Shown here one piece after another: positions 1 through 64,000 of a stretch of 64,000 nucleotides of DNA (positions within the stretch are counted from its first letter, which is position 1; the number at the start of each line of letters is the position of its first letter). The position numbers and the translations under genes were made by a program. The stretch lies in the IMG/VR virus record IMGVR_UViG_2645727839_000001, positions 32,001 to 96,000 of that record; one strand, written 5' to 3'. Source of the stretch: a virus (taxonomy: Duplodnaviria > Caudoviricetes). The notes under the pieces are model-generated. The model was given only the letters and a program-made list of their open reading frames with translations. It made no database searches and was not told the DNA's origin.

Positions 1-310
1 TGCCATATAGATGGATTGTTACGATACCTAACACAATCAGAAGCATCCCTAAAAGTGTCGCGTTGTTCGGAGCAAATCCTCGATAGATACTGACCATAGC
101 TAACAAGACAATTCCCCCACCTGCCCATATTGCGTAAGTGATAGGAATCGGCAGTACTTTTGCTGTCATGGATAACAAGTACAGTGCTGCCATATAGAGC
201 ACTCCAACCCAAAGGGTTGGAAATAGCTTTGTGAATCCCTTAGTTACAGGAATCAAAGTTGCGGCGCAAACCTCAAGAATGATGCCTAATATCAAATAAA
301 ACCAGTGCAT
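1..310 (-). CDS. SMR/DMT-family small multidrug transporter (3' end outside window)
   Basis: Own translation from ATG at 310: MHWFYLILGIILEVCAATL...TKGFTK...PITYAIWAGGG; conserved TM1 Glu and YAIW-G motif; absent from ORF track. Confidence 0.85.
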   Translation of the reverse strand, partial: MHWFYLILGIILEVCAATLIPVTKGFTKLFPTLWVGVLYMAALYLLSMTAKVLPIPITYAIWAGGGIVLLAMVSIYRGFAPNNATLLGMLLIVLGIVTIHLYG

Positions 311-327
311 AAATTACCTCTGAAAAG

Positions 328-654
328 TTAAAAAACAATCACTAATACAACAACAATTGCTAATACAGCGGCAGCACCCAACAAGAACCCCCATTGGAGG
401 AAAAAGTGACTGTCGATTAGCTTGTCTAGCTGAGATTGAATTTGAGAAGCCTCTTTGATGGCCTCAAGCTTTTCTCGGTACAACTCGCAGTTTAACTGAC
501 GAGCTTTTTCTTTCTGCTCTTCGGGTAAACCGGCTGGATTTGAAATGTAGTTGTACGTGTACTTCTCAATTGCCATATGTGCAGATTCCTCCGCTTCAAT
601 GCGACTTTTATTCAAGGTACGGTACAACCAAAGGACTTGAATGAAGTTCCTCAT
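328..654 (-). CDS. hypothetical protein with C-terminal membrane anchor
   Basis: ORF with ACACAAAGAGA leader and upstream TATAAG box. Confidence 0.7.
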   Translation of the reverse strand: MRNFIQVLWLYRTLNKSRIEAEESAHMAIEKYTYNYISNPAGLPEEQKEKARQLNCELYREKLEAIKEASQIQSQLDKLIDSHFFLQWGFLLGAAAVLAIVVVLVIVF

Positions 655-845
655 AGTTGTTCTCTTTGTGTAGTGTTAGTGAGCTTATATTGTGCAGTGT
701 TTGACTAGGCATTACTAGTATAAGAAGTGGGGTTTTAGGGGGTATTCCGTAGGTATAAGGAAAGCGATTTTTTTATAGGCTGGGACTGGAACCTTCCGGG
801 TCGAAGCATCAAGCCCGTATATGGGGAAATGACAAAAGCTAAATG

Positions 846-867
846 AGGGGAGCTATCAACTCCCCTT
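846..867. terminator. intrinsic terminator hairpin
   Basis: AGGGGAG-ctatcaa-CTCCCCT downstream of the minus-strand gene ending at 880. Confidence 0.55.
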
Positions 868-879
868 GTTACTTAGTTG

Positions 880-1548
880 TTAAGCGCGTTCAATATCGGT
901 TTCGTCTAGCTCAATTTCTGCACTCTCTGGAAGCTTGCTGATTAGAGCGGTTTTAGCTAGTAGGTCTTTAGTTACTACGTGATCAAGGTCTAGAGTGTAG
1001 AATGATTCTCTAGAGATCTTCTCTTCACTCATTGCACCTAAGCAGTTCATTGCATGGAAGCAATTACGTGTCCACGTTCTCGCGCTCTCTGGTGTGTAGT
1101 TCGTTTTTGTTGTCTGACTAATACACTTGCGCACAATAGCGGTTTGAATATCGCGAGCTGACACCGTAGCGCGTTTGGTGAAGCATTCGAAGAACACAAA
1201 GAAGCATTCACGCTGGACAGCTTTATCACCTACGATGTTTTGAACAAAGGCTAATAGCGTATCGAATGCGTAGATTGAGCTAGTAGATAGAACCGCGCTC
1301 TCATGGTCTTTGCAGTGTTTGAAGACGTACTTTTGAGCCTCTTTGCTGCACTTCTCAAACTTAGTTAAACGCTTCTTACGAGCTGCCGCGTTGTGTACGT
1401 TATCACGTAGCTTCTTAAGAGCTTCTTTGTGTTGTTCTGTTTCTTGCGCTTGTTCGTTGTGTGCAATGATATCGTTAAGCTTAGCGTTGCGCTCTTCAAC
1501 TGCTGTAGATACTGATTTAAGCGATAGTTTGATAGTTGCGTTAGTCAT
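880..1548 (-). CDS. hypothetical coiled-coil protein with C-terminal winged-helix-like region
   Basis: Start moved to MTNATIK (1548), preceded by AAGAGAG; C-terminal YTPESARTW motif shared with ORFs at 13147 and 34774. Confidence 0.65.
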   Translation of the reverse strand: MTNATIKLSLKSVSTAVEERNAKLNDIIAHNEQAQETEQHKEALKKLRDNVHNAAARKKRLTKFEKCSKEAQKYVFKHCKDHESAVLSTSSIYAFDTLLAFVQNIVGDKAVQRECFFVFFECFTKRATVSARDIQTAIVRKCISQTTKTNYTPESARTWTRNCFHAMNCLGAMSEEKISRESFYTLDLDHVVTKDLLAKTALISKLPESAEIELDETDIERA

Positions 1549-2080
1549 AATAGTTACTCTCTTAATAAGTGTATGTAATGCGCTTAATGCGCTTGTTTGT
1601 CGTTGTCGTGTTGACGAGATGAATAATAGCAAATCCTGCGACTTCGTAAAGTAAAAAATCATAAAAAACTTAACTTTTATTAAAGTATTTACGAGGTGCT
1701 TTGGAAGTGACTGTTTCCGCAAGGAAAGAAAGTGGAGCGAGGGAGAAAAAAGACCTAGATAAAAAGGACTAAACCTTTGACCTGACGTTACCTTAGATTT
1801 CCACGATTGGTATCAAACGGTCTAAAAGCTAAAGCCATCTAAAGAGATTCCCATGGTACTCATGCCCTCCACCACGGCATTCAGACGTTCCCAAGCTCAT
1901 TTCAGTGGTAATTGCCCCTATACGGTTTTGCTCCCGTACCCAAAATCGGGAAAGAATTGGGTTTTGAAGTCCCACGGTAGAACAACCAAGGCATGACCGG
2001 AGCTGGTGGAGGAAGTTCCAAGGTTAAGAGAGTCCCTTGGTTGCGGCACTGAAAGTCCCATGGTGTTTAGTTCAGATACA

Positions 2081-2109
2081 AAAAAGCCTCTCTAGTGTTG
2101 AGAGGCTTT
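2081..2109 (-). terminator. intrinsic terminator
   Basis: AAAGCCTCTC-tagtgtt-GAGAGGCTTT with A-run; same loop sequence as the hairpin at 48174-48202. Confidence 0.7.
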
Positions 2110-2160
2110 ATGTTTAGAAGAAGTAAGCTAGTACAAGACCAGCGACGACAGCGAGTGCCA

Positions 2161-2472
2161 TTACAACGAACTCGCTATTTTTTCTAATAGCGTTAGCCAT
2201 TTTGCTTCTTTTCCCCATACGTTAAACACCTTTGCTACTGCGTAGACCCAGAATGTGGTCTTGAGCGCAATTGCGATACTCTCAAGCTTAAGCTTGGTAG
2301 TTTCCCATTTGAGCTTCTTTGCGTTAGCGGCTCTTTCTTTGTGCACCAATGACACTGTATACCTCTTAATGTATATCAGAGTTCTTATACTAGCAACGCG
2401 AGTCAGGGCAATCGGGTCGGTAGTCAGCACCTCATCAATAGTGCCTTGATGTAGTTCCCATGGTATTTGCAT
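2161..2472 (-). CDS. hypothetical protein
   Basis: ORF track only. Confidence 0.45.
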   Translation of the reverse strand: MQIPWELHQGTIDEVLTTDPIALTRVASIRTLIYIKRYTVSLVHKERAANAKKLKWETTKLKLESIAIALKTTFWVYAVAKVFNVWGKEAKWLTLLEKIASSL

Positions 2473-2530
2473 CAGATATTAAAAGGCTACCGCTTGGGTA
2501 GCCTGATAGCCAGAGACCGTTAGACCGTGA

Positions 2531-2851
2531 CTAGTGAACCTCTTTACGTTTGGAGTACTTACGCTTTTTAGGTTTGGTGATTTCAATCATCTTCTTGAGG
2601 GTTTCTTCAACTGGTTCGTCGAACTCGGTTCTGAGGACATATAGCCAGTCTCTAGTTAGTTTGGCTTTAGCTTCTTTGGCGTCTTGTCTTTCTTTGGCGG
2701 AGGGGATGAATTCTTGGAGTACGTCTGCCAGTTCTAGCAAGGCGTTGTCGGGTAGTTGTTTTAGCATGGCTCGGGTTCTTCGCTGCCCCTGCCCTAATAC
2801 CTCAGCTATATGGTCAGAAGGTGATTTCTGCTTGAAGGTGTAGTGATCCAT
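2531..2851 (-). CDS. putative H-NS N-terminal-domain-like protein (no C-terminal DNA-binding domain)
   Basis: Start MDHYTF with ACACAAAGAGA leader; EVL..QRRTRAMLKQLPDNALLELADVLQEFI..KERQ resembles the H-NS oligomerisation helices. Confidence 0.45.
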   Translation of the reverse strand: MDHYTFKQKSPSDHIAEVLGQGQRRTRAMLKQLPDNALLELADVLQEFIPSAKERQDAKEAKAKLTRDWLYVLRTEFDEPVEETLKKMIEITKPKKRKYSKRKEVH

Positions 2852-2893
2852 AGTGTTTCTCTTTGTGTGGTGTAAACCTATCCGTGTGTGCTT

Positions 2894-2960
2894 TAAAAAA
2901 ATAGGGGCCGCTAAGCCCCGCACACACAAAGAGATCGGAGCGTGTCGCTCGTCTCAATTC
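2894..2960 (-). ncRNA. candidate small RNA 1 (~67 nt) with seed UCUCUUUGUGUGUG antisense to the shared gene leader
   Basis: TATAAG -10 box at 2966-2971; 5' hairpin GAGCG-ACA-CGCUC; seed; terminator GGGGC-UUAGCG-GCCCC followed by UA and a U7 tail. Confidence 0.65.
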
Positions 2961-2994
2961 ATGTTCTTATATTAACAGCGTTACTCAGGTAATT

Positions 2995-3012
2995 AAAGTC
3001 ACCACTGACTAA
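2995..3012. promoter_or_regulatory. 18-bp palindromic operator copy
   Basis: AAAGTCACCACTGACTAA, just upstream of the candidate sRNA-1 promoter. Confidence 0.6.
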
Positions 3013-4040
3013 GTGCCTTGGTGATGCCGGATAAGGCGGAGAAAGCCCCATGGTGTTTGTACGAAACAGGCACTCTACCTATACGGATTTCGCCCCTTTC
3101 TCCGGTTTTCAGGATAAACCACTTTCTCCATCGAGGTGGCGCGATATTTTCTACCTTGGCCAGAAGAGGTAAACCTATTAACCGTGGTTGATTATTCTGG
3201 TGTGCCGCTGACCGATACTGGTCTTCCTATAAGAATTTTCTACGATTTGTTGACACTGGAGCTTAAAAGACCACGATAACTAACACTTTTCCCCCAAATT
3301 CTCCCTATTCTCCCCTTATCTATTACTACATACCTTACTACTACTCTTACCTACTCTATCTCTATAGTTACTACCTAATATCTACTTACTATATCTATAC
3401 CGGAGAGTATTGTTCTTCTTTCTATCCGCAGGTTAAGAGCGAGGTAAAGTGACAATTCATTTTAAGGTTTTTCTCTACTGGTAAACTTTACTTTCAATAT
3501 AGACCTTTATTGTACTTTGCTTATACAAGCCGGAGTTATTGAATTTCTCTGTAAGCCTTGTTGTGTATGGGTTTGTTTGAGTTTTTAGGACAGTTAAACA
3601 ATTTACTTTTTTCTTCTACGGTTTGAGTACATTTGCCTTACTCTTGTTTAGTAGGTTTGAAGAGTATTAGCCATGTTTAGCCAGACCATAAAAGACCGTT
3701 TATCTTGTTTTCTTTTTCTCTCACTGGTGTGATTTTGATTTGAGTTGTTTAGGGTTGGATTGGGGTTAGTTCCGGTTGATTAGCTTTGTTATTAGTTACC
3801 GTGTCACATAGCAGTCACGCCACCAGCTTCTCTTTCTCTCTACTGTTTGAGTACAAATACTGAATCAAGGGAGTAATGTTTCTGTCGCTCTGTTGTCTTC
3901 TGAGAGTCTTGGGGTTGTCTTTTTGATGTCTACAGTCAGCTTTTGATTGAAAAGCTCTTAGAATTGATTTGAGAGAGTGATTTAGATATGAAAAAGGGCT
4001 AACTTTCGTTAACCCTTGTTATTGGTTTTATCTACTGTAA

Positions 4041-4559
4041 TTAGAACGTGTAACCCAAGTAAGCTGCGAAACCAACGCCCTCTGCTATCTCTGTTGAGAA
4101 GCGAGCCGTTAAACCAAATGAGCTTGTGTATTGAATACCGGTACCCAAACTTAGCTGAGAGCTAGTTCCTTCTGAATTGCATGGAATCAACCAACCACAT
4201 GTGTAGCCATCGAACAGAGTTACCGAGTCTTTCTTACTGCCAATCCCTACCCTACCGAACAGGTCCCATTGTTTGTTTAACGGGAACATACCTGTTGGTG
4301 CAATGTAAGTGTGGCTCTGTTCATACTTAAAAGCCCAAGTTTCAGTCTTTAGCTTTTTGTAGCCTACCTCTAGTGCAAAGTAGGGATTGAAGCGGTAGCC
4401 CATGAAAACATCTGTACCAACTGAATCGAGTTCAGGTGATGAAGTGCTTAGTTCTATCATACCGCCGCCCATAACATAAATGTCACCTGCTCTTACTGGT
4501 GATGGTGCTGCGATTGCTGATGTGGCAATAAGTGTTAGAGCCAATATTGTCTTTTTCAT
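4041..4559 (-). CDS. OmpA-like 8-stranded outer-membrane beta-barrel protein
   Basis: Signal peptide, GYRFNPYFALEVGY motif, C-terminal GYTF. Confidence 0.85.
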   Translation of the reverse strand: MKKTILALTLIATSAIAAPSPVRAGDIYVMGGGMIELSTSSPELDSVGTDVFMGYRFNPYFALEVGYKKLKTETWAFKYEQSHTYIAPTGMFPLNKQWDLFGRVGIGSKKDSVTLFDGYTCGWLIPCNSEGTSSQLSLGTGIQYTSSFGLTARFSTEIAEGVGFAAYLGYTF

Positions 4560-4664
4560 GGTGTTCTCTTTGTGTTTGTCTTGTTGACGAGATAGATAAT
4601 AAGGAACGGGAAAAGGCTATTCACTCGAGGTTGAGTGAATAGCCTGAACGTTAGTGGTTATCGA

Positions 4665-7600
4665 TTAAGATTGTGATGGGTATGCTTCTTTAAAAAGCTC
4701 ATGCATGTTGGAGAATAGTTTCGCATCTCCGAACTTACCTTTCTGAAAACCCTTAGTCTTAGCATCGAAGCCAATTGAATACTTGGTATTCAAGATTGCT
4801 TGATTAGGCTCTTTAGATATCTCAAGCAAGTTCATAGGCGTCCACGCATGAGGGACTTTGGTGTACTCATCTACAAAGTTATTCGATACCATCATGATAT
4901 GGCCACCGACTCGAGCTGCACGTCGAGTTTCGGCAAACAGTGTGCTCGTGTCGTTGTTCCAGAACACAGTGGTATCGATGTTTTCGAATGTAGAGGTTTG
5001 GCTTCCGTCCTCAACAAAAGCGATAAACTTAGGAGATAACATTTCACCATTGTTTATGCTTTCACTCGAGATCTTGAATGAAGCCCAACCGTAGTTGTAC
5101 CCCGATGGGTTATGAGAGTTACCCATGTAAAACCCAATATCGATTTCTAGAGCGTTAACGCCATCATCATACTGACAGCTAACGTCTATGATATTTGAGC
5201 CATACTTGTCTTCGCATACTTTGTGAATAGAACGATCAGGTAAACCTAAACCTGCTTCTGCTTCTAGCCATAAATTAGGCGCCTCAATACCCACTTCATT
5301 ATCCTCTCGATCTACTGGCTTCTCACCCGGTACAACACCAGAATCAGGATCTAAAGGTTTATCAACCTCTTCACCCGGTGTTCCCGGTTTCGGCACAGTT
5401 ACTTCATCTTCTTTGTTATCTACTTCTTCACCCGGTACCCAACCATTACCATTATCAGGCTCGATAGGATTAATTCCAGACTCTACATCTCCGGTATTAT
5501 CTTCTGGCTTAGTACCGGGCTTCCAGCCATCTCCGTTATCTGGATCGATAGGCTTAATTCCAGACTCTACATCACCAGTGTTATCTTCTGGCTTAGTACC
5601 GGGCTTCCAGCCATTACCACTATCAGGATCGATAGGCTTAATTCCAGACTCTACATCACCAGTGTTATCTTCTGGCTTAGTACCGGGCTTCCAGCCATCT
5701 CCGTTATCTGGATTGATAATTTCATCGCTAGGCTTACTAGGTGGATTAATCGGCGTCTCTCCGTCAGGAGTACTTGGTCGACCCGGAACGGCATGATCTG
5801 GATTGTTAGGGTCAGTCATGTCTTCACCCGGTATACCCGGAGCAACCTCGACGCTGTTATCTTCCTTATCTGAACCATCTACCCAACCGTCACCGTTATC
5901 AGGTTCTATTGGTTTGATTCCCGGCTCATAAGGAATATCAGGTTCACCTTGACCCGGTTTACTTGGTCGCCATCCGTTGCCATTATCTGGGTCAGTCATG
6001 TCAGTCCCATCTTCCGGCTTGGGTGTAAACTCAAAATCAGGGTCAATAGGTTCTACTAGACCAAAATCTTTATCACCGATAAAAATTGAGTCATCTTCTT
6101 TATCAGTACCCGGAACCCAACCGTCACCATTAGTGCTATCGTCTGGTGTTAAACCCGGAGCCCAGGGGATATCTGGATCACCACCATTCGGTTTGCCAGG
6201 CACCCAACCATTGCCATTGTCAGGTTCTATTGGCTTAGTACCCGGAGCCCAGGGAAGATCAGGTTCGCCTCCATTTGGCTTGCCGGGAATCCAACCATTA
6301 CCGTTATCTGGATTAGTCATATCTTCACCCGGAGCTACATCACCAGTATTATCTTCTGGTTTAGTTCCCGGTTTCCAACCATTACCGTTATCTGGATTAG
6401 TCATATCTTCACCCGGAGCTACATCACCAGTATTATCTTCTGGTTTAGTTCCCGGTTTCCATCCATTGCCGTTGTCTGGGTCAATTGGTTTAATACCAGA
6501 CTCTACATCTCCGGTGTTGTCTTCTGGTTTAGTACCGGGTTTCCACCCATTACCATTGTCAGGATTGATTGGCTTAGTACCGGGTTTAACATCACCAGTA
6601 TTGTCTTCTGGTTTAGTACCCGGCATCCACCCATTACCATTGTCAGGATTGATTACATCGGTTCCATCTTCTGGCTTAGGTGTAAACTCGAAGTCACTAT
6701 CTAAGTCAATATCACCCACGTAAACCCAATTTAAGTAGTCGTTCTCAACCGTAACAATGTAACCACCGTTGTAGTAAGACTTCGTACCGTCTTCGTTCTC
6801 GATCACTTTGAAAGTAAAGTGATGGTTGTTAACCGTGTGAACGTTAACTTCACCTCTTAAGCCGTTACCGAACGTAGCAATAGAAGTTTTCTTATAGAAG
6901 ACTCTACCTGCCTCTACACGAAGGTCTGGTTTAAAATCAGTACCAATGTCTAAGAACGGTGGGATTGGATTAACAGTTGGTGGAGTGATGTTAAAATCAC
7001 CGTCTAGCTCAGCATCACCTACATAAACCCAATTCAGTAGCCCGTCATCTTCTACTGAAATCATAAACCCACCGTTGTAGTAAGCTGTTTCGCCATTGCC
7101 TAATTCGACAATTCGGAATACAAGCTTTTCACCACCACGAAGACGTAAAGTTACCTCGTTTTTATGAGACAAACCTACATGAGCAATAGAAGTCTTCTTG
7201 TAGTAAAGCTGCCCCTGCTCTAGATAAATCTCTGGATTGAAATCTACACCGATGTCTAAGAACGGTGGAAGAGGGTTTTCTATTGGTGGCATGATCTCGT
7301 AGTCGCTATCACCATTCCAGTTACCTTCTTCACCTACTTCCCAATCTGGGTTTGTATCAGGTGGTGTAATTGGCTTTGTTCCGTTGTCAGGACGCTCAAT
7401 GCCTACTTCAACATCATTATCAGGTGTCGTAGTAGGTGCATCAGGAACCCATCCATTACCATTGTCAGGTTCAGTTGGTTTAGTACCCGGTTCTACTAAG
7501 CTAGGCATATCCAAATCAAGATCGCCTACATAGTTCCAATCAACCTTACCGTTCTCATCAACAGTAACTTTGTAGCCGCCATTGTAGTAAGACTTAGAGC

Positions 7601-8285
7601 CATCAGAGTTTGTGACCTCTTTGAACTCATACATTTTGCCGTCTTTAGCGCGAAGTCGAATGGTTCCCGGCTCGCCCTTTCCAACGTGGCCAATAGACTC
7701 ACCTTTGACGTAAAGCTGTCCATCATCTTTGTTGAAATTAGCTTCTGGTTTGAAATCGACACCAAGATCAGGTTGTGAAGGAGTAGTACCTACCTCTTCA
7801 TCGGGTGTAGTTGGCTTCTCACCCGGCACCCAACCATCAGTGTTGTCTTCTGGTTTGGTACCATCTTCTGGTTTAGGGGTGAATTCAAAATCAGGGTCAG
7901 TAGGTACTTCTAATCCAAAGTCCTTATCTCCAATGAAGTCAGGTTCACCCGGCCATATTGGAAGCTCGACGCTAGGGTAATCTGGAACTTCGACATCAGG
8001 AGAGCCGCCGCCCGGTAGTGGTGCAGACTCTTCATCACCCGGAGTTGTTGGGGTTCCCGGAGTCCAACCGCTATCTGGAGTAGTTGGTTTAGATCCCGGT
8101 GCGATATCACCATTATTGTTTTCTTTGTCTGAGCCATCTACCCAACCGTCACCATTATCTGGGTTGATAGGATCAATGGGTTCAACTACAGCTGGTGGCT
8201 TTTCTGGTGCCAAAGTGTCTCGACTATCATCGTTACAACCGACGAGCGAGAGCCCTATGGCAATGCACAGTATTGATTTGTTCAT
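4665..8285 (-). CDS. giant Pro/Asp/Gly-rich repeat lipoprotein
   Basis: Lipobox LVGC after MNKSIL; 28-aa repeats PDNGNGWKPGTKPEDNTGDV; three ~90-aa YYNGG/WxYVGD domains. Confidence 0.8.
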   Translation of the reverse strand: MNKSILCIAIGLSLVGCNDDSRDTLAPEKPPAVVEPIDPINPDNGDGWVDGSDKENNNGDIAPGSKPTTPDSGWTPGTPTTPGDEESAPLPGGGSPDVEVPDYPSVELPIWPGEPDFIGDKDFGLEVPTDPDFEFTPKPEDGTKPEDNTDGWVPGEKPTTPDEEVGTTPSQPDLGVDFKPEANFNKDDGQLYVKGESIGHVGKGEPGTIRLRAKDGKMYEFKEVTNSDGSKSYYNGGYKVTVDENGKVDWNYVGDLDLDMPSLVEPGTKPTEPDNGNGWVPDAPTTTPDNDVEVGIERPDNGTKPITPPDTNPDWEVGEEGNWNGDSDYEIMPPIENPLPPFLDIGVDFNPEIYLEQGQLYYKKTSIAHVGLSHKNEVTLRLRGGEKLVFRIVELGNGETAYYNGGFMISVEDDGLLNWVYVGDAELDGDFNITPPTVNPIPPFLDIGTDFKPDLRVEAGRVFYKKTSIATFGNGLRGEVNVHTVNNHHFTFKVIENEDGTKSYYNGGYIVTVENDYLNWVYVGDIDLDSDFEFTPKPEDGTDVINPDNGNGWMPGTKPEDNTGDVKPGTKPINPDNGNGWKPGTKPEDNTGDVESGIKPIDPDNGNGWKPGTKPEDNTGDVAPGEDMTNPDNGNGWKPGTKPEDNTGDVAPGEDMTNPDNGNGWIPGKPNGGEPDLPWAPGTKPIEPDNGNGWVPGKPNGGDPDIPWAPGLTPDDSTNGDGWVPGTDKEDDSIFIGDKDFGLVEPIDPDFEFTPKPEDGTDMTDPDNGNGWRPSKPGQGEPDIPYEPGIKPIEPDNGDGWVDGSDKEDNSVEVAPGIPGEDMTDPNNPDHAVPGRPSTPDGETPINPPSKPSDEIINPDNGDGWKPGTKPEDNTGDVESGIKPIDPDSGNGWKPGTKPEDNTGDVESGIKPIDPDNGDGWKPGTKPEDNTGDVESGINPIEPDNGNGWVPGEEVDNKEDEVTVPKPGTPGEEVDKPLDPDSGVVPGEKPVDREDNEVGIEAPNLWLEAEAGLGLPDRSIHKVCEDKYGSNIIDVSCQYDDGVNALEIDIGFYMGNSHNPSGYNYGWASFKISSESINNGEMLSPKFIAFVEDGSQTSTFENIDTTVFWNNDTSTLFAETRRAARVGGHIMMVSNNFVDEYTKVPHAWTPMNLLEISKEPNQAILNTKYSIGFDAKTKGFQKGKFGDAKLFSNMHELFKEAYPSQS
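5435..5720. repeat. 84-bp tandem repeats within lipoprotein gene (array 1)
   Basis: TAATTCCAGACTCTACATC recurs at 5471, 5555 and 5639. Confidence 0.85.
6290..6650. repeat. 84-bp tandem repeats within lipoprotein gene (array 2)
   Basis: CCGTTATCTGGATTAGTCATATC at 6301 and 6385, with degenerate copies following. Confidence 0.8.
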
Positions 8286-8299
8286 ACTAATCTCCAACC

Positions 8300-8815
8300 C
8301 TAGAATCGGTAGCCGGCCATTAACATCAAGCTAGAGTAATTATCTAACTCGAAATCGGTGAGGTTGAAGTTGTATTGAAGACGAATGAAATGGTCTTGAT
8401 CGTCAGTTGTGTATTCAGCGCCTAGACCCAAAGCAGGTTTGAAGTCGCGGTTAGAATCACAAGTTGGACAATCCCAATCGATGTGTTGGAAGTTAAACCC
8501 AACCTTAGTGAAAAGATCGAAGTTTTGGTTGATCGCATAGTCAAACTTACCAGCGATAGATAAGTTCCACAGGTGCTCAGTATCGCCTTGATTGCGATTG
8601 AAGAGGTGTGTAGTTTCAACTTCTACAGACATTACGCTGTCGATCTCATGACCGAAGCCTGCCGCCACAGTAACAGGGTTACCTTTGTAGTCGTCTACGA
8701 ATGTTACGCCAGTACCGCCGTAAACATAAGCTTGAGGTGCTAGTGTTTCAGCTTGTACAGATAGAGTTGCTCCGGTCGCCATAAGAATGGCTGTTGCGAT
8801 TAATTGCTTTTTCAT
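8300..8815 (-). CDS. OmpA-like outer-membrane beta-barrel protein
   Basis: Signal peptide, amphipathic beta-strands, C-terminal GYRF. Confidence 0.85.
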   Translation of the reverse strand: MKKQLIATAILMATGATLSVQAETLAPQAYVYGGTGVTFVDDYKGNPVTVAAGFGHEIDSVMSVEVETTHLFNRNQGDTEHLWNLSIAGKFDYAINQNFDLFTKVGFNFQHIDWDCPTCDSNRDFKPALGLGAEYTTDDQDHFIRLQYNFNLTDFELDNYSSLMLMAGYRF

Positions 8816-8997
8816 AATGGAATATCCAGTTTATTACTGTTGTTTTACGTCGATTAAGGAGGAAAAAAATCGACGTTAAACGCTTCCATTGTGCTAGTGC
8901 ATCTCCGGCATATATACCGAGATAGCACGAACCTTTGTTGTTATCACGACGTTGGTGATTCATGGTTGATACTCTCTATGGATTTAGATTGTTTGGG

Positions 8998-9429
8998 CTA
9001 ATTTAGTGTAATTGGCGCAAACAGCTTTTGTGGCATGTCGTAACCTTGCTGACTTGGCAATAAGCCATTTTCATCGGGCAATACTACTTGTACCACTGAC
9101 AAATGCTTTCCATTGCGATAGAACGAGTGAAGTTCCAGTATTTCATCCATGAAGGTTTCTACGTCTACCCTTACAAATTCTAGTGGCATGTTTACTAGGA
9201 AATCGTTTGATACCCCCGAGTTAAATCCGTTCTCTTTCCAGTGATGAAAGATGTCCGTAATGATTCTATGCATTAGGTCTTGACGGACTGGTACAGTGAC
9301 GACCAGCTCAGGAAGGTTCGATTCTGTAAAGCCTACCGTGTAGAACTTTGCATCACCGCAACATTGACTGATATTGACAAAACCATGTCGTTCAATACAT
9401 GTCGTTAAGTGACTCTGTTCAGGTTTCAT
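8998..9429 (-). CDS. DUF4262-like protein
   Basis: YTVGF...LPELVV and VQVVLPDENGLLP motifs; start MKPEQ with shared leader. Confidence 0.7.
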   Translation of the reverse strand: MKPEQSHLTTCIERHGFVNISQCCGDAKFYTVGFTESNLPELVVTVPVRQDLMHRIITDIFHHWKENGFNSGVSNDFLVNMPLEFVRVDVETFMDEILELHSFYRNGKHLSVVQVVLPDENGLLPSQQGYDMPQKLFAPITLN

Positions 9430-9592
9430 AGTGCTCTCTTTGTGTAGTGAGTTCGTTTTCAATGAGATCATTATGCTCGATTCTTAGTGGGAGATCGGGC
9501 TACCTCAATGAAAGCCCGCTAGTTTAACCTTATTTCATATTCGGTCAAGCGGTTCAAAAAATAATCAACTCTTATACTAGCCTTCGGAACTC

Positions 9593-9925
9593 TTATACTA
9601 GCTTTCGGGCACGTAAAGCAAGCTCTGGGTTCTCTAGGCAAAGCTCATCACGTCGATTCTCTAGCATGGCTAGGCTCTCTTTCATTGTGACGCGGCTTTT
9701 AACTATCTTTAGAGAGATATACAGGTAGAACAAACTAAAGCCCAGCTGTGTTATCCCTAAAAAAGTATCCCCCATAACCATCATGCTACCCATAACCAAT
9801 GTTAAAGCCATCATAATTCGGCAAATCAAGATAGTTCGACCAGAACGTTTAACGCTTTGCTTGGCAAACCTAATATGAACACAGAGGTGGTTATATTCGG
9901 CTTCTGGATTACGCGCTAAATTCAT
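9593..9925 (-). CDS. hypothetical two-TM membrane protein
   Basis: Two hydrophobic segments; ATGA overlap with upstream gene. Confidence 0.6.
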   Translation of the reverse strand: MNLARNPEAEYNHLCVHIRFAKQSVKRSGRTILICRIMMALTLVMGSMMVMGDTFLGITQLGFSLFYLYISLKIVKSRVTMKESLAMLENRRDELCLENPELALRARKLV

Positions 9926-10722
9926 ATGCTAAAGCCTGTATTTAATGGAATAACCGCTTCACTTAGTGGCATCTTGATTGGTTTACCACGATATAGATCT
10001 TTTGCATCACCAGAAACCACAACCGTATTGATGTAGTCTTCATTCAGTTTGCCTTTCTCTAAGCCTACGGTCAGGAACAATACGTGGTTATCATCAAAGA
10101 AGAACTGCCCTACTTGCAGCTCACCTAAATCACAAGGTTCTTTTAGCTGATCGTCTCTCATGCATTTCAGGAACAGAATCGAATTAGGTGTTGATGCGTC
10201 GAGTTCTGCCTTGCCGTTTTCGAGGTCTTTAGCTAGTACAGCAAGTTTGCGAAGAGACATTAATGGTCGAAGAGCTCGCTGAGCCTCTTTTTCATTTGGA
10301 GCTGCGGCTTTGATAATTTCGATTATCTTGTCCATCTTTTCGATTTCGTTGCCGAAGTTGGTATCTGATTTAGATTTGTTTTCTCCGCGAAGACGGTTAA
10401 GAACCTCATTAAAGTCTTCTTTGCTGTTCACCTCGAACTTCTTAGCACTAACCTTCATGCCCTTTTGTTGAGATAGGTAATTAGAAGTAAACTCCTGCAA
10501 TAGTTCGCCAGTTCGCACATCTTTAGCCGCAAGACAGCCTTCGTTTGCACCAAGAGCAACGCTATCCGGCATGAACACTTCGTGGCGGTAACCTTCTTTG
10601 TCGATGATAGTGCCAACCAAAGGTCGGTTAGTTACATCGTAATCTTCCACGCAGAAGCCTTTTTCGTTAATAGCCCAATTTTTAAGTGCCTCTAATACGC
10701 GCTTGTTACTATCGATCTTCAT
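9922..10722 (-). CDS. hypothetical protein
   Basis: 266-aa ORF with GAGG RBS and operator directly upstream. Confidence 0.7.
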   Translation of the reverse strand: MKIDSNKRVLEALKNWAINEKGFCVEDYDVTNRPLVGTIIDKEGYRHEVFMPDSVALGANEGCLAAKDVRTGELLQEFTSNYLSQQKGMKVSAKKFEVNSKEDFNEVLNRLRGENKSKSDTNFGNEIEKMDKIIEIIKAAAPNEKEAQRALRPLMSLRKLAVLAKDLENGKAELDASTPNSILFLKCMRDDQLKEPCDLGELQVGQFFFDDNHVLFLTVGLEKGKLNEDYINTVVVSGDAKDLYRGKPIKMPLSEAVIPLNTGFSI

Positions 10723-10733
10723 ACATCCTCTTA

Positions 10734-10751
10734 TAAGTCATTGGTGACTTA
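10734..10751. promoter_or_regulatory. 18-bp palindromic operator copy
   Basis: TAAGTCATTGGTGACTTA. Confidence 0.75.
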
Positions 10752-10769
10752 ACATATTAAACAAAAAAT

Positions 10770-10946
10770 TTACCAGTTTTCAGGGTCTAGGCAGTCAGCT
10801 TCGCCCCAGGTACATGCGCCACATGTATCTAAGGACATTTCCAAATTGCCTGTCGTTCGATTAATGATATCAACTGTTGGTGAAGCACCGCAGTTACAGC
10901 ACGAACCTTTTTCGTTTGGCACAGCCATACTTGTTGATTCAGACAT
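10770..10946 (-). CDS. small zinc-ribbon protein (58 aa)
   Basis: Own translation MSESTSMAVPNEKGSCCNCGASPTVDIINRTTGNLEMSLDTCGACTWGEADCLDPENW; two CxxC motifs; below ORF-track cutoff. Confidence 0.65.
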   Translation of the reverse strand: MSESTSMAVPNEKGSCCNCGASPTVDIINRTTGNLEMSLDTCGACTWGEADCLDPENW

Positions 10947-11160
10947 CGCATTCTTCCTCTCGAATGTAGCTAACCATTTTTACTTTCTTACCCGTTAGTT
11001 CACCAATACGTTTGGCTAGTGGACGCATCTTGTCGGCAATATCTTTCTTGCCAGTAACAAGAGGCATCCAGCCTTCACCTGTATGGTGACCAACAATGCC
11101 CTCACCCTCATCTCCGCCATTATCAGCTATAAAAGCGAAGAGCTGTTTCAATTCCGACAT
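10939..11160 (-). CDS. hypothetical protein
   Basis: ORF with GAGGG RBS. Confidence 0.65.
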   Translation of the reverse strand: MSELKQLFAFIADNGGDEGEGIVGHHTGEGWMPLVTGKKDIADKMRPLAKRIGELTGKKVKMVSYIREEECDV

Positions 11161-11175
11161 GTTGTTCCCTCTTAT

Positions 11176-11272
11176 TGGATTAGGAGAGGGTTTTTTAGCA
11201 GTCCCTTATATATATCTATCTTTGATAGATATATTTATATAACGAACGAGATTTTTACCCTCTCCTAATCCA
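11176..11272. repeat. ~97-bp palindromic element A (16-bp terminal inverted repeats, central 11-bp-arm palindrome)
   Basis: TGGATTAGGAGAGGGT...ATATATCTATC-TTT-GATAGATATAT...ACCCTCTCCTAATCCA; inverted homologue at 56021-56119. Confidence 0.85.
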
Positions 11273-11651
11273 TCTCAATGTAACTGCGGTATGCACTAAT
11301 AAAGAATTCAGATTCTTTAGCTGCGGCAACACCGGTTATTTCATGAGATGGAACTAGGGTTTGCGGTACCGGGCGACCTAACAAGATCTCGTAATCCACC
11401 AGCCGACGAACGCCTTTAATTACTGCCTGACCCACAGCTGGCTTACTAAGACCCATTTGGGTAGCCGCAATCTCATAGCTTTGGCCTGCAACAATGGTGT
11501 TATTAACAGCCTCAAGCATCTTCGATGAGATCTTAGGTCGGATTGATAACACCATATCTTGATAGATAACCTTAAGTTTGGCGGCAATCTTAGGTTCGCT
11601 AACGTTGATAGCTTCTCTAAGAGCCAAGATGTGCTCAGTTGTTACCTGCAT
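11265..11651 (-). CDS. putative HTH DNA-binding protein
   Basis: GQSYEIAATQMGLSKPAVGQAV helix-turn-helix; start MQVTT with GGAGG RBS. Confidence 0.55.
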   Translation of the reverse strand: MQVTTEHILALREAINVSEPKIAAKLKVIYQDMVLSIRPKISSKMLEAVNNTIVAGQSYEIAATQMGLSKPAVGQAVIKGVRRLVDYEILLGRPVPQTLVPSHEITGVAAAKESEFFISAYRSYIEMD

Positions 11652-11823
11652 CTTTAACCTCCAACTTCTCGGTGCGTTGAACAGTGATTTCACTACCCAG
11701 ATCATCAACGGCTAGCTGGATACGACCATTCTTGTAATCTTTAGCAATAACACGGCAAATTTCTTTACCGTCTTTGGACATAATGGAAAGAGATTGTCCC
11801 TTTCCTCTGTTAAGAATTAACAC
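11635..11823 (-). CDS. csrA: divergent CsrA/RsmA-family RNA-binding protein
   Basis: MLILNRGKGQSLSI...GRIQLAV...EITVQRTE aligns with CsrA MLILTRRVGETLMI...NQVRIGV...EVSVHREE; GTG start. Confidence 0.7.
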   Translation of the reverse strand: MLILNRGKGQSLSIMSKDGKEICRVIAKDYKNGRIQLAVDDLGSEITVQRTEKLEVKDAGNN

Positions 11824-12157
11824 TTAGTTTTCCTTCAATGTTTCCAAATAGGTTAGGAAACTCTTTTTGAAGGCATTCGACTAGCATTTGCTGATGACCG
11901 CTCGATAACATTTCACTGATACCATCCGTCTTGCTTTGCATAACATAGCCATTAGTGAAACGGCATTTGTTGCTTGCTTCGTTTAGCAAAGAGATTTGGT
12001 TTTCAAACGTAGAAACGTGAATGGTGCCAGTTGCGTCAGCAGAAGAGATTCGATGGTAAGTCACTCCTAACTTATTAGTCAGGGCAACATAAAGGAAACC
12101 TCGAGCTTGGCTTTCGATAGGATGAACAAGTGCTAGTAATTCGATAGTGCCTTTCAT
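11810..12157 (-). CDS. hypothetical protein
   Basis: ORF with shared leader motif. Confidence 0.65.
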   Translation of the reverse strand: MKGTIELLALVHPIESQARGFLYVALTNKLGVTYHRISSADATGTIHVSTFENQISLLNEASNKCRFTNGYVMQSKTDGISEMLSSGHQQMLVECLQKEFPNLFGNIEGKLSVNS

Positions 12158-12437
12158 AGTGATTTTCTCTCTCTTTGTGTGTGATTCTTATAGTAACAGT
12201 GAGCATGTGGCATGTAAACGCAATGAAAAAATAAACTTAACTTAAGAAATAAACTTTATTTCTTGCAATTATATTACCTTTTCTGTGAGCAATTCTAAGA
12301 GCTTTTGATAGATAACTAGAGCAAGTGCTCGAGATATGCACTCCCAGATGCTTGAGAGCGCACAGAGCGCGTTTAAATGAGTGATTTATTGAATTGATAG
12401 AACTATCAGACAAAAGAAAAGGGACTTAAAGTCCCTT

Positions 12438-12824
12438 TCATAAAACATGCTCTGGTTGTTGGTGCCAGGGCCCATAATGTTGGTGCTCAAAAGCATTTAG
12501 TTTGGCACTGTAGTAATCGTAATGAACGCATTGGTCTGGATCTATTTTACCAATAAGGTAATACAGCTCTTTCGGTATGCTGATTTCATTGCCATTTGAG
12601 ATGTCTTTTACCATGATCATCTCACCAATTGGGAGGCTAACCTTAACCTCTAACCAACAATGAGATATCTCCAAGCCTTTTATTGGGCCCTGCCCTGTAA
12701 CCACCCCATGAACCAATCGATAGTTATCGTCATGAGGTAGGTTGTCAAAATGGATATGGAAACAATCACCCATTTGACGGTCTTCGGGAATTGTTTCTAG
12801 GATTTCTTCTTTGGTTGCTCGCAT
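12438..12824 (-). CDS. hypothetical phage-type protein
   Basis: GDCF...LVHG...HCWLE motif, possibly papain/transglutaminase-like. Confidence 0.6.
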   Translation of the reverse strand: MRATKEEILETIPEDRQMGDCFHIHFDNLPHDDNYRLVHGVVTGQGPIKGLEISHCWLEVKVSLPIGEMIMVKDISNGNEISIPKELYYLIGKIDPDQCVHYDYYSAKLNAFEHQHYGPWHQQPEHVL

Positions 12825-13093
12825 CGGTTTCTTAACTTTAGTCCGGCTTTAAAGGTGCAGACACGACGAGCGGTAATAGTTACAGGTTCTTTCGTCTTAG
12901 GGTTGCGACCCGGACGACTCGGCTTTTCTCTGGTAACAAAGTTACCAAAGCCAGAAAGTTTCAGTTCACCTTCAACGATCTCATTGCTTAAGGTGCTAAA
13001 GAAATCATCCACGAAACTTTTTGAATCGCGAATTGTGAAGCCTAGTTTGTTCTGTAGACTTTCTGCCAAAACTGCTTTGGTTAATGTGCTCAT
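12797..13093 (-). CDS. ihfA: integration host factor alpha-like protein
   Basis: LTKA.LAE.L, KLSGFGNF, RPGRNPKT, ITARRV.TFKAG. Confidence 0.9.
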   Translation of the reverse strand: MSTLTKAVLAESLQNKLGFTIRDSKSFVDDFFSTLSNEIVEGELKLSGFGNFVTREKPSRPGRNPKTKEPVTITARRVCTFKAGLKLRNRCEQPKKKS

Positions 13094-13114
13094 AGTGCCT
13101 CTCTTTGTGTTTTA

Positions 13115-13132
13115 TTAGTCATTGGTGACTTA
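13115..13132. promoter_or_regulatory. 18-bp palindromic operator copy
   Basis: TTAGTCATTGGTGACTTA upstream of ihfA. Confidence 0.7.
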
Positions 13133-13146
13133 ACAACTGAGGCGTG

Positions 13147-14052
13147 TTAAGCCTCAGTATTTAGCTTCTCGGCAAGTACGCTATCTGGATTTAGCGTCAG
13201 TGTCTTACCTGCAAGTGTGCCAATCTTCATGAAGTTAATAACCTGCATGAGCTGACTTGATTGAGCCGAAGCCGTACCTTTTGAGTACTTCTCTTGGTAT
13301 CGGTCGCGTAGCTCAGTCGATGAGAGAGTACCGTTTTTAAATAACATGTCCAGAGCAATGTCGGTATACACAGAGAGTGCCACGCCAGAGTTCAGGTGTT
13401 GGAACATGTTCAGTACTTTTTCACCTACTTTCTTTGGAAGTTTGTCGATATCGTTAAGACGGCTGTTAATCAAACCTGTCATATCTTCAACTTCTGTGTC
13501 GGCTTTAACTAGAACCATGTGAGTATTGATAGACTCGCCTAGTTTTACCTTAACGGCTTCTGACTTGGATAGGCCTGATACACCGGGACCACGTTTAGCT
13601 GCGGTCTTTTTAGTTTCAGGTTTAGCCACCGGTTCTTCCGAACTCTCGTCTTCCGTTGGGATCTTCTTGTTAGCTGCCTTCTTCTTGTTACTCTCAACCT
13701 CAGAAGTTTTAGTTTCTGGCTTAGCTAGAACCTCGTCTTCCTCAACCTCGTCTTCTTCGTAAAGCTCGGTGTTGTCTTGAGTTGCAGGGTCAGAAGCCAG
13801 TAGCTCTTCCAGTTCATCATCTAGATCATCTAGAACGATATCGCTTTTAGCCTCTACTTCGCTATCGTCAGCACCTTCTAGTACTAACTCATCGATGCCA
13901 TCAAGTAGCTCATCAAGCTCTTCGGAAGCATCATCTGCCTTTACAGGAGTTGTAACAGGAGCATCAGCCTCTAGCTCTTCGATGTCCAAGTCAGCCAGTA
14001 ATGCGTCTAGCTCGTTTTCTTGTGATTTAGCAGTTGCAGTTGAAACGCTCAT
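13147..14052 (-). CDS. acidic N-terminus plus winged-helix-like C-terminal domain protein
   Basis: Repeated ELDxLLxxLD motifs; C-terminal YSKGTASAQSSQ. Confidence 0.7.
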   Translation of the reverse strand: MSVSTATAKSQENELDALLADLDIEELEADAPVTTPVKADDASEELDELLDGIDELVLEGADDSEVEAKSDIVLDDLDDELEELLASDPATQDNTELYEEDEVEEDEVLAKPETKTSEVESNKKKAANKKIPTEDESSEEPVAKPETKKTAAKRGPGVSGLSKSEAVKVKLGESINTHMVLVKADTEVEDMTGLINSRLNDIDKLPKKVGEKVLNMFQHLNSGVALSVYTDIALDMLFKNGTLSSTELRDRYQEKYSKGTASAQSSQLMQVINFMKIGTLAGKTLTLNPDSVLAEKLNTEA

Positions 14053-14148
14053 AAGTGCCTCTCTTTGTGAATTAGTGTATTTCGTTTCGATGAGTACATA
14101 TTAAGTGACTTGAATTGGCAGTCCTACTCAGCCACTTAATAATGCCTG

Positions 14149-14616
14149 TTAAGACCAGAGCCCTAAGTCGGATGACGATGAGGCTGGCGCAGCCGTTGAA
14201 ATTTCTTCCTCTACCTCATTAGGTTCGGGTTCGTAGATAGTCTCTTCTTTGACTTCTGGCTCTTTGATTAGAATGTTGCCTTTCTCTACGAATTCCATCT
14301 CATCATCGAGATCTGATTTGGTAAATTGAAGAAGTACATCCTCAAATCCCACGTTCATCTCTTCTTCCGAACGGAATGTATTGGTTAAAGAAACATCTTT
14401 TATCCAATTACCATTCACATTGTTATGAACGAAAAGTGTGAATAACTTTCGGTCTTCCGGTGCAGTTCGAGAATCAGCCTCCCCTCGCCATTCCGCAGAT
14501 ACCATAATGTCGTTATTGCAGTACTCTCGAAAGACTCGGTATTCATCTCGAGCTAGAAGTTTGCGCCACGCTTCTTTCTTAATACGTGCGCCTTTCTTGT
14601 TATAGAACTGGATCAT
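14149..14616 (-). CDS. hypothetical protein, C-terminal GLWS motif
   Basis: ORF; operator copy at 14616-14633 abuts the start. Confidence 0.7.
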   Translation of the reverse strand: MIQFYNKKGARIKKEAWRKLLARDEYRVFREYCNNDIMVSAEWRGEADSRTAPEDRKLFTLFVHNNVNGNWIKDVSLTNTFRSEEEMNVGFEDVLLQFTKSDLDDEMEFVEKGNILIKEPEVKEETIYEPEPNEVEEEISTAAPASSSSDLGLWS

Positions 14617-14727
14617 AAGTCACCCGTTACTTTATTTAGTGAGTGCTTATGTTAATTGCTGAGGAATGGGGATGAAAGGACGGGTATAAAAAAGCCCTAC
14701 ATGAGTAGGGCTTGGTCTTACTGGATA

Positions 14728-15252
14728 TTACATCGACATAATATATTTTTTATTTGAAGCCGACTTTACTTTGATTCTCTGCATCAAGGTGCCACCTTCG
14801 GGAACAATTGAGTCTGAACTTACTTGCCACGTAATGCCCGAGACAATGAAGTACTCACCTGCCGGAACATCTTCAAACTCGAATGAACCTGTAGCGTCAC
14901 ATACGGATACTAGGTTGTAATTAAGAAATTCAGCCGGAGCTTGAGGTGGTGTGCCACCAGCAGAGAAAGGACTTGTTGAGCGAAAGCCCTTAACAGTATT
15001 GCCGTAGATAATGGAAATACGTTCTTCTGAGTAAGGTGATACAGGGACCATATCTATTTGGTAGCCTGCGCATGTTTTAACTTCACCGCCAACGGTACGT
15101 AGGAATGCTTGACCACGCACTGTTGCATCACCTTCTTCTTGTGACCATTCAACGTCTGATGGTGCGAAAGTATTTTGCATTGGGGTAACAGTTGCGCAAC
15201 CTGCAAGGGCTATTGAACCGATCGCTACGGCGATAAGTGATAATTTTTTCAT
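14728..15252 (-). CDS. lipoprotein (transthyretin/carboxypeptidase-regulatory-like fold)
   Basis: Lipobox LAGC; GQAFLRT..G..KTCAG and G.F.F..VPAGEYF; shared leader. Confidence 0.75.
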   Translation of the reverse strand: MKKLSLIAVAIGSIALAGCATVTPMQNTFAPSDVEWSQEEGDATVRGQAFLRTVGGEVKTCAGYQIDMVPVSPYSEERISIIYGNTVKGFRSTSPFSAGGTPPQAPAEFLNYNLVSVCDATGSFEFEDVPAGEYFIVSGITWQVSSDSIVPEGGTLMQRIKVKSASNKKYIMSM

Positions 15253-15324
15253 GGTAATTGTTCTCTTTGTGCTTAGTGTGATGCGAATATTAGAGATTAG
15301 TGGATGGGTTTTCAATACTACAGA

Positions 15325-15429
15325 CACAACAAAGCCGCCCGACTGGGCGGCTTTTATGCGTAGGCCACTACCCTACTGAACAATTAAAATTGTTCTACAC
15401 AAAGAGAAACCACTAAAAGTAGTTTCACC
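15325..15429 (-). ncRNA. candidate small RNA 2 (~105 nt, four hairpins) with seed GUGGUUUCUCUUUGUGUAG
   Basis: Promoter TTGAAT(15459-15464)-17 bp-TATACT(15436-15441); stems GAAACUACU/AGUGGUUUC, GAACAAUU/AAUUGUUC, GUAGG/CCUAC; terminator AAAGCCGCCC-AGUC-GGGCGGCUUU. Confidence 0.7.
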
Positions 15430-15449
15430 AGTGCGAGTATATGCGGTTC

Positions 15450-15998
15450 TTAAGATGCATTCAACCGAAAGTAGCCTAAACGCTCGCCTTCAAAGAGCGA
15501 ACGAGCCAAAACATCAGTGTCATAGTCGGCTCTGTGAGCTGATTCTGGGTCGTAATCCACACCCATAGCCCAACATAACTCTGCTAGATTGGGTACTTTA
15601 CCCATTGAAGTTGCTGTTCTCCCCTCAACCATAGTGTCATAGACTTCAAACTGAGGAACTTCAAAGCCATCAGCCATCAAATTGAAAGCAATGATTGGGA
15701 AATCGAACGAATAGCCATTATGCGCAACGGCATAATCGCACTTCTCAAGAATCTTAATTAGCTTAGGCGCAACCTCTTTGAATGCAGGTTTGCCTTTCAA
15801 ATCATCAGCACTAATGCCGTGTACAACTTGAGCCTTTGGATCGATTGCTTTAGGCGTCCAAATCAATTCGTTCCATGTAGTTCCGACCTGACGCCAACCT
15901 GCTTCTTGCTTGCGGTATACGCCAACAGCAATCTCGATGATCTTATCTTCTTCAACGTTTAAGCCTGTGCTCTCAACGTCCAGAACAGCAACTATCAT
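15450..15998 (-). CDS. DEDDh 3'-5' exonuclease (DnaQ/Pol III epsilon-like)
   Basis: LDVESTG, VAHNGYSFD, HRADYD. Confidence 0.9.
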   Translation of the reverse strand: MIVAVLDVESTGLNVEEDKIIEIAVGVYRKQEAGWRQVGTTWNELIWTPKAIDPKAQVVHGISADDLKGKPAFKEVAPKLIKILEKCDYAVAHNGYSFDFPIIAFNLMADGFEVPQFEVYDTMVEGRTATSMGKVPNLAELCWAMGVDYDPESAHRADYDTDVLARSLFEGERLGYFRLNAS

Positions 15999-16241
15999 TT
16001 ACATCTCCATATTAAGCCAGCGTATTTCAGCGGCTACGTAATCTGAAAGGACTATCATTTTTCGAATCGGTGACAGGTACATCCACTTAATGTGACTACT
16101 GGAAAAGTAGTTTGCTGCGAAGCCACCATCCTCAGAACCGATAGCTTTTTGAATCTCAGCTAATGCCTCATTAAACTCAACACTATCCGTATCGCCTGCA
16201 ACCTGAGCTGCTTGTTTAATTAGTTCATTTAGATTCTTCAC
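15999..16241 (-). CDS. hypothetical protein
   Basis: Translationally coupled ORF. Confidence 0.65.
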   Translation of the reverse strand: MKNLNELIKQAAQVAGDTDSVEFNEALAEIQKAIGSEDGGFAANYFSSSHIKWMYLSPIRKMIVLSDYVAAEIRWLNMEM

Positions 16242-16675
16242 ACCTCAACAAAGCCTCGCTCTAACAACTGAGAGATAAGCTTTAGATAAGCGACATGGCT
16301 CGTTTTTGTTGGGTCATCGGCATCTTCAAAGCTCTTTACCGAATCTTTAGGTTCGCCACCGTCTGAAATCTTGGTCATGACAAAGCTATCCTCAGTCATT
16401 ACTCGTTTCATAATGACCAACATCCCCTTTGTGCGAAAGACTCTTCGCATAACGACAGGTTCGCCATTTTGACTAGCGTGTTCAGATATCCAATCTGTAA
16501 CGTCATCATCAATTAGACCGCACGTTACGAGGTTGATAGCTGTTAGAGATTGATAAAAAGCCTCATCTGACATCATCCCCTTATCGTGACTATTCGCCAT
16601 CTCTGACAAACTCTCGAGGGTTTTGCGGTTCAGCTCTTCTTTTATTGTTGGAGGGGTATCTACATCAGTGGTCAT
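16238..16675 (-). CDS. hypothetical protein
   Basis: ORF with leader variant ACACGAAGAGA; operator at 16693-16710. Confidence 0.7.
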   Translation of the reverse strand: MTTDVDTPPTIKEELNRKTLESLSEMANSHDKGMMSDEAFYQSLTAINLVTCGLIDDDVTDWISEHASQNGEPVVMRRVFRTKGMLVIMKRVMTEDSFVMTKISDGGEPKDSVKSFEDADDPTKTSHVAYLKLISQLLERGFVEV

Positions 16676-16741
16676 GTGATTTCTCTTCGTGTTAAGTCAG
16701 TAGTGACTTGTTATTATATGAGTATAAAGATGGCGGAGCAA

Positions 16742-17380
16742 TTAGTGAGATTGCTTGCCGTCTCTAATTGATTCAGCTTTGCGAAAGCTTTTAAGGATAG
16801 TTCGCATCAAACCATCCATTCTCTCTTCAAAGCCGATAGTCTTTTTGTCTAGCGTATAGCAGGAAAGTTTGGTTGATGGGTCAACGAACAAACCACGAAT
16901 AAGCAGTTCATGTTTGTTCATGTACAAGGGATTCATGACACCTTTGTAATCTTCGTAGACAACAGGTATGCCTTGAGGCACCAAAACCAAGCTAGAGAAA
17001 CGCTTGTTGGCTTCTTTAATGCAAGCCTCTACGTATTGCATCATGCGTTCACTTTGCATTTGGGTCGTTTTGTTGGGGATGTAATCCATCATTGCGTAAG
17101 CCGCCATATCAATAGGCGTTCTGTCAGTGACAAAAGCCTTATGTTGTGACCACACATCAATAGCGCCATCTAAAATCGCCCACTGAATGTTGAGCCGCTC
17201 ATCGAATGAGAGTTTCGCATTAGGTTTTAAACCTGCTTCTTTGAAGATGTTCGATGTACTGGTTTGAGCAAAGGGGAGTTCAGTTCGAAGAGACAGCTCT
17301 TTAGCCAGAGATGTTTTGCCAGTTCTATGAGTCCCGGCTAGTCCAATTGCGAAGTTTGAAAGGTCGTAATTTTTAGTCAT
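16742..17380 (-). CDS. P-loop nucleotide kinase-like protein (AAA_28/dNMP kinase type)
   Basis: GTHRTGKT Walker A and VTDRTPID motif. Confidence 0.75.
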   Translation of the reverse strand: MTKNYDLSNFAIGLAGTHRTGKTSLAKELSLRTELPFAQTSTSNIFKEAGLKPNAKLSFDERLNIQWAILDGAIDVWSQHKAFVTDRTPIDMAAYAMMDYIPNKTTQMQSERMMQYVEACIKEANKRFSSLVLVPQGIPVVYEDYKGVMNPLYMNKHELLIRGLFVDPSTKLSCYTLDKKTIGFEERMDGLMRTILKSFRKAESIRDGKQSH

Positions 17381-17468
17381 TTTATTTTAGTCATTGCATA
17401 GTGAGTTGCTATTTTATCGACTCGCAATCGGCATTGACACAAGGCTTACACAAGGAAAAACAACCCCT

Positions 17469-18179
17469 ATGACTACAGCACAAAGCGTTATCAGAGATAG
17501 ACGTTCGGCAAGAGTGTTCGTGAAAAACCACGACTACGATCCAAACATCATCAGTGAATGCCTCAAGCTTGCTCACCTTGCCCCCAATAGTTCTAACTTA
17601 CAGTTATGGGAGTTTCACCGTGTCACGACAGAAAACAAAAAGGCACTAATGAAACTCGCTTGCCTAAACCAATCGGCTGCAGCGACTTCCAGTGAACTGA
17701 TTGTCTTTGTAGGAACGCCTCAAAGGTGGAAAGCCAGTGTTGAACACCACGCTAGTCGAATTGCAGCCTTGCCAGGTTATTTGGAGAATGATGATTTAGC
17801 CTACGCACACCGATACTTCACTAAGACTGTCCCTTTTAACTATCGCAATGACAGGTTTGGCTTAATGGGGCTAGTTCGTAAGCTTATGAACTTCACGACC
17901 GGATTGTTTAAGCCCATTCCAAGAGAGGTCTTCCGTTCTGATATTCGCGCCACCATTCACAAGAACAACGCTCTAGCCATCATGACCTTTTGTTTAGCCA
18001 TGAAAGAACAAGGTCTTGATACCTGCATAATGGAGGGATTCGATTCAGTTCGTGTAAAGAAAATATTAGGTTTGGATAGCGAAAGCATAATCACCGCAGT
18101 TGTCGCATGTGGCAAAGCTGCGCCAGAGGGGATTTACGGTAATCGCGTAAGATTCCCCTGCCCTATCTTCAAGCATTAA
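17469..18179 (+). CDS. nitroreductase family protein
   Basis: RRSARVF, APNSSNLQLW, GLDTCIMEGFD. Confidence 0.9.
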   Translation: MTTAQSVIRDRRSARVFVKNHDYDPNIISECLKLAHLAPNSSNLQLWEFHRVTTENKKALMKLACLNQSAAATSSELIVFVGTPQRWKASVEHHASRIAALPGYLENDDLAYAHRYFTKTVPFNYRNDRFGLMGLVRKLMNFTTGLFKPIPREVFRSDIRATIHKNNALAIMTFCLAMKEQGLDTCIMEGFDSVRVKKILGLDSESIITAVVACGKAAPEGIYGNRVRFPCPIFKH

Positions 18180-18228
18180 AAAAGGGGCTGTTAACCCCTA
18201 GCTGAAAAGACAAAGAAAAGAGGGGGCA

Positions 18229-18486
18229 CTACTCCCCTTTGGACTCGTTACTGTCCTGTTCTGCGGTTAGAGCTGCGTTTTGTTCACGTAGCTCTTGAAT
18301 CTGTTGGCCTTGGTCTTCGATGTACAAAGCCATTTCTGCCTTTTCGTGGCGATGACCGTTAATCTCGGCTTCAAGAATTTGATTCTTCTTAGCTAGTAGT
18401 GGTAGCTGACGCAATTGATCAACAATCTGTTGGCTTAGTTGAGTTTGCGGTTGTTCTTGTGTTGCTTCTGTAGTTTGTTCTGTCAT
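18229..18486 (-). CDS. coiled-coil hypothetical protein
   Basis: ORF; operator at 18512-18529. Confidence 0.65.
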   Translation of the reverse strand: MTEQTTEATQEQPQTQLSQQIVDQLRQLPLLAKKNQILEAEINGHRHEKAEMALYIEDQGQQIQELREQNAALTAEQDSNESKGE

Positions 18487-18529
18487 TGGACTATCCTGTA
18501 ACGAGTAAAGTTAAGTAAGTGGTGACTTA

Positions 18530-19009
18530 TCACCATGAGCCAAAATTATCATATTTTTTTGGCTGAGTCTCGAACTCTGCCACTTCTTCTAGATCTTGTT
18601 CGATATCTACCTCATCCACGTAAATATCTGAATAGGTATGCCCCTTAATTCTAGGGCTATCATGTTTATGTTTATCAAAGCTGATAGACATACCACCACC
18701 ACGGGACATCGACTCATAAATAGGAAACTCTTCGATAGGCTCTGGACACCTACCTCTTAGCTTGCATTCAGCCGTAGCCATCACCGTAGCTCTATCAGGT
18801 TCTATTGCGTAATCTTTGAAATGCCTACTAGTGATACTCACGTAAGGGCAATTGGTGCACTCTGTTCCTAAATCCCTTTTCAGATTCGCGATAGCCTTTT
18901 CTTCGCACACCTTGGGCATTGATAACTTCGAAGAAAAGGCCGCTTCCATGCGGCCAGAGCTATAAGAAATGGAACACTTGAGCGTTTCACCTTCTTTTAG
19001 CGATTTCAT
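18530..19009 (-). CDS. hypothetical Cys-containing protein, C-terminal FGSW motif
   Basis: ORF track. Confidence 0.65.
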   Translation of the reverse strand: MKSLKEGETLKCSISYSSGRMEAAFSSKLSMPKVCEEKAIANLKRDLGTECTNCPYVSITSRHFKDYAIEPDRATVMATAECKLRGRCPEPIEEFPIYESMSRGGGMSISFDKHKHDSPRIKGHTYSDIYVDEVDIEQDLEEVAEFETQPKKYDNFGSW

Positions 19010-19011
19010 TA

Positions 19012-19575
19012 CTATCTAGTCATCCTTAAAATAGCCAGTACCGATTGAAAATCTTCCGTCTTAAGTCCGGCATAGATAGCAGCAAGAGCATCAGCCAAGT
19101 GCTCATTCGTATTGGTGATTTGCAATTCGCCTTTCACTTTACGAGTAAGCCATTTCAGCTCTGGTTGGTCTGCAACAGCCCAAACGATTTGCTCTTCTTT
19201 GCTTGCTGTCTTATGACCTGCACCTGCAAGTTTCACTTCGTCAGGGGATACCTGAATCATTGGTATCTGCATAGAAGCCAGTAAGCCGATACAAATACCG
19301 TAACTTGCCATTGCTCGAGCTGATTGAGAACCAACAGGGACTTCAACGAACGCCACAGCAGCACCATCTATCTGAGAACGAATAGCGTCAGCCAAATCTC
19401 TAGCTCGAGAAAGGTCATCACTGTTCTTACGAACAGTTTTTTTGTTCTTGCCTGTCGCGGTTTTTTGCAGATAAAGCGATTGGCCTGTTACCTTCTTGGT
19501 ATCAGCGTCCACTTCTGCTTTCACAAAACCCCAGTTACTAAGAGATGGGTCCATACCTATGACGGAGATTTTCAT
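19012..19575 (-). CDS. RuvC-like Holliday junction resolvase
   Basis: IGMDPSL..WG, FVEVP, P.EVK, EHLADALA. Confidence 0.8.
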   Translation of the reverse strand: MKISVIGMDPSLSNWGFVKAEVDADTKKVTGQSLYLQKTATGKNKKTVRKNSDDLSRARDLADAIRSQIDGAAVAFVEVPVGSQSARAMASYGICIGLLASMQIPMIQVSPDEVKLAGAGHKTASKEEQIVWAVADQPELKWLTRKVKGELQITNTNEHLADALAAIYAGLKTEDFQSVLAILRMTR

Positions 19576-19781
19576 TCTTCTTCCTCTGTCACCTTATCTA
19601 AGGCATCAAGGTATTCTTGAGTGTCATCACCGGATACCAGAATCACAGCGGCAAGAGCCTTATCACCCTCGCCTCGAAATGAAAGAGTCATAGAACCTGC
19701 GTTTAACTCTGCCATCTCGTCTGCTACTTCCTTGATGGTCATGTTGCACATCTCATTGGCGTCAATAAATCTCTTAAGCAT
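19572..19781 (-). CDS. hypothetical protein
   Basis: Coupled ORF in operon. Confidence 0.6.
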   Translation of the reverse strand: MLKRFIDANEMCNMTIKEVADEMAELNAGSMTLSFRGEGDKALAAVILVSGDDTQEYLDALDKVTEEEE

Positions 19782-20230
19782 TACCAGCTCCCAAATTTTT
19801 CATTAGATATGTAAGGTGTGTCGTCGGCAGGTACGTCATACATATCTGCATTAGTTACTTCACGGTCAGTTGCTTCGCCTACATCACGCATAAGCTTTGC
19901 AAAGTCACCTGATGCTAATCGGTCACCAAGTAGCGTCATTTTTGCCTCAATGAACTCGACATCATTCATGGAAGCCGGCACTGGCATTTCGTTGTAGTCA
20001 GGTTTCAGAACGACAATGAGTTCGTCGGTCTTTTTAGAGCGGTAAGCATCGTAAACAAACAGAGGAACGGAGTTGTCCACCAGCTTGTTTCGATATTGTC
20101 CGTCATAACGTTTAACGATTATCTTGAGTGGCATAGATAGGCGCACTCGAAGACGATCTTCATCTGGAACTTCTTTGATGTACTGCCTAATCAATCCGTA
20201 GGCTTTTAAATCATGACCAGGAGTCGCCAT
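19781..20230 (-). CDS. hypothetical protein, C-terminal FGSW motif
   Basis: ORF; start uncertain (MATPG chosen). Confidence 0.6.
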   Translation of the reverse strand: MATPGHDLKAYGLIRQYIKEVPDEDRLRVRLSMPLKIIVKRYDGQYRNKLVDNSVPLFVYDAYRSKKTDELIVVLKPDYNEMPVPASMNDVEFIEAKMTLLGDRLASGDFAKLMRDVGEATDREVTNADMYDVPADDTPYISNEKFGSW

Positions 20231-20771
20231 CTTCCATCCCCACTTGAGCAATTTCTTCTAACTCGGCATCTGCTTCACGCAAACCAGCCGCTTGCTTAAG
20301 AATGGTCATCAGCGACTCACTCTTTGATACCACCTGATCCATTGGGATATTGAAGTGCAGTCCCTCTGGACCCTCGCCTAGACATAGTTGGAATATCAAG
20401 CCGTCTTTAGGGTTGCGAACGAATTCTAATAGGTGGAATTCGGTGCCACGTTCGATTTCAACTTTCTTAGGTTCTTCGGTGCTATTCACATAGCCGTCCC
20501 ATTCAACGTCTTCATCGATAAAGACAGGTAGTGAGTCTTTGTTGCGATCAACAATCTCATCTACGGCAATAGCTAGGTCTTCTAGAGTCTCGTAGCGGTA
20601 CTTAATGAGGCGACGATACAGTTCTTGAAGCTTATCGAGACGGTGGTGGTCTAGATCAATAAGCTGACTTGTTAGGTCTACGGGTAGCTCTACAAATTCC
20701 TTTACGAAAGCAGAGTTTTTGGTTTCTTCGATGCTCTGTTTGATAACGGACATCATCATATTGTTACTCAT
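20211..20771 (-). CDS. hypothetical protein, C-terminal DSWS
   Basis: ORF with AGGA RBS. Confidence 0.7.
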   Translation of the reverse strand: MSNNMMMSVIKQSIEETKNSAFVKEFVELPVDLTSQLIDLDHHRLDKLQELYRRLIKYRYETLEDLAIAVDEIVDRNKDSLPVFIDEDVEWDGYVNSTEEPKKVEIERGTEFHLLEFVRNPKDGLIFQLCLGEGPEGLHFNIPMDQVVSKSESLMTILKQAAGLREADAELEEIAQVGMEDGDSWS

Positions 20772-20792
20772 ATTTATCCTATTTCCATAACC

Positions 20793-20820
20793 TAGAGTAA
20801 GTCACTAGTGACTTACTCTA
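20793..20820. promoter_or_regulatory. perfect 28-bp palindrome containing the consensus operator
   Basis: TAGAGTAAGTCACTAGTGACTTACTCTA. Confidence 0.85.
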
Positions 20821-20845
20821 TCACTTAAGAAGAGGCAGTGAAACA

Positions 20846-22786
20846 TCAGGACAATGCATGTCCCTCAATTCGTGATAACCCACCCTCTTTAACAATGGTC
20901 ACACTGTTTGAAATCCAAGACTTCAAATCGGTGTGAGAGATGACAATTGCTGTACCTCGCTCTTTAGCCTTTTCAGTCAAGATAGACATCAAACGCTCAA
21001 GACCAGATTTGTCGATAGCCTGATCGATTTCATCTGCGATTAACAGTTCAATTGGTTTTGATGCTCGACTCGATACCAAGTCTTGCAGTGCCAGATAAGT
21101 CGCTAAACGTACCTTACGCTTTTCACCACCTGACAGTGACTTGAATGACTTACCGCCAGTCAGTGATTCTACCGCAATTGAGAACTTCTCTTTCAAAGAG
21201 CCTTTTGAATCTTTAGCCAGAGTTGTCCATACAGCAGTAATGTTGCCGTCCGACATAATAGACAGGTAGTGAGAAGTTCGATCATTTAGATATGGGGTTA
21301 CTTGATCAAGTAGATGAGCGCGAACACCTGCCGGACTAAACACTTTCGCTGTGCCTTCTGCCACTAACAAGTCATATTCAGCCTCTTCAACTTTTTTCAC
21401 GGCTTCTAACCGTTCTGCAGCCAGCTCATCTTTCTGTTTCTCAAACTTGGCCACCATACTCGTATGAGGATTTTTCATCGCCTTTGTATCTTTCAACAGT
21501 CCGGCGCGAGTCTTTAGTTTGTCTTTGAGTTTCGTTGCTTCTGTACTAGCAATGGTTAGCTCATTCTTGCGCTCTGATAGCTTGCTGAGAGCGTTTTTAT
21601 ATTTCGTTGTGTCGAAACTAGAGCTATCAATTCCCTCTAGCTCAGAACGCAATTCACGCACGATTTTAGCTTGAGCCGCAATGATACGTTTTTGCTCAAT
21701 CATTTTATCAGTGGCTTCTTTGACTTTGCGAGAGTGAGCCTTGATGTGGTTCTTGCGAGCATCAGGATCATCGATATCTTGTCCACACTCATCACAAGAC
21801 GGTGACTCTGCGCTACTAACCTCTGTAAGCTTAGCGTTTGCCGATTTCAATTCAGCTTCTAGGGTATCTAAAAGACCTTTTTCTCTTCGCAGTGAGCTGG
21901 TGGAGCTTTTGAGTTCACCGTCTTTAACTCGGTGGTCGGCTGCTTTTTCGTTTGTAAGCTCAATAGCCTTCTCGAGCTTCGCAATCTTGCCATCAATCTC
22001 TTTGATTTCTGCTGATACATCCTTATCCTCCGCACTCGATAGCTTTTTCTTCAAAGCTATCACCTCAGTAGTGAGAGTTTTCAGGGATTCGGCTTGCTCA
22101 ACTTCCCATTTTTCAACTTGAGCCTTAACTGATTCAATATTTGAATCAACCATTGTAGTTTTCGAGTCGATACCGCTAACAACGCCATTGGCCTCCGACA
22201 CCACGCCTTTAGCTTTGGACGCCTTTTTGGTTGCAATTGTGTAGCCTCGTTGAAGACGATCAATGCCTGCGGCCTCTTCAACGATCACTTTAAGTGCTTT
22301 GTCGGTCATAGCTGGCAAATCTACTAAGTTCTCCTGACCTGCATAGATAGCAGCGCAGAATACATCCTTAGAACAACCGACCAACTTAGATACAGCCTCT
22401 TGAGTGAGCTTATCTGTGCCTAGAGTTTTATCAACCCATGCCCCCTCTTCGCTCTTTTCGAGCATAAGACGGTTCTTATTCTCTTTGTGTTTACGGTGAC
22501 GAGAGATACGCCATTGGATATCTGCATCTTCAATTAAGATAGATACGCGACATCCTTTACCTGCGGTTTTATTCACTACGTCGTCACCGGACTCACCTCG
22601 AGCCGTGATGCCATAAATCGCCCACGATAGACTATCTGCTATCGTAGACTTACCTGCGCCATTACTATCTTGAGATGTATCATCTCGGTTCTCACCTTGA
22701 AGAAGAACAAGACCACGCTCGTTCAACTTCAACTCTGCTTCCCCTATGGCGAGAAAGTTATTAATTTGGGCTTCTAGTATTTTCAT
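20846..22786 (-). CDS. SbcC/Rad50 (gp46-like) SMC ATPase
   Basis: SNGAGKST Walker A, coiled coil with CDEC zinc hook, LSGGE signature, IADE Walker B, ISH. Confidence 0.92.
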   Translation of the reverse strand: MKILEAQINNFLAIGEAELKLNERGLVLLQGENRDDTSQDSNGAGKSTIADSLSWAIYGITARGESGDDVVNKTAGKGCRVSILIEDADIQWRISRHRKHKENKNRLMLEKSEEGAWVDKTLGTDKLTQEAVSKLVGCSKDVFCAAIYAGQENLVDLPAMTDKALKVIVEEAAGIDRLQRGYTIATKKASKAKGVVSEANGVVSGIDSKTTMVDSNIESVKAQVEKWEVEQAESLKTLTTEVIALKKKLSSAEDKDVSAEIKEIDGKIAKLEKAIELTNEKAADHRVKDGELKSSTSSLRREKGLLDTLEAELKSANAKLTEVSSAESPSCDECGQDIDDPDARKNHIKAHSRKVKEATDKMIEQKRIIAAQAKIVRELRSELEGIDSSSFDTTKYKNALSKLSERKNELTIASTEATKLKDKLKTRAGLLKDTKAMKNPHTSMVAKFEKQKDELAAERLEAVKKVEEAEYDLLVAEGTAKVFSPAGVRAHLLDQVTPYLNDRTSHYLSIMSDGNITAVWTTLAKDSKGSLKEKFSIAVESLTGGKSFKSLSGGEKRKVRLATYLALQDLVSSRASKPIELLIADEIDQAIDKSGLERLMSILTEKAKERGTAIVISHTDLKSWISNSVTIVKEGGLSRIEGHALS

Positions 22787-23118
22787 TGTTTCTCTTCGGA
22801 ATTAGGTATGTGGTAGATAAACTCTTGCAACTCGGGGTGTTCAAACAGTTCAGTAGGCGATTCAAAGCCTGCCCAAGCTACGTCTCTTGGTTTGCCATCG
22901 GTTAGGTCTAGCAGTCTGTTGTTATCTATATATCCGATACCAATCTCTTGACCTAACGTGTAAGCCCCATGCTCTACCATCAATAAATGATCAATTGCGT
23001 GATAACTGCTCCAACCCTCTTCGCTATCAACACCTTGAATTAGATAAATAGCACCGGATTCATGCGCTTCTTTTGCACTCTTGTAGTGCTCGGATCGGTA
23101 AGTGAAAATCTCAGTCAT
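22783..23118 (-). CDS. hypothetical protein
   Basis: GGAG RBS before MTEIF. Confidence 0.6.
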   Translation of the reverse strand: MTEIFTYRSEHYKSAKEAHESGAIYLIQGVDSEEGWSSYHAIDHLLMVEHGAYTLGQEIGIGYIDNNRLLDLTDGKPRDVAWAGFESPTELFEHPELQEFIYHIPNSEEKQ

Positions 23119-23461
23119 TGTTTGGATCTCCACAGCTCATGTAGGCTTCAATCTTCTTAACTGCCGCCTCTGGATTTATTCCTTCGAAATCTAATCCGTC
23201 TGGTGCAACGATACGAACATCGCCAAACCCGATATCACATTCGATAGCGAGAGTTACGCCATTCGACTTACACTTAGCTGTCATGCGAGGTGATATAACG
23301 ATGCAGTTCTCACGGTAACTAAACAGCTTGCAATATAAGGGGTGGTCTCTTTCTAGTTGACGAAACGAACCATTCGATAACGTCTCAAACTCCCAACTTT
23401 TTCGACCTAATAACTTTCTAACGCGACCTAAATTCGCTCTCATTTCGGTTAGAGTAGACAT
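23111..23461 (-). CDS. hypothetical protein
   Basis: Coupled ORF between the sbcD-like and sbcC-like genes. Confidence 0.65.
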   Translation of the reverse strand: MSTLTEMRANLGRVRKLLGRKSWEFETLSNGSFRQLERDHPLYCKLFSYRENCIVISPRMTAKCKSNGVTLAIECDIGFGDVRIVAPDGLDFEGINPEAAVKKIEAYMSCGDPNND

Positions 23462-24540
23462 TAAGCTTCTTCCTCAACCTCTCGTAAAATTGACTCGCAA
23501 GATATCTCCACATCTTCCTGCTTCACGTCGAGCTTTTGCTTTGAAAGCCATTCCGAGATGCTTTTGTTGATCGACTCACCTGCTTCAATCGTTGCCCCAC
23601 CCTCACGTTCGGCTACTTTGCCTTTGGGTTGAGCCTGAATGAGAACACCTTCTGCTTTGCACTCGTCTACCAACCAAGAACGCATCTTCTCAATCTGACT
23701 TTGAGTTGCAGTGCCAAGACGAACACGGACGTAATGACCCTCGCAGAAATCTTTCGCCTCTTCTTCTGTCGTAATCACCGCAGAATCGTAATCACGAAAC
23801 TCTGGCGCAGTACTTCGAATATGGATAATTTCATCGAGATCGTTAATCATCAGATAACCGGCAACCGAATCGATATCACCCCACGTTTGATGCGTTGTAG
23901 CACCTACAGAACAAACCGTTTCTGTTAGTTCCTTATGGTTGTGATAGTGACCTGAGAACACACGATTAAAGCCAAACTTATCTAATGCTTCTGCTGTGAT
24001 ACCGTGAGATGGCAAACCCTCGATAACTCCATCTACCGGAGCATGAATCATCAACGTGTAGTTGGCAGTTTGTTCACCTAGATCTTCTGCTACTCGACCA
24101 ATCTCATCTAAGTAGTCCTTTGCCTTGTTGTGCCAGGGAATCATCACCACCTGATCGTCAGGGAAGAACTGAGTTTCTGAAACAACCGTTACGCCTTTGA
24201 TAGTACGTAGAGACTCAATACCATTACTGATTGCACTTGAATCATTGGTTTCTAAATCGTGGTTGCCAGCTAGGAAGCGAATTTCAACTCCCATATCGCT
24301 GATTTCGGTAAACGCATCAATCGTTGGATATAGAACTGATGGTGCAATAGAGCCTCGAACGTGAAACAAATCGCCAGCGTGATACAAACGAGTGCCACCG
24401 TTTTCTTTCACAGACGTAGCCGCAGCCTTTAGTTCGCGTAGGATTTCAATCAATCGACTGTTTAAGCCACCTACGTCTTTAGAGAAAGCTCCCCAATTGT
24501 GCAGATGACTATCTGAGGCGATGCCGTACTTTATTTTCAT
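23461..24540 (-). CDS. SbcD/Mre11 (gp47-like) metallophosphoesterase nuclease
   Basis: SDSH, AGDLFH, AGNHD, SGHYH. Confidence 0.9.
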   Translation of the reverse strand: MKIKYGIASDSHLHNWGAFSKDVGGLNSRLIEILRELKAAATSVKENGGTRLYHAGDLFHVRGSIAPSVLYPTIDAFTEISDMGVEIRFLAGNHDLETNDSSAISNGIESLRTIKGVTVVSETQFFPDDQVVMIPWHNKAKDYLDEIGRVAEDLGEQTANYTLMIHAPVDGVIEGLPSHGITAEALDKFGFNRVFSGHYHNHKELTETVCSVGATTHQTWGDIDSVAGYLMINDLDEIIHIRSTAPEFRDYDSAVITTEEEAKDFCEGHYVRVRLGTATQSQIEKMRSWLVDECKAEGVLIQAQPKGKVAEREGGATIEAGESINKSISEWLSKQKLDVKQEDVEISCESILREVEEEA

Positions 24541-24566
24541 TTTGACCTCTTTGTGATTCTCTTACA

Positions 24567-24584
24567 TAAGTAAGCAGTGACTTA
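24567..24584. promoter_or_regulatory. 18-bp palindromic operator copy
   Basis: TAAGTAAGCAGTGACTTA. Confidence 0.7.
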
Positions 24585-24608
24585 ATAATATACTTAGGAA
24601 TAAGGTGT

Positions 24609-25382
24609 TTAAAGAGCAATTGGAAATGAGGGCTGCTGTGGCGTCATGTTTTGCCAATGTTGCTGCTGCTGACTCACAATTTGGTGAAGTAAGGATGTTC
24701 TTTCTTCCAAAGAAAGCGGTTTTCTGTCTTTGTGCTCGGCAAAAACAATCGTCTCGTACTCTTCTAGTGTCAGAGCGTCACCGTGTATGATACATAGACG
24801 ACCAAGTGACAGTTGATGAATGACGAGATTACAAAGAATTTGTGCCCCACACATACGCGCACAGAGACGATCTTTATCTACACCGTGTATCGATACGTAA
24901 TGAAGTAAGTCAGGTTTATTTAACCAAACCTCTCGAATGGCAGACATAAGCATTGCACCTGCACCGCAGCAAGGTTCACCTATGCCAAAGTCTTCGTTCT
25001 TAGTGGCTCTTTCTTCTAGTTGATCCCAACAATCATGCATTGTCATTTGGCACATGAGTTGAGTAACGCTATCCGGTGTGAAGAATTGACCTAGAGCCTT
25101 TTTATGACCTCGAGAGGCGAGCTCCATATAAATGGGACCCAAGATGTCAGCAAATGGGTAAGCTTGAACGGCAGAGCCATAAGTCTTAGTAGCCTCAAAC
25201 AGAACTTCACGTTCTTTTTCAGATAGTGGCGCAGGATGTTTCTGACCGAACTCGCAAAAGAGATCGTCTACTAACATCTCCATTGGGTTACGTGTTGAAG
25301 TGGTGTAAAGCTTCTCGAGTAAAGAGGTGATTTTGGATACGTATGTTTCTTTACTTGAGTATAGAATTTTTGCCTCTGACAT
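24609..25382 (-). CDS. N-6 DNA methyltransferase-like protein (short; no NPPY-type motif seen)
   Basis: LGQFFTP, EPCCGAGAM, HGDAL. Confidence 0.7.
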   Translation of the reverse strand: MSEAKILYSSKETYVSKITSLLEKLYTTSTRNPMEMLVDDLFCEFGQKHPAPLSEKEREVLFEATKTYGSAVQAYPFADILGPIYMELASRGHKKALGQFFTPDSVTQLMCQMTMHDCWDQLEERATKNEDFGIGEPCCGAGAMLMSAIREVWLNKPDLLHYVSIHGVDKDRLCARMCGAQILCNLVIHQLSLGRLCIIHGDALTLEEYETIVFAEHKDRKPLSLEERTSLLHQIVSQQQQHWQNMTPQQPSFPIAL

Positions 25383-25602
25383 AATCGTTTGCTCTCTAAC
25401 TAAACTAACGTTATTTTAAAAGTCAGAGCTAGGCGATTAAATCTAGGCAGAAAGAAAAGCCATCCTTAGCTGTAGGGTTCCTTTCTCGTTATTTTGCTTG
25501 ATCTTGCGGACAAAGTGCTAAAACCAAACAGGCCCAATTGTACTGTTTGTGGTCAATTGTCCATTAGAAATTTAGCTCTTGTGTGACCCAGCAAGGCTAA
25601 CT

Positions 25603-26115
25603 CTATGATTCAATGCATCTACGTAGGTTAATGACAGAGAGAATGTCGTTAGACCTTACGAACATACCGCCGTAACACCTAACTAGGATGTCATATAACT
25701 CTTGAGGCGTAGAATCTTTGCCAATCAGCATATGATTGTGGGAGCTATGCTTGTTTAGCATCTCAGTCATATCGCCACTTTCAGAGCTTTCAACAATGGC
25801 ATGGCCAATTACCTCCATCTCTTTAGACAACAAAGCAACTTTCTGACCCTCGTATACTCTTTTCGACCATGCAGCGCCTAAACGAACGGTGTTAAACCTA
25901 TCATCTAGCCCCAAATAAGGCGGTCTGAATAGAATTGGTAATACGTAGTTATCGCAAGCGTAGATTCTCGCTTGAGTACCATACTTTCTAATTGCTCTCT
26001 GAATGGACTGTCTAGCCTTGCAGTTAGACTCGACCACGCACATCTCGCACAATTCTCTGGTTTTCGCACTAAAGGTTGTACCCTCTAGCTTTAACGATCT
26101 TAAGTTTAAGTCCAT
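25603..26115 (-). CDS. hypothetical protein, possible ASCH/PUA-like domain
   Basis: FNTVRLG...EGQKVAL...IGHAIV pattern. Confidence 0.5.
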   Translation of the reverse strand: MDLNLRSLKLEGTTFSAKTRELCEMCVVESNCKARQSIQRAIRKYGTQARIYACDNYVLPILFRPPYLGLDDRFNTVRLGAAWSKRVYEGQKVALLSKEMEVIGHAIVESSESGDMTEMLNKHSSHNHMLIGKDSTPQELYDILVRCYGGMFVRSNDILSVINLRRCIES

Positions 26116-26141
26116 ACCAAAAAGGGGCTTACGCCCCTCTC

Positions 26142-27146
26142 CTATTCTTCATCTACCATTAAGCCTTCAATCTGCTCCCAAACAGTCGGCTCACGTAAAG
26201 CCAGTGCTCGTAGTTGATTGCGACGATACTTTTTGCCGTCCCACAAAATGTATCCCTTACTTGGTTGCTCGAGTAAGCCAATCTCAAGTAAGTGATCGAT
26301 TGAAGAACCAATAACGTCGAACTTACCAGAGCCGTCCGGCATATAAAGGAAGTCCCATTCTACTTTCTTAAATGGCGCACTTACTTTGTTCTTCACACAC
26401 TCTGCGGTAACTCGTTGACCGATTTTCTCTTTCTTGTCTGAGCCTGTAATTTGGCTACGAGTAAGCTTGATACGAACCGATGCGTAGAATCGAGGTGCGT
26501 TACCACCGGGTGAAGAGGTTTTATCGCCATACACGACACCAATCTTTTCTCGAATCTGGTTTAAGAAGATGGCAAGCATGTTGTTCTCTTCGCAGATTTG
26601 AGCCAAAGCAGGGAAACTCGCTGACGTACAACGAGCTAAAGCCGTGTTGTCGTTCATGTTGAAGTCTTCAGCATCTTTATCTAGCTTCTGCATTGGCACC
26701 ATGCCAGCTAGTGAGTCGAAAACGATAACAATAGGCGCGTCTTTCTCAATGAACTTGTTCTCTCGAATGGCATAGGCAATCTTCTTTGCGTTATCCATCG
26801 ACTGTTCAAAGGTTCGAGGCGTCTTAAACACCCATCGGTTAGGGTCAGTTTCTAAGCCTAGTTTCTTTGCAAGCCTTACATCAAACGAACGTTCGTGATC
26901 CATAAAGCAAGCAATGCCACCAGCCTTTTGCGCTGACACCATAATCTGAGTAGCGATTGCTGTTTTACCGCAACTCTCACCACCAAATATCTCAATGATT
27001 CTCGAACATGGAGCACCACCATCGTATTTACTCGAGATGGCTTTGTTGAGTGGCTTAAAGCCGGTATCCAACCAAACGGACACTTGTTGATGCTCGTCGT
27101 TGCCGCCAATGGCAGACTGCAAAGCATCAGCTAACGATTTAGCCAT
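26142..27146 (-). CDS. recA: RecA/UvsX recombinase
   Basis: IIEIFGGESCGKT, VFDSLA, FLNQIREKIG, PGGNA..FYASVRI, KNKVSAPFK. Confidence 0.93.
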   Translation of the reverse strand: MAKSLADALQSAIGGNDEHQQVSVWLDTGFKPLNKAISSKYDGGAPCSRIIEIFGGESCGKTAIATQIMVSAQKAGGIACFMDHERSFDVRLAKKLGLETDPNRWVFKTPRTFEQSMDNAKKIAYAIRENKFIEKDAPIVIVFDSLAGMVPMQKLDKDAEDFNMNDNTALARCTSASFPALAQICEENNMLAIFLNQIREKIGVVYGDKTSSPGGNAPRFYASVRIKLTRSQITGSDKKEKIGQRVTAECVKNKVSAPFKKVEWDFLYMPDGSGKFDVIGSSIDHLLEIGLLEQPSKGYILWDGKKYRRNQLRALALREPTVWEQIEGLMVDEE

Positions 27147-27155
27147 GTAATCACC

Positions 27156-28088
27156 TTAGAATAATGAGTCCCACATTGAGATCTCTTTTAGAATGGTTTT
27201 GAACTGACGGTCTTCGCAGAACTCACGGAACTTAGCCGCATCACGATGACCTTTAGTAATGTTCATATCGCCTTTTGATGGCTTCGGGCCATCTCGTAAG
27301 TCCATCAAGCGATAGTTGAGGTTGAATGCATCAATAAGAGACTTGTCACCGCACATAGCATTGATCTTGTTACGTGCTCGGTTAAGTGTCGCATTGGCAA
27401 AACAACCTTTTTGAAACTCACCGTTTTCGTCATATTTGCGGCATAACTCAGCTACGCCACCTTCGTCAGTGACAATCGCCAACGCAGTCTTTTCACCAAT
27501 GCCAGGAATACCACCGATGTTGTCAGACTTGTCTCCCTTGAGAGCCTTAACTTCAATGAAGTCCTGCCAATCTCGGCAACCTGTGAACTCTTCGAAAGTA
27601 TCGATAGTGACGGTGCGATTATTGATAGGGTCTACCCACTGGCTGTCTTCTGTTACCAGTTGTAGCCAATCTTGGTCTGCGGTTAGAAAGTCAATCTTGA
27701 AGCCTTTCTTGATGAGTCGTTCACCAAGAACCCAAGCTAAGTCGTCAGCTTCAAAACCAGTAGCTTTTAACTGGTCTATACCGAGATAGAACAGAGCGCG
27801 AATGATTTGAGGGCGTTGAACCTTGAACTCTTTTCGCATCTGCTTAAGTTCGTCGGTGCTTTCTCGATTTGCTTTGTAGTCTGGGAATTCTATCGAACGC
27901 CAATCTTTAGGGCTGTCCCATAGAATGATTATTTTGGAGCGTGGATTGTTCTCTCGAATGTTCTTGATGGTACGTAACATTCCAAAGATTGCTTGAACTG
28001 GTTGCCCGTCACCAGTTTTAAGTGGGCGAGAGTTTTGGGCTGCATAGCCCAAGCTGTTGCCGTCAACGACAATTGCGTGTTTAGCCAT
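27156..28088 (-). CDS. 5'-3' exonuclease / flap endonuclease (Pol I N-terminal, T4 RNase H-like)
   Basis: VDGNS, YKANR, EADD, TADQDWLQL, GDKSDNIGGIPGIGEKTA. Confidence 0.92.
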   Translation of the reverse strand: MAKHAIVVDGNSLGYAAQNSRPLKTGDGQPVQAIFGMLRTIKNIRENNPRSKIIILWDSPKDWRSIEFPDYKANRESTDELKQMRKEFKVQRPQIIRALFYLGIDQLKATGFEADDLAWVLGERLIKKGFKIDFLTADQDWLQLVTEDSQWVDPINNRTVTIDTFEEFTGCRDWQDFIEVKALKGDKSDNIGGIPGIGEKTALAIVTDEGGVAELCRKYDENGEFQKGCFANATLNRARNKINAMCGDKSLIDAFNLNYRLMDLRDGPKPSKGDMNITKGHRDAAKFREFCEDRQFKTILKEISMWDSLF

Positions 28089-28138
28089 TTTTCACCTCAA
28101 AGAATAAAGGGGCTCAACGCCCCTTTCTCAACTAGACA

Positions 28139-29014
28139 TTAACCGTCTAAGTCAGCCAGTAACTCATCTAGCTCGTCCTCGTTGATATCATCTTCGATTG
28201 GAGCTTCTTTCATTTCTGGTACTTCTTCGAAGTCAGCATCTACCGCGTCGTCTTTCAACTCTTCGGCAATTGATTTGGACAGTGACTTGTCTTCTATAGC
28301 ACCCATCTCACCTGCACCTGCTGTCGCTGGCGAAGATTTTGGAGCCATCAAAAGACCTGCTGCTGAACCAACGGCTGTTAGTGCTTTGTGCAGACCTGAT
28401 TCATTTTCTTGCGACACGTATTCGTCTAGGTTAAGAGCTTTACCTAGTACCTCTTTCGGTACAGATTCACTCTTAGCTGCCGGAATAACCGTGTACTTGG
28501 TATCGTTACGACCACTACCCTCTCGGCTAATCGTCAAATCAACACCTTCTTTCAAGTCTGTGATGTCACCGTATTCAGCAATGATTTCACAAATTGATTC
28601 GAAGATACCGATACCTGCTGCGATAAGAACAGGTTCCTTGTTATTTGCATCGCCACGAACGATTGCATTCATTAGATACTGTTGACCAGAGTTAGCATCT
28701 TTCAGTAGTTCAATGGTTTCATCGTCGTGAGCACTCTTGATCCCCATGCCGATTGCTTTACAGATTTCACAATCTTGACCAAACGTCTTCTCAGTACAAA
28801 CGTAAACCGCTTCTGTTTCGCCTTTGTCGTTCTTGATGTAGTGAGAACCAAAGTCATGAAAGAACTGAGGGTCGTCACCAAGACGCCAAGATGGAAGAAG
28901 ACGAATCTTTGTTTTACCGATAGGAAACTTAAAAGGACGTGCGCGACCTTTTTTGGCTTGAATTTCTTTCTGCTTCTTAGCAACAAGATCCATGATGGTT
29001 AGTGCTTTAGACAT
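28139..29014 (-). CDS. T4 gp32-like single-stranded DNA-binding protein
   Basis: IRLLP, H...C...CEIC zinc ligands, D...G.DL.I, acidic tail ELDELLADLDG. Confidence 0.75.
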   Translation of the reverse strand: MSKALTIMDLVAKKQKEIQAKKGRARPFKFPIGKTKIRLLPSWRLGDDPQFFHDFGSHYIKNDKGETEAVYVCTEKTFGQDCEICKAIGMGIKSAHDDETIELLKDANSGQQYLMNAIVRGDANNKEPVLIAAGIGIFESICEIIAEYGDITDLKEGVDLTISREGSGRNDTKYTVIPAAKSESVPKEVLGKALNLDEYVSQENESGLHKALTAVGSAAGLLMAPKSSPATAGAGEMGAIEDKSLSKSIAEELKDDAVDADFEEVPEMKEAPIEDDINEDELDELLADLDG

Positions 29015-29086
29015 ACGTGTTTTCCTGTGTAAATTAAATTAATAGGGTCAAGACTTAACGACCACGTTCAGGCACTGAGTATAAGG

Positions 29087-29104
29087 TAAGTCACTAGTGA
29101 CTGA
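29087..29104. promoter_or_regulatory. 18-bp palindromic operator copy
   Basis: TAAGTCACTAGTGACTGA upstream of the SSB-exonuclease-recA operon. Confidence 0.75.
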
Positions 29105-29200
29105 ACAGTGTTAATTTTACGAAACTGAGACAGGTGAAACAAATAGGGATTTAAGAAAAACCAGAAAGGAAAGCCCCTCTTTTGAGGGGCTGGGGGTTAG

Positions 29201-29563
29201 CTATTCCGGTGCAGTCATGTCGGATAAAGCAGAAGACGTATTGGAGCCTACCTCTTCTGCATAGCTATTCGTTGCCTTGCGAGTTTTGGCGATCTCATCA
29301 AGGATGTTGTTTGGGTTGTGAGGGCTGTATGGATTGGTTGGGTCCATAAGTTGCTCTGCACTTGTTAGTCGCCTTTTTGGCGGCTCACTATAAGAATTCA
29401 AAGATGGTATTTGAAAATCTCGTTTTTTCCTATTTGTTACATTCAACATATTAAGTCTGGTTTCGTTATGGCGTTTACGTTCTGTTAGCCAAGCAATGCA
29501 AAAGAATATATCCAAACCAAGCGTGACAAAGAGCCAGAATGAAAGACCACCTAAAAGTTCCAT
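29201..29563 (-). CDS. hypothetical membrane-anchored protein
   Basis: N-terminal hydrophobic helix. Confidence 0.6.
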   Translation of the reverse strand: MELLGGLSFWLFVTLGLDIFFCIAWLTERKRHNETRLNMLNVTNRKKRDFQIPSLNSYSEPPKRRLTSAEQLMDPTNPYSPHNPNNILDEIAKTRKATNSYAEEVGSNTSSALSDMTAPE

Positions 29564-30261
29564 ACAAACACTCTATCCAACTCAGGCCGACTTGCTCTTG
29601 AGAAGATAGCCGGACTTGTGAAGATTTGCGGGTCTAAGTCCATAAGTGGGGAGTTTTGATGAACAGAGAGATTGCCAACAAGAACAAATGTCTTAACACC
29701 TGCTCTGATCATCTTCTTGTAATCGACACCAAACATGTTGCCGCCACGTTCGTGAGAAGATTCCATGTATTTGTGTGTAACCCAAGAAGCTACCACCACT
29801 TTAGGCTTAAAGTTCTTGAATGCTTTGTTGGCGTCTATCTCTACAACATCTTTGCCGTAGTTCACAGTGGGTTGATGCGCTAGACCATATAGAGCTGCGG
29901 TTGCGTACTTATGATTGTTCTTAGGGTGTTGTTGATAGTTATCAACCATTCGAATACCCAAGCTACGACCATATACCCCGTTACCTGCTCCGATTTCCAT
30001 TGCTCTGGATTTGTCTTCTGGTAAGAAGCTACTGATAAAGTTGATAAGCTCTAAAGACGGGATAGAGTAAAAAGCGTGTTTATGGCAGAAAATTCTTAGC
30101 TTACTTCGTGGTATTTCAGCGAGTACATCCATCGGGAGTACCTTCAACTGCCCTTCTTCATCAAGAAGCAAAGCCTCAACATCGCTAACGTCTTCGGGCT
30201 CTAAAATAGATAGGCTACCAAGCATTGTGGATACTTGATCAAAAAGCTTTTCTGAGTGCAT
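29551..30261 (-). CDS. SAM-dependent methyltransferase-like protein
   Basis: MEIGAGNG motif I; shared leader; operators at 30284 and 30334. Confidence 0.6.
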   Translation of the reverse strand: MHSEKLFDQVSTMLGSLSILEPEDVSDVEALLLDEEGQLKVLPMDVLAEIPRSKLRIFCHKHAFYSIPSLELINFISSFLPEDKSRAMEIGAGNGVYGRSLGIRMVDNYQQHPKNNHKYATAALYGLAHQPTVNYGKDVVEIDANKAFKNFKPKVVVASWVTHKYMESSHERGGNMFGVDYKKMIRAGVKTFVLVGNLSVHQNSPLMDLDPQIFTSPAIFSRASRPELDRVFVWNF

Positions 30262-30466
30262 GTGGTTTCTCTTTGTGTAGTGATAAGTCAGTGATGACTA
30301 ATTACATTATAAAGAAACAGAGTAGGCACTTCTACAGTCAGCAGTGACTAATATAAGATTTTATTGGGAATTTCCAAAAAACCGCAGACGGGAATTTCGT
30401 TTTCTGGGGGTGGTTAGCCCCCAAGATATAAAGAATCTTTGTTGGTTAACAGCTCTAACCTGTCAA

Positions 30467-30730
30467 CTAACTGTCTAAAGACAACCACTCTTCCTTAGAC
30501 ATGTCAAAGTACACATGTGGCTCTGGTAAATCTTGCGAACGCCTAAGAAAGTCAGCCATTCTAGAATGGTAAGTTGGATTTTTCTGCATTCTAACTTTGT
30601 TAGTACAAAGCTGCGCCCTACGTTTGGGCGATATACTCGCCCAAATTTCGTCACTATAGCCGTAGAACGCTTGCGTACCTTTAGCTGAGTAGCTTGGGAA
30701 CCACAGAATACCCTCTGGTGGTAACTTCAT
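30467..30730 (-). CDS. hypothetical protein
   Basis: ATGA-coupled ORF. Confidence 0.55.
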   Translation of the reverse strand: MKLPPEGILWFPSYSAKGTQAFYGYSDEIWASISPKRRAQLCTNKVRMQKNPTYHSRMADFLRRSQDLPEPHVYFDMSKEEWLSLDS

Positions 30731-31299
30731 CGGTTCTCTTTAGACTCCCTAATTTTACCCAACACCTTAGCTTTCATATCTTCTTTTCCCGCCTCTTTGC
30801 TTTTCAGGAATAGCTCTCCCTTAAATTCTTCGAGCTGGTGTTTTGAGCATTGAACGAGCATATCCCTGCGGTGTTTCAGGGCTTCTGTTGCTTGCTTTGC
30901 CATGTCAGCGATCATTCGCGCATCGTTGTACCGTTTCACCGCAGCTCGGTAACGTTTATCAATCATTACGCCTTTGGAAATAAAGGACTCTGTTACTTTC
31001 TCACCTTTATTCTTATTGCGTATCTCATGATAGAGCTTGGCTTCTACAATCTCCATGTCGTTCTTCGCCCTGTCCGATTGCAACTGTGCCTTAGCTGCTT
31101 GAGTACCATAGTACGAGTAAAGCGAGGCTTGTTTTGCCATCGCTTCATCTAGGTCATGGTCTGAGAACGAAACGTCCTTCTTTAATTGGTAAGGGTCGAT
31201 GAACTGGCGAAGTGAAGCTGATATCTTCAAGGCATCGCGCTCCGCCTCTTCTTCCGCCAATGCGATTTCGTCTAGCTCGTCCGGTGATAAATCACTCAT
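30727..31299 (-). CDS. putative UvsY-like recombination mediator (helical)
   Basis: Helical protein with K.TES.I...V..D..Y pattern; GAGG RBS before MSDLS; recombination gene context. Confidence 0.45.
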   Translation of the reverse strand: MSDLSPDELDEIALAEEEAERDALKISASLRQFIDPYQLKKDVSFSDHDLDEAMAKQASLYSYYGTQAAKAQLQSDRAKNDMEIVEAKLYHEIRNKNKGEKVTESFISKGVMIDKRYRAAVKRYNDARMIADMAKQATEALKHRRDMLVQCSKHQLEEFKGELFLKSKEAGKEDMKAKVLGKIRESKENR

Positions 31300-31397
31300 A
31301 AATACCTCTAATTTTCTCGCTCTGTGAGAGCGTTTTAAATTAGACGACAAACAGCAAGCGCGTTCTCTGGGAAGCTCTCTGTCGTCTTCTCAGTGCG

Positions 31398-34300
31398 TTA
31401 AATAATGTCTGCCGTTTGCTCGAATACGTTCTCTAAATAAGACGCTCGAGCAGGTTCAAAGTAAAGCATTGCCGGATTGATACCAAACAAGATAGTCATA
31501 TCCCGTTTAGCACAGTAATGGGATTGGCCTGCCAACTCTTCCCACGAACCTTTCACATCTGGCGCAAGGTGACGAATCGATACTGAACCCAATGCCACCA
31601 CCACTGACGGTTTCAATATCTCTAACTCTTTGTCGAGAATAGAACCGTAGTCGATAGCCATCTGATTACTAATCTTCTCACCTTTGTTCTTCTCTGATTT
31701 CAAGAAGGCAGTATGGTAAGCATCAGAACGTTTTAAACCTGCTGACTGCATTGCCTCGATAACTGGCTTATAACCCTTACCCTCAGTCATTTGCCCCTTC
31801 TCTACCTCTGTCCATGTTGGCGCATCAGTAACGACGACGAACTTAGCTCGTTTTGGTAGATATGGTTTAGGATGAGAGCGACCTGCTGTTTCTTCACAAC
31901 ATGTACGAGCCTCTTTCAGCACTTCTACTAGTAGTGCACCATCTTCTTTACCCAATTTGATATTACGATCGGACTTTAGATTCTCTACTACCAGACCTGG
32001 CAATAGGACTTTCTGAGCCTTTAGTCGTTCTGGGTGCATGGCTGGCTGCTGACTTTCATCTAGTGAAGCGAACGCACCAATCTCATCAAGGTTTGCTTGA
32101 ATACGTTTGTTCACCGAACGCTTGTTAACTAAGGACAAGAACTCTTCGACAGATTCAAACTTGCCACCGGCTTTTACCTTTGCCTCTTTGATAGACTCAA
32201 GAGCCTTGCCGCTTAACCCTTTTACTTTGTCGAATGGGGTATATAGAACCGTCTTCTCTCGGGCTGCATCATAGCTAATCTCAAAACGACCAGATGACTT
32301 GTTAACATCAGGCGGCATGATGAGAATGCCTTTTGAGTTGGCATCACGAACGATACCGGGATACTTCTCTTCTTTTAGGATTGTAAGAGCCGAAGCATAG
32401 AACGCAGCCGGATGTTGAACTTTAAGCCACTGTGTCCAGTAAGAGATAAGCGTATAAGCAATGGCGTGTGATTTGTTGAACTGGTAGCTGGCGTTCGCCT
32501 CGATATCACCCCAAACTTTTACCGCTTGGTGCTCACTGATTGGATTCTCACCCTCTGTTGCACCATTGATAAAGCTCTCTCGTATCTTTGACATTGCAGC
32601 CATGTCTTTTTTACCGATTGCTTTACGAAGTGAGTCTGCTTCTGCCATCGAGAAACCTGCCACAGTCTGCGCTACTTTCATGGTCTGTTCCTGATAGACC
32701 ATTTGACCGTATGTTTCTTCAAGTACTGGCTCGAGAGATGGAATTGGATAGTCGGGTTCGCAGTAGCCACGCTTAATGTCTACCCACATCTCTGTCATAC
32801 CTGTCTCGAGTGGACCCGGACGGTTTAACGCTGAGATTGCCGCGATATCCTCAAAGCTAAGCATCTCTTCTGAACCTGCTTGCTTTAGAAGTTTACGAGC
32901 GTTGCCACCCTCAAACTGGAACGTAGCGATTGTGTCGCCTTTACCAAATGACTCGAGTACTTTCTTATCATCAAGTGGCAAGTTGAGATAGTCTATCTCC
33001 TGCCCTGTTGCCTCTTTGACGTACTCTTTGCCAAGCTTAAGCATATCTAACGTAGACAGACCAAGAATATCGAGCTTGATTAAACCCCAATCCTCTACTG
33101 TTCGTTTATCCCAGTTAGAACATGAACCACCAGCTCGACGTTCTACCACTGCACGATTCTTAATTGGCTCACCTGCTACGATGATACCTGCTGCGTGTTG
33201 ACCGTAGTTTCTGAACGTACCTTGTAAAGAACATGCCTCTTTGAAGATCTGCATATGCTCATCGGCAAACTGCTGAATAGCCGGCACCTGCTCGTAAGCT
33301 TCTTCCAATGACACTGACGAACCATGAACTTTCGGTACTTGCTTAGAACATTCAATCTGACTTTCGGTTAGGCCATGTGCTTTAGCTACCGAACGTAGAG
33401 ATGATGAAGTACCTAGCTCACCGTAGTTGCTGATACCACAAACATAATCATTGCCGTATTCTTCACGTAGCCAGTTGATCACCTCGTCACGACGAGAACT
33501 CATGAAATCCAAATCGATATCGGGTAAATCGATACGCGATGGGTTAATGAAACGTTCAAAGATAAGACCAAAGCGAAGAGGATCAACGTCTGTAATCCCC
33601 ATAAGGAATGCAACCAATGAACCTGCACACGAACCACGAGCGGGTCCAACCTCGATGCCGTTGTCTTTCGACCAGTTAACTACTTTGTGAACCAGTAAGA
33701 AGTAATCCTCAAAGCCCATCTTATGTAGAACGCCTAACTCATACTTCAAACGACTCACATACTCGGGCAACTTCTCTTTAGGAGGCATGTAACCCATAGT
33801 CGGTTTAGAGATACGCTCTTTCCAACCGTCTTTAGTTAGGTTGACTAGAGTTTTGTAAGGCGTGTCGCTCATGTGAGGCAAACAGATATCTAGTTTGTGC
33901 CACTCGTAAGAACAGAACTCCGATAGAGCGTTAGTGCCAGAGATACCCTTGCTAATGATTGCCGCAATATCATTTGTATCGTGACCTCGTAACAACAGAC
34001 GCTCATGCATACCTTTTAGCTCAGCTTCGAACTCATAAGCCTGAACAACATACATATCGCTGGTGGCTGGCTCTAATCGCCAAGTCTCTTCAACGGTATT
34101 ACGATTCAAGATGCAGCACATGGTGTTACGTACCTTATCATCGTCTTTCTTATACATCGTTGGGCGACTGATGATTAACTCGGTGTCGTCGCTGTCTAAC
34201 GCTACACTAGCGATCAAATCATTAACGCGATCATTGTATGCTGTCTTAACAGGGATAAGCTCATAGCGAATTAGAGAGCTGTCTAAGTGACTTCCCAGAT

Positions 34301-34787
34301 ACTCTAAGATCGCAGTGTGATTCTTATGAGAGAAGAGGCTATGAATATCTCCGGTCGTCATGATTAGATTGCCACGCTTAACAACCTCAACAACCTCTTC
34401 AAGCGACAACTGCGGCTCAAAGTAAAAGTGGTCTTCATTGTTCGCCATCGATAGCAGTTCGATAACGTCCTTTAAACCTGCATCGTTTTTAATGATCAGC
34501 TTAGGCATAAAGAAAGGGTTTGGCTTACGTCGAGGTTCACCACGTTTAGCTCGTCGCCAAGTCAGGTCATCTACTACCTTTACCGCAGCGCCAAAGCACA
34601 CTTTGATATCTTTTTCTTTAGCCGTTCTGAATGCTTTCACCAGTGCATTGATACTATTAAAGTCGGCTATAGTAACCGACTCGTATTCATAGGTACTGGC
34701 TTCTGTCACAAGCTCTTCTGGTGCGAGTATCGACTGACTCAATGAAAAGTGAGTGCGACCGCCTATATAGTTTTTAATTTGTTCCAT
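31398..34787 (-). CDS. dnaE: DNA polymerase III alpha subunit with C-terminal UDG-superfamily domain
   Basis: PHP region, GPARGSCAGSLVA, FERFINPSR.DLPDIDLDF, HAAG, KLDILGL, FNKSHA; C-terminal ELEILKPSVVVALG. Confidence 0.95.
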   Translation of the reverse strand: MEQIKNYIGGRTHFSLSQSILAPEELVTEASTYEYESVTIADFNSINALVKAFRTAKEKDIKVCFGAAVKVVDDLTWRRAKRGEPRRKPNPFFMPKLIIKNDAGLKDVIELLSMANNEDHFYFEPQLSLEEVVEVVKRGNLIMTTGDIHSLFSHKNHTAILEYLGSHLDSSLIRYELIPVKTAYNDRVNDLIASVALDSDDTELIISRPTMYKKDDDKVRNTMCCILNRNTVEETWRLEPATSDMYVVQAYEFEAELKGMHERLLLRGHDTNDIAAIISKGISGTNALSEFCSYEWHKLDICLPHMSDTPYKTLVNLTKDGWKERISKPTMGYMPPKEKLPEYVSRLKYELGVLHKMGFEDYFLLVHKVVNWSKDNGIEVGPARGSCAGSLVAFLMGITDVDPLRFGLIFERFINPSRIDLPDIDLDFMSSRRDEVINWLREEYGNDYVCGISNYGELGTSSSLRSVAKAHGLTESQIECSKQVPKVHGSSVSLEEAYEQVPAIQQFADEHMQIFKEACSLQGTFRNYGQHAAGIIVAGEPIKNRAVVERRAGGSCSNWDKRTVEDWGLIKLDILGLSTLDMLKLGKEYVKEATGQEIDYLNLPLDDKKVLESFGKGDTIATFQFEGGNARKLLKQAGSEEMLSFEDIAAISALNRPGPLETGMTEMWVDIKRGYCEPDYPIPSLEPVLEETYGQMVYQEQTMKVAQTVAGFSMAEADSLRKAIGKKDMAAMSKIRESFINGATEGENPISEHQAVKVWGDIEANASYQFNKSHAIAYTLISYWTQWLKVQHPAAFYASALTILKEEKYPGIVRDANSKGILIMPPDVNKSSGRFEISYDAAREKTVLYTPFDKVKGLSGKALESIKEAKVKAGGKFESVEEFLSLVNKRSVNKRIQANLDEIGAFASLDESQQPAMHPERLKAQKVLLPGLVVENLKSDRNIKLGKEDGALLVEVLKEARTCCEETAGRSHPKPYLPKRAKFVVVTDAPTWTEVEKGQMTEGKGYKPVIEAMQSAGLKRSDAYHTAFLKSEKNKGEKISNQMAIDYGSILDKELEILKPSVVVALGSVSIRHLAPDVKGSWEELAGQSHYCAKRDMTILFGINPAMLYFEPARASYLENVFEQTADII

Positions 34788-35379
34788 GCTGTCCTCTAGC
34801 AACGTACACCCCACCCTTCTTAACAATTAGGTTTAACGCCTCGAATGCTTTGATGGTTGAGTGGTAGTAAGAACGAACGGTATCTTCCGTCCAGTGTGGA
34901 AAGTTTTTTTGCAGCGTTTCTTTTAGGTCTCCGGCTTTAAACATGCCTTTCAAGACCAATTCGAATGAGGGTTCAAGATGAGCAGGTTTCAAACCGCAGA
35001 ATGGGTTTCTAGAATTCGCTACTGCTTCAATCAGGTTTGACTCTAGAGATAGCATCTTTCTTGCCAACTCAAATGAGCCTCTTGGTAAGTGGGTCAATGC
35101 TGAAAGCTTAACGGCTGACACTTTACGTTTAGGTATCTTTTTACGTGCCTTGTTGTGACGCTCAACTAAGTCAGGCGAATCAGAATAGATAACCTCAAGA
35201 CCTGTTCGTTTGAGATCTTCTAAGAAGTCACTAACATCGGTCTTGGTGTGAATATCGAGAAGTGTTTTGCGGCAAGTCTCTGCGCATTGGGTAGCGTGAA
35301 CGCATTTGCCACAGCTTTCAGACTGACTGCTAAAAGTAACAGCCATTCCAAAACAACCAGGAAGGTTATTCATTGCCAC
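34774..35379 (-). CDS. hypothetical protein with N-terminal Cys cluster and winged-helix-like C-terminus
   Basis: PGCFG...CGKC....C; WTEDTVRSY. Confidence 0.65.
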   Translation of the reverse strand: MAMNNLPGCFGMAVTFSSQSESCGKCVHATQCAETCRKTLLDIHTKTDVSDFLEDLKRTGLEVIYSDSPDLVERHNKARKKIPKRKVSAVKLSALTHLPRGSFELARKMLSLESNLIEAVANSRNPFCGLKPAHLEPSFELVLKGMFKAGDLKETLQKNFPHWTEDTVRSYYHSTIKAFEALNLIVKKGGVYVARGQHGTN

Positions 35380-35620
35380 CTCTCTTCGCTCTACGTTTAG
35401 CGTAGCGAGTGCTTAGGTAACAACCTTTACACCAAGAATGCGTTTTGGTTTGAGAAGAAGACTCTCCATACCAGAACTCAGAGGTTAACGGCCAACTCTC
35501 ATCGCACTGCGTACAAACCTTTTCCGGTTCATCGTCAGCAATGATGAATTTGCCTCTCCTTACTTGTCGCTCAATGACTGCCTGAGATATCTCAGGCAAG
35601 TAATCAATTACAGGTTTCAT
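35366..35620 (-). CDS. small zinc-finger protein
   Basis: CTQC...WP...EFW...WCKGC. Confidence 0.7.
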   Translation of the reverse strand: MKPVIDYLPEISQAVIERQVRRGKFIIADDEPEKVCTQCDESWPLTSEFWYGESSSQTKTHSWCKGCYLSTRYAKRRAKRGGNE

Positions 35621-35628
35621 ACGTACCC

Positions 35629-36810
35629 CTATGACAAGGTACGTTGAGCGATACTAAGTGCGGCTTGAGCTTCTGCTTCTGGCAGACGGTTCGAGTAGGA
35701 CACCATCACACCCTTAACAAAGTCACCTCGTAGCAAACCAATCTTTGCGATATTGATTAGAACTCGAGGACCCAAAGTTAAACTCACCTCTGTAGGGTAT
35801 GACTGACGAATCTTGGCAGCGAAATCGACAATCTTCTTGGCATCAGACTCGACTAATCCGGTCTTGCGCATCACGATTGCGGTTTCTTTCTTAGCTGGCA
35901 TGTATTCAATCTTCTCAACAATACCAAAACGCTCGAATGTAGCGGCATCTTGAACCACTGTTGCTTGATACAAGCCTGTCTCATCACCTGAACCGTTCGT
36001 GTTACCCGTAGCAACAAAGCGAAAGTTTGGATGAGGGCGAATGTAACGTAGTTCTGGCGGAGCTTCTTTAATGTGAAGAGCTTTGCCTTCTAACACTGCT
36101 TGGTAAACAGAAAGTACGTTTGGATAAGCACGATCGTATTCATCAGCCATGTAAATATCACCGTTAAGCATCGCGATTGGTAAATCACCCAACTCAAATT
36201 CTGTTTTGGCTTTTAGCTCACCGGTTTTTGGGTCTTCAATATGCTTAACAACATACTGACCAACGATGTGACACTCTTCTGTATTAGGTGTGTGTTGAAC
36301 ACGGCGAAGACGACGATTAGTAGCCGCAGCAATGTTTTCCCAGAACGTAGACTTACCCACGCCAGCGTGACCCCAAATGTAAGTTGGAATGCTTAACTCG
36401 ATACCCATTAAGCATGACTTAAGAACGTCCACGTCGAACACATAGTCAGTGTCGAACACTGGCACTAACTCAGGCTCTTTCTCAGGCATTTCAAGTGTAG
36501 TAATCGGGATTGGATTACCCTTTGCTGTACGCGCTGCTTTGATACTCCCAAGATTGAACAACTCATGAAGAGGAACTTTACCTGTGTTCTCTTCAACTGC
36601 TGCTGCAACTGCTGTCTTTTTAGGTTCTTCTTTCTTAGCCTCCCCTACTGCTTTCTTCTTGGCTTCAATCTTAGCTCGAGCCGCTTCTGAAAGTAGTGGT
36701 GAACCCGGAAAACGCTCTTCGTAATCATCCACTGTAATGCCATCGTGCTCTTTCTTTAGGTGAAGCGCGATTGAGTGAACGGATTTGGAACACAGTTTAC
36801 ATTCGATCAT
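35629..36810 (-). CDS. CobS/MoxR-type AAA+ ATPase with N-terminal C2H2 zinc finger
   Basis: CKLC...HLKKEH; GHAGVGKS; ADEYD; FVATGNTNG; adjacent VWA gene. Confidence 0.88.
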   Translation of the reverse strand: MIECKLCSKSVHSIALHLKKEHDGITVDDYEERFPGSPLLSEAARAKIEAKKKAVGEAKKEEPKKTAVAAAVEENTGKVPLHELFNLGSIKAARTAKGNPIPITTLEMPEKEPELVPVFDTDYVFDVDVLKSCLMGIELSIPTYIWGHAGVGKSTFWENIAAATNRRLRRVQHTPNTEECHIVGQYVVKHIEDPKTGELKAKTEFELGDLPIAMLNGDIYMADEYDRAYPNVLSVYQAVLEGKALHIKEAPPELRYIRPHPNFRFVATGNTNGSGDETGLYQATVVQDAATFERFGIVEKIEYMPAKKETAIVMRKTGLVESDAKKIVDFAAKIRQSYPTEVSLTLGPRVLINIAKIGLLRGDFVKGVMVSYSNRLPEAEAQAALSIAQRTLS

Positions 36811-36832
36811 CTTGGTTTCTCTTTGCGTGTGG

Positions 36833-36850
36833 TAAGTCACTAGTGACTTA
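36833..36850. promoter_or_regulatory. perfect 18-bp operator
   Basis: TAAGTCACTAGTGACTTA; second copy at 36895-36912 brackets an ATGCCT-15-TATAAG putative promoter. Confidence 0.8.
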
Positions 36851-36909
36851 ATTATTTTCTATGTGCTTATAGTAATGATCTGCTCAAGGCATAACAAGTC
36901 ACCGCTTAC

Positions 36910-37191
36910 TTATCTTTCCTTTTCGCCAGAACCGTCGTCTTCTAGAAAATGATTATCCGAATTACTGGTGTGTACTTTGCCGTCTCTATCAATCCAAGCA
37001 ATTACAGCGTCACCAGAGGTAATATTGCCAGTAATGTCACCAACTTGGCAGCCATGATGAAACATAAGCGTCCAAAGGTCACGATGAACCGGAACGCACT
37101 CAGTTATTACCACGTTCTCTTCTGAAAGGTCGAAGTCTTTTGAAATCTGACCCATCTCTTGGCGTAGGCGAATGAAATCTAAACAATGCAT
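36910..37191 (-). CDS. hypothetical protein
   Basis: AGGAG RBS. Confidence 0.65.
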   Translation of the reverse strand: MHCLDFIRLRQEMGQISKDFDLSEENVVITECVPVHRDLWTLMFHHGCQVGDITGNITSGDAVIAWIDRDGKVHTSNSDNHFLEDDGSGEKER

Positions 37192-37230
37192 GGTTTACTC
37201 CTAAAAGAAAACCGCCCGTAGGCGGTCTGG

Positions 37231-39282
37231 TTATTTTTGCATGATGGCATCACGTAATTGATGCATTACTTGGGTTGGTAAGTCTTCGATTCGGTCTATC
37301 ACTACCGACTTAGGGTAGTAGCTATTAACACATGTTGTCTGAATACCAATGCCGACTACGTTTACTTGCTTCTTACTCAGGTCTTTAATCACTGACTTAA
37401 GATGCTTTTCAAAACCGTAAGTACTGCCGTAAGCACATGGCTGGCCATCTGACAGAACAATTAAGGTTTTACCCGGCTCTCGCTGTCGTAGCAGTCGGTT
37501 TGCGGCGTACTCTAGGCTTTCACCGTCTACGTTGTTAGCTAAGAAGCGTGAACGAGGGATAGATGCCATTCGTTTCTTCTGCTCTACACCAAATCGTTCG
37601 TTAAACCCCTTGAAGATAGGAACATAGACAGGTTCTAGGCGTGACCACTTATCAGTTGCGTGACCACCTCCCATCATCTCATCGTACATGGAACGAAACT
37701 CATCGGTTCGCCATGCCCCATCATCAGTAGTGAAGCCTAGAACCTCAAAGTTGATGTTCAATTTACTTAGAACCTCAGACAGAGCCCACGCTGTCTCGGT
37801 TGCAACATGAATACGTCCACCAGACATTGAACCCGAACAGTCAATAAGAAGTGACACAGCCACCTCTTTTGTCTTCATCTCTTCTTTGGTACGAAATACT
37901 CGAGGATCATTGTTGAGTAGACGGCCTAATGCCGAACTGTTCACTCGCCCTCGCTTCTTACCACCTTCCCAACGAGATTTATTGGCAGCACGAAACGCAC
38001 GTTCCAAACCTTTCTGCAATGTGCCTGTCATACCAGTTACTTTGCCCTCTATCGCATCGATCCATCTCGAATTGAACTCAGGGGGTACAACAAATTCCTC
38101 TACACGATCCCAATCTTTAGTGAATGGGAAGTAGTCAGCATCACCTTTACCCTCACCAGACATCTCACTCACGATATCTGACATGGCATCATCGAATTCT
38201 TCAAAGAGGGTTTCATCTTCTTCCGCATCACTACCCTCTAGTGGTGGCGATGTACTTGCTGAGTCACCATCTCCCTCGAGCATAGGAATATCATCGTCGT
38301 CCTCTGGGAACTCTTCGCTTTCTAGATCATCAATCGATTCATCGGAGCTGGTGGACTCTTCACTGTCCATCTCTTCGTCTTCGCCATCGTCAGGTTTAGG
38401 GCTTTCAGTTTCTTCCTCGCCCGACTCATCAGAAGGTGAGTCAGTTTCTTCGGCTTCATCCTTGCCAGGTTCTTCCGGTTCTTTATCTTCTGAATCACTC
38501 GAGCTGAAATGGGACTCGTCTTCGCCCTCATCATCTAAGTCCGATGGCGGTTCATAAGTTTCGTCCTCTTTATCTTCCGAAGATTTGCGAGATTTTGTTT
38601 TTGCTTTGTGAGGGTCTTTCTCTTCACCTGCGTCTTCACCGTAAACAGCTTTCTTAATGTCTACCGCAAGCTCAAGGTTCTCAAACGAATCGGTTGTTGA
38701 AAGGATTCTCTTAGTGAACGGCTCTATTGCTTTATGAATGTTTGGGATCAACTCCCACTTGTCTTCCATGTAGTCAGCAAAGTGACGTTGACCACCTAGT
38801 GCTCGTATTGCGCAAGCTACAAGTAAGTGCCAGTACTCACGTTCTGTTTTGGCTGGGTCTTTGCGATAGTCTTTAAACTTGGGTTCGATGAAGCGGTTTG
38901 TAAAGATGTGGTACATCTTTTCTAAGTTGTGTGATGAGCCAGAGAACTGCTTTTTCATCATACGTTCAATAAACACGTCTTCACAAATATTGGTCAGAGC
39001 AGCTACCTTTCTTTTGACGGATTGCTCAGCAGCCTTAGAATCTGAGAAAAGCAAGTGTCCAACTTCATGATCAACAAAGCCCTCAATAGCTGAAATTAAC
39101 TCATCACTCGCGTCATCTGGTAAGAACGGGACGTTAACTCGAACCGGAGCTAGCGTGTCTGGGTGGTACTCAACAAAAGCATTCATACCTGATTGTGTAA
39201 CACGAATTCCACGTCCTGATAGGATTCTTGTTACTTTTGTTATGGTTTCGCGAACGATTGCTATTCTTCTTTTGTTGTCCAT
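37231..39282 (-). CDS. CobT-like VWA-domain protein
   Basis: N-terminal HEVGH, acidic linker, MIDAS DCSGSM, VLSDGQP. Confidence 0.88.
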   Translation of the reverse strand: MDNKRRIAIVRETITKVTRILSGRGIRVTQSGMNAFVEYHPDTLAPVRVNVPFLPDDASDELISAIEGFVDHEVGHLLFSDSKAAEQSVKRKVAALTNICEDVFIERMMKKQFSGSSHNLEKMYHIFTNRFIEPKFKDYRKDPAKTEREYWHLLVACAIRALGGQRHFADYMEDKWELIPNIHKAIEPFTKRILSTTDSFENLELAVDIKKAVYGEDAGEEKDPHKAKTKSRKSSEDKEDETYEPPSDLDDEGEDESHFSSSDSEDKEPEEPGKDEAEETDSPSDESGEEETESPKPDDGEDEEMDSEESTSSDESIDDLESEEFPEDDDDIPMLEGDGDSASTSPPLEGSDAEEDETLFEEFDDAMSDIVSEMSGEGKGDADYFPFTKDWDRVEEFVVPPEFNSRWIDAIEGKVTGMTGTLQKGLERAFRAANKSRWEGGKKRGRVNSSALGRLLNNDPRVFRTKEEMKTKEVAVSLLIDCSGSMSGGRIHVATETAWALSEVLSKLNINFEVLGFTTDDGAWRTDEFRSMYDEMMGGGHATDKWSRLEPVYVPIFKGFNERFGVEQKKRMASIPRSRFLANNVDGESLEYAANRLLRQREPGKTLIVLSDGQPCAYGSTYGFEKHLKSVIKDLSKKQVNVVGIGIQTTCVNSYYPKSVVIDRIEDLPTQVMHQLRDAIMQK

Positions 39283-39396
39283 CTTTTCCTCTACCAATTC
39301 ATAATACTATAAGATATAGTAAGCAGTGACTTAATATTACTAGAACTAAAAAGGGAACTAAACGTTCCCTAATTATTTGACCATGTAGGATAGATG

Positions 39397-39567
39397 CTAT
39401 GTACCCACAACAAAGTTCCGGCCTTCTGAGGAAGAGGTCACAAGGACAAGATATTCACCTTCAATCTCAAGCTCGTATACAATCGTGTCTTCGCTGTCCA
39501 TAGAAGATAACGTGGTGGATTTTTCCAAAATCTCTGTTACCTCATCAAAGGAGATTTTACTAATCAT
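39397..39567 (-). CDS. small hypothetical protein
   Basis: AAGGA RBS before MISKISF. Confidence 0.5.
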   Translation of the reverse strand: MISKISFDEVTEILEKSTTLSSMDSEDTIVYELEIEGEYLVLVTSSSEGRNFVVGT

Positions 39568-39924
39568 GATGTCCTTAAAATACGTAGTGGATATATGACC
39601 AGTATAAGATTTGGCAGTCCCGTAGTAAACAAAGATAAGCCCTAGCTCTTTGTGGGCATGACACAGATCCCACAACCAAAGAACAATGCTTAGTGAGATA
39701 TGAGTCACATTGTTTATCCACCTGTTTCTTTAGATTTTCTTATGCAAATTCTTGAAATGCCAGTATTAGTGTAGAAAAGTAACTCACTAGTGATCTAATA
39801 TAAGGGTTGGACAAAGTGCACATTGTGCCAGTGACGCTACAAATTCAAAAAAAAGTGGCAATTTTTACCTGATATGCCGCAGTAGCAACGCTAACTCATT
39901 CTCATTCATTCAAAGAGTAAAACA

Positions 39925-40338
39925 ATGAAACCTAATACGACCGACTTTGAAAGCATTACAGACGATCTATATATCGCAAAAACCGATCGTTTCTTTTCAG
40001 AGTCAATAATCCCAAGACTGATAACCTCTGCTATACACAAATCTAACAAGACACAAGCTGATATGGCAGCAGAGTTAAACCTAAACTCTAATCTGATGAC
40101 TATGTTCAAGCAAGGCAGAACTAAAGTACCTCTTACAAGAGCTAGAGATATAGCTATTGCTTTAGAACTACCTGTTGAAGAATTTGTACTGTTAGTCCTA
40201 AATGAATACCACTCTGAATTACTAGACGTCATGGACAAGACATTTATAGTTCCTCGTAATAAAGAGGAAGCTAAAGCTATAAAGGAAATGAAAGTTCAAT
40301 ACAGAAGAGACTCTGAGCCACGAGAGAACTCCGAATAA
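39925..40338 (+). CDS. XRE-family HTH transcriptional regulator
   Basis: KTQADMAAEL...MTMFKQGRTKVPL...IAIAL. Confidence 0.8.
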   Translation: MKPNTTDFESITDDLYIAKTDRFFSESIIPRLITSAIHKSNKTQADMAAELNLNSNLMTMFKQGRTKVPLTRARDIAIALELPVEEFVLLVLNEYHSELLDVMDKTFIVPRNKEEAKAIKEMKVQYRRDSEPRENSE

Positions 40339-40398
40339 ATTACATATCTTTAAACTTTAAGGGACTCTATTAAGTCCCTTTTTTATTATCTAAAATCT

Positions 40399-40422
40399 GA
40401 TTGTGCCACAGGTAGCACAATC
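40399..40422. promoter_or_regulatory. imperfect palindrome upstream of parA (operator or parS candidate)
   Basis: GATTGTGC-CACAGGTA-GCACAATC; related TGTGCCA half-site near 39824. Confidence 0.45.
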
Positions 40423-40534
40423 GCTCATTTCTCTAAACCTCCCCTCATTCACAAAAATAGGTTAATACTTGTTTTTTAGTGAAATCATGCCATAATCCTC
40501 GCAACTAATATAAGAAACGGTAAGGGGCTACATT

Positions 40535-41665
40535 ATGGTAGGCAATATCAAAATCGCGAATATCCTTGAGAAGTTCAATGAAGTAGGTAATGAAGTACTA
40601 ATTGAATTACGTGAACATGGTGCATCGACTAAGAAATCTTCCGACCCTAGAAAATATGGCGCGCAAGAAGCTGCACATATATTAGGTCGCTCTCTTCCTT
40701 GGCTTCGTGACAACTCACGTCACATTGAAATCTCAGGTAACGGTAGAAGATATTACACGCTTCAAGACCTGTGGGATTTGAGAGAGGCTGGTGGATTGAT
40801 TTATCAGAAGCCGGAAGGAAAGAAAGCAATAAAGAAGGTTGTTGCTAACTTCAAAGGTGGTGTTGGTAAGAGTACGACCGTTATTCATGAAGCTCACTAT
40901 ATGGCTACATATAAAGGTATGAAAGTTCTAGTTATCGACCTAGACCCTCAAGCTTCAACCACATTCTGCATCAGCACAATGATTCCCGATTTGGATGTTG
41001 CACATGAGGATACGATCGTTGACTCGCTAACCAGTGACGTTTCGCTATGTGCTGATATCTTCCGTGGCACATACATACCTGGAGTGGATTTCATACCGGC
41101 TAACCTATCTCTTCAAGCTCTAGATATGATGCTGTTGAATGCCGACGATGAGAACATTGATCGCTTGGGGCCTATTCATACTCGCCTTGATTCGGTTCTT
41201 AAGTTGGTAGATGAACACTACGACCTCATCCTTATTGACTGTCCACCTAATATGGGAATGGTTACAGCAAATGCTATCACTGCGGCTAACGCAATGACTC
41301 TGCCAATTCCACCAGCTCTATACGATGTAGGCTCTGCAATTCTATTCAACAAAACTATCAGCCAATTCCTAGAGCAGTCAGGTAAAGAGTTGGACTACTT
41401 CAAGGTTCTTCTAACTAAACACCCTGAGTCGGCTGCTTCTAAGCGAAACGAATCACGTATTCGCCAAATCTTTGGTGATTACGTTTACGGTGGCTCAATT
41501 GTGGCTACTACTGAGTTTGAAAAGGCATCTGAAAACTTCACTACTGTTTACGACATCAACCGTGAAATGACTTCTAAGAAGGTTTACGAGCGAGCACTTG
41601 AAAGCCTGAATGAAGTACATGAAGAGATGTTCGCAGACTACCAATCACTAATGGGAAATGAGTAA
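40535..41665 (+). CDS. parA: type Ia ParA partition ATPase
   Basis: N-terminal HTH, NFKGGVGKST, IDLDPQAS, IDCPP. Confidence 0.93.
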   Translation: MVGNIKIANILEKFNEVGNEVLIELREHGASTKKSSDPRKYGAQEAAHILGRSLPWLRDNSRHIEISGNGRRYYTLQDLWDLREAGGLIYQKPEGKKAIKKVVANFKGGVGKSTTVIHEAHYMATYKGMKVLVIDLDPQASTTFCISTMIPDLDVAHEDTIVDSLTSDVSLCADIFRGTYIPGVDFIPANLSLQALDMMLLNADDENIDRLGPIHTRLDSVLKLVDEHYDLILIDCPPNMGMVTANAITAANAMTLPIPPALYDVGSAILFNKTISQFLEQSGKELDYFKVLLTKHPESAASKRNESRIRQIFGDYVYGGSIVATTEFEKASENFTTVYDINREMTSKKVYERALESLNEVHEEMFADYQSLMGNE

Positions 41666-42825
41666 TGACTGACACAAAGAGAAATCAAGACAAGGTACAT
41701 GCAGCTTCACCTATGCTTGCAGGTTTGAACAGAGATAGAGGTAACGATCGCTCTTCTGTCAGACGTGACACAAACAAGCCTAAGTTGGACATCATGAGCA
41801 AGATTAATGAGTCCAAAAAACCAATCGAAGAGGGTAGTGCAGCCTCGGAAAGTGTCACCACGCAGGAGACAAAATCTGAAAATGTCACCACGCAGGAGAC
41901 AAATTCAAAAAATGTCACCACGCAGGAGACAAAACCCGATGTTGAGAAAGCTGCTCCTAAAAAGAAGAAAGCCAAAGAATCTACCGCATCTGAAATAGCT
42001 ATCGAGTTAATCACCCCTTGGGGGTTTGCTGATAGACCGGATGATGAGTTTGGTGATGATGAAGAATGGCACTCGTTTGTTCAATCTATTCGCCAAGATG
42101 GAATTGACCAGCCTGTTACTGTTCGCCCTAAGAAGGGTGGCAAAGGTTATGAATTGATATGTGGTCGTCGTCGTTACACGGCTGCACTCGAATGCAACAT
42201 GAGAGCTATGCCATGTATCGTTCGTGATCTTGATGATATGGAGGCCGCTCTACTTCAAGACCGTGAGAACGAACAGCGTAAAGACCTATCGGTTTGGGCT
42301 AGAGCCAAGAACTGGCAGAACCTACTCGACAACAATGTATTCAAAAACTCATCACAGTTAGGTGCTCATCTTGGTTTAGATCGACGCTACGTAAATAAAG
42401 TAATGGTGTTTACTCGCATTGAGCCTGAAATTGAGGCTGCTATTTCCAACAAGGGAAATGTAAGTATGTCGTTAGCACAAGAGTTGGTTAATCTAACTCG
42501 AGTTACTGACCTACAGCCGAAGAGTACTGTTAAGAAAAATATCGAGGCTATCGTTGCTGTAGCGGATAAGATTTCAATTGGTGGAATGACCGGAGCTAAG
42601 TTGAAGTCGCTAATCAATAAGGCTGACTCTGACGAAAGCAAAACAGATAACGAAATTGCCTACGACAAGAATATAGGTGTTGTTGACGGTACTAGATATA
42701 TTACTTTGCGTAAGGATAGTAACGGAACACCAACTATCAGTATTTTAAAAGAGGCTAGGGAGCTTATTACTGAGCAAGAGATTGCGGAGCTTATTACCTC
42801 TCTAATTGTTGACTCCAAAAAATAA
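41665..42825 (+). CDS. parB: ParB/Spo0J partition protein
   Basis: QPVTVR, ICGRRRY, ENEQRKDLS, HTH. Confidence 0.93.
   Translation: MTDTKRNQDKVHAASPMLAGLNRDRGNDRSSVRRDTNKPKLDIMSKINESKKPIEEGSAASESVTTQETKSENVTTQETNSKNVTTQETKPDVEKAAPKKKKAKESTASEIAIELITPWGFADRPDDEFGDDEEWHSFVQSIRQDGIDQPVTVRPKKGGKGYELICGRRRYTAALECNMRAMPCIVRDLDDMEAALLQDRENEQRKDLSVWARAKNWQNLLDNNVFKNSSQLGAHLGLDRRYVNKVMVFTRIEPEIEAAISNKGNVSMSLAQELVNLTRVTDLQPKSTVKKNIEAIVAVADKISIGGMTGAKLKSLINKADSDESKTDNEIAYDKNIGVVDGTRYITLRKDSNGTPTISILKEARELITEQEIAELITSLIVDSKK
41849..41932 (+). repeat. three 30-bp tandem repeats inside parB
   Basis: TGTCACCACGCAGGAGACAAA three times, encoding VTTQET. Confidence 0.85.
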
Positions 42826-43130
42826 TAAACAATGATGTGTAGGCGCGAATATTTATATTTAGCGCCTATATTAACACTCAAAAATTGAAAGTTGAGTTTG
42901 AGAATTCGATTGTGGTGGTGTCAAAATAGAGCTGTGTTTAATTCTCAGAAGAGATTAAAAGAAAGATGATAAATGTTAGCAGTGTAAAACTAAGCGCTCT
43001 CAGAATTGATTTGAGAGCGTTTTTGATTTTTGGGGAATTTTCTTATTTTGATGTGAATCGAGGGGAATTTTCAGAAAACGAAACGCCAAAATTTTTGAAC
43101 TGACTTTTGCCAATTTTCAAAATTGCCATT

Positions 43131-43655
43131 TTACTTCTCAATTACCTCTTCAAAACCATTCGACTTGTTCAACTGCTCAATAGCCAGATTATTCTTTTTA
43201 GTTTCTAAACTCACACGGCTAGTTTCAATCGCATCATAAAAAGCCTGCGAGAAAGTAGGCCAAGTTCTAGAATCCATAACGACAAACTTTTTACCTCGCT
43301 CTGTTGGGAAGAAAAAAGTTTCCTCTATATATAGATAGCCATTTTTTACTAATCGCTCTCTTACTTCTTCCGGTGGCATGATAGAGCCACAACTTTTTCT
43401 CATTACACTTTCGCCCAACTCTTCACAAGAATATTGAACAATAGAAGAGGGCTTATCTTCATTTTGCTCTACACATCCCTTTTTAGTTTGTTCTGGTGTG
43501 AATACTTTCAGTCTTGAATCGGTTTCTAACATGGCTGTTTGAAATAGCTTTCTCTCTTTGTGACAAGTCAGCTCCAATCCCATCTTTCTTATCTCGATAA
43601 AAGCCTTAGCAAATGCTAAGGCTTCTTCGGCTGATTCTCGGTTTTTATCAGTCAT
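43131..43655 (-). CDS. hypothetical protein, possible antirepressor-type DNA-binding C-terminus
   Basis: LVKNGYL...PTERGKKF; leader variant ACACGAAGAGA. Confidence 0.5.
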   Translation of the reverse strand: MTDKNRESAEEALAFAKAFIEIRKMGLELTCHKERKLFQTAMLETDSRLKVFTPEQTKKGCVEQNEDKPSSIVQYSCEELGESVMRKSCGSIMPPEEVRERLVKNGYLYIEETFFFPTERGKKFVVMDSRTWPTFSQAFYDAIETSRVSLETKKNNLAIEQLNKSNGFEEVIEK

Positions 43656-43670
43656 AGTTATCTCTTCGTG

Positions 43671-44339
43671 TTAACCGTCTAGGTCATCTAGTAGTGAATC
43701 TAAATCTAGGTCATCGAGGTCTTCGGATTCTTCCTTTTCCTCTTTCACAGGGTCACCACTTCCGGCATCGTAAACTGTGCCATCTGCGCTAAGGTTTATG
43801 ACTTCTCCACCTAAGATAGACTCTTCGGGTTCACCATTGGAATCGAGAAGCAATGCGTCGATGGGGTCATTAGGGTCTAGCTCTCTGTTGAGCCTTTCTG
43901 CTTCTTCTTCCGCTATGACATCAGCCATCAACTCATCCACTTCTGCAATCGAAGCTTCTAAGTCCTCATCTATATCAGAGACAAGGTTTGTCATCTCTTC
44001 TGACCGGGCTTCCTCAACTGTCTCTTTGTCGTGAAGTGCCTCTAAGCGTTCATCAAGACGATCATCGAACTCAACCATTAAGTCTTTAGCTTCTGGCTCT
44101 GCCTCTAGAAGTTCGCCTTCTATTACAGGTTCTTTAGTTTTCTCGGGGGGAGGTGTGGTGACAACATCGGAGGTGATGAGCAAAGCAAAGTCTATCTCTG
44201 ATTCGGTAGCTGACGACAAGGCTTCTAGAACCTCTGTGGTGCGCTCGTCTGTCTCCTGAGAGTAGAACTTAACTAATGGTGATTTAAGAAGGGATTTATT
44301 TGCTGCTACTAAATGTAGAATTTGAACCGCTTTGCTCAT
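43671..44339 (-). CDS. highly acidic protein with SSB-like tail LDSLLDDLDG
   Basis: ORF composition. Confidence 0.7.
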   Translation of the reverse strand: MSKAVQILHLVAANKSLLKSPLVKFYSQETDERTTEVLEALSSATESEIDFALLITSDVVTTPPPEKTKEPVIEGELLEAEPEAKDLMVEFDDRLDERLEALHDKETVEEARSEEMTNLVSDIDEDLEASIAEVDELMADVIAEEEAERLNRELDPNDPIDALLLDSNGEPEESILGGEVINLSADGTVYDAGSGDPVKEEKEESEDLDDLDLDSLLDDLDG

Positions 44340-44416
44340 AATTGTCTCTTAAAGTGTGTGAACTGAATATGTTCTTACTATAAGAGACTAAGCGAGGGAT
44401 ATCGGGGAGGCTTTTA

Positions 44417-44674
44417 CTAATTGCCGACAATGAAAGTATCGATTCTTGGCACTTCACATAAGCCTAGAAAGCTTGCGAGAGACATACAGGCGACAATGTG
44501 TTTAACGAGAGAACCGGATTCATCCACTCCTATCTCAGTTTTTCCCTCTATATATAGAGAGCAAAGTGCCTCTTCATCGATGAATCGGATTGGCATGGAG
44601 TAAAGTTCTGACTTTTCCAGAAATGAAAAATGGGGATGGTTAAGGATGTCAGGGATATCTTTAAGGAATTTCAT
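44417..44674 (-). CDS. hypothetical protein
   Basis: ORF track. Confidence 0.5.
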   Translation of the reverse strand: MKFLKDIPDILNHPHFSFLEKSELYSMPIRFIDEEALCSLYIEGKTEIGVDESGSLVKHIVACMSLASFLGLCEVPRIDTFIVGN

Positions 44675-44730
44675 GGTGCCACCGTTCTTAAGTTGTAAGG
44701 CAGGGTAGCACCACGAATAGAAAGATCAAA

Positions 44731-45024
44731 TTAATCTAATTTGGAGACCTTATTTCTCAAAATAGCCAGCTCACTCTCAACAGAGCTAGTTTGTCGCTTG
44801 AGGCGGCCAATCGACTTTTTGGCTTCATCAATGACAGGTTCGTACCTTTCTTTGGCTTCATCTAGACCTGCAAACTTGCCTATCTCCCAAGCTGTCTTAG
44901 TGACAGAGAAACCAAATATGGCTATCGATATAATGTGAAAACCTAATATCACTGACAACAGAAAGAAGAATAGGTTAAGGGCATAAACAATCTTAAGTTT
45001 CTTTGAATGCTTCACTGCTAACAA
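44731..45024 (-). CDS. hypothetical membrane/coiled-coil protein
   Basis: TM segment followed by coiled coil. Confidence 0.55.
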   Translation of the reverse strand: MLAVKHSKKLKIVYALNLFFFLLSVILGFHIISIAIFGFSVTKTAWEIGKFAGLDEAKERYEPVIDEAKKSIGRLKRQTSSVESELAILRNKVSKLD

Positions 45025-46400
45025 CCCTGTCCATCTTCTGCCGACTTGTCAGTTCGGATCTTAATGTAACGTGGGTGACGCAAACTACCGTCCTTAGTTT
45101 CTTCGTGAGCATGTACCTGAATGACTTGGCCCACCAGCATCTCACCGTTAGGTTCTATGACATGCTCAATGGTTTCGTTACCTTTCTTGGAGTAATAAGT
45201 GACAGGCTCATCATGGTAGTTAGCCCAATGCTGCGCACGTTCTTCAATAGACCAGCCGCCACCGATACGAACCTCAACGGTTTTACCCTTTGAGTTCTCA
45301 TAGTCACAGATAGCAGCACCCATTAGGTGTTCGAACTCTTTACCTTCTTCGCCTGGCACCAACTCTTTAACTACCAAGTCCTTATCAATAAGACCTTTCA
45401 TTTTTAGCCAGTTCTTCGAACGCTTACCTTCCCATAGGCCGTTAGGCACTTTAACTATCAGACCCTCTTTACCGGAATCATGAACTCGTTTGAAGTACTC
45501 CCTAGCATGAGCCTCATTTTGAATGCTAACTGCATCGGTTAACGAGATACGTGGGAACTGTTCACCATACTTAAAGAAGAAGTCCTTCATCTTCTCTCGA
45601 CGTTCGGAGTAAACCAATCGACTCTTTCTAGAATCGAATTCGTTTTGAGTAAGGATATCGATAACCTTTATCTGCATAGTCTTAGTGCCACCTTTCTTAC
45701 GAGCGCCACTAACAGAGTCGTTGAAGTCGTCGCTTGCCTCAACCATCTCACTATCTATAACCATCAAACAGTCTGCATCTTCCACAAACTCTTTTCGCCA
45801 ACAGCTCATTAAGATCTCTGATTGAGCCTTTAACTCTTCATTGGCATATAAAGGAAGACCATTTCGAGATACGTACTCATGGCTCTTGTTCTCTAAACAG
45901 AACCCACGAACGCCATCTTCCTTTATCTCAGCGAAAGCCGGCCACTCAATCTCATGACAGTAATCATCAAAGGGATGAGCCAACATGTTTTTGAAAACAT
46001 AGATGGTGTTAGGGAACACCTTGTTAACCGTAGATTCTGAAAAACCTGCCTTTAGGTTTCTCTTAATGATACGGCTTAAGAGTTCAGAGGATTTAGGAGT
46101 AAGTCTTTCTAACTCATTTTTGACCGCATCTTTCGCAGCGTTACCAGTAAGAAGTCGATCTCTTAGGTTTTGAAGAAGTTCTAAGGTTTCTCTAGAGAAC
46201 TCCTCATCTCCAAAATGAGAGGTTTTAGGTAGCTTGTTCATACCAAATGTTATGAAAGGGTCTAGTGAACTACACAAAACCATTTTAAAGAGTCGATTCT
46301 CCCAATATTCTCGGATTAGATTTTCTTTGTCTGTTTTACTGGATAGCTCAGAAATGTTTTCTAAAAGGTCTAAGACCTCATCAGAGTGCAATTGGATCAT
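45018..46400 (-). CDS. ATP-dependent DNA ligase
   Basis: KEDGVR (motif I), EGLIVK, WLKMK, SLRHPRY..IRTDK. Confidence 0.92.
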   Translation of the reverse strand: MIQLHSDEVLDLLENISELSSKTDKENLIREYWENRLFKMVLCSSLDPFITFGMNKLPKTSHFGDEEFSRETLELLQNLRDRLLTGNAAKDAVKNELERLTPKSSELLSRIIKRNLKAGFSESTVNKVFPNTIYVFKNMLAHPFDDYCHEIEWPAFAEIKEDGVRGFCLENKSHEYVSRNGLPLYANEELKAQSEILMSCWRKEFVEDADCLMVIDSEMVEASDDFNDSVSGARKKGGTKTMQIKVIDILTQNEFDSRKSRLVYSERREKMKDFFFKYGEQFPRISLTDAVSIQNEAHAREYFKRVHDSGKEGLIVKVPNGLWEGKRSKNWLKMKGLIDKDLVVKELVPGEEGKEFEHLMGAAICDYENSKGKTVEVRIGGGWSIEERAQHWANYHDEPVTYYSKKGNETIEHVIEPNGEMLVGQVIQVHAHEETKDGSLRHPRYIKIRTDKSAEDGQGC

Positions 46401-46903
46401 TTGTTACCTCTTGAGTAGCGTTTGGCAAATTGAATTGGAGTCTCCCCTTTTTTTGGTTTGATGACGCTCGGCGTTTTTGATTCGCGATGTATGGCGGCAT
46501 TGATTGCCACTGACATGTCAGAGCCCATCATTTCCTCGTCGATAGACTTAGGTTTTGATTTTTGAGGGGTAGGTTTGGTAGTCGAAGAAAAAGATCTTCT
46601 CTTTGAAGTAGATGAGTACGGCTTAGCAATAGGGGTCTTGATAACTTCCTTGCGCTCGACAAAGTACAGACCTTTGCCTACTTCCTTTTCTTCCTCTCTC
46701 ATAGTGAAAGCAATGCATTCACCTTTTCTAAGAGCGGTTTGGCAATCTGGAAAGGACTCACCAATCCTGTTCTCTTCAACTGCCATCAAAAAGTTTACGC
46801 AGATTGAGTAATGACACCTTCTATTAAGTGCGCCACAACCAATGATGTGAGTGTTCTTACATGAAGCCGACACATTAGCTCCACTTAAGCGTTCATGTCT
46901 CAT
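46397..46903 (-). CDS. hypothetical Cys-rich protein
   Basis: ATGA-coupled on both sides. Confidence 0.65.
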   Translation of the reverse strand: MRHERLSGANVSASCKNTHIIGCGALNRRCHYSICVNFLMAVEENRIGESFPDCQTALRKGECIAFTMREEEKEVGKGLYFVERKEVIKTPIAKPYSSTSKRRSFSSTTKPTPQKSKPKSIDEEMMGSDMSVAINAAIHRESKTPSVIKPKKGETPIQFAKRYSRGNK

Positions 46904-47358
46904 CCCCAAGCTCCCCAATCAGCGTGAAATGCCGACTCTGAAACTCTTCTGGTTTTGACAATGTTAGGGTCACCAAAGACTACTTTACCTAGCTTCTCTT
47001 CCGACTCTAGTTCGGCTCTCAGCTCAGTGAAGCTTTTAGCCTCTGCCTTTGAGTAAGGGATACATTCTTTGATCGTCTTCTCTAGCTCTTCGATGCTAAA
47101 CATACCGTACATAGTCATATCGCCATCACCGTACTGGCGTTCTTTGCGCTTCTTACGTTCCGCTTTGAACATGCCTTTACCGAGATTGATGTTCTTGTAC
47201 ACGTCTAACTTGAAAGTGCCTTTGGTTTGAGTTTTACCCCAACGCTTTAGTACGTAGCTTTGTGATTTCTCACCTGTATCTATCAGAAACAGGTCATAGT
47301 CCTTACTTCCGCTAGTGTGCTGAAAGTGGATATGAGTAAGGGAGATAGTGGGTCCCAT
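46900..47358 (-). CDS. WGR-domain-like protein, C-terminal WGAWG
   Basis: K.Y.LFL...VLKRWGK..TKG; shared leader; operator at 47382-47399. Confidence 0.6.
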   Translation of the reverse strand: MGPTISLTHIHFQHTSGSKDYDLFLIDTGEKSQSYVLKRWGKTQTKGTFKLDVYKNINLGKGMFKAERKKRKERQYGDGDMTMYGMFSIEELEKTIKECIPYSKAEAKSFTELRAELESEEKLGKVVFGDPNIVKTRRVSESAFHADWGAWG

Positions 47359-47467
47359 AAATGATTCCTCTTTGTGTGCGATAAGTCACTTGTGACTTAT
47401 TTGTGTAGTATAAGAAATCATAAACGGGGAAACAACAAGGGACTATGAAAGTCCCTTGCTTTCTAAC

Positions 47468-48160
47468 CTAACCAAGAATGTAGGAAAACTTAACTAGTAG
47501 CTCATTACGCGAAGCTACTTGGGTTTTTTGAAAGATGTGGTTGATGTGGGTTTTGACTGTAGCTAGAGATACCCCTAAAGACATTGCTATGTTTTTATTA
47601 TCTAAACCTTTCATAATGCTTTCTAGAACATCCATCTCTCGGCTTGTGATGCAAAACTCAGAGCGAATGCTGTCGCGGCAGCTATCTCGTTTAGGTAAGT
47701 AAAGGGTTTTGATAGAGAACTCTATGAATCGGTGCAAAGCGTTCATCGTGTTAATTTCCTCTTTAGTGAAGGGAGGAAATGAGTCATCTCTTAGTATCGT
47801 CAAAACCGCGACAATGTTTTTAGAGTTATCCCTAAAGAACATATCCGCAACGTGCTCTATATTGAGTGGTTGCAAAAATTCTTTGTAGTATACGGAGCTG
47901 CGCCAGTTGGTGTTGTGGAACAGCTTTTCCAAAATTACTAATTTCTCATCGCTTTTTTCGAATCGACGAGGCGCAGCTAGATCAAGCTCGAGAAATCTAT
48001 CTCGGTACTCTCTGTCAGTGCTTGCGGATACTCCATTCAAAGCAATGCCTCTTGCGCTCATGTGTTTATCCACAAAGTAAAATGCAGATGAGGTGATAGG
48101 CATTAGTCCATTAATTAGTTGCAGTATTTCCTTATGTAGTAGTTCAATTTCTTGTGACAT
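47468..48160 (-). CDS. LuxR-type C-terminal HTH transcriptional regulator
   Basis: ITSREMDVL...GLDNKNIA..LGVSLATVKTHINHIFQK. Confidence 0.88.
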   Translation of the reverse strand: MSQEIELLHKEILQLINGLMPITSSAFYFVDKHMSARGIALNGVSASTDREYRDRFLELDLAAPRRFEKSDEKLVILEKLFHNTNWRSSVYYKEFLQPLNIEHVADMFFRDNSKNIVAVLTILRDDSFPPFTKEEINTMNALHRFIEFSIKTLYLPKRDSCRDSIRSEFCITSREMDVLESIMKGLDNKNIAMSLGVSLATVKTHINHIFQKTQVASRNELLVKFSYILG

Positions 48161-48222
48161 TTTAAAGTTCCAAAAAAAAGCCGCTCTAGTGTTGAGCGGC
48201 TTATCATTACTATAGGCTTTTG

Positions 48223-49047
48223 CTATTCAATATGATGCTCAGTTTCATTAAGAATAGACGCCTTAGCACCGACTGGGAAGTTGTTAATCTTCTTAAACTC
48301 AGTGCCGTCAAAGCCTAAAATTTTACCTGTAGTCTTGAAGCGGCTCAGGTCGATCATGATGATACCCAGTGTAGGGATCACCTTTTCACGCCATACGAAC
48401 AGGAATAGATCATCTGCCACTTTAAAGTGGTGACACTTATCTGTCTCAACCAAACCTCGTTCTACACCTTTCATGCAATGCCATGTGTAGTAGTTTGAGT
48501 TTAGGTAAATATGTTCGTAGTACTCATGAGGGCTGTATTCGTACTGAACGCGCTTACCAACTAACTCTTCTGTCTCTTCATGGCCGGACATCTCGCCAAA
48601 TGGCTTGCCAATTGAGCATTGAAGAATGTCCACCTGAACACTTGTCAGCAACTCACCAGACTTAACTCGTTGGTAAATTGGGCGCATTGCTTCGCTCTCA
48701 CTTGGCATTTGGCCAACTACGATTGTCGCTTTCTCTTCCGCCAGGTTCAGAACAATGCTTGCGCTTGCCGCAAACTCTTCCTCTTTGACGAAATCGACGA
48801 AATAAATTCCCTCACGGAGACAAGTAGCCTTGTAGATACCTTGACCTTTAGCGCCTTTCTCAACGCCATCTAAAACTTCCCAAGTTAGAACCTTTTCAGA
48901 TTCAAAGTGGTGGCTAATTGCCATATCTTCTGCGTGAAGAATAAAAGTTTTACCTGTCAAATCATTTACGTGCTCTAGGATGTTTGCTTCCTTTGCAAAC
49001 CCTTCTGCTAGTGCGTCTACTTGTACCCATTCAGTTTGTGCATTCAT
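48223..49047 (-). CDS. MoaF-family protein
   Basis: Two repeated beta domains; GIYFVDF, YEHIYLN..Y.WHC..G.E.GL, FVWREK. Confidence 0.75.
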   Translation of the reverse strand: MNAQTEWVQVDALAEGFAKEANILEHVNDLTGKTFILHAEDMAISHHFESEKVLTWEVLDGVEKGAKGQGIYKATCLREGIYFVDFVKEEEFAASASIVLNLAEEKATIVVGQMPSESEAMRPIYQRVKSGELLTSVQVDILQCSIGKPFGEMSGHEETEELVGKRVQYEYSPHEYYEHIYLNSNYYTWHCMKGVERGLVETDKCHHFKVADDLFLFVWREKVIPTLGIIMIDLSRFKTTGKILGFDGTEFKKINNFPVGAKASILNETEHHIE

Positions 49048-49194
49048 TTCAATAATTCTCTAAAAAACCGCAGCTCTCTTTCGCTGCGTAGTCATCATCG
49101 TGATTTTGAATGCTCTCTGACATCAATCTAAAGATTGAATGTTGTTACTATAAGAAAAAATATACATGAGTCATGCAGGTGTTAACAGACATAA

Positions 49195-49227
49195 AAAAAG
49201 GGCTTCCGAAGAAGCCCTTTATTTTTT
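49195..49227. terminator. intrinsic terminator; near-identical copy at 49840-49868
   Basis: AAAGGGCTTC-CGAA-GAAGCCCTTT. Confidence 0.75.
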
Positions 49228-49777
49228 AAAGAGATTTGATAGGTTTAGCAGGGACACCCGCTACCACCGTATTGGGCGGTACATCCTTATTTACAACGGC
49301 ACCAGCTGCAACAATTGAATTCTCACCAATAGTTACTCCGCCTAAGATTGTTGCGTTCGCGCCAATCCACACACGGTCACCAATTACAATAGGTAATGAT
49401 TGCTCATAGCCTTCTGAACGCTGAATGGCATCAAGAGGGTGACCAGTTGTGGTAATCACAACGTTAGGCGCAAGCAGTACTGACTCACCGATTGTAACGA
49501 AGTTACCATCAAGAATGGTGCAGCCATGATTTGCATAGAAGTGATCACCTACAATGATATTGCAACCGTAATCGCAATTAAATGGTGATTCTAGGTGTGC
49601 TGTTTTGTTACCAATAAGTTCTGCGGTGATACGCTCACGAACTTGGGAGTCAAAAGCTTGATTTAGTTGGTAACATTTGAATTTTGTAGTGGCTCGCTCT
49701 TCTTCAAGGCTTGTTTCAAAAGCCATGTACATTTCGCCAGTTAACATTTTTTCTCTTTCAGTGTTGATATTCATCAT
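49226..49777 (-). CDS. maa: sugar (maltose/galactoside) O-acetyltransferase
   Basis: [20 protein letters not shown], hexapeptide repeats, VAGVPAK. Confidence 0.88.
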
Positions 49778-49898
49778 AGTGTTTCTCTTTGTGTAGTGAG
49801 TTCTCAGTATATGAGAATAATCAAGGTTACTAAAGATAAAAAAAAAGGACTTCCGAAGAAGTCCTTTTATGACATGAAAGATGTTATGCGTAACTCTA

Positions 49899-50282
49899 TC
49901 AACCTTTCAGTACTGAGTTCAAAAGGTTCGTATAGGCTGACTTGACACCTGTATCCTCGACCTCAGTTTCACTCTGGTCGATCTCAACTTTTCTGTCTAA
50001 GCCGCGAACTAGGCAACTAATGTAACCAATGCTCACACCTGTTATTTTGGAGATATCTCGTAAGCTGTATTTCTTATCAGCCATTGCTCTTATTTTGGCA
50101 ATGACCTCATCAGAGTACTGCTTACTTCTTCCTCCAACCTTCTGTTTAAACTCCATACCGTTTCTATATAGGTATTGATAGATAGTTCTTCGACTTTTCC
50201 CTGTTAACTCCGCCAGCTCATCCAAATCCATAAATTGCGAGTTGGTTTCAACTATCTGTCTTTGTTTATCAGTCCAAGCCAT
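49899..50282 (-). CDS. double-HTH DNA-binding protein
   Basis: WTDKQ...[13 protein letters not shown]; [18 protein letters not shown]. Confidence 0.7.
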
Positions 50283-50293
50283 GATACACCTTG

Positions 50294-51748
50294 CTATTTG
50301 TTAAACTGCACCTTCATTGCAGCGGCAACTTTATCTACTTTGCCTATACCTACAATGACCTGCACAGCGGTTTCGCTTAGTTTAACAACAGCCGTTGCAC
50401 CAAGAGCTTTAACTGCGTCCTCATCAATAGCTTTTGATGATTTAACTGTTAAGCGAAGACGAGTAATGCAGTTATCGATTTCAACCAAATTATCATTGCC
50501 ACCTAGAGCTTTAATGTAATTATCGGCTAAATCTTCAATACTGCCACCGTCTTCTTTATTCAAGTCTTCACCTCGACCTAGAGTCTTAAGGTTGAATTTC
50601 TTGATAGCAAAGCGGAATAGCACATAGTAAAGAACGAAGAATACTAAACCTTGAGCAATCAGCATGTACCACTGAGTTGCTAGAGGGTTTTGTGTACCTA
50701 GTACGAAGTCAACGAAACCTGCTGAGAAACCGAAACCTGACATCCAACCCATGTGAGCTGAGATAAATAGGCTTAAACCAGTTAGTACAGCGTGGATGAA
50801 GAACAGTACTGGCGCTAAGAACATGAACGAGAACTCAAGAGGTTCTGTGATGCCCGTAAAGAACGATGCAGCAGCAGCCGCAATCATTACAGAGAACACC
50901 TTCGTTTTGTTCTTCTTGTCTGCGCTATGGTAGATAGCTAGTGCAGCAGCAGGTAGACCGAACATCATGATCGGGAAGAAACCTGCTTGGTACATACCAG
51001 TTACACCCGGTGTCGCTGTGCCGTTAGCAATAGACTGAGCACCACCTAAGAAGTTAGGGATGTCATTAATGCCTACTACGTCAAACCAGAAAACAGGGTA
51101 AAGAGCGTGGTGCATACCGATAGATAGCATTAGACGGTTAAAGAAACCGAATAGACCAGCACCTACAGCACCCATATCTTGCAGAGCTGTACCTAATGTT
51201 AGAAGACCGCTGAATACAACTGGCCATACTGCCATTAGAACGAACGCTAGAATCATACCTGCAATAGAGGTCAGGATAGGAACGAGACGTTTGCCTGAGA
51301 AGAATGCTAGTGCTTTAGGTAGCTCGATGTGAGAAGTACGGTTGTAAATCTCAGCAGAGATAATACCGACTACGATACCAACGAACTGGTTAGCAACCTT
51401 GTCAAACGCCATGTTTACGTTTTCGACAGGAATGCCTTGTAGTTGTGCGATTACACCTTTAGATAGAAGAGTTGTAACCACCAGCCACATAACAAAACCT
51501 GAAAGTGCAGCAGAACCGTCTTTGTCTTTTGACAGACCGAATGCAACACCAACAGCGAATAGAACTGCCATGTTATCAATGATAGCCCCGCCTGATTTAA
51601 TAAGGAACGCAGCCAAAACACTGTTCGAACCCCAACCAGTTGGGTCTAACCAATAACCGACACCCATAAGAATAGCCGCAGCAGGAAGAGTAGCTACAGG
51701 CACCATAAGAGCCTTACCTACTTTCTGCATATACCCTAGTATATCCAT
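50294..51748 (-). CDS. nagE: PTS N-acetylglucosamine-specific EIICB transporter
   Basis: QKVGKALMVPVATLPAAAIL, GITEPLEFSFMF, EIIB DNCITRLRL. Confidence 0.92.
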   Translation of the reverse strand: MDILGYMQKVGKALMVPVATLPAAAILMGVGYWLDPTGWGSNSVLAAFLIKSGGAIIDNMAVLFAVGVAFGLSKDKDGSAALSGFVMWLVVTTLLSKGVIAQLQGIPVENVNMAFDKVANQFVGIVVGIISAEIYNRTSHIELPKALAFFSGKRLVPILTSIAGMILAFVLMAVWPVVFSGLLTLGTALQDMGAVGAGLFGFFNRLMLSIGMHHALYPVFWFDVVGINDIPNFLGGAQSIANGTATPGVTGMYQAGFFPIMMFGLPAAALAIYHSADKKNKTKVFSVMIAAAAASFFTGITEPLEFSFMFLAPVLFFIHAVLTGLSLFISAHMGWMSGFGFSAGFVDFVLGTQNPLATQWYMLIAQGLVFFVLYYVLFRFAIKKFNLKTLGRGEDLNKEDGGSIEDLADNYIKALGGNDNLVEIDNCITRLRLTVKSSKAIDEDAVKALGATAVVKLSETAVQVIVGIGKVDKVAAAMKVQFNK

Positions 51749-52005
51749 CTTTTACTCCAAATTTTTAAAGAACAATTTTTTAAGCTTGGGAAGAGAGAAG
51801 GGGGAACAACTCTCTTCCCCGAAAGGACGCTACCCCTTTCTGTATTAAGCAGTGACTAGCTACTTAATAGATTGCTAATTTAACTTTCAGATCTAGGGCA
51901 AACAATGCTACTCAAAGCTAACGCCTTAAGAGTCATAAGCACAGATTAAATAAAGTGTCTACTTAAGCTATATTTATAAAAACTTGCTTGCCGCTTACTA
52001 AAAAC

Positions 52006-52029
52006 TTAATTTGCGTTGCGTAGTATAAG
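52006..52029. promoter_or_regulatory. possible NagC operator upstream of nagE
   Basis: CTTAATTTGCGTTGCGTAGTATAA loosely resembles NagC boxes. Confidence 0.3.
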
Positions 52030-52087
52030 AGTCAGAACCAGTGAACTCAACGAACCTAGATCACAATTCCTGACTCTTACTAGGGTT

Positions 52088-53167
52088 TTATATCATTAAA
52101 TTTAGTCTTATCTTAGCCATCGTGAGCGAGTTCACTGGTTCTGACCTATAAAACGCCAGTCTTACTTCATCTTTCGAAATTTCATTCGGGTCTTTTCCGT
52201 CTGGTAATCTAGCTAAACGGACATCAAAACCAAAACTTCTCAAATGCAATGCTTGTTTACATGCAGCCTTGATAGCTGACGGTTCTCCATCCCACATAAA
52301 GGTGACAGTTCGCAAGCCTTTCTGTTTTAGGTCGAACAACTGAGTGAGCTGACATCCTTTCTCGCCATCTGTAGACAGAGACTTACCAAATGACCCCACC
52401 ACACCTACGCTATTCAATGTCGAATCATCTTCGAACGCCATAATTACAGCCGCCACGTCGAATGCGCCCTCTGCAATTACAATACTCTCCAAGCCTATTA
52501 CGTTATGAGCGTTGTACAGGTACTTACCAGTACCAGCTAAGCCAGGGGGGAATAGATATTTCTTATCTGACCTATTTGTGATGTCGCGACCTTGAAACGT
52601 GACAAGATCACCTGTCATGTCAAAAATAGGAATAATGATCCGATTGTCATACACCTGATACCGGTCTTTCTCAAACAAGGTGTAATCGAATCGACCTGAT
52701 TTACAGAATCGTAAGCCCAAATACTCTGTCACCTCGAGAGATATGTTTCGGTCAGAGAGATATTTGAGGTTCTTGCCTTTGATTGGAAGAGGAAAGGATT
52801 TTGGAAGCTTAACGCTTGTTTGGAGGTTTGTTGCTCGAGCTTTTTTCTTTACTGGAATCCAGCCAGTTAACTCGATGTACTTCTCTAGCTCTTGATAGGC
52901 GGCCTTGCCATTACCGAGTAGATGTTTGGCAAAGGTGAATAGGTTAAAGCCCGGTTCACCAACACATGAGCCGTGAAAGCAATTGCCAAGCCCAGTATCT
53001 ATGCCTAAATAGACTTTCCAAGAGTTACCCCCACAACGGGGGCACTCCTTAATGTTAGCCTGAACGCCAGAGCTGCCTTGTGCGATTCTCATATCTACGC
53101 CTAAGTGCGATAGAAAATCCTCTACATCGACCTGCTCTAGCATTTCTTTTAATTCGCTATGAGCCAT
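52088..53167 (-). CDS. DNA primase (zinc finger plus TOPRIM)
   Basis: CPRC...CFHGSC, FQGRDI, IAEGAFD, WDGE, KDPNE. Confidence 0.88.
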   Translation of the reverse strand: MAHSELKEMLEQVDVEDFLSHLGVDMRIAQGSSGVQANIKECPRCGGNSWKVYLGIDTGLGNCFHGSCVGEPGFNLFTFAKHLLGNGKAAYQELEKYIELTGWIPVKKKARATNLQTSVKLPKSFPLPIKGKNLKYLSDRNISLEVTEYLGLRFCKSGRFDYTLFEKDRYQVYDNRIIIPIFDMTGDLVTFQGRDITNRSDKKYLFPPGLAGTGKYLYNAHNVIGLESIVIAEGAFDVAAVIMAFEDDSTLNSVGVVGSFGKSLSTDGEKGCQLTQLFDLKQKGLRTVTFMWDGEPSAIKAACKQALHLRSFGFDVRLARLPDGKDPNEISKDEVRLAFYRSEPVNSLTMAKIRLNLMI

Positions 53168-53330
53168 TATCTTTCCATACTCTATGAAGCCAGATAAAAG
53201 TCAGTGCGCAGATAATCGAACCAATAGCGACAGCACTTCTCTTAGTGTCGCCTAGTGCGCCCAGACCAAATGTAACCAATTGAGCGATTAGTGAGATCGC
53301 TATAATTCGTACCGTCTTCTGGATATTCAT
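53157..53330 (-). CDS. small two-TM membrane protein
   Basis: Start MNIQK with shared leader; operator at 53347-53364. Confidence 0.6.
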   Translation of the reverse strand: MNIQKTVRIIAISLIAQLVTFGLGALGDTKRSAVAIGSIICALTFIWLHRVWKDNGS

Positions 53331-53375
53331 GTGATTCTCTTTGTGTGTAGTCACTGGTGACTTATGTGTTTACTA

Positions 53376-54869
53376 CTAGCAAATATCTATAACCCCGTCG
53401 ATGAAGCTCATCTTGTCGAGGGTTTGTTTAATCCGAACTGAGAATTCACCTGATTGGTTACGACTGGCTGCAAAGTACAGTCGAGCCTCACCTTTGTCTC
53501 GTTCTTCGTCAGTACGGTTAATTGAAAGCACAAGGTCGGCAATTCGAATCTTGTTAAAGTCTTCTGCCACGTCTTCTGCTTTAGCGGTTGTGTTCTTGAA
53601 GCCAGAACGGTTCGTCTGAGTAGCGGTAAGCATTGCGCAGTTTTCCACCTGAGCAATCGCACGCAAACCCAACCAAATCTGTTTGCTGTTTTCAATCTCA
53701 CTTTGGGTCATGTAATCAGGGGCCATGATGTCGGCATAGTCTACGATGATTACATCGAACTTAATACCTTCTCCGCGATACCTTTCAATTACACGCTTAA
53801 GCTCCTTACAAGTAAGCGTACCCGATGGGAATTCACAAATCTTGAACTCACCAGCCATAGTACGTTTGGCGCGAATCTCGTCTCGAATAGAAACTAGGTT
53901 CTCGTCTAAGTCGCCCATCGATGTTTTTGTTACGTTGGCATCAAGACGATCCGAGATGATCGCGTGTGATACCTCGAGCGTTGCGTAAAGAACGTTGTAA
54001 CCCTGCAAGCTGAAAGCCATACCGAAGTGGCCCAGACCCATAGACTTACCTTTCTTAGCACCACCCATGATGACACTAAGCTCTTTACGGCCTACGCCTT
54101 TGTGATAAAGCAGATCATCAATCTTCTTGTTGCCTGTCGGGATACCGGTTGGCTTAATTAGACCGCTTACCTTATCTTTTCGTCGTTCGGTACGCTCATC
54201 GATGTCAGCCCAGTAATCCAATTCTTCATACGAGCGAGTGACACCCATATTGAATGCTTTGGTAAAGTTCGATTCGATAGCATCAAAGTCGCCACGTTCA
54301 GCGTTGTCTATTGCTGAGTGGATAGCTTTCATGATCTCCTGTTTTTTACAGAAGTCAGCTACACGGTCGAGCACGAAGTCTGAGTTAGACAGGCTCTCTC
54401 GCTTGATTGAACGCCACTTGTCGATGACACCACGTTTAGCTTCTTCTCTAATGATTCGATGGTTAATCGCATCTTTTAGAATTTCTGTCCAAACTGAGCC
54501 ATCACCGCTAGGTAACTGCGCGTACTTATCAAAGTGTTTTTGAGCTAAACCAACTAGCATTGCTTCATTGTAGTTCTCGAAATGATGAGGTTTGATCATG
54601 CCGTCTACTCGACGCATGAAATTCTCATCACGAATCATCAATGCCGCAATCTTAGTTTGGAAGTCCTCTGCGAAATCGAAGGGGAGCTCCTTTGGTTTCT
54701 CTTCAGGTTTGATAACCGGAGCAGGGTGTTTCTCTTCCTTGCCTACTCCACCCATCATCATTGCCCCAACGTCTTCCGCCACTGATTTCTCAGTGGCAAC
54801 TTTTGGTTTGGGTTTTGATGTGGCAATTTTTGCCCGAACTGCTGCTATAGCATCTGGTTCTCTATCCAT
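53376..54869 (-). CDS. DnaB/gp41-like replicative helicase
   Basis: GGAKKGKS, ATLE, IIVDYAD, TATQTNR, IADLVL. Confidence 0.9.
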   Translation of the reverse strand: MDREPDAIAAVRAKIATSKPKPKVATEKSVAEDVGAMMMGGVGKEEKHPAPVIKPEEKPKELPFDFAEDFQTKIAALMIRDENFMRRVDGMIKPHHFENYNEAMLVGLAQKHFDKYAQLPSGDGSVWTEILKDAINHRIIREEAKRGVIDKWRSIKRESLSNSDFVLDRVADFCKKQEIMKAIHSAIDNAERGDFDAIESNFTKAFNMGVTRSYEELDYWADIDERTERRKDKVSGLIKPTGIPTGNKKIDDLLYHKGVGRKELSVIMGGAKKGKSMGLGHFGMAFSLQGYNVLYATLEVSHAIISDRLDANVTKTSMGDLDENLVSIRDEIRAKRTMAGEFKICEFPSGTLTCKELKRVIERYRGEGIKFDVIIVDYADIMAPDYMTQSEIENSKQIWLGLRAIAQVENCAMLTATQTNRSGFKNTTAKAEDVAEDFNKIRIADLVLSINRTDEERDKGEARLYFAASRNQSGEFSVRIKQTLDKMSFIDGVIDIC

Positions 54870-54881
54870 GATTGCTCCTTA

Positions 54882-55172
54882 CTATTGAGCAACTTCGTTA
54901 TAACCAAGCAGCGAGCTTTTGAAGACCGTAAATGGGGTAGGTTTTCCGATCTCTACGGTGATGGTGAAAGCATCGTAACTTTTAAGCTTACCCTTAATCA
55001 CAAGGCCAGAGTTGGCATGAAGTTCAATGTCTGCTTCGCGACGAAGTAGATCTAGCAGGTGAGCATCGTGACCACGAATGCCTTGCTTCTTACGTTCCTG
55101 ACTTCCGTAGTTCTTATGAGCACCTTTGCCCTTGTGGTTCTGAGGAAGGCGACGGTTATTTTTGTTATCCAT
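54882..55172 (-). CDS. hfq: Hfq-like Sm-fold RNA chaperone
   Basis: HDAHLLDLLRREADIELHANSGLVIKGKLKSYDAFTI...TVFKSSL parallels Hfq [37 protein letters not shown]...MVYKHAI. Confidence 0.75.
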   Translation of the reverse strand: MDNKNNRRLPQNHKGKGAHKNYGSQERKKQGIRGHDAHLLDLLRREADIELHANSGLVIKGKLKSYDAFTITVEIGKPTPFTVFKSSLLGYNEVAQ

Positions 55173-55230
55173 TTTCTTATCTCTTTATGCGTGAAACATT
55201 AATAATAAACTTAAGTAAGTGGTGACTGAA

Positions 55231-55929
55231 CTATTCAGCTAAAATTTTCGCTCGAGCGACGGCTTTTTCACCGAACTGTTGAATCGCTTCTGTATGCTTC
55301 AACATTGGGTTTTCGTAAACGTATGCAGCTAACGAGAACTCTGGTCGAGAACTACGCTGTATCTGTCGCATGAGCGATATACGGTGTGCTCTCTGATAAG
55401 GGTGCTCAACGTTATTCTCGATCTGGTAAAAATCATCAGTGCTGACAAGTAGGTTCACCTGTCGCCACTCGTTCCACCTGGTCAAGATGAACTCCACCAT
55501 AGAAATGGCAGACCACGTTTCTGATTCTGCTTTTACCGATTCCGAATACAAGTGACACGGCTTAGGTGGATATGGCCAACAACAAAGATCGGCATATTCC
55601 ATAGCTCTGTGGCACCAGAACTCGTATGGCACACCATGTTTGTCGGCTATCTTTCTAGCTTTCCATAACCCGGTGATTGTTGTCTTTGACTCAAGCAGCA
55701 AGTCACCTTTCTTTAGAACCCTAGCGTTCATACCTATGTAAATGTCGATCTGCTTTTTTAAAGCTGACTTCATTGCTTTTACATACGCATCAGCAAAAAC
55801 TCTGGTTGCTTCAAGTGGGTGCATTAGCCTGTAGTCCCACCACTTTGACTTGTACAGGTCAGCTTCGCCATCTAAGAGGGCAGGGCTGACAGTAATGATT
55901 GTTAGGTGATCTAGTTCCGCACTGTTCAT
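55231..55929 (-). CDS. hypothetical protein heading the hfq-helicase-primase operon
   Basis: 232-aa ORF; operators at 55212 and 55934. Confidence 0.7.
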   Translation of the reverse strand: MNSAELDHLTIITVSPALLDGEADLYKSKWWDYRLMHPLEATRVFADAYVKAMKSALKKQIDIYIGMNARVLKKGDLLLESKTTITGLWKARKIADKHGVPYEFWCHRAMEYADLCCWPYPPKPCHLYSESVKAESETWSAISMVEFILTRWNEWRQVNLLVSTDDFYQIENNVEHPYQRAHRISLMRQIQRSSRPEFSLAAYVYENPMLKHTEAIQQFGEKAVARAKILAE

Positions 55930-56020
55930 TAGTTAAGTCAGTAGTGAGTGATGTTGATATCTTATAGATAGTAGAGTGGTAATGAAAGAGAAGCTGATCT
56001 TAATACCGCGTTATATTTCT

Positions 56021-56119
56021 TGGACTAGGAGAGGGTAAAAATACGTTCTGTATAATATATATCTATCTTTGATAGATATATTAATATAAGGGACTGCGGA
56101 AAAACCCTCTCCTAATCCA
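56021..56119. repeat. ~99-bp palindromic element B (inverted homologue of 11176-11272)
   Basis: TGGACTAGGAGAGGGT...ATATATCTATC-TTT-GATAGATATAT...ACCCTCTCCTAATCCA. Confidence 0.85.
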
Positions 56120-56176
56120 TACTTTAATTTTCTCCGTGAAAAAATATTTGCATTGCCTCATTCTCATCGTTTAGAG

Positions 56177-56194
56177 TAAGTCACTGCTGACTGA
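56177..56194. promoter_or_regulatory. 18-bp operator copy abutting a TTGCCT...TAGAGT putative promoter
   Basis: TAAGTCACTGCTGACTGA. Confidence 0.7.
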
Positions 56195-56240
56195 TTCATA
56201 TAGTGAGCTTGCACTGTATACACACACACAAAGAGAAACG

Positions 56241-56585
56241 ATGGTGAGAACTCGAAGCATACCTCAAGAAGAATTGATAAAGCTTTACGAGTATGAACGT
56301 TCATTATCAAGAAGGCTGCTCGGCTTGGGCGAGAAAATTAAGGTCGCCAGAGAAGCTAATCGATACTCGCAAGAAACAATCGCGGAATGCTTGAACGTAT
56401 CACGCTCCACAGTTAGCGCAATCGAAAGAGGTAAGAGCACTCCTTCTTTGGCGTTATTGTTAAAGATATCGTACATAACCAATCGTCCACTTGATTGGTT
56501 CTTCGATAGAAACATAGATCCCTTAGCGGGGATCAAGTCAATCAAGCTAAACCTGAACAACGGACTCTACGAAATAGAGTACTAG
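56241..56585 (+). CDS. XRE-family HTH regulator
   Basis: LGEKIKVARE...SQETIAE.LNVSRSTVSAIERGKSTPSL. Confidence 0.88.
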   Translation: MVRTRSIPQEELIKLYEYERSLSRRLLGLGEKIKVAREANRYSQETIAECLNVSRSTVSAIERGKSTPSLALLLKISYITNRPLDWFFDRNIDPLAGIKSIKLNLNNGLYEIEY

Positions 56586-56611
56586 CGTCTTACTACACAA
56601 AGAGAAACACT

Positions 56612-57145
56612 ATGGCACTACCACACATTTTACTTTCTGAACTAGAGAAGAAGAGTCAGACAGGCTACGACATAAGCTGTATTTTGATTCGCACACCTCA
56701 CGGGCGTTATTGGCGAGCTAGCCACCAGCAAATTTATCGAGATCTAAACAAGATGCTCGAAAATAAACTGGTAACAGTAAGGCTAGTACCGCAAGTAGGT
56801 AAACCTGACCGTAAGATTTATTCAATTACCAAGCTAGGGAGGGTTGAACTAAGTGAATGGCTAAGTTCACCACCTGAATTGCCTACGTTCCGAGATGAAA
56901 TGGCCTCTCGAATTATGGCTGCGAAAGGTGAGGACATACCGGGTTTGATTGAATCACTTCTCGAAATGGAAAACGAGTGCGAAAAGTACCTAGATGTAGT
57001 CACAGAAAATCGTAAAATGATCGACGAAGCCGACATTTCCAAGTTTGAAAAGACAAAATTCAAAATCATGTTTAACCGAGCAGAAGAGCACTGGTTAAGT
57101 TTTTATAACTGGTCAGTAGAAACTCGCCAATTACTGGTGTTGTAG
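56612..57145 (+). CDS. aphA: AphA-like PadR-family regulator
   Basis: MALPHILL...TGYDI...YWRASHQQIYRDLNKM...PQVGKPDRKIYSIT..G...L.EW...PTFRDE closely follows Vibrio AphA. Confidence 0.8.
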   Translation: MALPHILLSELEKKSQTGYDISCILIRTPHGRYWRASHQQIYRDLNKMLENKLVTVRLVPQVGKPDRKIYSITKLGRVELSEWLSSPPELPTFRDEMASRIMAAKGEDIPGLIESLLEMENECEKYLDVVTENRKMIDEADISKFEKTKFKIMFNRAEEHWLSFYNWSVETRQLLVL

Positions 57146-57155
57146 GAGAAATAAA

Positions 57156-57257
57156 ATGCGAATTGATAAAGGCTTCATCTACTACTTCGGCTGGGCTGCA
57201 CTCTTGGGAATGGGTGCTCCGTTTATTGTTTTATACCTAGCTGTCAATGGCGGCTAA
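57156..57257 (+). CDS. 33-aa hydrophobic peptide
   Basis: AGGAG RBS; MRIDKGFIYYFGWAALLGMGAPFIVLYLAVNGG. Confidence 0.55.
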   Translation: MRIDKGFIYYFGWAALLGMGAPFIVLYLAVNGG

Positions 57258-57299
57258 TCACTAGAAAGGAAGGTGGGCGAAAGTCCACCTTGATATGTT

Positions 57300-58010
57300 A
57301 TGCACAAAGAGAAAATCACTATCGAGGTTGGCAACCTCCGTATCAACGCACTGGTTGATTCACAATTAACAGCTATCACTAAGCTAGGCCAAATCACTGA
57401 CGTAGAAATCAGTGAGCACCATGAAATCCACAATGTTCTAACCAAAATTGTGCGCTCGAAGATTCCAGAAGAGCTATTGCCACCAACGCAAAAGCAACTT
57501 AATTACGCCAATAACATTGCCAAAGATTTACGAATCGAACTGCCAGAGAAAGCAAAGCGTCGTCAATTAGAATGCGAGATGTTTCTAAACAAACACGCAG
57601 CTATCCATAGCAACCAAGTTACGTTCAAATGCATGATCAAAGATATAATCAAGCCATATTTACCTCGAGCGAGAAAGATAGCTAAAGGTGCTACGGCTAT
57701 CGACATGCTAGAGGAAGGTAAAACCGAAGACCAAGTTCGTAAACATTTTGATGTTGTTAATTGGAGAACGGTTGAGAACTACATCTTAGCGTTTAAAGCA
57801 TTTGACCCAACGGGCCTGAGCGAAGAGACGGCAAACATCGGCTTTCTATCTGTTCTAATTAAAAGCGGTCTAGTTCCCGAAGAGCATTTGGCGTGGGATC
57901 TTGCTCAGATGAACCCAAATCTGAGTGGCGAAACAGATTTCCAAATCTTTAATCCTAAAGTTTTGACGACTCAGATCATGACGGACTGCTGTGATATCAA
58001 GATGCACTAG
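57300..58010 (+). CDS. hypothetical protein
   Basis: PPTQKQLNYA..IA..L motif; 236 aa. Confidence 0.65.
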   Translation: MHKEKITIEVGNLRINALVDSQLTAITKLGQITDVEISEHHEIHNVLTKIVRSKIPEELLPPTQKQLNYANNIAKDLRIELPEKAKRRQLECEMFLNKHAAIHSNQVTFKCMIKDIIKPYLPRARKIAKGATAIDMLEEGKTEDQVRKHFDVVNWRTVENYILAFKAFDPTGLSEETANIGFLSVLIKSGLVPEEHLAWDLAQMNPNLSGETDFQIFNPKVLTTQIMTDCCDIKMH

Positions 58011-58013
58011 TAG

Positions 58014-58041
58014 ACTACGTATTATCATTATTATGTTAAAT
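58014..58041 (+). other. dif: XerCD dif-like site
   Basis: ACTACGTATTA-TCATTA-TTATGTTAAAT: canonical XerD arm, Vibrio-like XerC arm, 6-bp spacer. Confidence 0.85.
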
Positions 58042-58055
58042 ATCAAGCACTTAAG

Positions 58056-58415
58056 ATGATTTCTTATATTTTAATTGGCAAGAATCCAGTCGCTATCACT
58101 CAAGATCAACACCTTGAGTGGGGGCGATGGATGCAGCATCAACCAAGACATGTTGCGTACACAAAGATACCGGCTAAAAAGCCTTTGCGTAAAGGCAACC
58201 CTAGAATGCTTAAGCTATTGAACCTAATACGTACTCAGGATGTCGTAGTTAGCACAGTATTTCTAGGTTTAGATCACCGTCACTTTGGCGAGGGACATCC
58301 TATCCTCTTTGAAACAATGATATTCGGAGGCAAGGATAACGATGCTCAATGGCGTTATTGTGATTGGGATACCGCAGCTGGTCATCATGCTCACCTTATA
58401 GATAAAATGCAGTAA
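58056..58415 (+). CDS. phage-type hypothetical protein
   Basis: VSTVFLGLDH...LFETMIFGG...RY motif. Confidence 0.7.
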   Translation: MISYILIGKNPVAITQDQHLEWGRWMQHQPRHVAYTKIPAKKPLRKGNPRMLKLLNLIRTQDVVVSTVFLGLDHRHFGEGHPILFETMIFGGKDNDAQWRYCDWDTAAGHHAHLIDKMQ

Positions 58416-58459
58416 GACAAAGTCCCTCAATAGAGGGGCTTTTTTTATGTTCTGAACGT

Positions 58460-58493
58460 CTTAAGGCTAATGTATGCATACGTTAGCCTTAAG
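58460..58493. repeat. 34-bp near-perfect palindrome; degenerate direct copy at 58971-59002
   Basis: CTTAAGGCTAATGTATGCATACGTTAGCCTTAAG. Confidence 0.75.
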
Positions 58494-58504
58494 GGGTGGG
58501 ACTT

Positions 58505-58957
58505 CTACTTGCCCCCAATAGCCTTTTGGTATTCGCTTTGAACAATACGGATATCACTTAAGGTTTCCTTCCAATATTCATTAGCCTGTTCGCGATAGGC
58601 TAACGTCATTTGAACAACAACCTCTTCGTTATTCGAATTGCTTTTCCTTTCACGACCTGCCGTTCCAAACACGCCTACTAGAATCTTCTGGCTTCCAGTT
58701 CTGGCAAATAGGTTCACGCAAAGTTTTCTGGCTAAGCCGGGTGTCATATCCAGATTTCTATCGATGGTCATGTTGAGAATAAACGAAACCATTCGGCTTG
58801 TTTTGTATCGCTTAACTGCTGCTGAGAGGCGAGCTGCCCTTTGAGGTAATTCCCAAAACTCCGTATCAAATAGCTCTATCTCTTCCATGTAATCAGAGCG
58901 GAGATTGTCTAAAGAATATCGGTATTGTTCGGTGAACTTTTGGTGTGCGCTATCCAT
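58505..58957 (-). CDS. hypothetical protein between the two palindromic repeats
   Basis: Start uncertain (MDSAH, GGGG RBS). Confidence 0.65.
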   Translation of the reverse strand: MDSAHQKFTEQYRYSLDNLRSDYMEEIELFDTEFWELPQRAARLSAAVKRYKTSRMVSFILNMTIDRNLDMTPGLARKLCVNLFARTGSQKILVGVFGTAGRERKSNSNNEEVVVQMTLAYREQANEYWKETLSDIRIVQSEYQKAIGGK

Positions 58958-59097
58958 GTCATACCCCATCAGGTTAATGTAAGCATACGTTAGCATTAAC
59001 CTAGCGGAATATACAACTGATAGACGTAAAAAAGCCCCTACTAAGAGAGGCTTTAATTTTAACTAGCTAGTAATCATTTGCTGACATACTAAACCTT

Positions 59098-60141
59098 TTA
59101 ACCTTCGTTAAAGAGTTCGCCACTCGCGAATGAAATACCGTAGACCTCATTTGTCAGAGTCATTGTAATCTTACTTGGCTTAGTAAGATCTTTCACCGTA
59201 AATGCAGCCTCAATTTCAATTGGAGCCGTAGGCTTCTTAGCAAGTTCTGTCGCAACAGACGCCACAATATTTGATTTAAGCGTATCGAAATCAACTGTCT
59301 TACTTGGAACTGCTATCCACTGACTGTTCTCCATGTTAACGGAATCAATTAAGATCTTAGAACCTGGCAAATTATGCTCATGTGGACCTTCTGTCATAGA
59401 TACGCCATACAGTGAACCGTATGAGCCAGGATTGTCAAAATCTGCGACCAATTCGGCATATTTAGCTTTAGCGAAAATTTCAGCATCCTTACCTTGGAAT
59501 TTTTCGCTTTCTACTCCGCCTCTAATAACCCCGTCAGTGTCCACATAATAGCCATATATTTTGGACACAACATATTGAAGTTCAGGCGTTACAACCGTCT
59601 CGCGTTCAATTTCAACAACCGTGTCATCGGGTTTTGTAATGACAATTCGATGGATGTTATCGCCACTGCAATTAATACCAAAGTAAAGATACTCTTTGGC
59701 ATCTTTTGTAAAATACATAGCGGCCGTTACTGGGGCTCCTTTTGGGAACTCCGATTGCCATTTTGTAATAAGAGAATCAAAATGGTCGGCTGTTGGCACT
59801 GCTAAATGTATCTCTTTAATTTTGCCACCTGATACTGTCTCAAGACGAATAACACCCAGTTCCCAAGATACGTCGTCATCAGCATTTAAATTGGAGCTAT
59901 AGCAAAAGTACTTCGCAAATTTAGTTGTAATATATTTGCCGAGAAAAACACTCATCTCATTGGTGTCTGTTTTTGCAATAGCCTTTTGCACTTCAAGGTC
60001 AAAAGCTCCACCTTTTAATGTCTCAGCCAGCGGCGCATAGTCACTCAATGACGTTAGAATATCGCCGTTCGTGCTTGGCTTGTCATGACAATTCCTGCAA
60101 GCACCATCAAATGTATGTTCGACTATTAAGTGATGTGACAT
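59098..60141 (-). CDS. hypothetical protein
   Basis: AGGAG RBS before MSHHL; N-terminal CRNCH; operator at 60190-60207. Confidence 0.7.
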   Translation of the reverse strand: MSHHLIVEHTFDGACRNCHDKPSTNGDILTSLSDYAPLAETLKGGAFDLEVQKAIAKTDTNEMSVFLGKYITTKFAKYFCYSSNLNADDDVSWELGVIRLETVSGGKIKEIHLAVPTADHFDSLITKWQSEFPKGAPVTAAMYFTKDAKEYLYFGINCSGDNIHRIVITKPDDTVVEIERETVVTPELQYVVSKIYGYYVDTDGVIRGGVESEKFQGKDAEIFAKAKYAELVADFDNPGSYGSLYGVSMTEGPHEHNLPGSKILIDSVNMENSQWIAVPSKTVDFDTLKSNIVASVATELAKKPTAPIEIEAAFTVKDLTKPSKITMTLTNEVYGISFASGELFNEG

Positions 60142-60461
60142 TTTTACGCTCCTAAAATGAACTCTCAAAAGAGGTGTTTCGTTGATAGTTAAGTCACCAC
60201 TAACTTATCAATCTATTAGGAGGAAGTCGGGGCATGTTCTTCGCATTCGTGACATAGACATAAAAACGCCTGAAAGGGACTGCAAGTACCAGAATTGGGA
60301 TCGTGTGGACCCAAATAAACTACGTCTCCGAAATCGACTGCCTTTTCACAATTGCTACATTCATATTGCATTTTACATAACCGTATTTAACTTAAAATAA
60401 ACTATACGCACCAATCGTACCGAGCTGAGAATGCGATTCTCAGACACGGTACGTTGTAGCT

Positions 60462-60680
60462 CTAGCTTATCTTCACTTTAGGAAGACCAATACGCTGTAA
60501 ATCTTTCGCGATATCTTGAGCTTGTTTTTCTGTGAGTCTGTTTGTATTCATGCGAGTCAGCTTGTTTAACTGACGGGAAAGAATACGAGTGGCCAAACGT
60601 TCCGCCACCACCTGCCACGGAAGCTTCTTAAATGCGAAGCCCAATAGGTCTTTGCTTAAGCCGTATAGAATTGATTCCAT
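60462..60680 (-). CDS. small hypothetical protein downstream of the peptidase
   Basis: AAGGAG RBS. Confidence 0.55.
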   Translation of the reverse strand: MESILYGLSKDLLGFAFKKLPWQVVAERLATRILSRQLNKLTRMNTNRLTEKQAQDIAKDLQRIGLPKVKIS

Positions 60681-60692
60681 CTGCCCCACTCC

Positions 60693-61139
60693 TTAAAGTA
60701 ATTCATACTTTGTTTTGCCGTTCAACCTTGTTGCTTTCAATGCTTGCTTGCGTGGCAAACCGATATGAACCCAACTGTCATACTCGTTAATCACTTGGTC
60801 ATAGCCGTTAGCTTCTTCAATAATGAACTGGACGACCTGAGCAACGGTTAGTCCTGGCACTCGGAAGTCAGCCGCTAGTCCTTTCATGTGAGAAGAGGTT
60901 CGACTACCTTTGATTGCCGTGTTTAGAGCTGGCGTTCGATAGCCGGATGACACGATGATCTGAAATTCACGATCAAACTTCTCTTTCAATTTGTTTCTTA
61001 AGCCTTGAAGCCACCAAGCTGTATTACGTAGGTGTACTTCATGCTCTCTGCTAACAGGGACATTAAGCAGCCCTAGTTCGTCAGCCTTAGACGAGCGGAG
61101 CAATTCCCTGCGACTGATGTTTTCTGGATATTCCATCAT
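60693..61139 (-). CDS. peptidase M15A (endolysin / D-Ala-D-Ala carboxypeptidase-like)
   Basis: SSGYR...N...SSHMKGLAAD...WVHI; operator at 61146-61163. Confidence 0.85.
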   Translation of the reverse strand: MMEYPENISRRELLRSSKADELGLLNVPVSREHEVHLRNTAWWLQGLRNKLKEKFDREFQIIVSSGYRTPALNTAIKGSRTSSHMKGLAADFRVPGLTVAQVVQFIIEEANGYDQVINEYDSWVHIGLPRKQALKATRLNGKTKYELL

Positions 61140-61202
61140 TCTCCCTAAGTCACTGGTGACTTACTATTCATACAAAAATAAAAGGGGCGCAACGCCCCTA
61201 GT

Positions 61203-61487
61203 TTAAAGCCCTTGACGTTTTTGTTTAATCAAAGCCGACATTCTTGCCTCTTCAAGAGGAAACGGGGTTGCTACTGGCCTACCTGCTCTTTCCAGATGCG
61301 CAGCAATCGCCTCATCGATAAACTCATCGATAAGATTGGTTTCTGACCTGATCTTATCGAGCTTACATTTAGATACCCAAATGTTGGCGCAGACAATATC
61401 TCTCTTACCTGCTTCTTCTTTTAAAATTTTCTGACGTTGACGTGAGCGTTTTACAATTTCACTTCTAGTAAAAGGTTGGTGATTCAT
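61203..61487 (-). CDS. hypothetical small basic protein
   Basis: ORF; operator at 61499-61516. Confidence 0.6.
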   Translation of the reverse strand: MNHQPFTRSEIVKRSRQRQKILKEEAGKRDIVCANIWVSKCKLDKIRSETNLIDEFIDEAIAAHLERAGRPVATPFPLEEARMSALIKQKRQGL

Positions 61488-61565
61488 TTTTATCCCTTTT
61501 AGTCACCTGTGACTTATCATTGTTTACCAAAGCTAAACCAAGAGAACTTATAAGTAAAGTTCTGG

Positions 61566-62858
61566 TCAGACGTCTATATATTTGTGGTTATTAATATTTG
61601 TATCAATTTGTGTAAACTTATTTTGGTTTATTACATTTCCATCTAAGTACTTGATTGTTTGTTCACCTATAAACTGTAATCCGCTCAATGTTTCATGATC
61701 AGTACCGGGATGCTTTGAAACATTTAGCCACGCTTCTTTTTTCACGGCGCACATTTTGTACTCAAACTGGTAAGTGTTTCGACTCACTTCTTCCTGCAAT
61801 GCTGAATCCTCAAGCATGAAGGCAAAGTTGTCGCTACTGATACCCATCTGGCGACACTTGAGAGATAACCGGCTTGCCATCACTTCTGTCATACCTGTTT
61901 GCACAACTCGATACTCTTTAGGAAGTACTTTGTACCCCTCTTGATTCTTAGTGCCGTACAGTTCAAGCATTTTCTTAACCACTCGAATTGTTTCTGTAAC
62001 GCTCTCTGAGCTATCGGGACAAATATATAGTGTAAGATTCTTTTCTCTAGCTAAACGCTTTATGTCGTCGCATACGAGAAGCGAGAAGCAGCTCCAAACG
62101 TTGTACGTGTCGATAATACAAATGACATCGCTATAATCGGGTAGCTCTTCAAGGTACTTGAGATAATCTTTCTCACTTTGCCAACCGATTATCACGTTGT
62201 GCTCAAGCAAGTATCGACGTGGCGCAAATCTTAATGGTCGTTCGTAATACTGCTCTAGGAAAAGGTCTGCACTGATAGAGTCAAACGATGGGAACGCCAG
62301 CTTGGTGGCAGAAGATGCCAACTCACACGACATGCTAGGGCAAGCTCGTCCGGTGATGTCATACACGATCTTGTGCTCGTCGTGACCAGATAGACTCTTC
62401 CAATCATCCAGTATCTCGCGAATCCCCATCATCTTGGTTAGCATTGTCGATGGGTACCAAATTGAACGCAGCAACAAACTATCCAACTGGTATAGAAGCC
62501 AGATAAAGTCTGACGAGTAGCATTCCACCGTCAGCATTACCTCACCGCCTGGCACAAACAATCCTTCCTCCACAGAACGAATTGAAATAGGCAGATAACC
62601 CCCATGATCTTTGACGATTCTCTCCCACCCTTTGATGAACTCTAGATCTCGCTCACCTCGAGCAGCGAGAACTCTCTTAGCTTCATTTAAGTGGTCTTGG
62701 GTTACTGGTTGCTTTAGGAATTGTTGTACGAACGCAGAGATACCAAAGAAATAGCAGTCCTTCTTTGCTCTCAAGTAAAACTGTGCCGCCTTAATCTCTC
62801 GATCGATCAAGTCACGGTTCAATACTTTCGCAGCATCACACGCCAATATCAGATTCAT
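61566..62858 (-). CDS. divergent nicotinamide phosphoribosyltransferase (NAMPT/NadV)-like protein
   Basis: GWERIV..HGGYLPISIRSVEEG, IWYPST, EH, IDTYN, PDS, GYKVLP. Confidence 0.75.
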   Translation of the reverse strand: MNLILACDAAKVLNRDLIDREIKAAQFYLRAKKDCYFFGISAFVQQFLKQPVTQDHLNEAKRVLAARGERDLEFIKGWERIVKDHGGYLPISIRSVEEGLFVPGGEVMLTVECYSSDFIWLLYQLDSLLLRSIWYPSTMLTKMMGIREILDDWKSLSGHDEHKIVYDITGRACPSMSCELASSATKLAFPSFDSISADLFLEQYYERPLRFAPRRYLLEHNVIIGWQSEKDYLKYLEELPDYSDVICIIDTYNVWSCFSLLVCDDIKRLAREKNLTLYICPDSSESVTETIRVVKKMLELYGTKNQEGYKVLPKEYRVVQTGMTEVMASRLSLKCRQMGISSDNFAFMLEDSALQEEVSRNTYQFEYKMCAVKKEAWLNVSKHPGTDHETLSGLQFIGEQTIKYLDGNVINQNKFTQIDTNINNHKYIDV

Positions 62859-64000
62859 AGACTCACCTCTTCACACTTGCACTTAAAGCGATGACTCACC
62901 ACTCGATACTTTTCCAAGTTCAACATGCCATTTTCATACATCACCAATCCATCAATGCTTTGAACACCACTTAGAGTTTTCTTGCCCGCATCATGTTTTG
63001 GATTTTTACAGACACCGGTTGTTTTCCCTGAATGCTTCACTGCGCAGATTTTCTGGATGAAACCTAACTCTGCTCTTTGCAATCCAGTTTGGAAATAGTC
63101 ATCTGACAGGACAAAGAAGAATGAATCGAGTGACCACTTCTCTTGCTCAAGACGATAGATAAGGCGTTTTAATTGGTCGATGCTTAGATCTTCTGACTGA
63201 GAAAGAATGATTGGCGCAGCAAACGACTTGTATCCTTTTTCGTTAACTGTGTGACCGAATGTTTCCTCCAACATATCTCTAACGAGGAAGAAATCTCGTT
63301 CGATGTTGGTTGAGTCAATAGCCATAGATACAGCATGAGATCGGTTGGCAATCTCGCTCTTAAACTTCTTACCTACCAACTCATTCAACACGTATTCATA
63401 GTTGTAGGTATCTAACATGAAATGACACCAACGATGTGGGTAAGCATCTAGTGTTTTACGAATCAGGGCTTCTTCATTGCCAACGTGTGCCAAAACACAA
63501 GCATGATCTTGAACGACATCAAATTCGACCATGAACTTTTCCGTTCGATACATATTGGTAAGCTGACGAGCGGCTTTAGTTGTAAGGCAGCCGGGAAAGG
63601 CCATGCCTAGTATGCTCTGTAAGATGCCAGTCGCATGAGCTGTCCCTAAATCACCGCCACTTCCTGCTTTGTAATCCGCCATGAATGGGTACAACGATGT
63701 CTTCTCGCCATACCAAGACAGTAAACGCCTAGCTCGAGCCGTCTTCAAAGCGATTGTGCTGTCATGCCACACACAGGCAAGAAGAAGCTTATCAACCATA
63801 GAGGGAAGCATTGGGTAATTGGTATCAGTACTTTCGATTAGATAGATAGGTTCGCCAGCCTTAACGAGTGAACCCTCTGGTAGTGCTGTGATTTTTACAG
63901 GTAGATAACCACCCTGCTCTAGAATCGATTCCCAAAACTCTCGAGGGAAATACTCATTCGCCAACGCTGCAGCCGATTCTATCTGTTCTTGAGTAATAGG
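62855..64000 (-). CDS. second divergent NAMPT/NadV-like protein (5' end outside window)
   Basis: Frame is open to 64000 (PITQEQIESAAALANE...); GGYLPVKITALPEG, VWHDSTIA, LDTYN, FGHTVNEKGYK. Confidence 0.75.
   Translation of the reverse strand, partial: PITQEQIESAAALANEYFPREFWESILEQGGYLPVKITALPEGSLVKAGEPIYLIESTDTNYPMLPSMVDKLLLACVWHDSTIALKTARARRLLSWYGEKTSLYPFMADYKAGSGGDLGTAHATGILQSILGMAFPGCLTTKAARQLTNMYRTEKFMVEFDVVQDHACVLAHVGNEEALIRKTLDAYPHRWCHFMLDTYNYEYVLNELVGKKFKSEIANRSHAVSMAIDSTNIERDFFLVRDMLEETFGHTVNEKGYKSFAAPIILSQSEDLSIDQLKRLIYRLEQEKWSLDSFFFVLSDDYFQTGLQRAELGFIQKICAVKHSGKTTGVCKNPKHDAGKKTLSGVQSIDGLVMYENGMLNLEKYRVVSHRFKCKCEEVSL

Follow-up and report, generated by a model that had tools for sequence, protein, structure and literature searches.

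The 11-mer ACACAAAGAGA appears to be a lineage-specific standard translation-initiation leader, with the extended consensus CACTAC-ACAAAGAGA-aaCACT-ATG, that about 20 promoter-proximal genes in the non-structural half of a phage-plasmid share; it would give each of them a C/A-rich stretch in which AAGAG is a weak Shine-Dalgarno. Two reverse copies, each read on putative minus-strand RNA just 5' of an intrinsic terminator, may act as functional anti-leaders, one in an orphan 68-nt promoter-to-terminator unit and the other in an unusually long, structured 3'UTR. Anti-leader RNA would base-pair with the leader and mask the ribosome-binding site, either in cis, where transcription reads through into the next gene, or in trans, as short terminated transcripts that reach many leaders, or in both ways. 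We give this explanation, a leader module with functional anti-leaders, close to an even chance.

A shared motif ahead of start codons

The window analyzed here is a 64,000-nt stretch, bases 32001-96000 of a single 115,468-bp contig. The element is a ~115-kb phage-plasmid of the SSU5/nickie supergroup, and its host is probably Vibrio-like. Its phage-plasmid status, proposed in the initial annotation, is borne out by tape measure, portal and terminase genes, by ParA and ParB, and by DnaE, which is 46% identical to that of nickie, 37% to SSU5 and 42% to Aeromonas plasmids of ~110 kb. Like the phages and ~110-kb phage-plasmids of this supergroup, it combines a DnaE-type polymerase, SbcCD, CobS/CobT-like ATPases and DnaB with siphovirus structural genes and ParAB. 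No close relative turned up in the collections searched, with DnaE identity at most 46% to any record found. Unlike nickie, an Aeromonas plasmid and SSU5, the element carries the standard leader and a TAAGTCAC palindrome.

Within the window, ACAAAGAG occurs 25 times, compared with a shuffle mean of 4.08 (maximum 11), and none of 100 shuffles reached 25. With up to one mismatch allowed, ACACAAAGAGA matches at 25 sites, compared with a mean of 2.16. The whole contig holds 28 copies of ACAAAGAG, 17 of them 5-13 nt 5' of a gene's ATG; two of the three beyond the window are leaders. At all 15 gene starts previously reported to share the motif, the exact 8-mer is indeed present 5-13 nt before the ATG, and the four variant leaders reported alongside them exist as well (Table 1).

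The spacing of the motif is fixed relative to the start codon and not to the -10 box; -10-like boxes lie ~8-40 nt away at variable distances. The motif marks the first genes of transcription units: the upstream gap is at least 50 nt for 14 of 16 motif genes and below 15 nt for none of the 16, whereas 55 of 125 non-motif genes have a gap below 15 nt. The data support an RNA-level element anchored to the start codon and common to about 20 genes, which we read as a real translation-level leader module. Its pairing with the anti-Shine-Dalgarno sequence is weak (typically -2.9 kcal/mol; other genes average -5.3). In the aligned set, 13 of 22 leaders are exact, and 8 of 11 substitutions, as read from the motif matches, are wobble-compatible, which is expected anyway because the motif is A/C-rich. 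The commonest upstream 8-mer precedes 16 of 142 genes here, compared with 3 of 152 in nickie and 4 of 135 in the Aeromonas plasmid, and scans of both found no standardized leader. Leader cassettes recombining with one another, or a protein operator, could account for the standardization itself.

Table 1. Leaders, reverse copies, candidate RNAs and related features (window coordinates)
Feature	Position	Strand	Remarks
Leader ACACAAAGAGA	661..671	-	gene start 654
Leader ACACAAAGAGA	2858..2868	-	gene start 2851, 106 aa, function not assigned
Leader	4565..4575	-	gene start 4559, OmpA-like beta-barrel
Leader	9435..9445	-	gene start 9429, DUF4262
Leader	12170..12180	-	gene start 12157
Leader	13100..13110	-	gene start 13093, IHF-alpha-like (109 bits, cut-off 111)
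Leader TCACAAAGAGA	14060..14070	-	gene start 14052
Leader GCACAAAGAGA	15262..15272	-	gene start 15252
Variant leader ACACGAAGAGA	16682..16692	-	gene start 16675
Leader TCACAAAGAGG	24546..24556	-	gene start 24540, metallophosphoesterase, SbcD-like
Leader	30268..30278	-	gene start 30261
Variant leader ACGCAAAGAGA	36818..36828	-	gene start 36810, AAA_5/CbbQ-like
Variant leader ACACGAAGAGA	43661..43671	-	gene start 43655
Leader ACACAAAGAGG	47367..47377	-	gene start 47358
Leader	49784..49794	-	gene start 49777, maltose O-acetyltransferase-like
Leader	53336..53346	-	gene start 53330, 57 aa
Weak variant leader GCATAAAGAGA	55180..55190	-	start 55172, Hfq-like gene
Leader	56226..56236	+	gene start 56241, XRE HTH
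Leader	56595..56605	+	gene start 56612, PadR family
Exact 11-mer in SbcC-like gene	22480..22490	-	sense strand; in-frame ATG 14 nt downstream
Exact 11-mer in ParB-like gene	41672..41682	+	codons 3-6
Leader-like GCACAAAGAGA	57302..57312	+	ATC in place of other leaders' ATG; ORF begins at upstream ATG 57300
Reverse copy 1, exact 11-mer	2924..2934	-	minus-strand RNA reads UCUCUUUGUGU
Reverse copy 2, exact 11-mer	15397..15407	-	19 nt complementary to leader of gene 30261
Candidate RNA 1, 68 nt	2895..2962	-	5' hairpin, anti-leader, terminator 2919-2904 with U-run
Candidate RNA 2, 105 nt	15325..15429	-	3'UTR of gene 15450-15998; three hairpins and terminator 15354-15331
Sigma-70-like site TTGAAT-17-TATACT	15436..15464	-	upstream of candidate RNA 2
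Divergent Hfq homologue, 96 aa	54882..55172	-	by family profile and predicted fold
DnaB-like helicase	53376..54869	-	12 nt downstream of Hfq-like gene; neighbor conserved in relatives

Reverse copies and their predicted pairing

Both reverse copies are beyond chance: two exact reverse 11-mers occur in 12,663 nt of intergenic DNA, where at most 0.008 would be expected per strand. Each lies on the transcribed strand, immediately 5' of an intrinsic-terminator-like hairpin, and the resemblance of these contexts to sRNAs or 3'UTRs is supported. The initial annotation had placed both in promoter-to-terminator units; terminators are present at both, and a scanned promoter only at unit 2 (15464-15436). 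The promoter scan of the region returned no minus-strand promoter for candidate RNA 1, where we read TGT-TAATAT at 2977-2969 as a putative TG-extended -10 that would set the 5' end. In both regions promoter-like sites are no commoner than in shuffles, with 3 sigma-70-like sites around candidate RNA 2 against 2.9 expected. Neither locus matches an Rfam family.

The predicted folds have energies of -21.3 kcal/mol (z -2.06) for candidate RNA 1 and -45.1 kcal/mol (z -7.05) for candidate RNA 2. The terminator of the first lies 1,121 nt beyond the end of the preceding same-strand gene. The 3'UTR containing the second is 96 nt long, compared with terminators that mostly follow genes 2-56 nt past the stop, and its terminator has a poor U-tract. 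The folds leave the seeds exposed only in part: 4 of 11 anti-leader bases of candidate RNA 1 fall within the base of its 5' hairpin, and only ~7 nt are free in candidate RNA 2.

Could the leader be no more than a cassette for intrinsic translation initiation or for recombination, with reverse copies that are relics or incidental parts of terminator stems? We consider this unlikely, with an appreciable minority chance. Leaders sit on unrelated accessory genes (OmpA-like barrel, acetyltransferase, regulators), as cassette-like spread predicts, and further stray copies occur in coding DNA at 22480, 41672 and 57302. At locus 1, the fold joins GUGUGUGC in the reverse copy to GCACACAC past the U-run, lengthening the terminator stem, and the weak promoter evidence at the reverse copies points the same way. 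However, neither reverse copy departs from the 11-mer, whereas just 13 of the 22 aligned leaders match it exactly; their match to the consensus ends at 14 nt (copy 1) and 19 nt (copy 2) with no flanking cassette sequence; and both are on the transcribed strand ahead of a terminator. In addition, identity over 11-24 nt would exceed what efficient initiation alone needs.

Pairing of anti-leader RNA in cis and/or trans is plausible, if a little short of probable. At -15 kcal/mol or better, the two seed stretches are predicted to pair with 31 and 23 of 141 translation-initiation regions, and shuffled seeds at the same threshold with means of 9.1 and 0.3, in keeping with the earlier proposal that many leaders would be targets. 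Copies 1 and 2 are each followed on the same strand, after 55 and 125 nt respectively, by a gene with a leader, so they could equally well act locally in cis. When a 195-nt read-through RNA is folded, anti-leader 2 pairs with the leader of gene 15252 in both the MFE and centroid structures; in the read-through fold of locus 1, the anti-leader pairs with GCACACAC after the U-run and not with the leader. By hand count the reverse copies fit other leaders better than their own neighbors (14 versus 12 nt and 19 versus 11 nt), which argues against a purely cis origin; relic copies fit this too. In icaR of Staphylococcus aureus, an anti-Shine-Dalgarno sequence in the 3'UTR pairs with the transcript's own 5'UTR and masks the ribosome-binding site. 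The predicted read-through fold of locus 2 similarly pairs a 3'UTR anti-leader with a leader, but masking would here fall on the next gene or on other mRNAs, not on the same cistron.

The Hfq-like gene and proposed regulation in trans

The initial annotation assigned an Hfq-like gene to 54882-55172, and the family profile and fold confirm it. Alone, the ORF scores 18.3 bits, below the Pfam cut-off of 27, whereas a profile of its family picks up 37 PDB sequences that are Hfq or Hfq-like, with E-values as low as 1.8e-9, and the predicted fold gives target-normalized TM-scores of 0.73-0.91 against solved Hfq chains. On these models the protein is a true but divergent Hfq homologue. It has the Sm fold of the family (PF17209), a helix and five strands. 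Unlike the family, it falls below the cut-off by itself, has a 30-residue basic N-terminal extension and is encoded at a fixed place beside DnaB in a phage replication module; it reads FKSS where its relatives have KHA, with serine at the Sm2 histidine position. The closest Hfq-like proteins are carried by contigs of 110,544 nt and 119,050 nt.

This Hfq had been regarded as private to the regulon, a view that does not hold: the gene is directly upstream of DnaB in all four carriers examined, namely the element, Pseudomonas phage nickie, an Aeromonas plasmid and a Cupriavidus plasmid. Nor does a standardized leader accompany hfq in nickie and the Aeromonas plasmid, the two of these relatives that were scanned. 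The homologue looks like a long-standing member of the replication module, tied to DnaB, and is therefore no evidence for a regulon.

It is improbable that two trans-acting sRNAs and a dedicated element Hfq switch ~20 standardized leaders together, as the earlier interpretation held; its RNA-level leader, non-chance reverse copies, predicted pairing and Hfq homologue stand, and its private Hfq does not. Candidate RNA 1 has a typical Hfq-dependent layout (5' hairpin, G/U-rich stretch, GC hairpin then UAUUUUUUU), the reverse copies match the consensus and not the neighboring leader, many initiation regions are predicted targets, and the element encodes a true Hfq homologue, whose own leader is a weak motif variant. 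By the A-R-N rule we also read AAG-AGA-AAC of the leader as three A-R-N triplets. Against this full scheme stand the DnaB linkage in the element and all three other carriers examined, the lack of a standard leader in the two of those three that were scanned (nickie and the Aeromonas plasmid), the Sm2 serine and the partly paired seeds.

GcvB and DapZ are Hfq-dependent sRNAs whose G/U-rich single-stranded seeds act on C/A-rich ribosome-binding-site regions of many mRNAs, and DapZ, located in a 3'UTR, has a promoter of its own. The candidate RNAs likewise contain a G/U-rich stretch complementary to C/A-rich initiation regions, and candidate 2 lies within a 3'UTR behind a sigma-70-like site of its own. 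They differ in that they are predicted RNAs, their putative target sites are near-identical over 11-24 nt and not loosely similar, and both putative partners reside on one mobile element. The plasmid-like Vibrio phage VP882 encodes VpdS, a trans-acting sRNA that binds Hfq, using that of the host, and regulates phage and host mRNAs (review PMC12197685). The candidate RNAs resemble it in lying on a plasmid-like temperate phage element with a probably Vibrio-like host; the passages on VpdS in that review mention no standardized leader set or element-encoded Hfq. VpdS already belongs to the class of Hfq-dependent sRNAs acting on phage and host mRNAs, so that class is not unprecedented in phage-plasmids.

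Possible protein binding, antitermination and promoter-level control

We see only a small chance, slightly below that of the full sRNA scheme, that a RegA-like translational regulator uses the leader as its operator, or that the Hfq-like ring binds the A-rich leader directly, the reverse copies being irrelevant. The near-invariant position of the motif over the ribosome-binding site fits such an operator, and the weak anti-Shine-Dalgarno pairing suggests that something besides the 16S tail constrains the sequence. Yet a domain search of the element found no CsrA or ProQ/FinO domains, and two exact reverse copies would be left without explanation. In the T4 RegA regulon, many early phage genes have a sequence element in common within or close to their initiation regions, and T4-type promoter-stem-loop (PeSL) cassettes recur at the borders between genes as regulatory units that favor shuffling. 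Here, too, one sequence element is common to many genes near the initiation region; unlike PeSL, it is a stretch of 11-24 nt near-identity anchored to the ATG and not a promoter. A RegA search gave no match in the element, but its RegA control likewise gave no match anywhere, so this blank carries no weight.

A nut-like antitermination role for the reverse copies, letting upstream transcription pass the adjacent terminators, is very improbable. Each copy has a CUCUUU core that we take to resemble boxA, sits between promoter or gene and terminator, and has a hairpin starting 1-3 nt beyond it. The match to boxA spans only ~6 nt, however, we identified no N-like protein, and the idea is silent on the complement being the leader that so many genes share.

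Returning to the leader module with anti-leaders, the sequence establishes the motif with its start-codon anchoring, the non-chance reverse copies, the terminators and the Hfq homology; we infer anti-leader transcription, in vivo pairing and any regulatory effect, and judging from the DNA an element-wide translational switch through leaders and reverse copies is possible. An 18-bp palindromic operator, TAAGTCACnnGTGACTTA, is present in ~40 copies, at many of the same promoters as the leaders, and would be a simpler source than the anti-leaders for most co-regulation of the leader units.

Leader motif and probable palindromic operator

The 8-mer ACAAAGAG occurs 25 times in the window, compared with a mean of 4.08 and a maximum of 11 in 100 dinucleotide shuffles. 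For the 11-mer ACACAAAGAGA, allowing one mismatch at most, the window likewise has 25 sites, and the shuffled mean is 2.16. The initial annotation had described this motif before 15 genes and variants of it before four more, and both sets are borne out: the exact 8-mer lies 5-13 nt before the ATG in 15 of 15, and the four variants read ACACGAAGAGA (twice), ACGCAAAGAGA and GCATAAAGAGA. The whole record contains 28 copies, and two of the three beyond the window are also leaders. In many genes, the shared sequence is longer than the block first noted, with the extended consensus CACTAC-ACAAAGAGA-aaCACT-ATG.

We aligned 22 leader sites on the motif and found -10-like boxes at distances of about 8-40 nt and the ATG at 5-13 nt. 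With a constant spacing to the ATG and a variable one to the -10-like box, the motif is placed for translation and not for transcription initiation. The same spacing argues against its being part of a promoter or a promoter for a phage RNA polymerase. On our own heuristic gene map, in which start 654 falls outside the 16 motif genes, the upstream gap is at least 50 nt in 14 of the 16 and below 15 nt in none; it is below 15 nt in 55 of the 125 other genes. By these gaps, the motif marks the first genes of transcription units. Pairing of the leaders with the anti-Shine-Dalgarno sequence, computed against a generic 9-mer, is weak: it has a typical value of -2.9 kcal/mol and averages -4.4, compared with -5.3 for other genes. 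AAGAG would accordingly be at best a modest Shine-Dalgarno sequence, and the identity around it needs another explanation.

The motif is not a trait of the family. In the 30 nt before gene starts, the most frequent 8-mer here is found at 16 of 142 starts, compared with 3 of 152 in Pseudomonas phage nickie, 4 of 135 in an Aeromonas plasmid and 5 of 131 in Salmonella phage SSU5, and this upstream 8-mer scan found the standard leader in none of those three. We consider it highly probable that the motif is a real, lineage-specific standard leader acting at the level of translation.

The leader-bearing genes are heterogeneous and include one for an IHF-alpha-like protein (109 bits against a cut-off of 111), an XRE regulator and a metallophosphoesterase gene three genes upstream of an SbcC-like gene. 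Further matches are to an OmpA-like barrel, a maltose-O-acetyltransferase-like enzyme, DUF4262 and an AAA_5/CbbQ-like ATPase, and the products of several others match no family. The gene first called aphA-like does belong to the PadR family, but its product has no AphA-specific match.

Leader-like sequence also appears in other settings. In parB, the exact leader 11-mer occupies codons 3-6, just past the TAATG overlap with parA on the plus strand. At one site, leader-like GCACAAAGAGAAAATCACT is followed by ATC in place of the ATG of other leaders, and an ORF starts at an ATG just upstream without a Shine-Dalgarno sequence; the start codon may have decayed, or translation may begin at a non-AUG codon. 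At another, leader-like CCACAAAGAGC adjoins a partial complement, ATCTTTGTTT, with which it forms a hairpin in or beside a doubtful 103-codon GTG ORF in a divergent region.

A second repeated element is an 18-bp palindrome, TAAGTCACnnGTGACTTA, with 42 copies at up to four mismatches in the 115-kb record, compared with 5-13 in five mononucleotide shuffles. Almost all copies are intergenic, 33 of the 42 sites lie 10-110 nt upstream of a start, and the structural and non-structural halves contain them alike. Copies precede the Hfq-like gene, the XRE gene and nine leader-bearing genes, usually directly after a -10-like box, a placement that would fit a repressor operator overlapping the transcription start. 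The palindrome probably serves a global repressor as its operator, and that repressor may be the XRE or the PadR protein. Its presence at many promoters would allow element-wide transcriptional co-regulation without an RNA regulator, a simpler route to co-regulation than an RNA switch. Whatever becomes of the RNAs considered below, the element follows an unusually regular regulatory grammar, palindromic operator and then standard leader, and is for that reason well suited as a model of gene control in phage-plasmids. The Aeromonas plasmid and SSU5 (L038-L049) have dispersed 11-mers of their own, at up to 10 and 8 copies, respectively, which may be counterparts of the palindromic operator.

Positions of the features discussed (in the window, unless a relative is named)
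Feature	Position	Strand
Reverse copy, locus 1	2924-2934	+
Candidate RNA 1	2895-2962	-
TG-extended -10, locus 1	2977-2969	-
GTG frame, 16 codons	2942-2992	+
ORF-poor region	2930-4040	
Palindrome in ORF-poor region	2995-3012	+
ORF of 55 codons	3024-3191	
Tandem repeat TTACTACTACTC	3323-3355	
Direct repeats, 26 nt	3606 and 3830	
Gene for 1206-aa protein	4665-8285	-
Reverse copy, locus 2	15397-15407	+
Candidate RNA 2	15325-15429	-
Sigma-70-like site, locus 2	15464-15436	-
Gene before locus 2	15450-15998	-
Divergent region	39397-39924	
Leader-like hairpin	39627-39655	-
ParA and ParB operon	40535-42825	+
DnaB-like helicase gene	53376-54869	-
Hfq-like gene	54882-55172	-
Leader-like site with ATC	57300-57325	
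Palindrome copies, examples	13115-13132, 16693-16710, 20798-20815, 36833-36850, 47382-47399, 53347-53364, 55212-55229, 56177-56194, 61146-61163	
Hfq homologue upstream of DnaB, L029	42006-42275	
Hfq homologue upstream of DnaB, L037	2675-2998	
Hfq homologue upstream of DnaB, L050	2402-2788	

Reverse copies of the leader and two candidate RNAs

Two exact reverse copies of the 11-mer lie on the plus strand amid minus-strand genes. Intergenic DNA totals 12,663 nt, in which at most 0.008 per strand would be expected, so the two copies are not due to chance. They precede leader-bearing genes on the same strand, at 55 nt from the leader of gene 2851 (locus 1) and 125 nt from the leader of gene 15252 (locus 2). 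Both loci had been described as promoter-to-terminator units on the opposite strand. The terminators are present; the promoters are at most candidates.

At locus 1, the minus strand contains, from 5' to 3', a small hairpin, UCUCUUUGUGUGUGC, and a terminator, GGGGCUUAGCGGCCCC plus UAUUUUUUU. The corresponding candidate, RNA 1, would end in an intrinsic terminator with a U-tail (GGGGCTTAGCGGCCCC followed by TATTTTTTT), located 1,121 nt past the end of the preceding same-strand gene, which has a terminator of its own. The promoter scan returned no minus-strand promoter here; by eye, we read a TG-extended -10 that would yield a 68-nt RNA. Its predicted fold has an energy of -21.3 kcal/mol (z -2.06) and places 4 of the 11 anti-leader bases in the base of the 5' hairpin, leaving the others free.

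Locus 2 occupies a 96-nt stretch between the stop of the preceding gene and a terminator-like hairpin; most gene-following terminators in the element lie 2-56 nt past the stop. The terminator of the candidate RNA 2 has a GC-rich 10-bp stem and a poor tail, GTTGTGTCTG. A sigma-70-like site, TTGAAT-17-TATACT, could serve this RNA, in a region with three such sites against 2.9 expected. The predicted fold of the 105-nt RNA is strongly structured (-45.1 kcal/mol, z -7.05), with about 7 nt of the anti-leader free. No Rfam family matches the window at its gathering score. Between 2850 and 4100 there is no match at E ≤ 1, and between 15250 and 15500 the matches are all below threshold (best 27.9 bits against a gathering score of 55).

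How might such RNAs act? In the 195-nt read-through RNA of locus 2, the predicted minimum free energy and centroid structures both pair the anti-leader with the downstream leader. In the predicted read-through fold of locus 1, the anti-leader pairs with GCACACAC, right after the U-run, and the leader is left free. The reverse copies match other leaders over 14 nt at locus 1 and 19 nt at locus 2, with the identity stopping before the flanks, compared with 12 and 11 nt for the leader of their own neighbor. This better match to other leaders favors either a consensus-directed role in trans or a relic over a purely local role. The free seed stretches are predicted to form duplexes of -15 kcal/mol or stronger with 31 and 23 of 141 initiation regions (means for shuffled seeds 9.1 and 0.3), a circular test, since the same motif underlies both partners. 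Among the substitutions in leader variants, 8 of 11 are wobble-compatible with the anti-leader, which does not discriminate in a motif that has A or C at 9 of its 11 positions.

From these sequence features, the chance that the reverse copies would act as RNA anti-leaders in some form seems to us a little short of even. That they are relics or incidental is rather unlikely, and a regulon controlled in trans would also be unlikely. They do not seem to be leaders of small plus-strand genes, as TAA stands at the ATG position at locus 2 and the copy at locus 1 is followed, 8 nt on, only by a hydrophobic GTG frame with no evident plus-strand promoter that is probably too short to be meaningful. An invertible promoter switch between inverted copies is unlikely given segments of merely about 55 and 125 bp.

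In its most extended form, the anti-leader reading would have about 20 leaders of regulator, accessory and DNA-metabolism genes standardised, so that two RNAs with a common UCUCUUUGUGU seed, one free-standing and the other derived from a 3'UTR, could shut translation of the set as a master switch atop the palindromic-operator regulon. We consider this improbable. The DnaB-linked Hfq homologue might serve as a chaperone of the two RNAs. In natural sRNA regulons the targets are looser; if the anti-leader RNAs are real, this system would be compact and fully self-encoded, with one seed over designed, near-identical ribosome-binding sites. Among the papers listed for SSU5, phage-plasmids and Hfq, none is on such a system, and the papers listed that contain the leader 11-mer as a text term are, by title, unrelated. 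An Hfq-dependent sRNA has been described in the plasmid-like vibriophage VP882 (PMC12197685), which places the general class among known systems; what would be new is the standardised target set. RegA (PF01818) has no match in the element, a negative that is uninformative because the control was silent in all 14 genomes.

Candidate RNA 1 would run divergently from an ORF-poor region of 1.1 kb. This region contains a plus-strand palindrome followed by a 55-codon ORF, a short tandem repeat and two 26-nt direct repeats, and is a candidate origin or control region.

An Hfq homologue beside the replicative helicase

On its own, the 96-residue product of the Hfq-like gene scores 18.3 bits against PF17209 (18.4 in a six-frame search), below the cut-off of 27. 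A word-based search found no relatives of the protein, and an exhaustive HMMER search found six. The profile of the resulting seven-member family matches 37 PDB sequences at E ≤ 0.01, all of them Hfq or Hfq-like (best 1.8e-9), and PF17209 is matched by six of the seven members (best 3e-10). The AF2 model from the single sequence is poor (pLDDT 55.5). With the alignment, the model has a pLDDT of 75.9 and an Sm fold, with helix H35-44 plus five strands. Among the 30 Foldseek matches shown from the PDB, down to rank 50, all are Hfq, with target-normalised TM-scores of 0.73-0.91. The profile matches and the predicted fold thus indicate a true, though divergent, Hfq homologue, as first proposed. 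The protein has a basic N-terminal extension of 30 residues. The proximal-pocket Sm2 residues of Hfq are [YF]-K-H; K85 is invariant in the family, and the motif reads FKSS here compared with KHA in two of seven relatives.

The Hfq-like gene ends 12 nt before the DnaB-like helicase gene. In nickie, the unannotated gp117 (hhalign probability 97.4%, E 1.1e-11) overlaps the start of DnaB; in an Aeromonas caviae plasmid, a gene annotated 'RNA chaperone Hfq' lies 8 nt from DnaB; and in a Cupriavidus plasmid of about 110 kb, an Hfq homologue is again directly upstream of DnaB. The family profile matched two of four records, with no copy in SSU5 or Rhizobium phage B1VFA.

The initial annotation had regarded this Hfq as private to the leader regulon. 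That view does not hold, as the same gene pair is present in nickie and two plasmids, and the scan found no standard leader in nickie or the Aeromonas plasmid. The Hfq gene thus predates the leader motif and does not depend on it. Its conserved place beside the helicase points to a role in replication or a more general one, though the protein may still bind RNA. The full model of leaders, RNAs and a dedicated Hfq is, in our judgment, very improbable. The phrase 'phage-encoded Hfq' does not occur in the papers listed for it (15 of 27 and 15 of 54 found). Independent of the RNAs, a divergent Hfq homologue is a conserved neighbor of the replicative helicase in widespread phages and phage-plasmids of about 110 kb, which prompts one to ask what part an Sm-ring protein plays in a replication module.

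The element and its relatives

The record is a single sequence of 115,468 bp with 43.7% GC, of which the window is 32001-96000. It is linear and lacks end repeats, with a CheckV completeness of 100%. PHROG matches outside the window include the tape-measure protein, portal and large terminase. Those within it include a DnaE-type DNA polymerase, an SbcC-like nuclease, a CobT-like protein and the DnaB-like helicase. The polymerase is 46% identical to that of nickie, 37% to that of SSU5 and 42% to those of Aeromonas plasmids of about 110 kb, and 1,998 plasmid records were matched. Partition genes are present as a ParA and ParB operon. The element thus combines structural genes, a DnaE-type replication module and plasmid partition genes, as do phage-plasmids of the SSU5 supergroup. 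Because of the phage structural genes, the DnaE kinship and the ParA/ParB genes, the label phage-plasmid appears sound at the family level.

The closest relatives of the Hfq-like protein are from Vibrio, and for this reason the host is likely Vibrio-like. One is titled 'RNA chaperone Hfq [unclassified Vibrio]'; P0004 is encoded on a contig of 110,544 nt from a Vibrio splendidus MAG, and P0005 on one of 119,050 nt.

Searches for a close relative of the element found none among phages and plasmids by megablast of 44000-56000 or tblastn of the Hfq-like protein, and none in viral contigs by the 20-nt leader pattern, the 1206-aa and 301-aa proteins, or P0005 and P0004; P0005 against plasmids found none either. 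DnaB retrieved three loci from viral contigs (49-57% identity, 51-53% GC), all without leader motif or palindrome. DnaE retrieved 19 loci from genome contigs; all have dnaE of the bacterial chromosomal type, and none is akin to the element. The 20-nt leader pattern had two single-copy matches in metagenome contigs that are otherwise dissimilar to the element.

The window contains no tRNA genes. Next to the OmpA-like barrel gene is that of a 1206-aa protein that has no PHROG match. It contains repeated acidic peptides, EDMTNPDN and EDMTDPNN, and may be a surface or accessory protein.

Follow-up and report, generated by a model that had tools for sequence, protein, structure and literature searches.

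To our knowledge, each phage small RNA reported to date acts either on a single neighbouring gene or on an assortment of host and phage targets. The c4 RNA of the immI operon of P1 and P7 is a small RNA that lies upstream of other genes in the same transcription unit and blocks these downstream genes post-transcriptionally, and the immI operon is also under the control of an operator and a repressor (as outlined in PMC8198154). The sar RNA of P22 and the OOP RNA of lambda pair with the mRNA of a phage regulator, at the ribosome-binding site or close to it, and so block its translation, and VpdS (from the Vibrio phage-plasmid VP882) and PreS (from lambda) are Hfq-dependent short RNAs that base-pair with phage and host mRNAs (as summarised for these RNAs in PMC12197685). 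In the Cluster K mycobacteriophages, a 13-nt motif (SAS/ESAS) is found before the start codons of 11–19 non-structural genes, according to the main accounts of this motif (PMC3203893, PMC11373665, PMC12699233). The same accounts note that an inverted repeat with a promoter often lies upstream of the SAS and that one reverse copy lies away from the gene starts (PMC3203893, PMC11373665). The role of the SAS has been a question since 2011 and is called unresolved in papers from 2024–2025 (PMC3203893, PMC11373665, PMC12699233).

Here we describe a phage locus that can be compared with each of these systems. We analysed a 64,000-nt stretch of DNA ("the window"), which is bases 32001–96000 of a complete virus record of 115,468 bp; unless stated otherwise, coordinates are positions in the window. 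On the minus strand, from 2961 to 2895, the window contains an element (sRNA-1) that is predicted to give a short RNA of about 66 nt. This element very probably functions at the RNA level. More specifically, from the sequence analysis of two genomes, we put the probability at about one half that sRNA-1 is an anti-leader riboregulator, a translational repressor of a whole class of phage genes. It might also double as the leader of a 106-aa gene just downstream. The transcription of sRNA-1, the ends of the RNA, its pairing in vivo, the direction of its effect, the involvement of Hfq, and its timing in the phage cycle are all predictions.

In the mechanism that we propose, the RNA would be transcribed from a TAnTATAAG-type promoter up to a strong intrinsic terminator. 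Two hairpins, one at the 5' end (H1) and the other in the terminator, would keep the U/G-rich stretch between them, UCUCUUUGUGUGUGC, open. The open stretch is antisense to (CAC)ACACAAAGAGA, a motif that contains the weak Shine-Dalgarno element at about 20 genes, most of them non-structural. By pairing with the target mRNAs from about -20 to -6, sRNA-1 would block the loading of ribosomes, and one small RNA could repress translation across the class. If transcription reads through into the 106-aa gene, then a decoy sequence, GCACACACGGA, would mask the seed and leave this gene's own leader free.

Among the known RNAs, c4 (reportedly the subject of work by Citron and Schuster in 1990) is by analogy the nearest mechanism. 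As with c4, a phage-plasmid would here encode a small RNA upstream of genes that it controls, although ours is predicted from sequence. The next gene downstream of sRNA-1 has a ribosome-binding region that is complementary to the seed, and an operator-like palindrome lies upstream. In sequence and in gene content, however, sRNA-1 falls outside the c4 group: it has no match in sequence or structure to any Rfam family, the downstream gene is an orphan instead of an antirepressor of the icd/ant type, and the complementarity reaches about 20 dispersed genes, via their shared motif, rather than one operon. The sar and OOP RNAs are true cis-antisense RNAs that overlap a single target, whereas most of the predicted targets of sRNA-1 are encoded elsewhere in the genome. 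Like VpdS and PreS, sRNA-1 has an open U-rich stretch that adjoins a terminator with seven to eight U, but we found no homology to these RNAs, and its predicted regulon is set by a repeated phage leader motif instead of comprising assorted targets.

By its arrangement, sRNA-1 also parallels the SAS motifs of the Cluster K mycobacteriophages. Both systems have asymmetric motifs of 11–13 nt with a Shine-Dalgarno core, which are located a few nucleotides before the start of 11–19 (here 20) mostly non-structural genes. The host lacks the motif in both cases, and an inverted repeat with a promoter often precedes it. The two systems resemble each other only in layout, as the consensus is GGGATAGGAGCCC for the SAS and ACACAAAGAGA here, and neither the host phyla nor the phage lineages are related. 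Another difference is that the reverse copies in our phage have clear promoter and terminator signatures.

The phage genome and the predicted RNA

The DnaE-type polymerase of the phage is 46% identical to that of Pseudomonas phage nickie and 36–38% identical to those of SSU5-like phage-plasmids. Because the 115,468-bp genome contains two ParB-domain genes and we found no tyrosine integrase in it, this is most likely a plasmid-type temperate phage (a phage-plasmid). The window also holds a two-gene operon on the plus strand (40535–42825) whose second product has a ParB N-terminal domain.

The sole close relative that we found for this phage, which we take to be a Vibrio phage-plasmid, is a 54.7-kb contig (contig_32) from a Vibrio isolate, Vibrio sp. 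D404a. The D404a contig is collinear with our phage and about 70% identical to it in DNA, with 64–77% identity over nearly all of the alignable parts. It was the single match when we searched species-representative genomes, and it alone matched when we searched 285 Vibrio genomes and 401 genomes from the same family. (The other short matches in those 285 and 401 genomes are due to chance; the one that we inspected was a generic terminator.) No homologues were found in phage records, whether by DNA or by protein, or in plasmid records. Searches of IMG/VR by protein and by exact patterns of 18 nt and 21 nt gave no relatives, as did searches of metagenome contigs by protein and by pattern, and scanning IMG/VR for the 14-nt target sequence of the seed returned unrelated contigs only.

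A sequence-only reading of this locus had described a hairpin, a seed, and a terminator in that order on the minus strand, and all three are present where it placed them, so the sequence observation at 2895–2960 is real. H1 (2955–2931) has an inner hairpin, GAGCG-ACA-CGCTC (2950–2938; GAGCG/CGCUC as an RNA stem), that is lengthened by an outer stem of GAGA (2955–2952) and TCTC (2934–2931; GAGA/UCUC in the RNA). The anti-leader stretch follows at 2934–2920, and positions 2930–2920 are unpaired in the minimum-energy fold. The 14-nt seed within it (2934–2921) is TCTCTTTGTGTGTG in the DNA and is written UCUCUUUGUGUGUG in the U/G-rich single strand; its UCUC portion is predicted to be paired within H1, which counts against the anti-leader reading. 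The intrinsic terminator (2919–2895) consists of a stem-loop, GGGGC-TTAGCG-GCCCC (2919–2904), followed by TA and then by seven T (2901–2895). The T-run lies 3' of the hairpin on the minus strand only, and at this locus no terminator signature was found on the plus strand.

A terminator scan lists this hairpin with six pairs, five of them G-C. A six-pair stem followed by UA and seven U (eight U in the tail of the D404a terminator) corresponds to the long-U-tail, rho-independent terminators of Hfq-type sRNAs. Terminator-like sites are frequent in this part of the window, with seven between 2000 and 4700 versus 2.5 ± 1.7 in shuffled sequences. The 67-nt RNA is predicted to fold at -21.3 kcal/mol (z = -2.0; five of 200 shuffles equal this) into a pair of hairpins that are separated by an open stretch, and the same two-hairpin architecture is obtained from both genomes. 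A search of Rfam had been named as a check on the sequence-only reading, and it gave no matches in the whole window at the gathering thresholds. The C4 antisense RNA family had no match at its gathering score, and no aptamer family matched at the locus. Between 2400 and 4100, with E values of up to 10 allowed, there were seven sub-threshold matches (E = 1.4–8.1), none of them to a phage small-RNA family.

The promoter-like region upstream (2993–2966, minus strand) comprises ATTACC (2993–2988), a 16-nt spacer, and TAATATAAG (2974–2966). A -10 box had been proposed here. The hexamer TATAAG is indeed present (2971–2966), but a simple sigma-70 scan makes no call on the minus strand; the -10 box either ends in G or, if it is read as TAATAT, has a poor -35 box. 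TATAAG has 36 intergenic and 23 coding copies in this genome, of which 10.5% is intergenic, and TAnTATAAG has 15 intergenic and four coding copies. TAnTATAAG is thus a recurrent promoter-like word, and it has G where the -10 boxes of sigma-70 promoters usually carry T. In D404a, GTTAnTATAAGAACATGAATTGAGAC from this region is identical, and the counterpart of the promoter is TACTATAAG with TTTACC (versus TAATATAAG with ATTACC here). Given the intergenic enrichment of TAnTATAAG and its conservation in D404a, we infer that the transcription of sRNA-1 starts near 2961.

An operator had also been proposed, and the sequence in question contains an inverted repeat, AGTCA-GTGG-TGACT or AGTCAGTGGTGACT (3010–2997, which is about -37 to -50 relative to the predicted start of the RNA). 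This palindrome is not particular to sRNA-1, however, but a weak member of an intergenic family: AGTCA-N2-6-TGACT has 28 matches in the genome, 27 of which have a 4-nt centre, and nearly all of which are intergenic. The consensus of the family is TAAGTCAC-NN-GTGACTTA, and its copies sit at varying positions around promoter-like sequences and leaders. Examples in the window are at 10736–10749, 20800–20813, 36835–36848, and 53349–53362. The copy at sRNA-1 is identical in D404a, including the central GTGG. The family is also found in IMG/VR contigs of 94–118 kb, whose polymerases are 39–43% identical to that of our phage (with a match in 10 of 10). In these distant relatives, the sequence of the arms is kept and the centre is free, a pattern more in keeping with a DNA site bound by a protein than with an RNA hairpin. 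The palindrome looks like the dispersed operator of a family-wide regulator. We considered the XRE and PadR proteins as the binder across the whole family and rejected them because none of the 10 distant relatives has a homologue of either. Three of the palindrome-bearing relatives (G002, G006, and G009) have 57–65% G+C, and we found no shared leader motif in these three.

A leader motif at 20 genes and its antisense copies

The seed had been said to pair with 14 contiguous nucleotides in the leaders of two genes. The exact 14-nt complement, CACACACAAAGAGA, is found in both of these leaders: before an XRE gene (56223–56236, plus strand, with the ATG at 56241; -23.3 kcal/mol) and before a gene for a 115-aa protein (12183–12170, minus strand, with the ATG at 12157; -23.5 kcal/mol). 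That these two genes are special targets did not hold up, as the seed is antisense to a motif that is common to 20 genes. When no more than one mismatch is allowed, this start-associated leader motif, ACACAAAGAGA, has 29 matches in the 115,468-bp genome. Most of the matches (21 of 29, at 20 genes) lie 4–12 nt before a start codon, where start codons are those of ORFs of 57 aa or more and gene starts are from a crude custom ORF script. Another six matches are inside genes. The other two are intergenic and antisense to the flanking genes; these are the seed of sRNA-1 and a copy at 15397–15407.

ACACAAAGAGA is among the most intergenic-enriched words of the genome. The 5.3-Mb genome of D404a contains 15 copies, and because 11 of the 15 are on the 54.7-kb phage contig, we take the motif to be the phage's own and not the host's. 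The genes that carry it are mostly non-structural. Many are orphans, and the products of others include the XRE and PadR regulators, an outer-membrane beta-barrel protein, a CobS-like ATPase, and a DNA-binding protein.

The predicted pairing is concentrated at the starts of genes. Duplexes of -18 kcal/mol or lower are predicted between the seed of sRNA-1 and 16 of 146 start regions, versus two of 405 intragenic control windows. For the corresponding sequence of a second element, sRNA-2, the counts are 23 of 146 and six of 405. As a point against, the XRE leader in D404a has only 10 contiguous bases that are complementary to the seed (as compared to 14 here).

sRNA-2 (15464–15324, minus strand) contains the other antisense copy of the motif. 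It has the same design as sRNA-1, with a promoter, an anti-leader, and a terminator, and it lies between two minus-strand genes. Its promoter is sigma-70-like (TTGAAT-17-TATACT at 15464–15436), and the predicted RNA runs from 15430 to 15324, with the anti-leader GUGGUUUCUCUUUGUGUAG at 15413–15395. The RNA would form two or three hairpins and then the terminator (15351–15334, with a U-rich tail to 15324); the z score of the fold is -5.4. In D404a, the -10 region, the anti-leader (as GGTTTCTCTTTGTGT), and one hairpin are conserved, and the other stems differ in a compensatory way (for example, GCCGCCC/GGGCGGC here versus ACCGATC/GATCGGT in D404a). sRNA-2 would prefer the CUACACAAAGAGAAAC variant of the leader. 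It is exactly complementary over 19 contiguous bases to the start region (30280–30262, minus strand) of the gene at 29551–30261 (-33.1 kcal/mol), and its anti-leader also matches 16 bases of the start regions of two further genes. Because sRNA-2 has both the design and the conservation pattern of sRNA-1, we counted it as independent support for the anti-leader reading.

Conservation in D404a and competing explanations

At the sRNA-1 locus, the parts that are identical in D404a are the palindrome, GTTAnTATAAGAACATGAATTGAGAC, ATCTCTTTGTGTGTGCGGG, the T-run plus AAAGCACACAC, and the leader. ATCTCTTTGTGTGTGCGGG, which is the seed with the first bases of the terminator, is the same base for base. 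Exact shared blocks of 21, 19, 18, and 17 nt fall within a span of about 127 nt at this locus, and there are 47 exact blocks of at least 17 nt between the two genomes in all. The 19-nt block contains the seed. All of the differences inside the RNA are in the two hairpins, and the pairing is kept. In the inner stem of H1, which is GAGCG/CGCUC here and AGAGC/GCUCU in D404a, the register is shifted by 2 nt and each of the five pairs differs in both of its bases. The terminator differs in both bases of two pairs and in one base of a third, with pairing in 20 of 20 cells. In other words, in these two sequences, a conserved and unpaired seed is accompanied by covarying stems.

Covariation had been suggested as a check on the element. 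Compensatory changes in the stems are seen relative to D404a, but 121 of 500 shuffles reach the observed score across the scorable columns. The covariation carries no statistical weight because only two genomes have the element, and the compensatory pattern is suggestive, not proof.

The gene directly downstream is an orphan ORF of 106 aa (2851–2531, minus strand). Its product is predicted to be helical with a basic tail. It belongs to no PHROG family, no Pfam match exceeded the cut-off, and a search of a protein database returned only the query itself. In the collections that we searched, its single relative is the orthologue in D404a (57% identical). A structure model of the protein had a pLDDT of 57 and was too poor for a structure search.

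The leader and ribosome-binding motif of this gene, CCACACAAAGAGA (2870–2858, minus strand), includes a copy of ACACAAAGAGA (2868–2858), and the ATG is at 2851. The seed is complementary to this leader over 12 nt here (-19.3 kcal/mol) and over 14 nt in D404a (-21.1 kcal/mol). Between the terminator and the leader is the decoy (2891–2881, minus strand), with which the seed can pair if transcription reads through. The decoy is within the 18-nt exact block that is common to D404a, and the duplex of seed and decoy has an energy of -15.9 kcal/mol in both genomes. This duplex uses G-U pairs, which speaks for the minus strand, and one of them is an A-U pair in D404a. The 121-nt read-through RNA folds at -36.3 kcal/mol (z = -3.97), which none of 200 shuffles equalled. 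Our reading of the conserved decoy is that it serves to keep the 2851 gene translatable, which would imply that the seed is active.

sRNA-1 is directly 5' of the orthologous gene in both genomes, and this arrangement fits a purely cis-acting role equally well. The element would then be the 5' leader of the 106-aa gene only, and the short RNA would be a by-product with no role in trans. Transcription would start near 2961 and mostly stop at the terminator, and in the read-through RNA, the seed would turn translation off by pairing with the leader of that gene, or leave it on by pairing with the decoy. Besides the linkage to the orthologous gene, which is kept in both genomes, the pairings of the seed with the gene's own leader and with the conserved decoy, and the stable read-through fold, all agree with this explanation, and a separate promoter is not obvious anywhere from the terminator to the ATG. 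Nevertheless, we consider it somewhat unlikely. The seed matches other leaders better (14 nt) than it matches the leader of its own gene (12 nt). There is no conserved antiterminator: an alternative pairing of H1 with the terminator (-11.5 versus -10.0 kcal/mol) is predicted in the nascent RNA from the window sequence only, where it is transient, and it is absent in D404a. Furthermore, in D404a, the gene that is 3' of the second element does not have the leader motif, so control in cis leaves the shared design of the two elements unexplained.

It is improbable that the locus is just an ordinary terminator beside a relic, a copy of the leader motif that was inverted by recombination. On that explanation, there would be no role at the RNA level, and the constraints would be those of a promoter, a terminator, and DNA binding. 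Repeated motifs are prone to recombination, and the locus belongs to an accessory region that is variable and contains orphan genes. Also, with only two genomes, shared ancestry could partly account for the conservation. But a relic would be expected to decay at the background rate, to about 30% divergence, and yet it is the adjoining stems that have diverged, and the seed is part of an exact block of 19 nt. The same pattern recurs at a second, unrelated locus. Finally, for about 1 kb upstream, there is no coding gene on the same strand for the terminator to serve.

A function of the plus strand, where the motif copy at 2924–2934 would drive a mini-ORF (GTG at 2942, 16 aa) or mark a DNA site that works in either orientation, is very improbable: the distance of 7 nt from motif to GTG does fit a ribosome-binding site, but plus-strand mini-ORFs are not conserved as a coding alternative in D404a (the ORF there has another start, length (12 aa), and reading frame across conserved DNA), the plus strand lacks a terminator signature, and the sense copies of the motif are strictly tied to start codons, which argues for a role of the motif at the RNA level.

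If the anti-leader reading of sRNA-1 is correct, then the set of targets is written into the genome as a repeated leader motif, and the regulon can be read from the sequence. The timing of a whole class of genes could be set by one promoter, and the pair of leader and anti-leader could act as an orthogonal translational switch. If the RNA is only the leader of the 106-aa gene, then it is a minor and unremarkable case of gene control in a phage.

A reverse SAS copy in Cluster K and the neighbouring sequence

More tentatively, the leader motif and its dedicated anti-leader small RNAs could form a single system, by which the phage tags a class of genes and switches that class off, and the same logic may explain the SAS of Cluster K; we regard this broader proposal as possible but doubtful. 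Such a leader/anti-leader system would be an RNA counterpart of RegA/RegB of phage T4. The anti-leader idea also provides a concrete and cheap test of why some phages carry start-associated motifs.

The genome of Mycobacterium phage Anaya contains a single reverse copy of the SAS, in a 385-bp non-coding gap after a terminator. The region around this copy (59789–59949 of the Anaya record) is non-coding and conserved in 135 phage records (Anaya and 134 others from Cluster K). We aligned this region from eight phages that were picked to span the range of identity. In the consensus fold, the anti-SAS is in a hairpin loop. Compensatory changes are seen for eight of the 44 predicted pairs, several G-U pairs indicate that strand, and the covariation energy term for this alignment is about zero. 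The reverse-SAS region may encode an anti-SAS RNA. In the text of the articles on SAS that we consulted, we found no published link between the motif and an antisense RNA.

Some features of the sequence upstream of sRNA-1 are also of note. From 2961 to 4040 (about 1 kb), the window has only three short ORFs (40–57 aa), all on the plus strand. The minus strand is A/C-rich and G-poor from about 4000 to 3560, and this is followed by a G/A/T-rich tract from 3400 to 3290 with a single C in about 110 nt. At the same place, the D404a contig has a tract that is similar in composition but not in sequence. The 2961–4040 region may be an origin, may be prone to R-loops, or may encode a long non-coding RNA. 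Beyond it, two genes for small outer-membrane beta-barrel proteins (4041–4559 and 8300–8815) flank a gene for a 1206-aa protein with repeats of the PDNGNGW type (4665–8285). These three look like accessory surface genes, and the beta-barrel gene at 4041–4559 carries the leader motif.

What the first reader, a model, noticed from the sequence alone, without database searches (positions are those of the whole stretch)
15325..15464. Candidate sRNA-2: four-hairpin RNA with its own sigma70-type promoter
Seen: TTGAAT-17-TATACT, with the -35 inside the 3' end of the exonuclease gene. Hairpin 1 is fully paired only on the minus strand (a U-G pair, versus a C-A mismatch on plus). An unpaired UCUUUGUGUA lies between hairpins 1 and 2, and a GC-rich terminator follows. 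It is complementary over 19 contiguous nt to the 30261 gene leader and over 16 nt to the aphA-like (56593-56608) and maa leaders, covering the RBS. Size and four-stem layout recall Vibrio Qrr sRNAs, but I see no Qrr sequence similarity.
Basis: partly seen in the sequence, partly recalled or inferred. Interest (0 to 1): 0.86.

Follow-up and report, generated by a model that had tools for sequence, protein, structure and literature searches.

The report
Phage small RNA against shared ribosome sites
A 115-kb phage carries a likely ~105-base non-coding RNA whose exposed stretch is the exact mirror of the ribosome-landing sequence shared by about twenty of the phage's own genes, so it may switch many genes off at once, but no transcript has yet been seen.

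Summary
That covers the promoter-like site, four hairpins, an unpaired U-rich stretch, a GC-rich terminator, and the 19-nt and 16-nt complementarities.

The main reinterpretation concerns the three "targets". They are copies of one stereotyped translation-initiation region (TIR), CACAAAGAGA, lying 4-12 nt before the start codon.
- 15 of 152 crudely called genes carry it exactly, and 29 of 152 within 2 mismatches.
- The candidate RNA holds the only full inverted copy, with unrelated flanks.

Supporting evidence:
- TATACT, the candidate's -10 hexamer, is 16-fold enriched in intergenic DNA, as expected of this phage's usual -10. This copy has no ORF before the terminator.
- The seed core is unpaired.
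- The phage encodes a divergent Hfq-like protein.
- A weaker second anti-TIR element lies at 2937-2925.

Weaknesses:
- No close relative of the phage was reachable, so there is no covariation.
- No RNA data could be found.
- A cis role, sequestering the next gene's TIR in read-through transcripts, and an inert relic are both live rivals.
- The Qrr resemblance is not supported.

My best reading, at about 0.5, is a trans-acting anti-TIR sRNA: an RNA counterpart of T4 RegA. That would be a new variant of a known kind.

The parts
15459..15464 (-). -35-like hexamer TTGAAT, inside the last codons of the exonuclease gene
   Evidence: sequence
15436..15441 (-). -10 hexamer TATACT, the hexamer enriched in this phage's intergenic DNA. 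No operator palindrome is associated with it and no ORF follows it.
   Evidence: TATACT occurs 14 times in intergenic DNA (0.49/kb) against 7 times in genic DNA (0.03/kb).
15322..15429 (-). Predicted transcript of about 105 nt. Both ends are inferred from the -10 and the terminator and are not measured. It contains no AUG.
15406..15426 (-). Hairpin 1: 9 pairs including one U.G, which would be a C-A mismatch on the plus strand. Its 3' arm is part of the anti-TIR sequence.
15395..15413 (-). Anti-TIR seed, the 19-nt exact reverse complement of the leader of gene 29551-30261. The core at 15402-15396 is unpaired with p > 0.9.
15378..15395 (-). Hairpin 2, a perfect 7-bp palindrome with a 4-nt loop
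15360..15376 (-). Hairpin 3, a 5-bp stem that differs between the MFE and centroid structures
15331..15354 (-). Hairpin 4, an intrinsic terminator with 10 pairs (7 G-C) and a U/G-rich tail. It could also terminate plus-strand transcription (TTTTAT tail).
15450..15998 (-). Upstream gene: RNase_T / DnaQ-like 3'-5' exonuclease, the last gene of the operon that starts at 16675
15287..15315 (-). Separate promoter-like site TTGAAA-17-TAATAT for the downstream gene, placed after the terminator
14728..15252 (-). Downstream gene (phrog_14789, function unknown). Its TIR at 15271-15262 carries the CACAAAGAGA core and is the partner in the cis-pairing rival.
30262..30280 (-). Best predicted target: the leader of gene 29551-30261, 19 of 19 complementary and ending at the ATG
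56593..56608 (+). Predicted target: the leader of the PadR/AphA-like regulator 56612-57145, 16 of 16
49781..49796 (-). Predicted target: the leader of the Mac/hexapeptide acetyltransferase 49226-49777, 16 of 16
2925..2937 (-). Second, weaker anti-TIR copy (1 mismatch in 12), lying between a small hairpin and the terminator at 2919-2904. A possible sibling sRNA, but it is also predicted to pair with a CACACAC stretch beyond the terminator.
54882..55172 (-). Phage-encoded divergent Hfq-like protein of 96 aa, a possible chaperone for the RNA

Best explanation
The 197-nt spacer between the exonuclease gene and the next gene encodes a non-coding RNA of about 105 nt on the minus strand.

How it is made (inferred):
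- It is made from an orphan TTGAAT-17-TATACT promoter, and possibly also as the 3' end of the exonuclease operon transcript.
- It ends at the GC-rich terminator 15354-15331.

How it would act (inferred from the known behaviour of base-pairing sRNAs):
- Between its first two hairpins it exposes a pyrimidine-rich seed. With the 3' arm of hairpin 1, this seed is the exact complement of the phage's stereotyped translation-initiation region (consensus CTACACAAAGAGAAAC, then 2-6 nt, then ATG).
- The seed would pair with the Shine-Dalgarno region of roughly 18-29 phage mRNAs, mostly first genes of early or regulatory operons. These include an HTH regulator, a PadR/AphA-like regulator, an HU-like protein and an acetyltransferase.
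- Pairing would block ribosome entry.
- This would amount to a global translational shut-off or dampener of non-structural genes, an RNA counterpart of the T4 RegA protein. The phage's own Hfq-like protein or the host Hfq might assist.

Shown here: the sequence features, complementarity, fold, seed accessibility, the -10 hexamer statistics and the Hfq-like fold.
Inferred only: that the RNA is made, where its ends lie, that it pairs in vivo, the direction of the effect, and any role for Hfq.
For: (1) Complementarity is exact over 19 nt to one leader and over 16 nt to two more (E = 4.8e-4 for the 19-mer). 18 of 152 TIR windows have at least 10 contiguous Watson-Crick pairs with the seed, against 2 of 645 windows from gene interiors.

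(2) The motif is a real, stereotyped TIR.
- The exact 10-mer occurs 21 times, against about 0.2-0.3 expected per strand.
- 15 copies are in sense orientation directly before a called start, 3 are inside genes in sense, and 1 is at the start of ORF 57300-58010.
- Only 2 copies are inverted relative to local genes, and both lie in non-coding DNA.

(3) The inverted copy matches the family consensus (16 nt) far better than it matches the TIR of its cis neighbour (11 nt). Its flanks share nothing with any leader cassette, since the matches end at the motif borders. This fits selection on the motif better than a recent duplication.

(4) TATACT is 16-fold enriched in intergenic DNA (14 copies, 0.49/kb) over genic DNA (7 copies, 0.03/kb). 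This copy has the best -35 of the 14, and by my reading of the contexts printed it is the only minus-strand intergenic copy with a terminator and no ORF following it.

(5) The architecture is typical of base-pairing sRNAs. There is a 5' hairpin beginning about 3 nt from the inferred start. The seed core is unpaired (p > 0.9) and opening 10 nt costs 1.1 kcal/mol. The 19-bp duplex is worth -30.3 kcal/mol against an 11.7 kcal/mol opening cost. A terminator hairpin closes the RNA.

(6) Strand asymmetry favours the minus strand: -45.7 against -34.8 kcal/mol, and the U.G pair in hairpin 1 is a mismatch on the plus strand.

(7) The phage encodes an Hfq-like protein.
- A profile of the protein and its 6 distant relatives hits Hfq or Hfq-like chains, or a short cyanobacterial chain deposited without an Hfq name, in 37 of 37 PDB matches (best E = 1.8e-9).
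- 6 of 7 family members match Pfam Hfq.
- The AlphaFold model has one helix plus five strands and pLDDT above 90 in its core.
- All Foldseek rows listed are Hfq, with TM up to 0.91.

(8) The TIR contains three consecutive A-R-N triplets (AAG AGA AAC, read directly from the sequence). The abstract of PMC4104026, seen in the listing, names A-R-N repeats as what Hfq binds.

(9) The leader of the RNA's own operon (gene 16675) differs from the perfect target at two positions, and both changes keep pairing as G.U (row 16675).
Against: - No transcript evidence exists. No sequencing run could be listed (which is no evidence either way).
- There is no conservation or covariation. No relative closer than about 44% amino-acid identity was found in any collection.
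  - The nearest exonuclease homologue contig, L060, has only a 73-nt spacer and no such element.
  - SSU5's 421-nt spacer shows no analogue.
- The generic promoter scan is not above shuffles.
- The terminator's U-tract on the minus strand is interrupted (UUUGUUGUGU) and is at least as good on the plus strand.
- Structure is strong on both strands, and four other spacers score as well or better.
- Pyrimidine-rich tails of other terminators resemble the anti-TIR at 2 mismatches in 12, for example at 18208-18219, so weak anti-TIR matches are not informative.
- A->G changes in leaders are equally expected from Shine-Dalgarno selection, so the G.U-compatible substitutions (12 of 20 in the core) do not discriminate.
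- In a read-through RNA the same seed is predicted to pair in cis with the next gene's TIR.
- The window's own Hfq-like protein scores below Pfam's cut-off (18.3 against 27 bits), and nothing links it to this RNA.
Confidence: 0.5

Rival explanations
1. Inert relic. The spacer holds only the terminator(s) of the exonuclease operon plus stabilising hairpins. The inverted TIR copy would be a leftover of a rearrangement between the phage's repeated promoter/operator/TIR cassettes, for example a lost plus-strand gene, and would have no present function.
For: - The phage has many dispersed copies of the cassette that could recombine.
- Three genes with the motif lie on the plus strand (17469, 56241, 56612), so inverted copies exist to recombine with.
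- On the plus strand the local layout, a 7-bp palindrome 2 nt before the motif, mimics the usual cassette layout of palindrome then TIR.
- The four bases ACTA that follow the consensus leader also follow the motif here, one base further on, without the ATG.
- No conservation or expression data exist.
Against: - The 19-mer is undecayed, yet both flanks are unrelated to any leader, with no promoter or operator remnant on one side and no gene start on the other. A single crossover inside the motif would leave leader-type flanks.
- A TATACT -10 hexamer of the type enriched in the phage's intergenic DNA sits exactly where a transcript containing the inverted motif would start.
- The palindrome next to the motif is not the operator palindrome.
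- Only 36 nt remain between the motif and the exonuclease stop codon, and they hold no ORF remnant.
Confidence: 0.22
2. Cis-acting translational insulator. The anti-TIR acts only within read-through transcripts of the exonuclease operon, where it pairs with the TIR of the next gene (14728-15252) about 125 nt downstream and keeps it untranslated. Transcripts from that gene's own promoter, which starts after the terminator, lack the anti-TIR and are translated.
For: - Folding 15430-15235(-) places the anti-TIR in a long-range helix with the downstream TIR in both the MFE (-63.6 kcal/mol, z = -6.26) and the centroid structure.
- The downstream gene has its own promoter-like site, located after the terminator.
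- The second anti-TIR copy (2937-2925) also lies just upstream of a TIR-bearing gene, 2531-2851.
Against: - Contiguous complementarity to the cis TIR is 11 nt, against 16 to the consensus and 19 to a gene 15 kb away. Selection for cis pairing should favour the neighbour.
- A strong terminator already separates the two, so few read-through transcripts are expected.
- At the second locus the anti-TIR is predicted to pair with a CACACAC stretch next to the terminator and not with the downstream TIR.
- This model does not explain the orphan TATACT promoter.
Confidence: 0.13
3. A plus-strand or DNA-level element. The motif copy would work as a decoy leader RNA that titrates a TIR-binding factor such as the Hfq-like protein, or as a DNA site for a protein that recognises the motif in either orientation.
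For: - On the plus strand the copy is a perfect leader, and the A-R-N-rich part stays unpaired in the plus-strand fold.
- The terminator can work in both directions.
- Decoy RNAs of phage origin are known: AgvB mimics mRNA targets, in passages of PMC12197685 seen.
Against: - The scan found no promoter-like site on the plus strand in 14500-16500.
- The plus-strand terminator lies upstream of the motif, so transcripts arriving from the left would stop before reaching it.
- No start codon follows at a usable distance.
- The fixed 4-12 nt distance of the exact-core motif from start codons points to an RNA-level role in translation and not to a DNA site.
- The plus-strand fold is 11 kcal/mol weaker.
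Confidence: 0.07

Closest known systems
c4 antisense RNA of the phage-plasmids P1 and P7
   Same: It is a phage-plasmid-encoded small RNA that binds complementary sequences around a ribosome-binding site of a phage mRNA and blocks translation. Its complementary stretches are presented by the RNA's secondary structure (passage of PMC12197685 read).
   Different: c4 acts on one mRNA (ant), whereas the seed here matches a TIR shared by 15-29 genes. No Rfam match to any family, c4 included, reached gathering score, and c4 is not among the 22 matches at E <= 10. That c4 is cut from a longer transcript is recalled and was not checked here.
T4 RegA translational repressor
   Same: It has the same proposed logic. 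One phage-encoded factor competes with the ribosome at the translation-initiation regions of about 30 early and middle mRNAs (passages of PMC3014915 read).
   Different: RegA is a 122-aa protein whose binding sites are poorly conserved A+U-rich sequences. Here the factor would be an RNA and the sites a nearly invariant 10-16-mer.
VpdS sRNA of the Vibrio phage VP882, and other Hfq-dependent phage sRNAs such as PreS
   Same: These are trans-acting, Hfq-binding sRNAs encoded by a temperate phage, and they change both phage and host mRNA levels (passages of PMC12197685 read).
   Different: No sequence relation was tested or seen. VpdS uses the host Hfq, whereas this phage has its own Hfq-like gene. 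The regulon predicted here is defined by a shared phage TIR. That VP882 is itself a phage-plasmid is recalled from memory.
Vibrio Qrr sRNAs
   Same: Similar size (about 100 nt), a multi-hairpin layout, and a seed that pairs with 5' leaders, including that of an AphA-type regulator.
   Different: There is no Rfam Qrr match even at E <= 10. The promoter-like site is sigma-70 type, whereas Qrr genes depend on sigma-54 and LuxO (recalled). The 'aphA-like' pairing is simply the shared TIR.
3'-UTR-derived sRNAs with an internal promoter (the MicL/DapZ type; recalled)
   Same: The promoter overlaps the 3' end of the upstream coding sequence, and the RNA shares that operon's terminator.
   Different: Those are host sRNAs acting on host targets. 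No processing or promoter data exist here.

Membership tests
Qrr sRNA (Rfam Qrr family) | Match to the Qrr covariance model, including its conserved seed block | tested here: not met
   No Qrr row appears among the 22 matches at E <= 10 over 15200-15520, and nothing reaches gathering score in the whole window.
Qrr sRNA (Rfam Qrr family) | A sigma-54 (-24/-12) promoter with LuxO sites (feature recalled from memory) | tested here: inconclusive
   A sigma-70-type site lies at the expected position. No dedicated sigma-54 scan was run.
c4 antisense RNA (Rfam C4 family) | Match to the C4 covariance model | tested here: not met
   It is absent from the lists.
Trans-acting base-pairing sRNA (a functional class, not a sequence family) | A discrete transcript with its own promoter or a processing site, and a terminator | not testable with these tools
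   Only sequence signals are available. No sequencing run could be listed.
Trans-acting base-pairing sRNA (a functional class, not a sequence family) | An accessible seed complementary to unlinked mRNAs at or near the ribosome-binding site | tested here: met
Trans-acting base-pairing sRNA (a functional class, not a sequence family) | Conservation or covariation of seed and structure in relatives | tested here: inconclusive
   No sufficiently close relative was retrievable.
Hfq (Pfam PF17209), for ORF 54882-55172 | Score over the Pfam gathering cut-off | tested here: not met
   The window's own protein scores 18.3 bits against a 27-bit cut-off. Of the 7 family members, 6 match at E <= 0.01, the best at 3e-10.
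Hfq (Pfam PF17209), for ORF 54882-55172 | Sm fold: an N-terminal helix plus a five-stranded bent sheet | tested here: met
   AlphaFold model with H35-44 and five strands, core pLDDT above 90. All listed Foldseek PDB rows are Hfq, with TM by target up to 0.91. The profile-to-PDB search gave 37 matches, all Hfq, Hfq-like or a short cyanobacterial chain with no Hfq name.
Hfq (Pfam PF17209), for ORF 54882-55172 | Sm2 motif [YF]-K-H-A-[IV] (proximal-face RNA-binding residues; motif recalled) | tested here: inconclusive
   The lysine is invariant (K85). The histidine is kept in 2 of 7 members and is serine in the window's protein.
SSU5-like phage-plasmids (context of the element) | Gene content and synteny with SSU5 and its relatives | tested here: inconclusive
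   The exonuclease is at most 44% identical to those of about 110-kb phages and plasmids. The local order kinase-like / hypothetical / exonuclease matches SSU5. Plasmid maintenance genes were not examined.

The most novel reading that the evidence does not exclude
The phage carries a self-contained riboregulatory module with three co-evolved parts:
- a nearly invariant TIR on about 15-29 early and regulatory genes;
- one or two sRNAs whose seeds are the exact complement of that TIR;
- a phage-encoded, highly divergent Hfq that has no PHROG family.

Together these would impose a global, RNA-based translational shut-off of the phage's non-structural programme, the RNA equivalent of T4 RegA. That could set the timing of the early-to-late switch, or silence the phage while it persists in a carrier or plasmid state.
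Probability: 0.3. Interest if true: 0.85.

Novelty: new variant of a known kind. Interest (0 to 1): 0.68.

Why it matters
Phage-encoded sRNAs are known, but the described ones act on one or a few phage or host mRNAs (review PMC12197685, passages seen).

If this one is real, three things follow.
- One short RNA could gate a whole class of phage genes because those genes share a single ribosome-landing sequence. That would explain why the TIR is kept almost invariant across unrelated genes.
- It would be an RNA solution to a problem that T4 solves with the RegA protein (PMC3014915).
- Together with a phage-borne Hfq homologue, for which my two phrase searches listed no paper whose title or abstract opening describes one, it would be a rare case of a virus bringing both the guide RNA and the chaperone.

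The prediction is easy to test with reporter fusions and compensatory mutations. The motif and anti-motif pair also gives a simple computational signature to look for in other phages.

Tried and rejected
Known RNA families. Rfam at gathering score found 0 matches in the whole window. A permissive scan of 15200-15520 gave only terminator-driven matches, all below half their gathering scores. No tRNA or tmRNA was found.

Close relatives, sought for covariation. None was close enough.
- blastn against phages and plasmids found nothing.
- Exonuclease protein scans gave at best 31% identity in viral contigs, 35% over a comparable length in genome contigs and 44% in metagenome contigs (L060).
- tblastn against phages and plasmids gave at most 44%. 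The downstream protein gave at most 36%.
None of the fetched loci that I tested by tblastn is a close relative.

Checks in more distant kin.
- L060 has only a 73-nt spacer.
- SSU5's 421-nt spacer after the exonuclease has no promoter or terminator hits and no Rfam match.
- In 100 of the 112 kb of Pseudomonas phage phiK7B1 no stereotyped TIR exists (top 9-mer upstream of 3 of 135 genes), so the anti-TIR test cannot be applied there.

Expression. No RNA holder was listed and no run of any kind was listed.

Whole-RNA duplexfold target ranking was rejected as meaningless, because long spurious duplexes gave a median of -27 kcal/mol. It was replaced by contiguous-match counts with a control.

Other chaperones. 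No CsrA or ProQ/FinO matches in the phage.

The Hfq-like protein.
- The word-based homology search found only the protein itself.
- It has no PHROG family.

The 1.1-kb ORF-poor region 2930-4040 has no Rfam match at E <= 0.1.

Literature.
- Searches for sRNAs in SSU5-type phage-plasmids and for anti-Shine-Dalgarno phage sRNAs acting on early genes listed nothing describing such a system.
- The general phage-sRNA search listed only known single-target or host-directed cases.
- I saw only search listings and abstract openings, except for the passages of PMC12197685 and PMC3014915. Supplements were not opened.

Full report
**Context**

The window is bases 32001-96000 of a 115,468-bp virus record. 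Genes around the finding all lie on the minus strand:
- an AAA/thymidylate-kinase-like gene, 16742-17380;
- a gene of unknown function, 16238-16675;
- a small ORF, 15999-16241;
- an RNase_T/DnaQ-type 3'-5' exonuclease, 15450-15998;
- the 197-nt spacer, 15253-15449;
- a gene of unknown function (phrog_14789), 14728-15252.

The exonuclease is at most 44% identical to those of about 105-120-kb phages and plasmids of the SSU5 / Nickievirus / RHEph10 type. The local gene order resembles SSU5. The element is therefore a distant member of that broad group. Its host is unknown.

**Check of the observation**

- The promoter-like site TTGAAT-17-TATACT lies at 15464-15436(-), with the -35 inside the exonuclease ORF.
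- The minus-strand RNA from about 15429 to about 15322 folds into four hairpins: -45.7 kcal/mol, z = -6.69, and 0 of 200 shuffles fold as well.
- The plus strand is weaker at -34.8 kcal/mol and z = -5.72. Its version of hairpin 1 is interrupted where the minus strand has a U.G pair.
- Seven nucleotides between hairpins 1 and 2 are unpaired with probability above 0.9.
- The last hairpin, 15354-15331, is a 10-bp, 7-G-C terminator.
- The complementarities are exact: 19 nt to 30280-30262, 16 nt to 56593-56608 and 16 nt to 49796-49781. The genes behind these are, respectively, a viral protein of unknown function with only a lead to a methyltransferase-like fold, a PadR/AphA-type regulator and a Mac/hexapeptide acetyltransferase.

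**What the "targets" really are**

The three leaders are not independent. The 16-mer CTACACAAAGAGAAAC and its core CACAAAGAGA form a stereotyped translation-initiation region.

The exact 10-mer occurs 21 times in the genome, against about 0.2-0.3 expected per strand:

| Location of the exact 10-mer | Copies |
|---|---|
| Sense orientation, directly before a called start | 15 |
| Inside genes, sense orientation | 3 |
| First codons of ORF 57300-58010 | 1 |
| Inverted relative to the local genes | 2 |

- 15 of 152 crudely called genes carry the core exactly, with the core ending 4-12 nt before the start. 29 of 152 carry it within 2 mismatches.
- 18 of 152 TIR windows pair with the candidate's seed over at least 10 contiguous nt, against 2 of 645 control windows from gene interiors.
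- The motif-bearing genes are mostly first genes of operons in the non-structural part of the genome. They include an HTH regulator, the PadR regulator, an HU-like protein, a CobS/AAA-type ATPase, an OmpA-like beta-barrel protein, a DUF4262 protein and the acetyltransferase.
- Many are preceded by a sigma-70-type promoter and by the palindrome AGTCAC-N4-GTGACT.
- Two small contigs of a distant relative, L100 and L101, share the Hfq-like gene and its neighbours. They also show CACACA..AGAGA sequences before two genes.
- 100 kb of phiK7B1 show no stereotyped TIR. The trait therefore belongs to this lineage and not to the wider group.

**The candidate in that light**

The spacer holds the only full inverted copy of the TIR.
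- Identity with the leader family stops at the motif borders, and neither flank resembles a leader cassette.
- No start codon follows on the plus strand.
- The copy matches the family consensus (16 nt) and one distant gene (19 nt) much better than it matches the TIR of the neighbouring gene (11 nt).

On the minus strand the copy is embedded in what looks like a complete small transcription unit.
- The -10 hexamer TATACT is 16-fold enriched in intergenic DNA (14 copies, 0.49/kb) over genic DNA (7 copies, 0.03/kb).
- The ten minus-strand intergenic copies include promoters of motif-bearing genes. Among the 14 contexts printed, the copy at 15441 has the best -35.
- By my reading of those contexts, that copy lacks the operator palindrome and is the only minus-strand one followed by a terminator and no ORF.
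- The inferred start lies about 3 nt before hairpin 1.
- Energetically, opening the 10-nt core costs 1.1 kcal/mol. The full 19-bp duplex is worth -30.3 kcal/mol against an opening cost of 11.7 kcal/mol.

**Additional context**

The phage encodes a 96-aa protein (54882-55172, just upstream of a DnaB-like helicase) that is a very divergent Hfq.
- Alone it is sub-threshold: Pfam 18.3 against 27 bits, and PDB phmmer E = 0.03 with 19 of 21 hits being Hfq.
- Full HMMER against 1.84 billion representatives found six relatives.
- Their profile matched 37 PDB sequences, all Hfq, Hfq-like or a short cyanobacterial chain with no Hfq name (best E = 1.8e-9).
- 6 of 7 members match Pfam Hfq.
- The AlphaFold model built on the alignment has one helix plus five strands with core pLDDT above 90.
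- All listed Foldseek matches are Hfq.
- It has no PHROG family.
- The TIR itself contains three A-R-N triplets, the kind of repeat Hfq is reported to bind (abstract of PMC4104026, seen in the listing).
- Nothing shown here links this protein to the RNA. It only makes an RNA-based circuit more plausible.

A second inverted TIR copy, with 1 mismatch in 12, lies at 2937-2925(-). It sits between a small hairpin and a good terminator (2919-2904, followed by a T-rich run) and has a weak promoter-like sequence upstream. It could be a sibling sRNA. However, its fold is only moderately stable (z = -2.8), and in a longer RNA it pairs with a CACACAC stretch beyond the terminator. I treat it as weak support.

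**Mechanism proposed**

I propose a minus-strand sRNA of about 105 nt whose seed occludes the Shine-Dalgarno region of the shared TIR and so dampens translation of many early and regulatory genes at once.
- Its promoter carries no operator palindrome. The RNA could also arise from the 3' end of an early operon.
- It would therefore accumulate as early transcription proceeds and feed back negatively. This is the role RegA plays in T4, where one factor competes with ribosomes on about 30 mRNAs (PMC3014915).
- Established: the sequence features, complementarity and accessibility.
- Inferred only: that the RNA is made, its ends, pairing in vivo, the sign of the effect and any dependence on Hfq.

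**Rivals**

(i) Inert relic of a rearrangement among repeated cassettes. The plus-strand layout of palindrome then TIR resembles a cassette, but the undecayed motif with unrelated flanks and the well-placed TATACT argue against it.

(ii) A cis-acting insulator. In a read-through RNA the anti-TIR pairs with the next gene's TIR in both the MFE and the centroid fold. Against it, a strong terminator intervenes, complementarity is better to distant genes, and the orphan promoter is left unexplained.

(iii) A plus-strand decoy or DNA site. No plus-strand promoter was found, and the plus-strand terminator lies upstream of the motif.

**Comparison with known systems**

- It works most like the c4 RNA of P1/P7, which occludes a phage mRNA's ribosome-binding site (PMC12197685).
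- In scope it is like RegA.
- It belongs to no Rfam family.
- The Qrr comparison fails the only membership test that could be run.

**Limits**

There is no expression evidence: none could be listed. There is no covariation, because all searches for close relatives failed and the tools may withhold near-identical records.

**Verdict**

The most likely reading, at about 0.5, is a trans-acting anti-TIR sRNA. That would be a new variant of a known kind (phage-encoded sRNAs that occlude ribosome-binding sites). Its scope is unusual, covering a shared TIR on 10-19% of the genes, and a phage-encoded Hfq-like protein sits beside it. Interest 0.68.

Noticed in passing
window 54882-55172 (-): A phage-encoded, very divergent Hfq-like protein of 96 aa with a basic N-terminal extension, directly upstream of a DnaB-like helicase. 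It has only six distant relatives among 1.84 billion representatives and no PHROG family. The same gene order (262-aa protein, Hfq-like, helicase) occurs in contigs L100 and L101.
   Followed up: yes
for example window 30296-30283, 36846-36831, 47393-47378, 16708-16693, 13127-13113, 53363-53349 (all -), 56194-56207 (+); also L060:528-543: The palindrome AGTCAC-N4-GTGACT, often AAGTCAC..GTGACTT, recurs either in the -35/-10 spacer or just downstream of the -10 of many promoters. It is also present after the exonuclease gene of the distant relative L060. It is probably the operator of a phage repressor. The constant arms with a free centre fit protein recognition better than an RNA hairpin.
   Followed up: partly
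whole genome; for example window 49811, 47412, 16726, 29083, 722 (-): TATACT is enriched in intergenic DNA more strongly than the canonical TATAAT (0.49 and 0.25 per kb, against 0.03 and 0.05 per kb in genic DNA). It is often preceded by CT or TCT.
   Followed up: partly
window 2930-4040: About 1.1 kb has no minus-strand ORF of 30 aa or more apart from one 30-codon ORF without a ribosome site. It contains direct repeats of 26 nt (3606-3631 and 3830-3855, 81% identical) and a related 13-mer at 3468. On the minus strand these read as purine-rich, leader-like sequences. They could be very small genes, a plasmid-type origin or partition site, or a long non-coding RNA. No Rfam match at E <= 0.1.
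   Followed up: partly
window 2896-2975 (-): A second anti-TIR element: a small hairpin, then AUCUCUUUGUGUG, then a terminator with a long U run. It lies about 55 nt upstream of the TIR of gene 2531-2851. It may be a sibling sRNA or part of an extended terminator stem.
   Followed up: partly
window 56241-57145 (+) and 55231-55929 (-): An HTH_3 (Cro/CI-type) gene and a PadR/AphA-like gene form a plus-strand pair that diverges from the minus-strand replication block. Both carry the stereotyped TIR, and the 311-nt divergent spacer 55930-56240 is the second most structured in the genome. This is a likely lysis/lysogeny or maintenance switch region.
   Followed up: no
window 57300-57315 (+): The motif core overlaps the ATG of ORF 57300-58010. 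Either this ORF starts further downstream or the motif lies inside its first codons. The start of this gene needs checking.
   Followed up: no
window 18170-18230 (-): Tandem hairpins with T-rich tails, a double terminator. Its tail resembles the anti-TIR at 2 mismatches in 12, which warns that weak anti-TIR matches arise from ordinary terminators.
   Followed up: no
L098 (SSU5) 3550-3970: SSU5 has a 421-nt unannotated spacer after its exonuclease gene. On the opposite strand it appears to contain a small unannotated ORF with a hydrophobic product. This is read by eye and was not verified.
   Followed up: no
window 15378-15395 and 15254-15271 (-): The 8-mer GAACAATT of hairpin 2's 5' arm recurs in the leader of the downstream gene, right after its TIR core. 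Hairpin 2's 3' arm is therefore also complementary to that leader. This may be chance or part of a cis interaction.
   Followed up: partly
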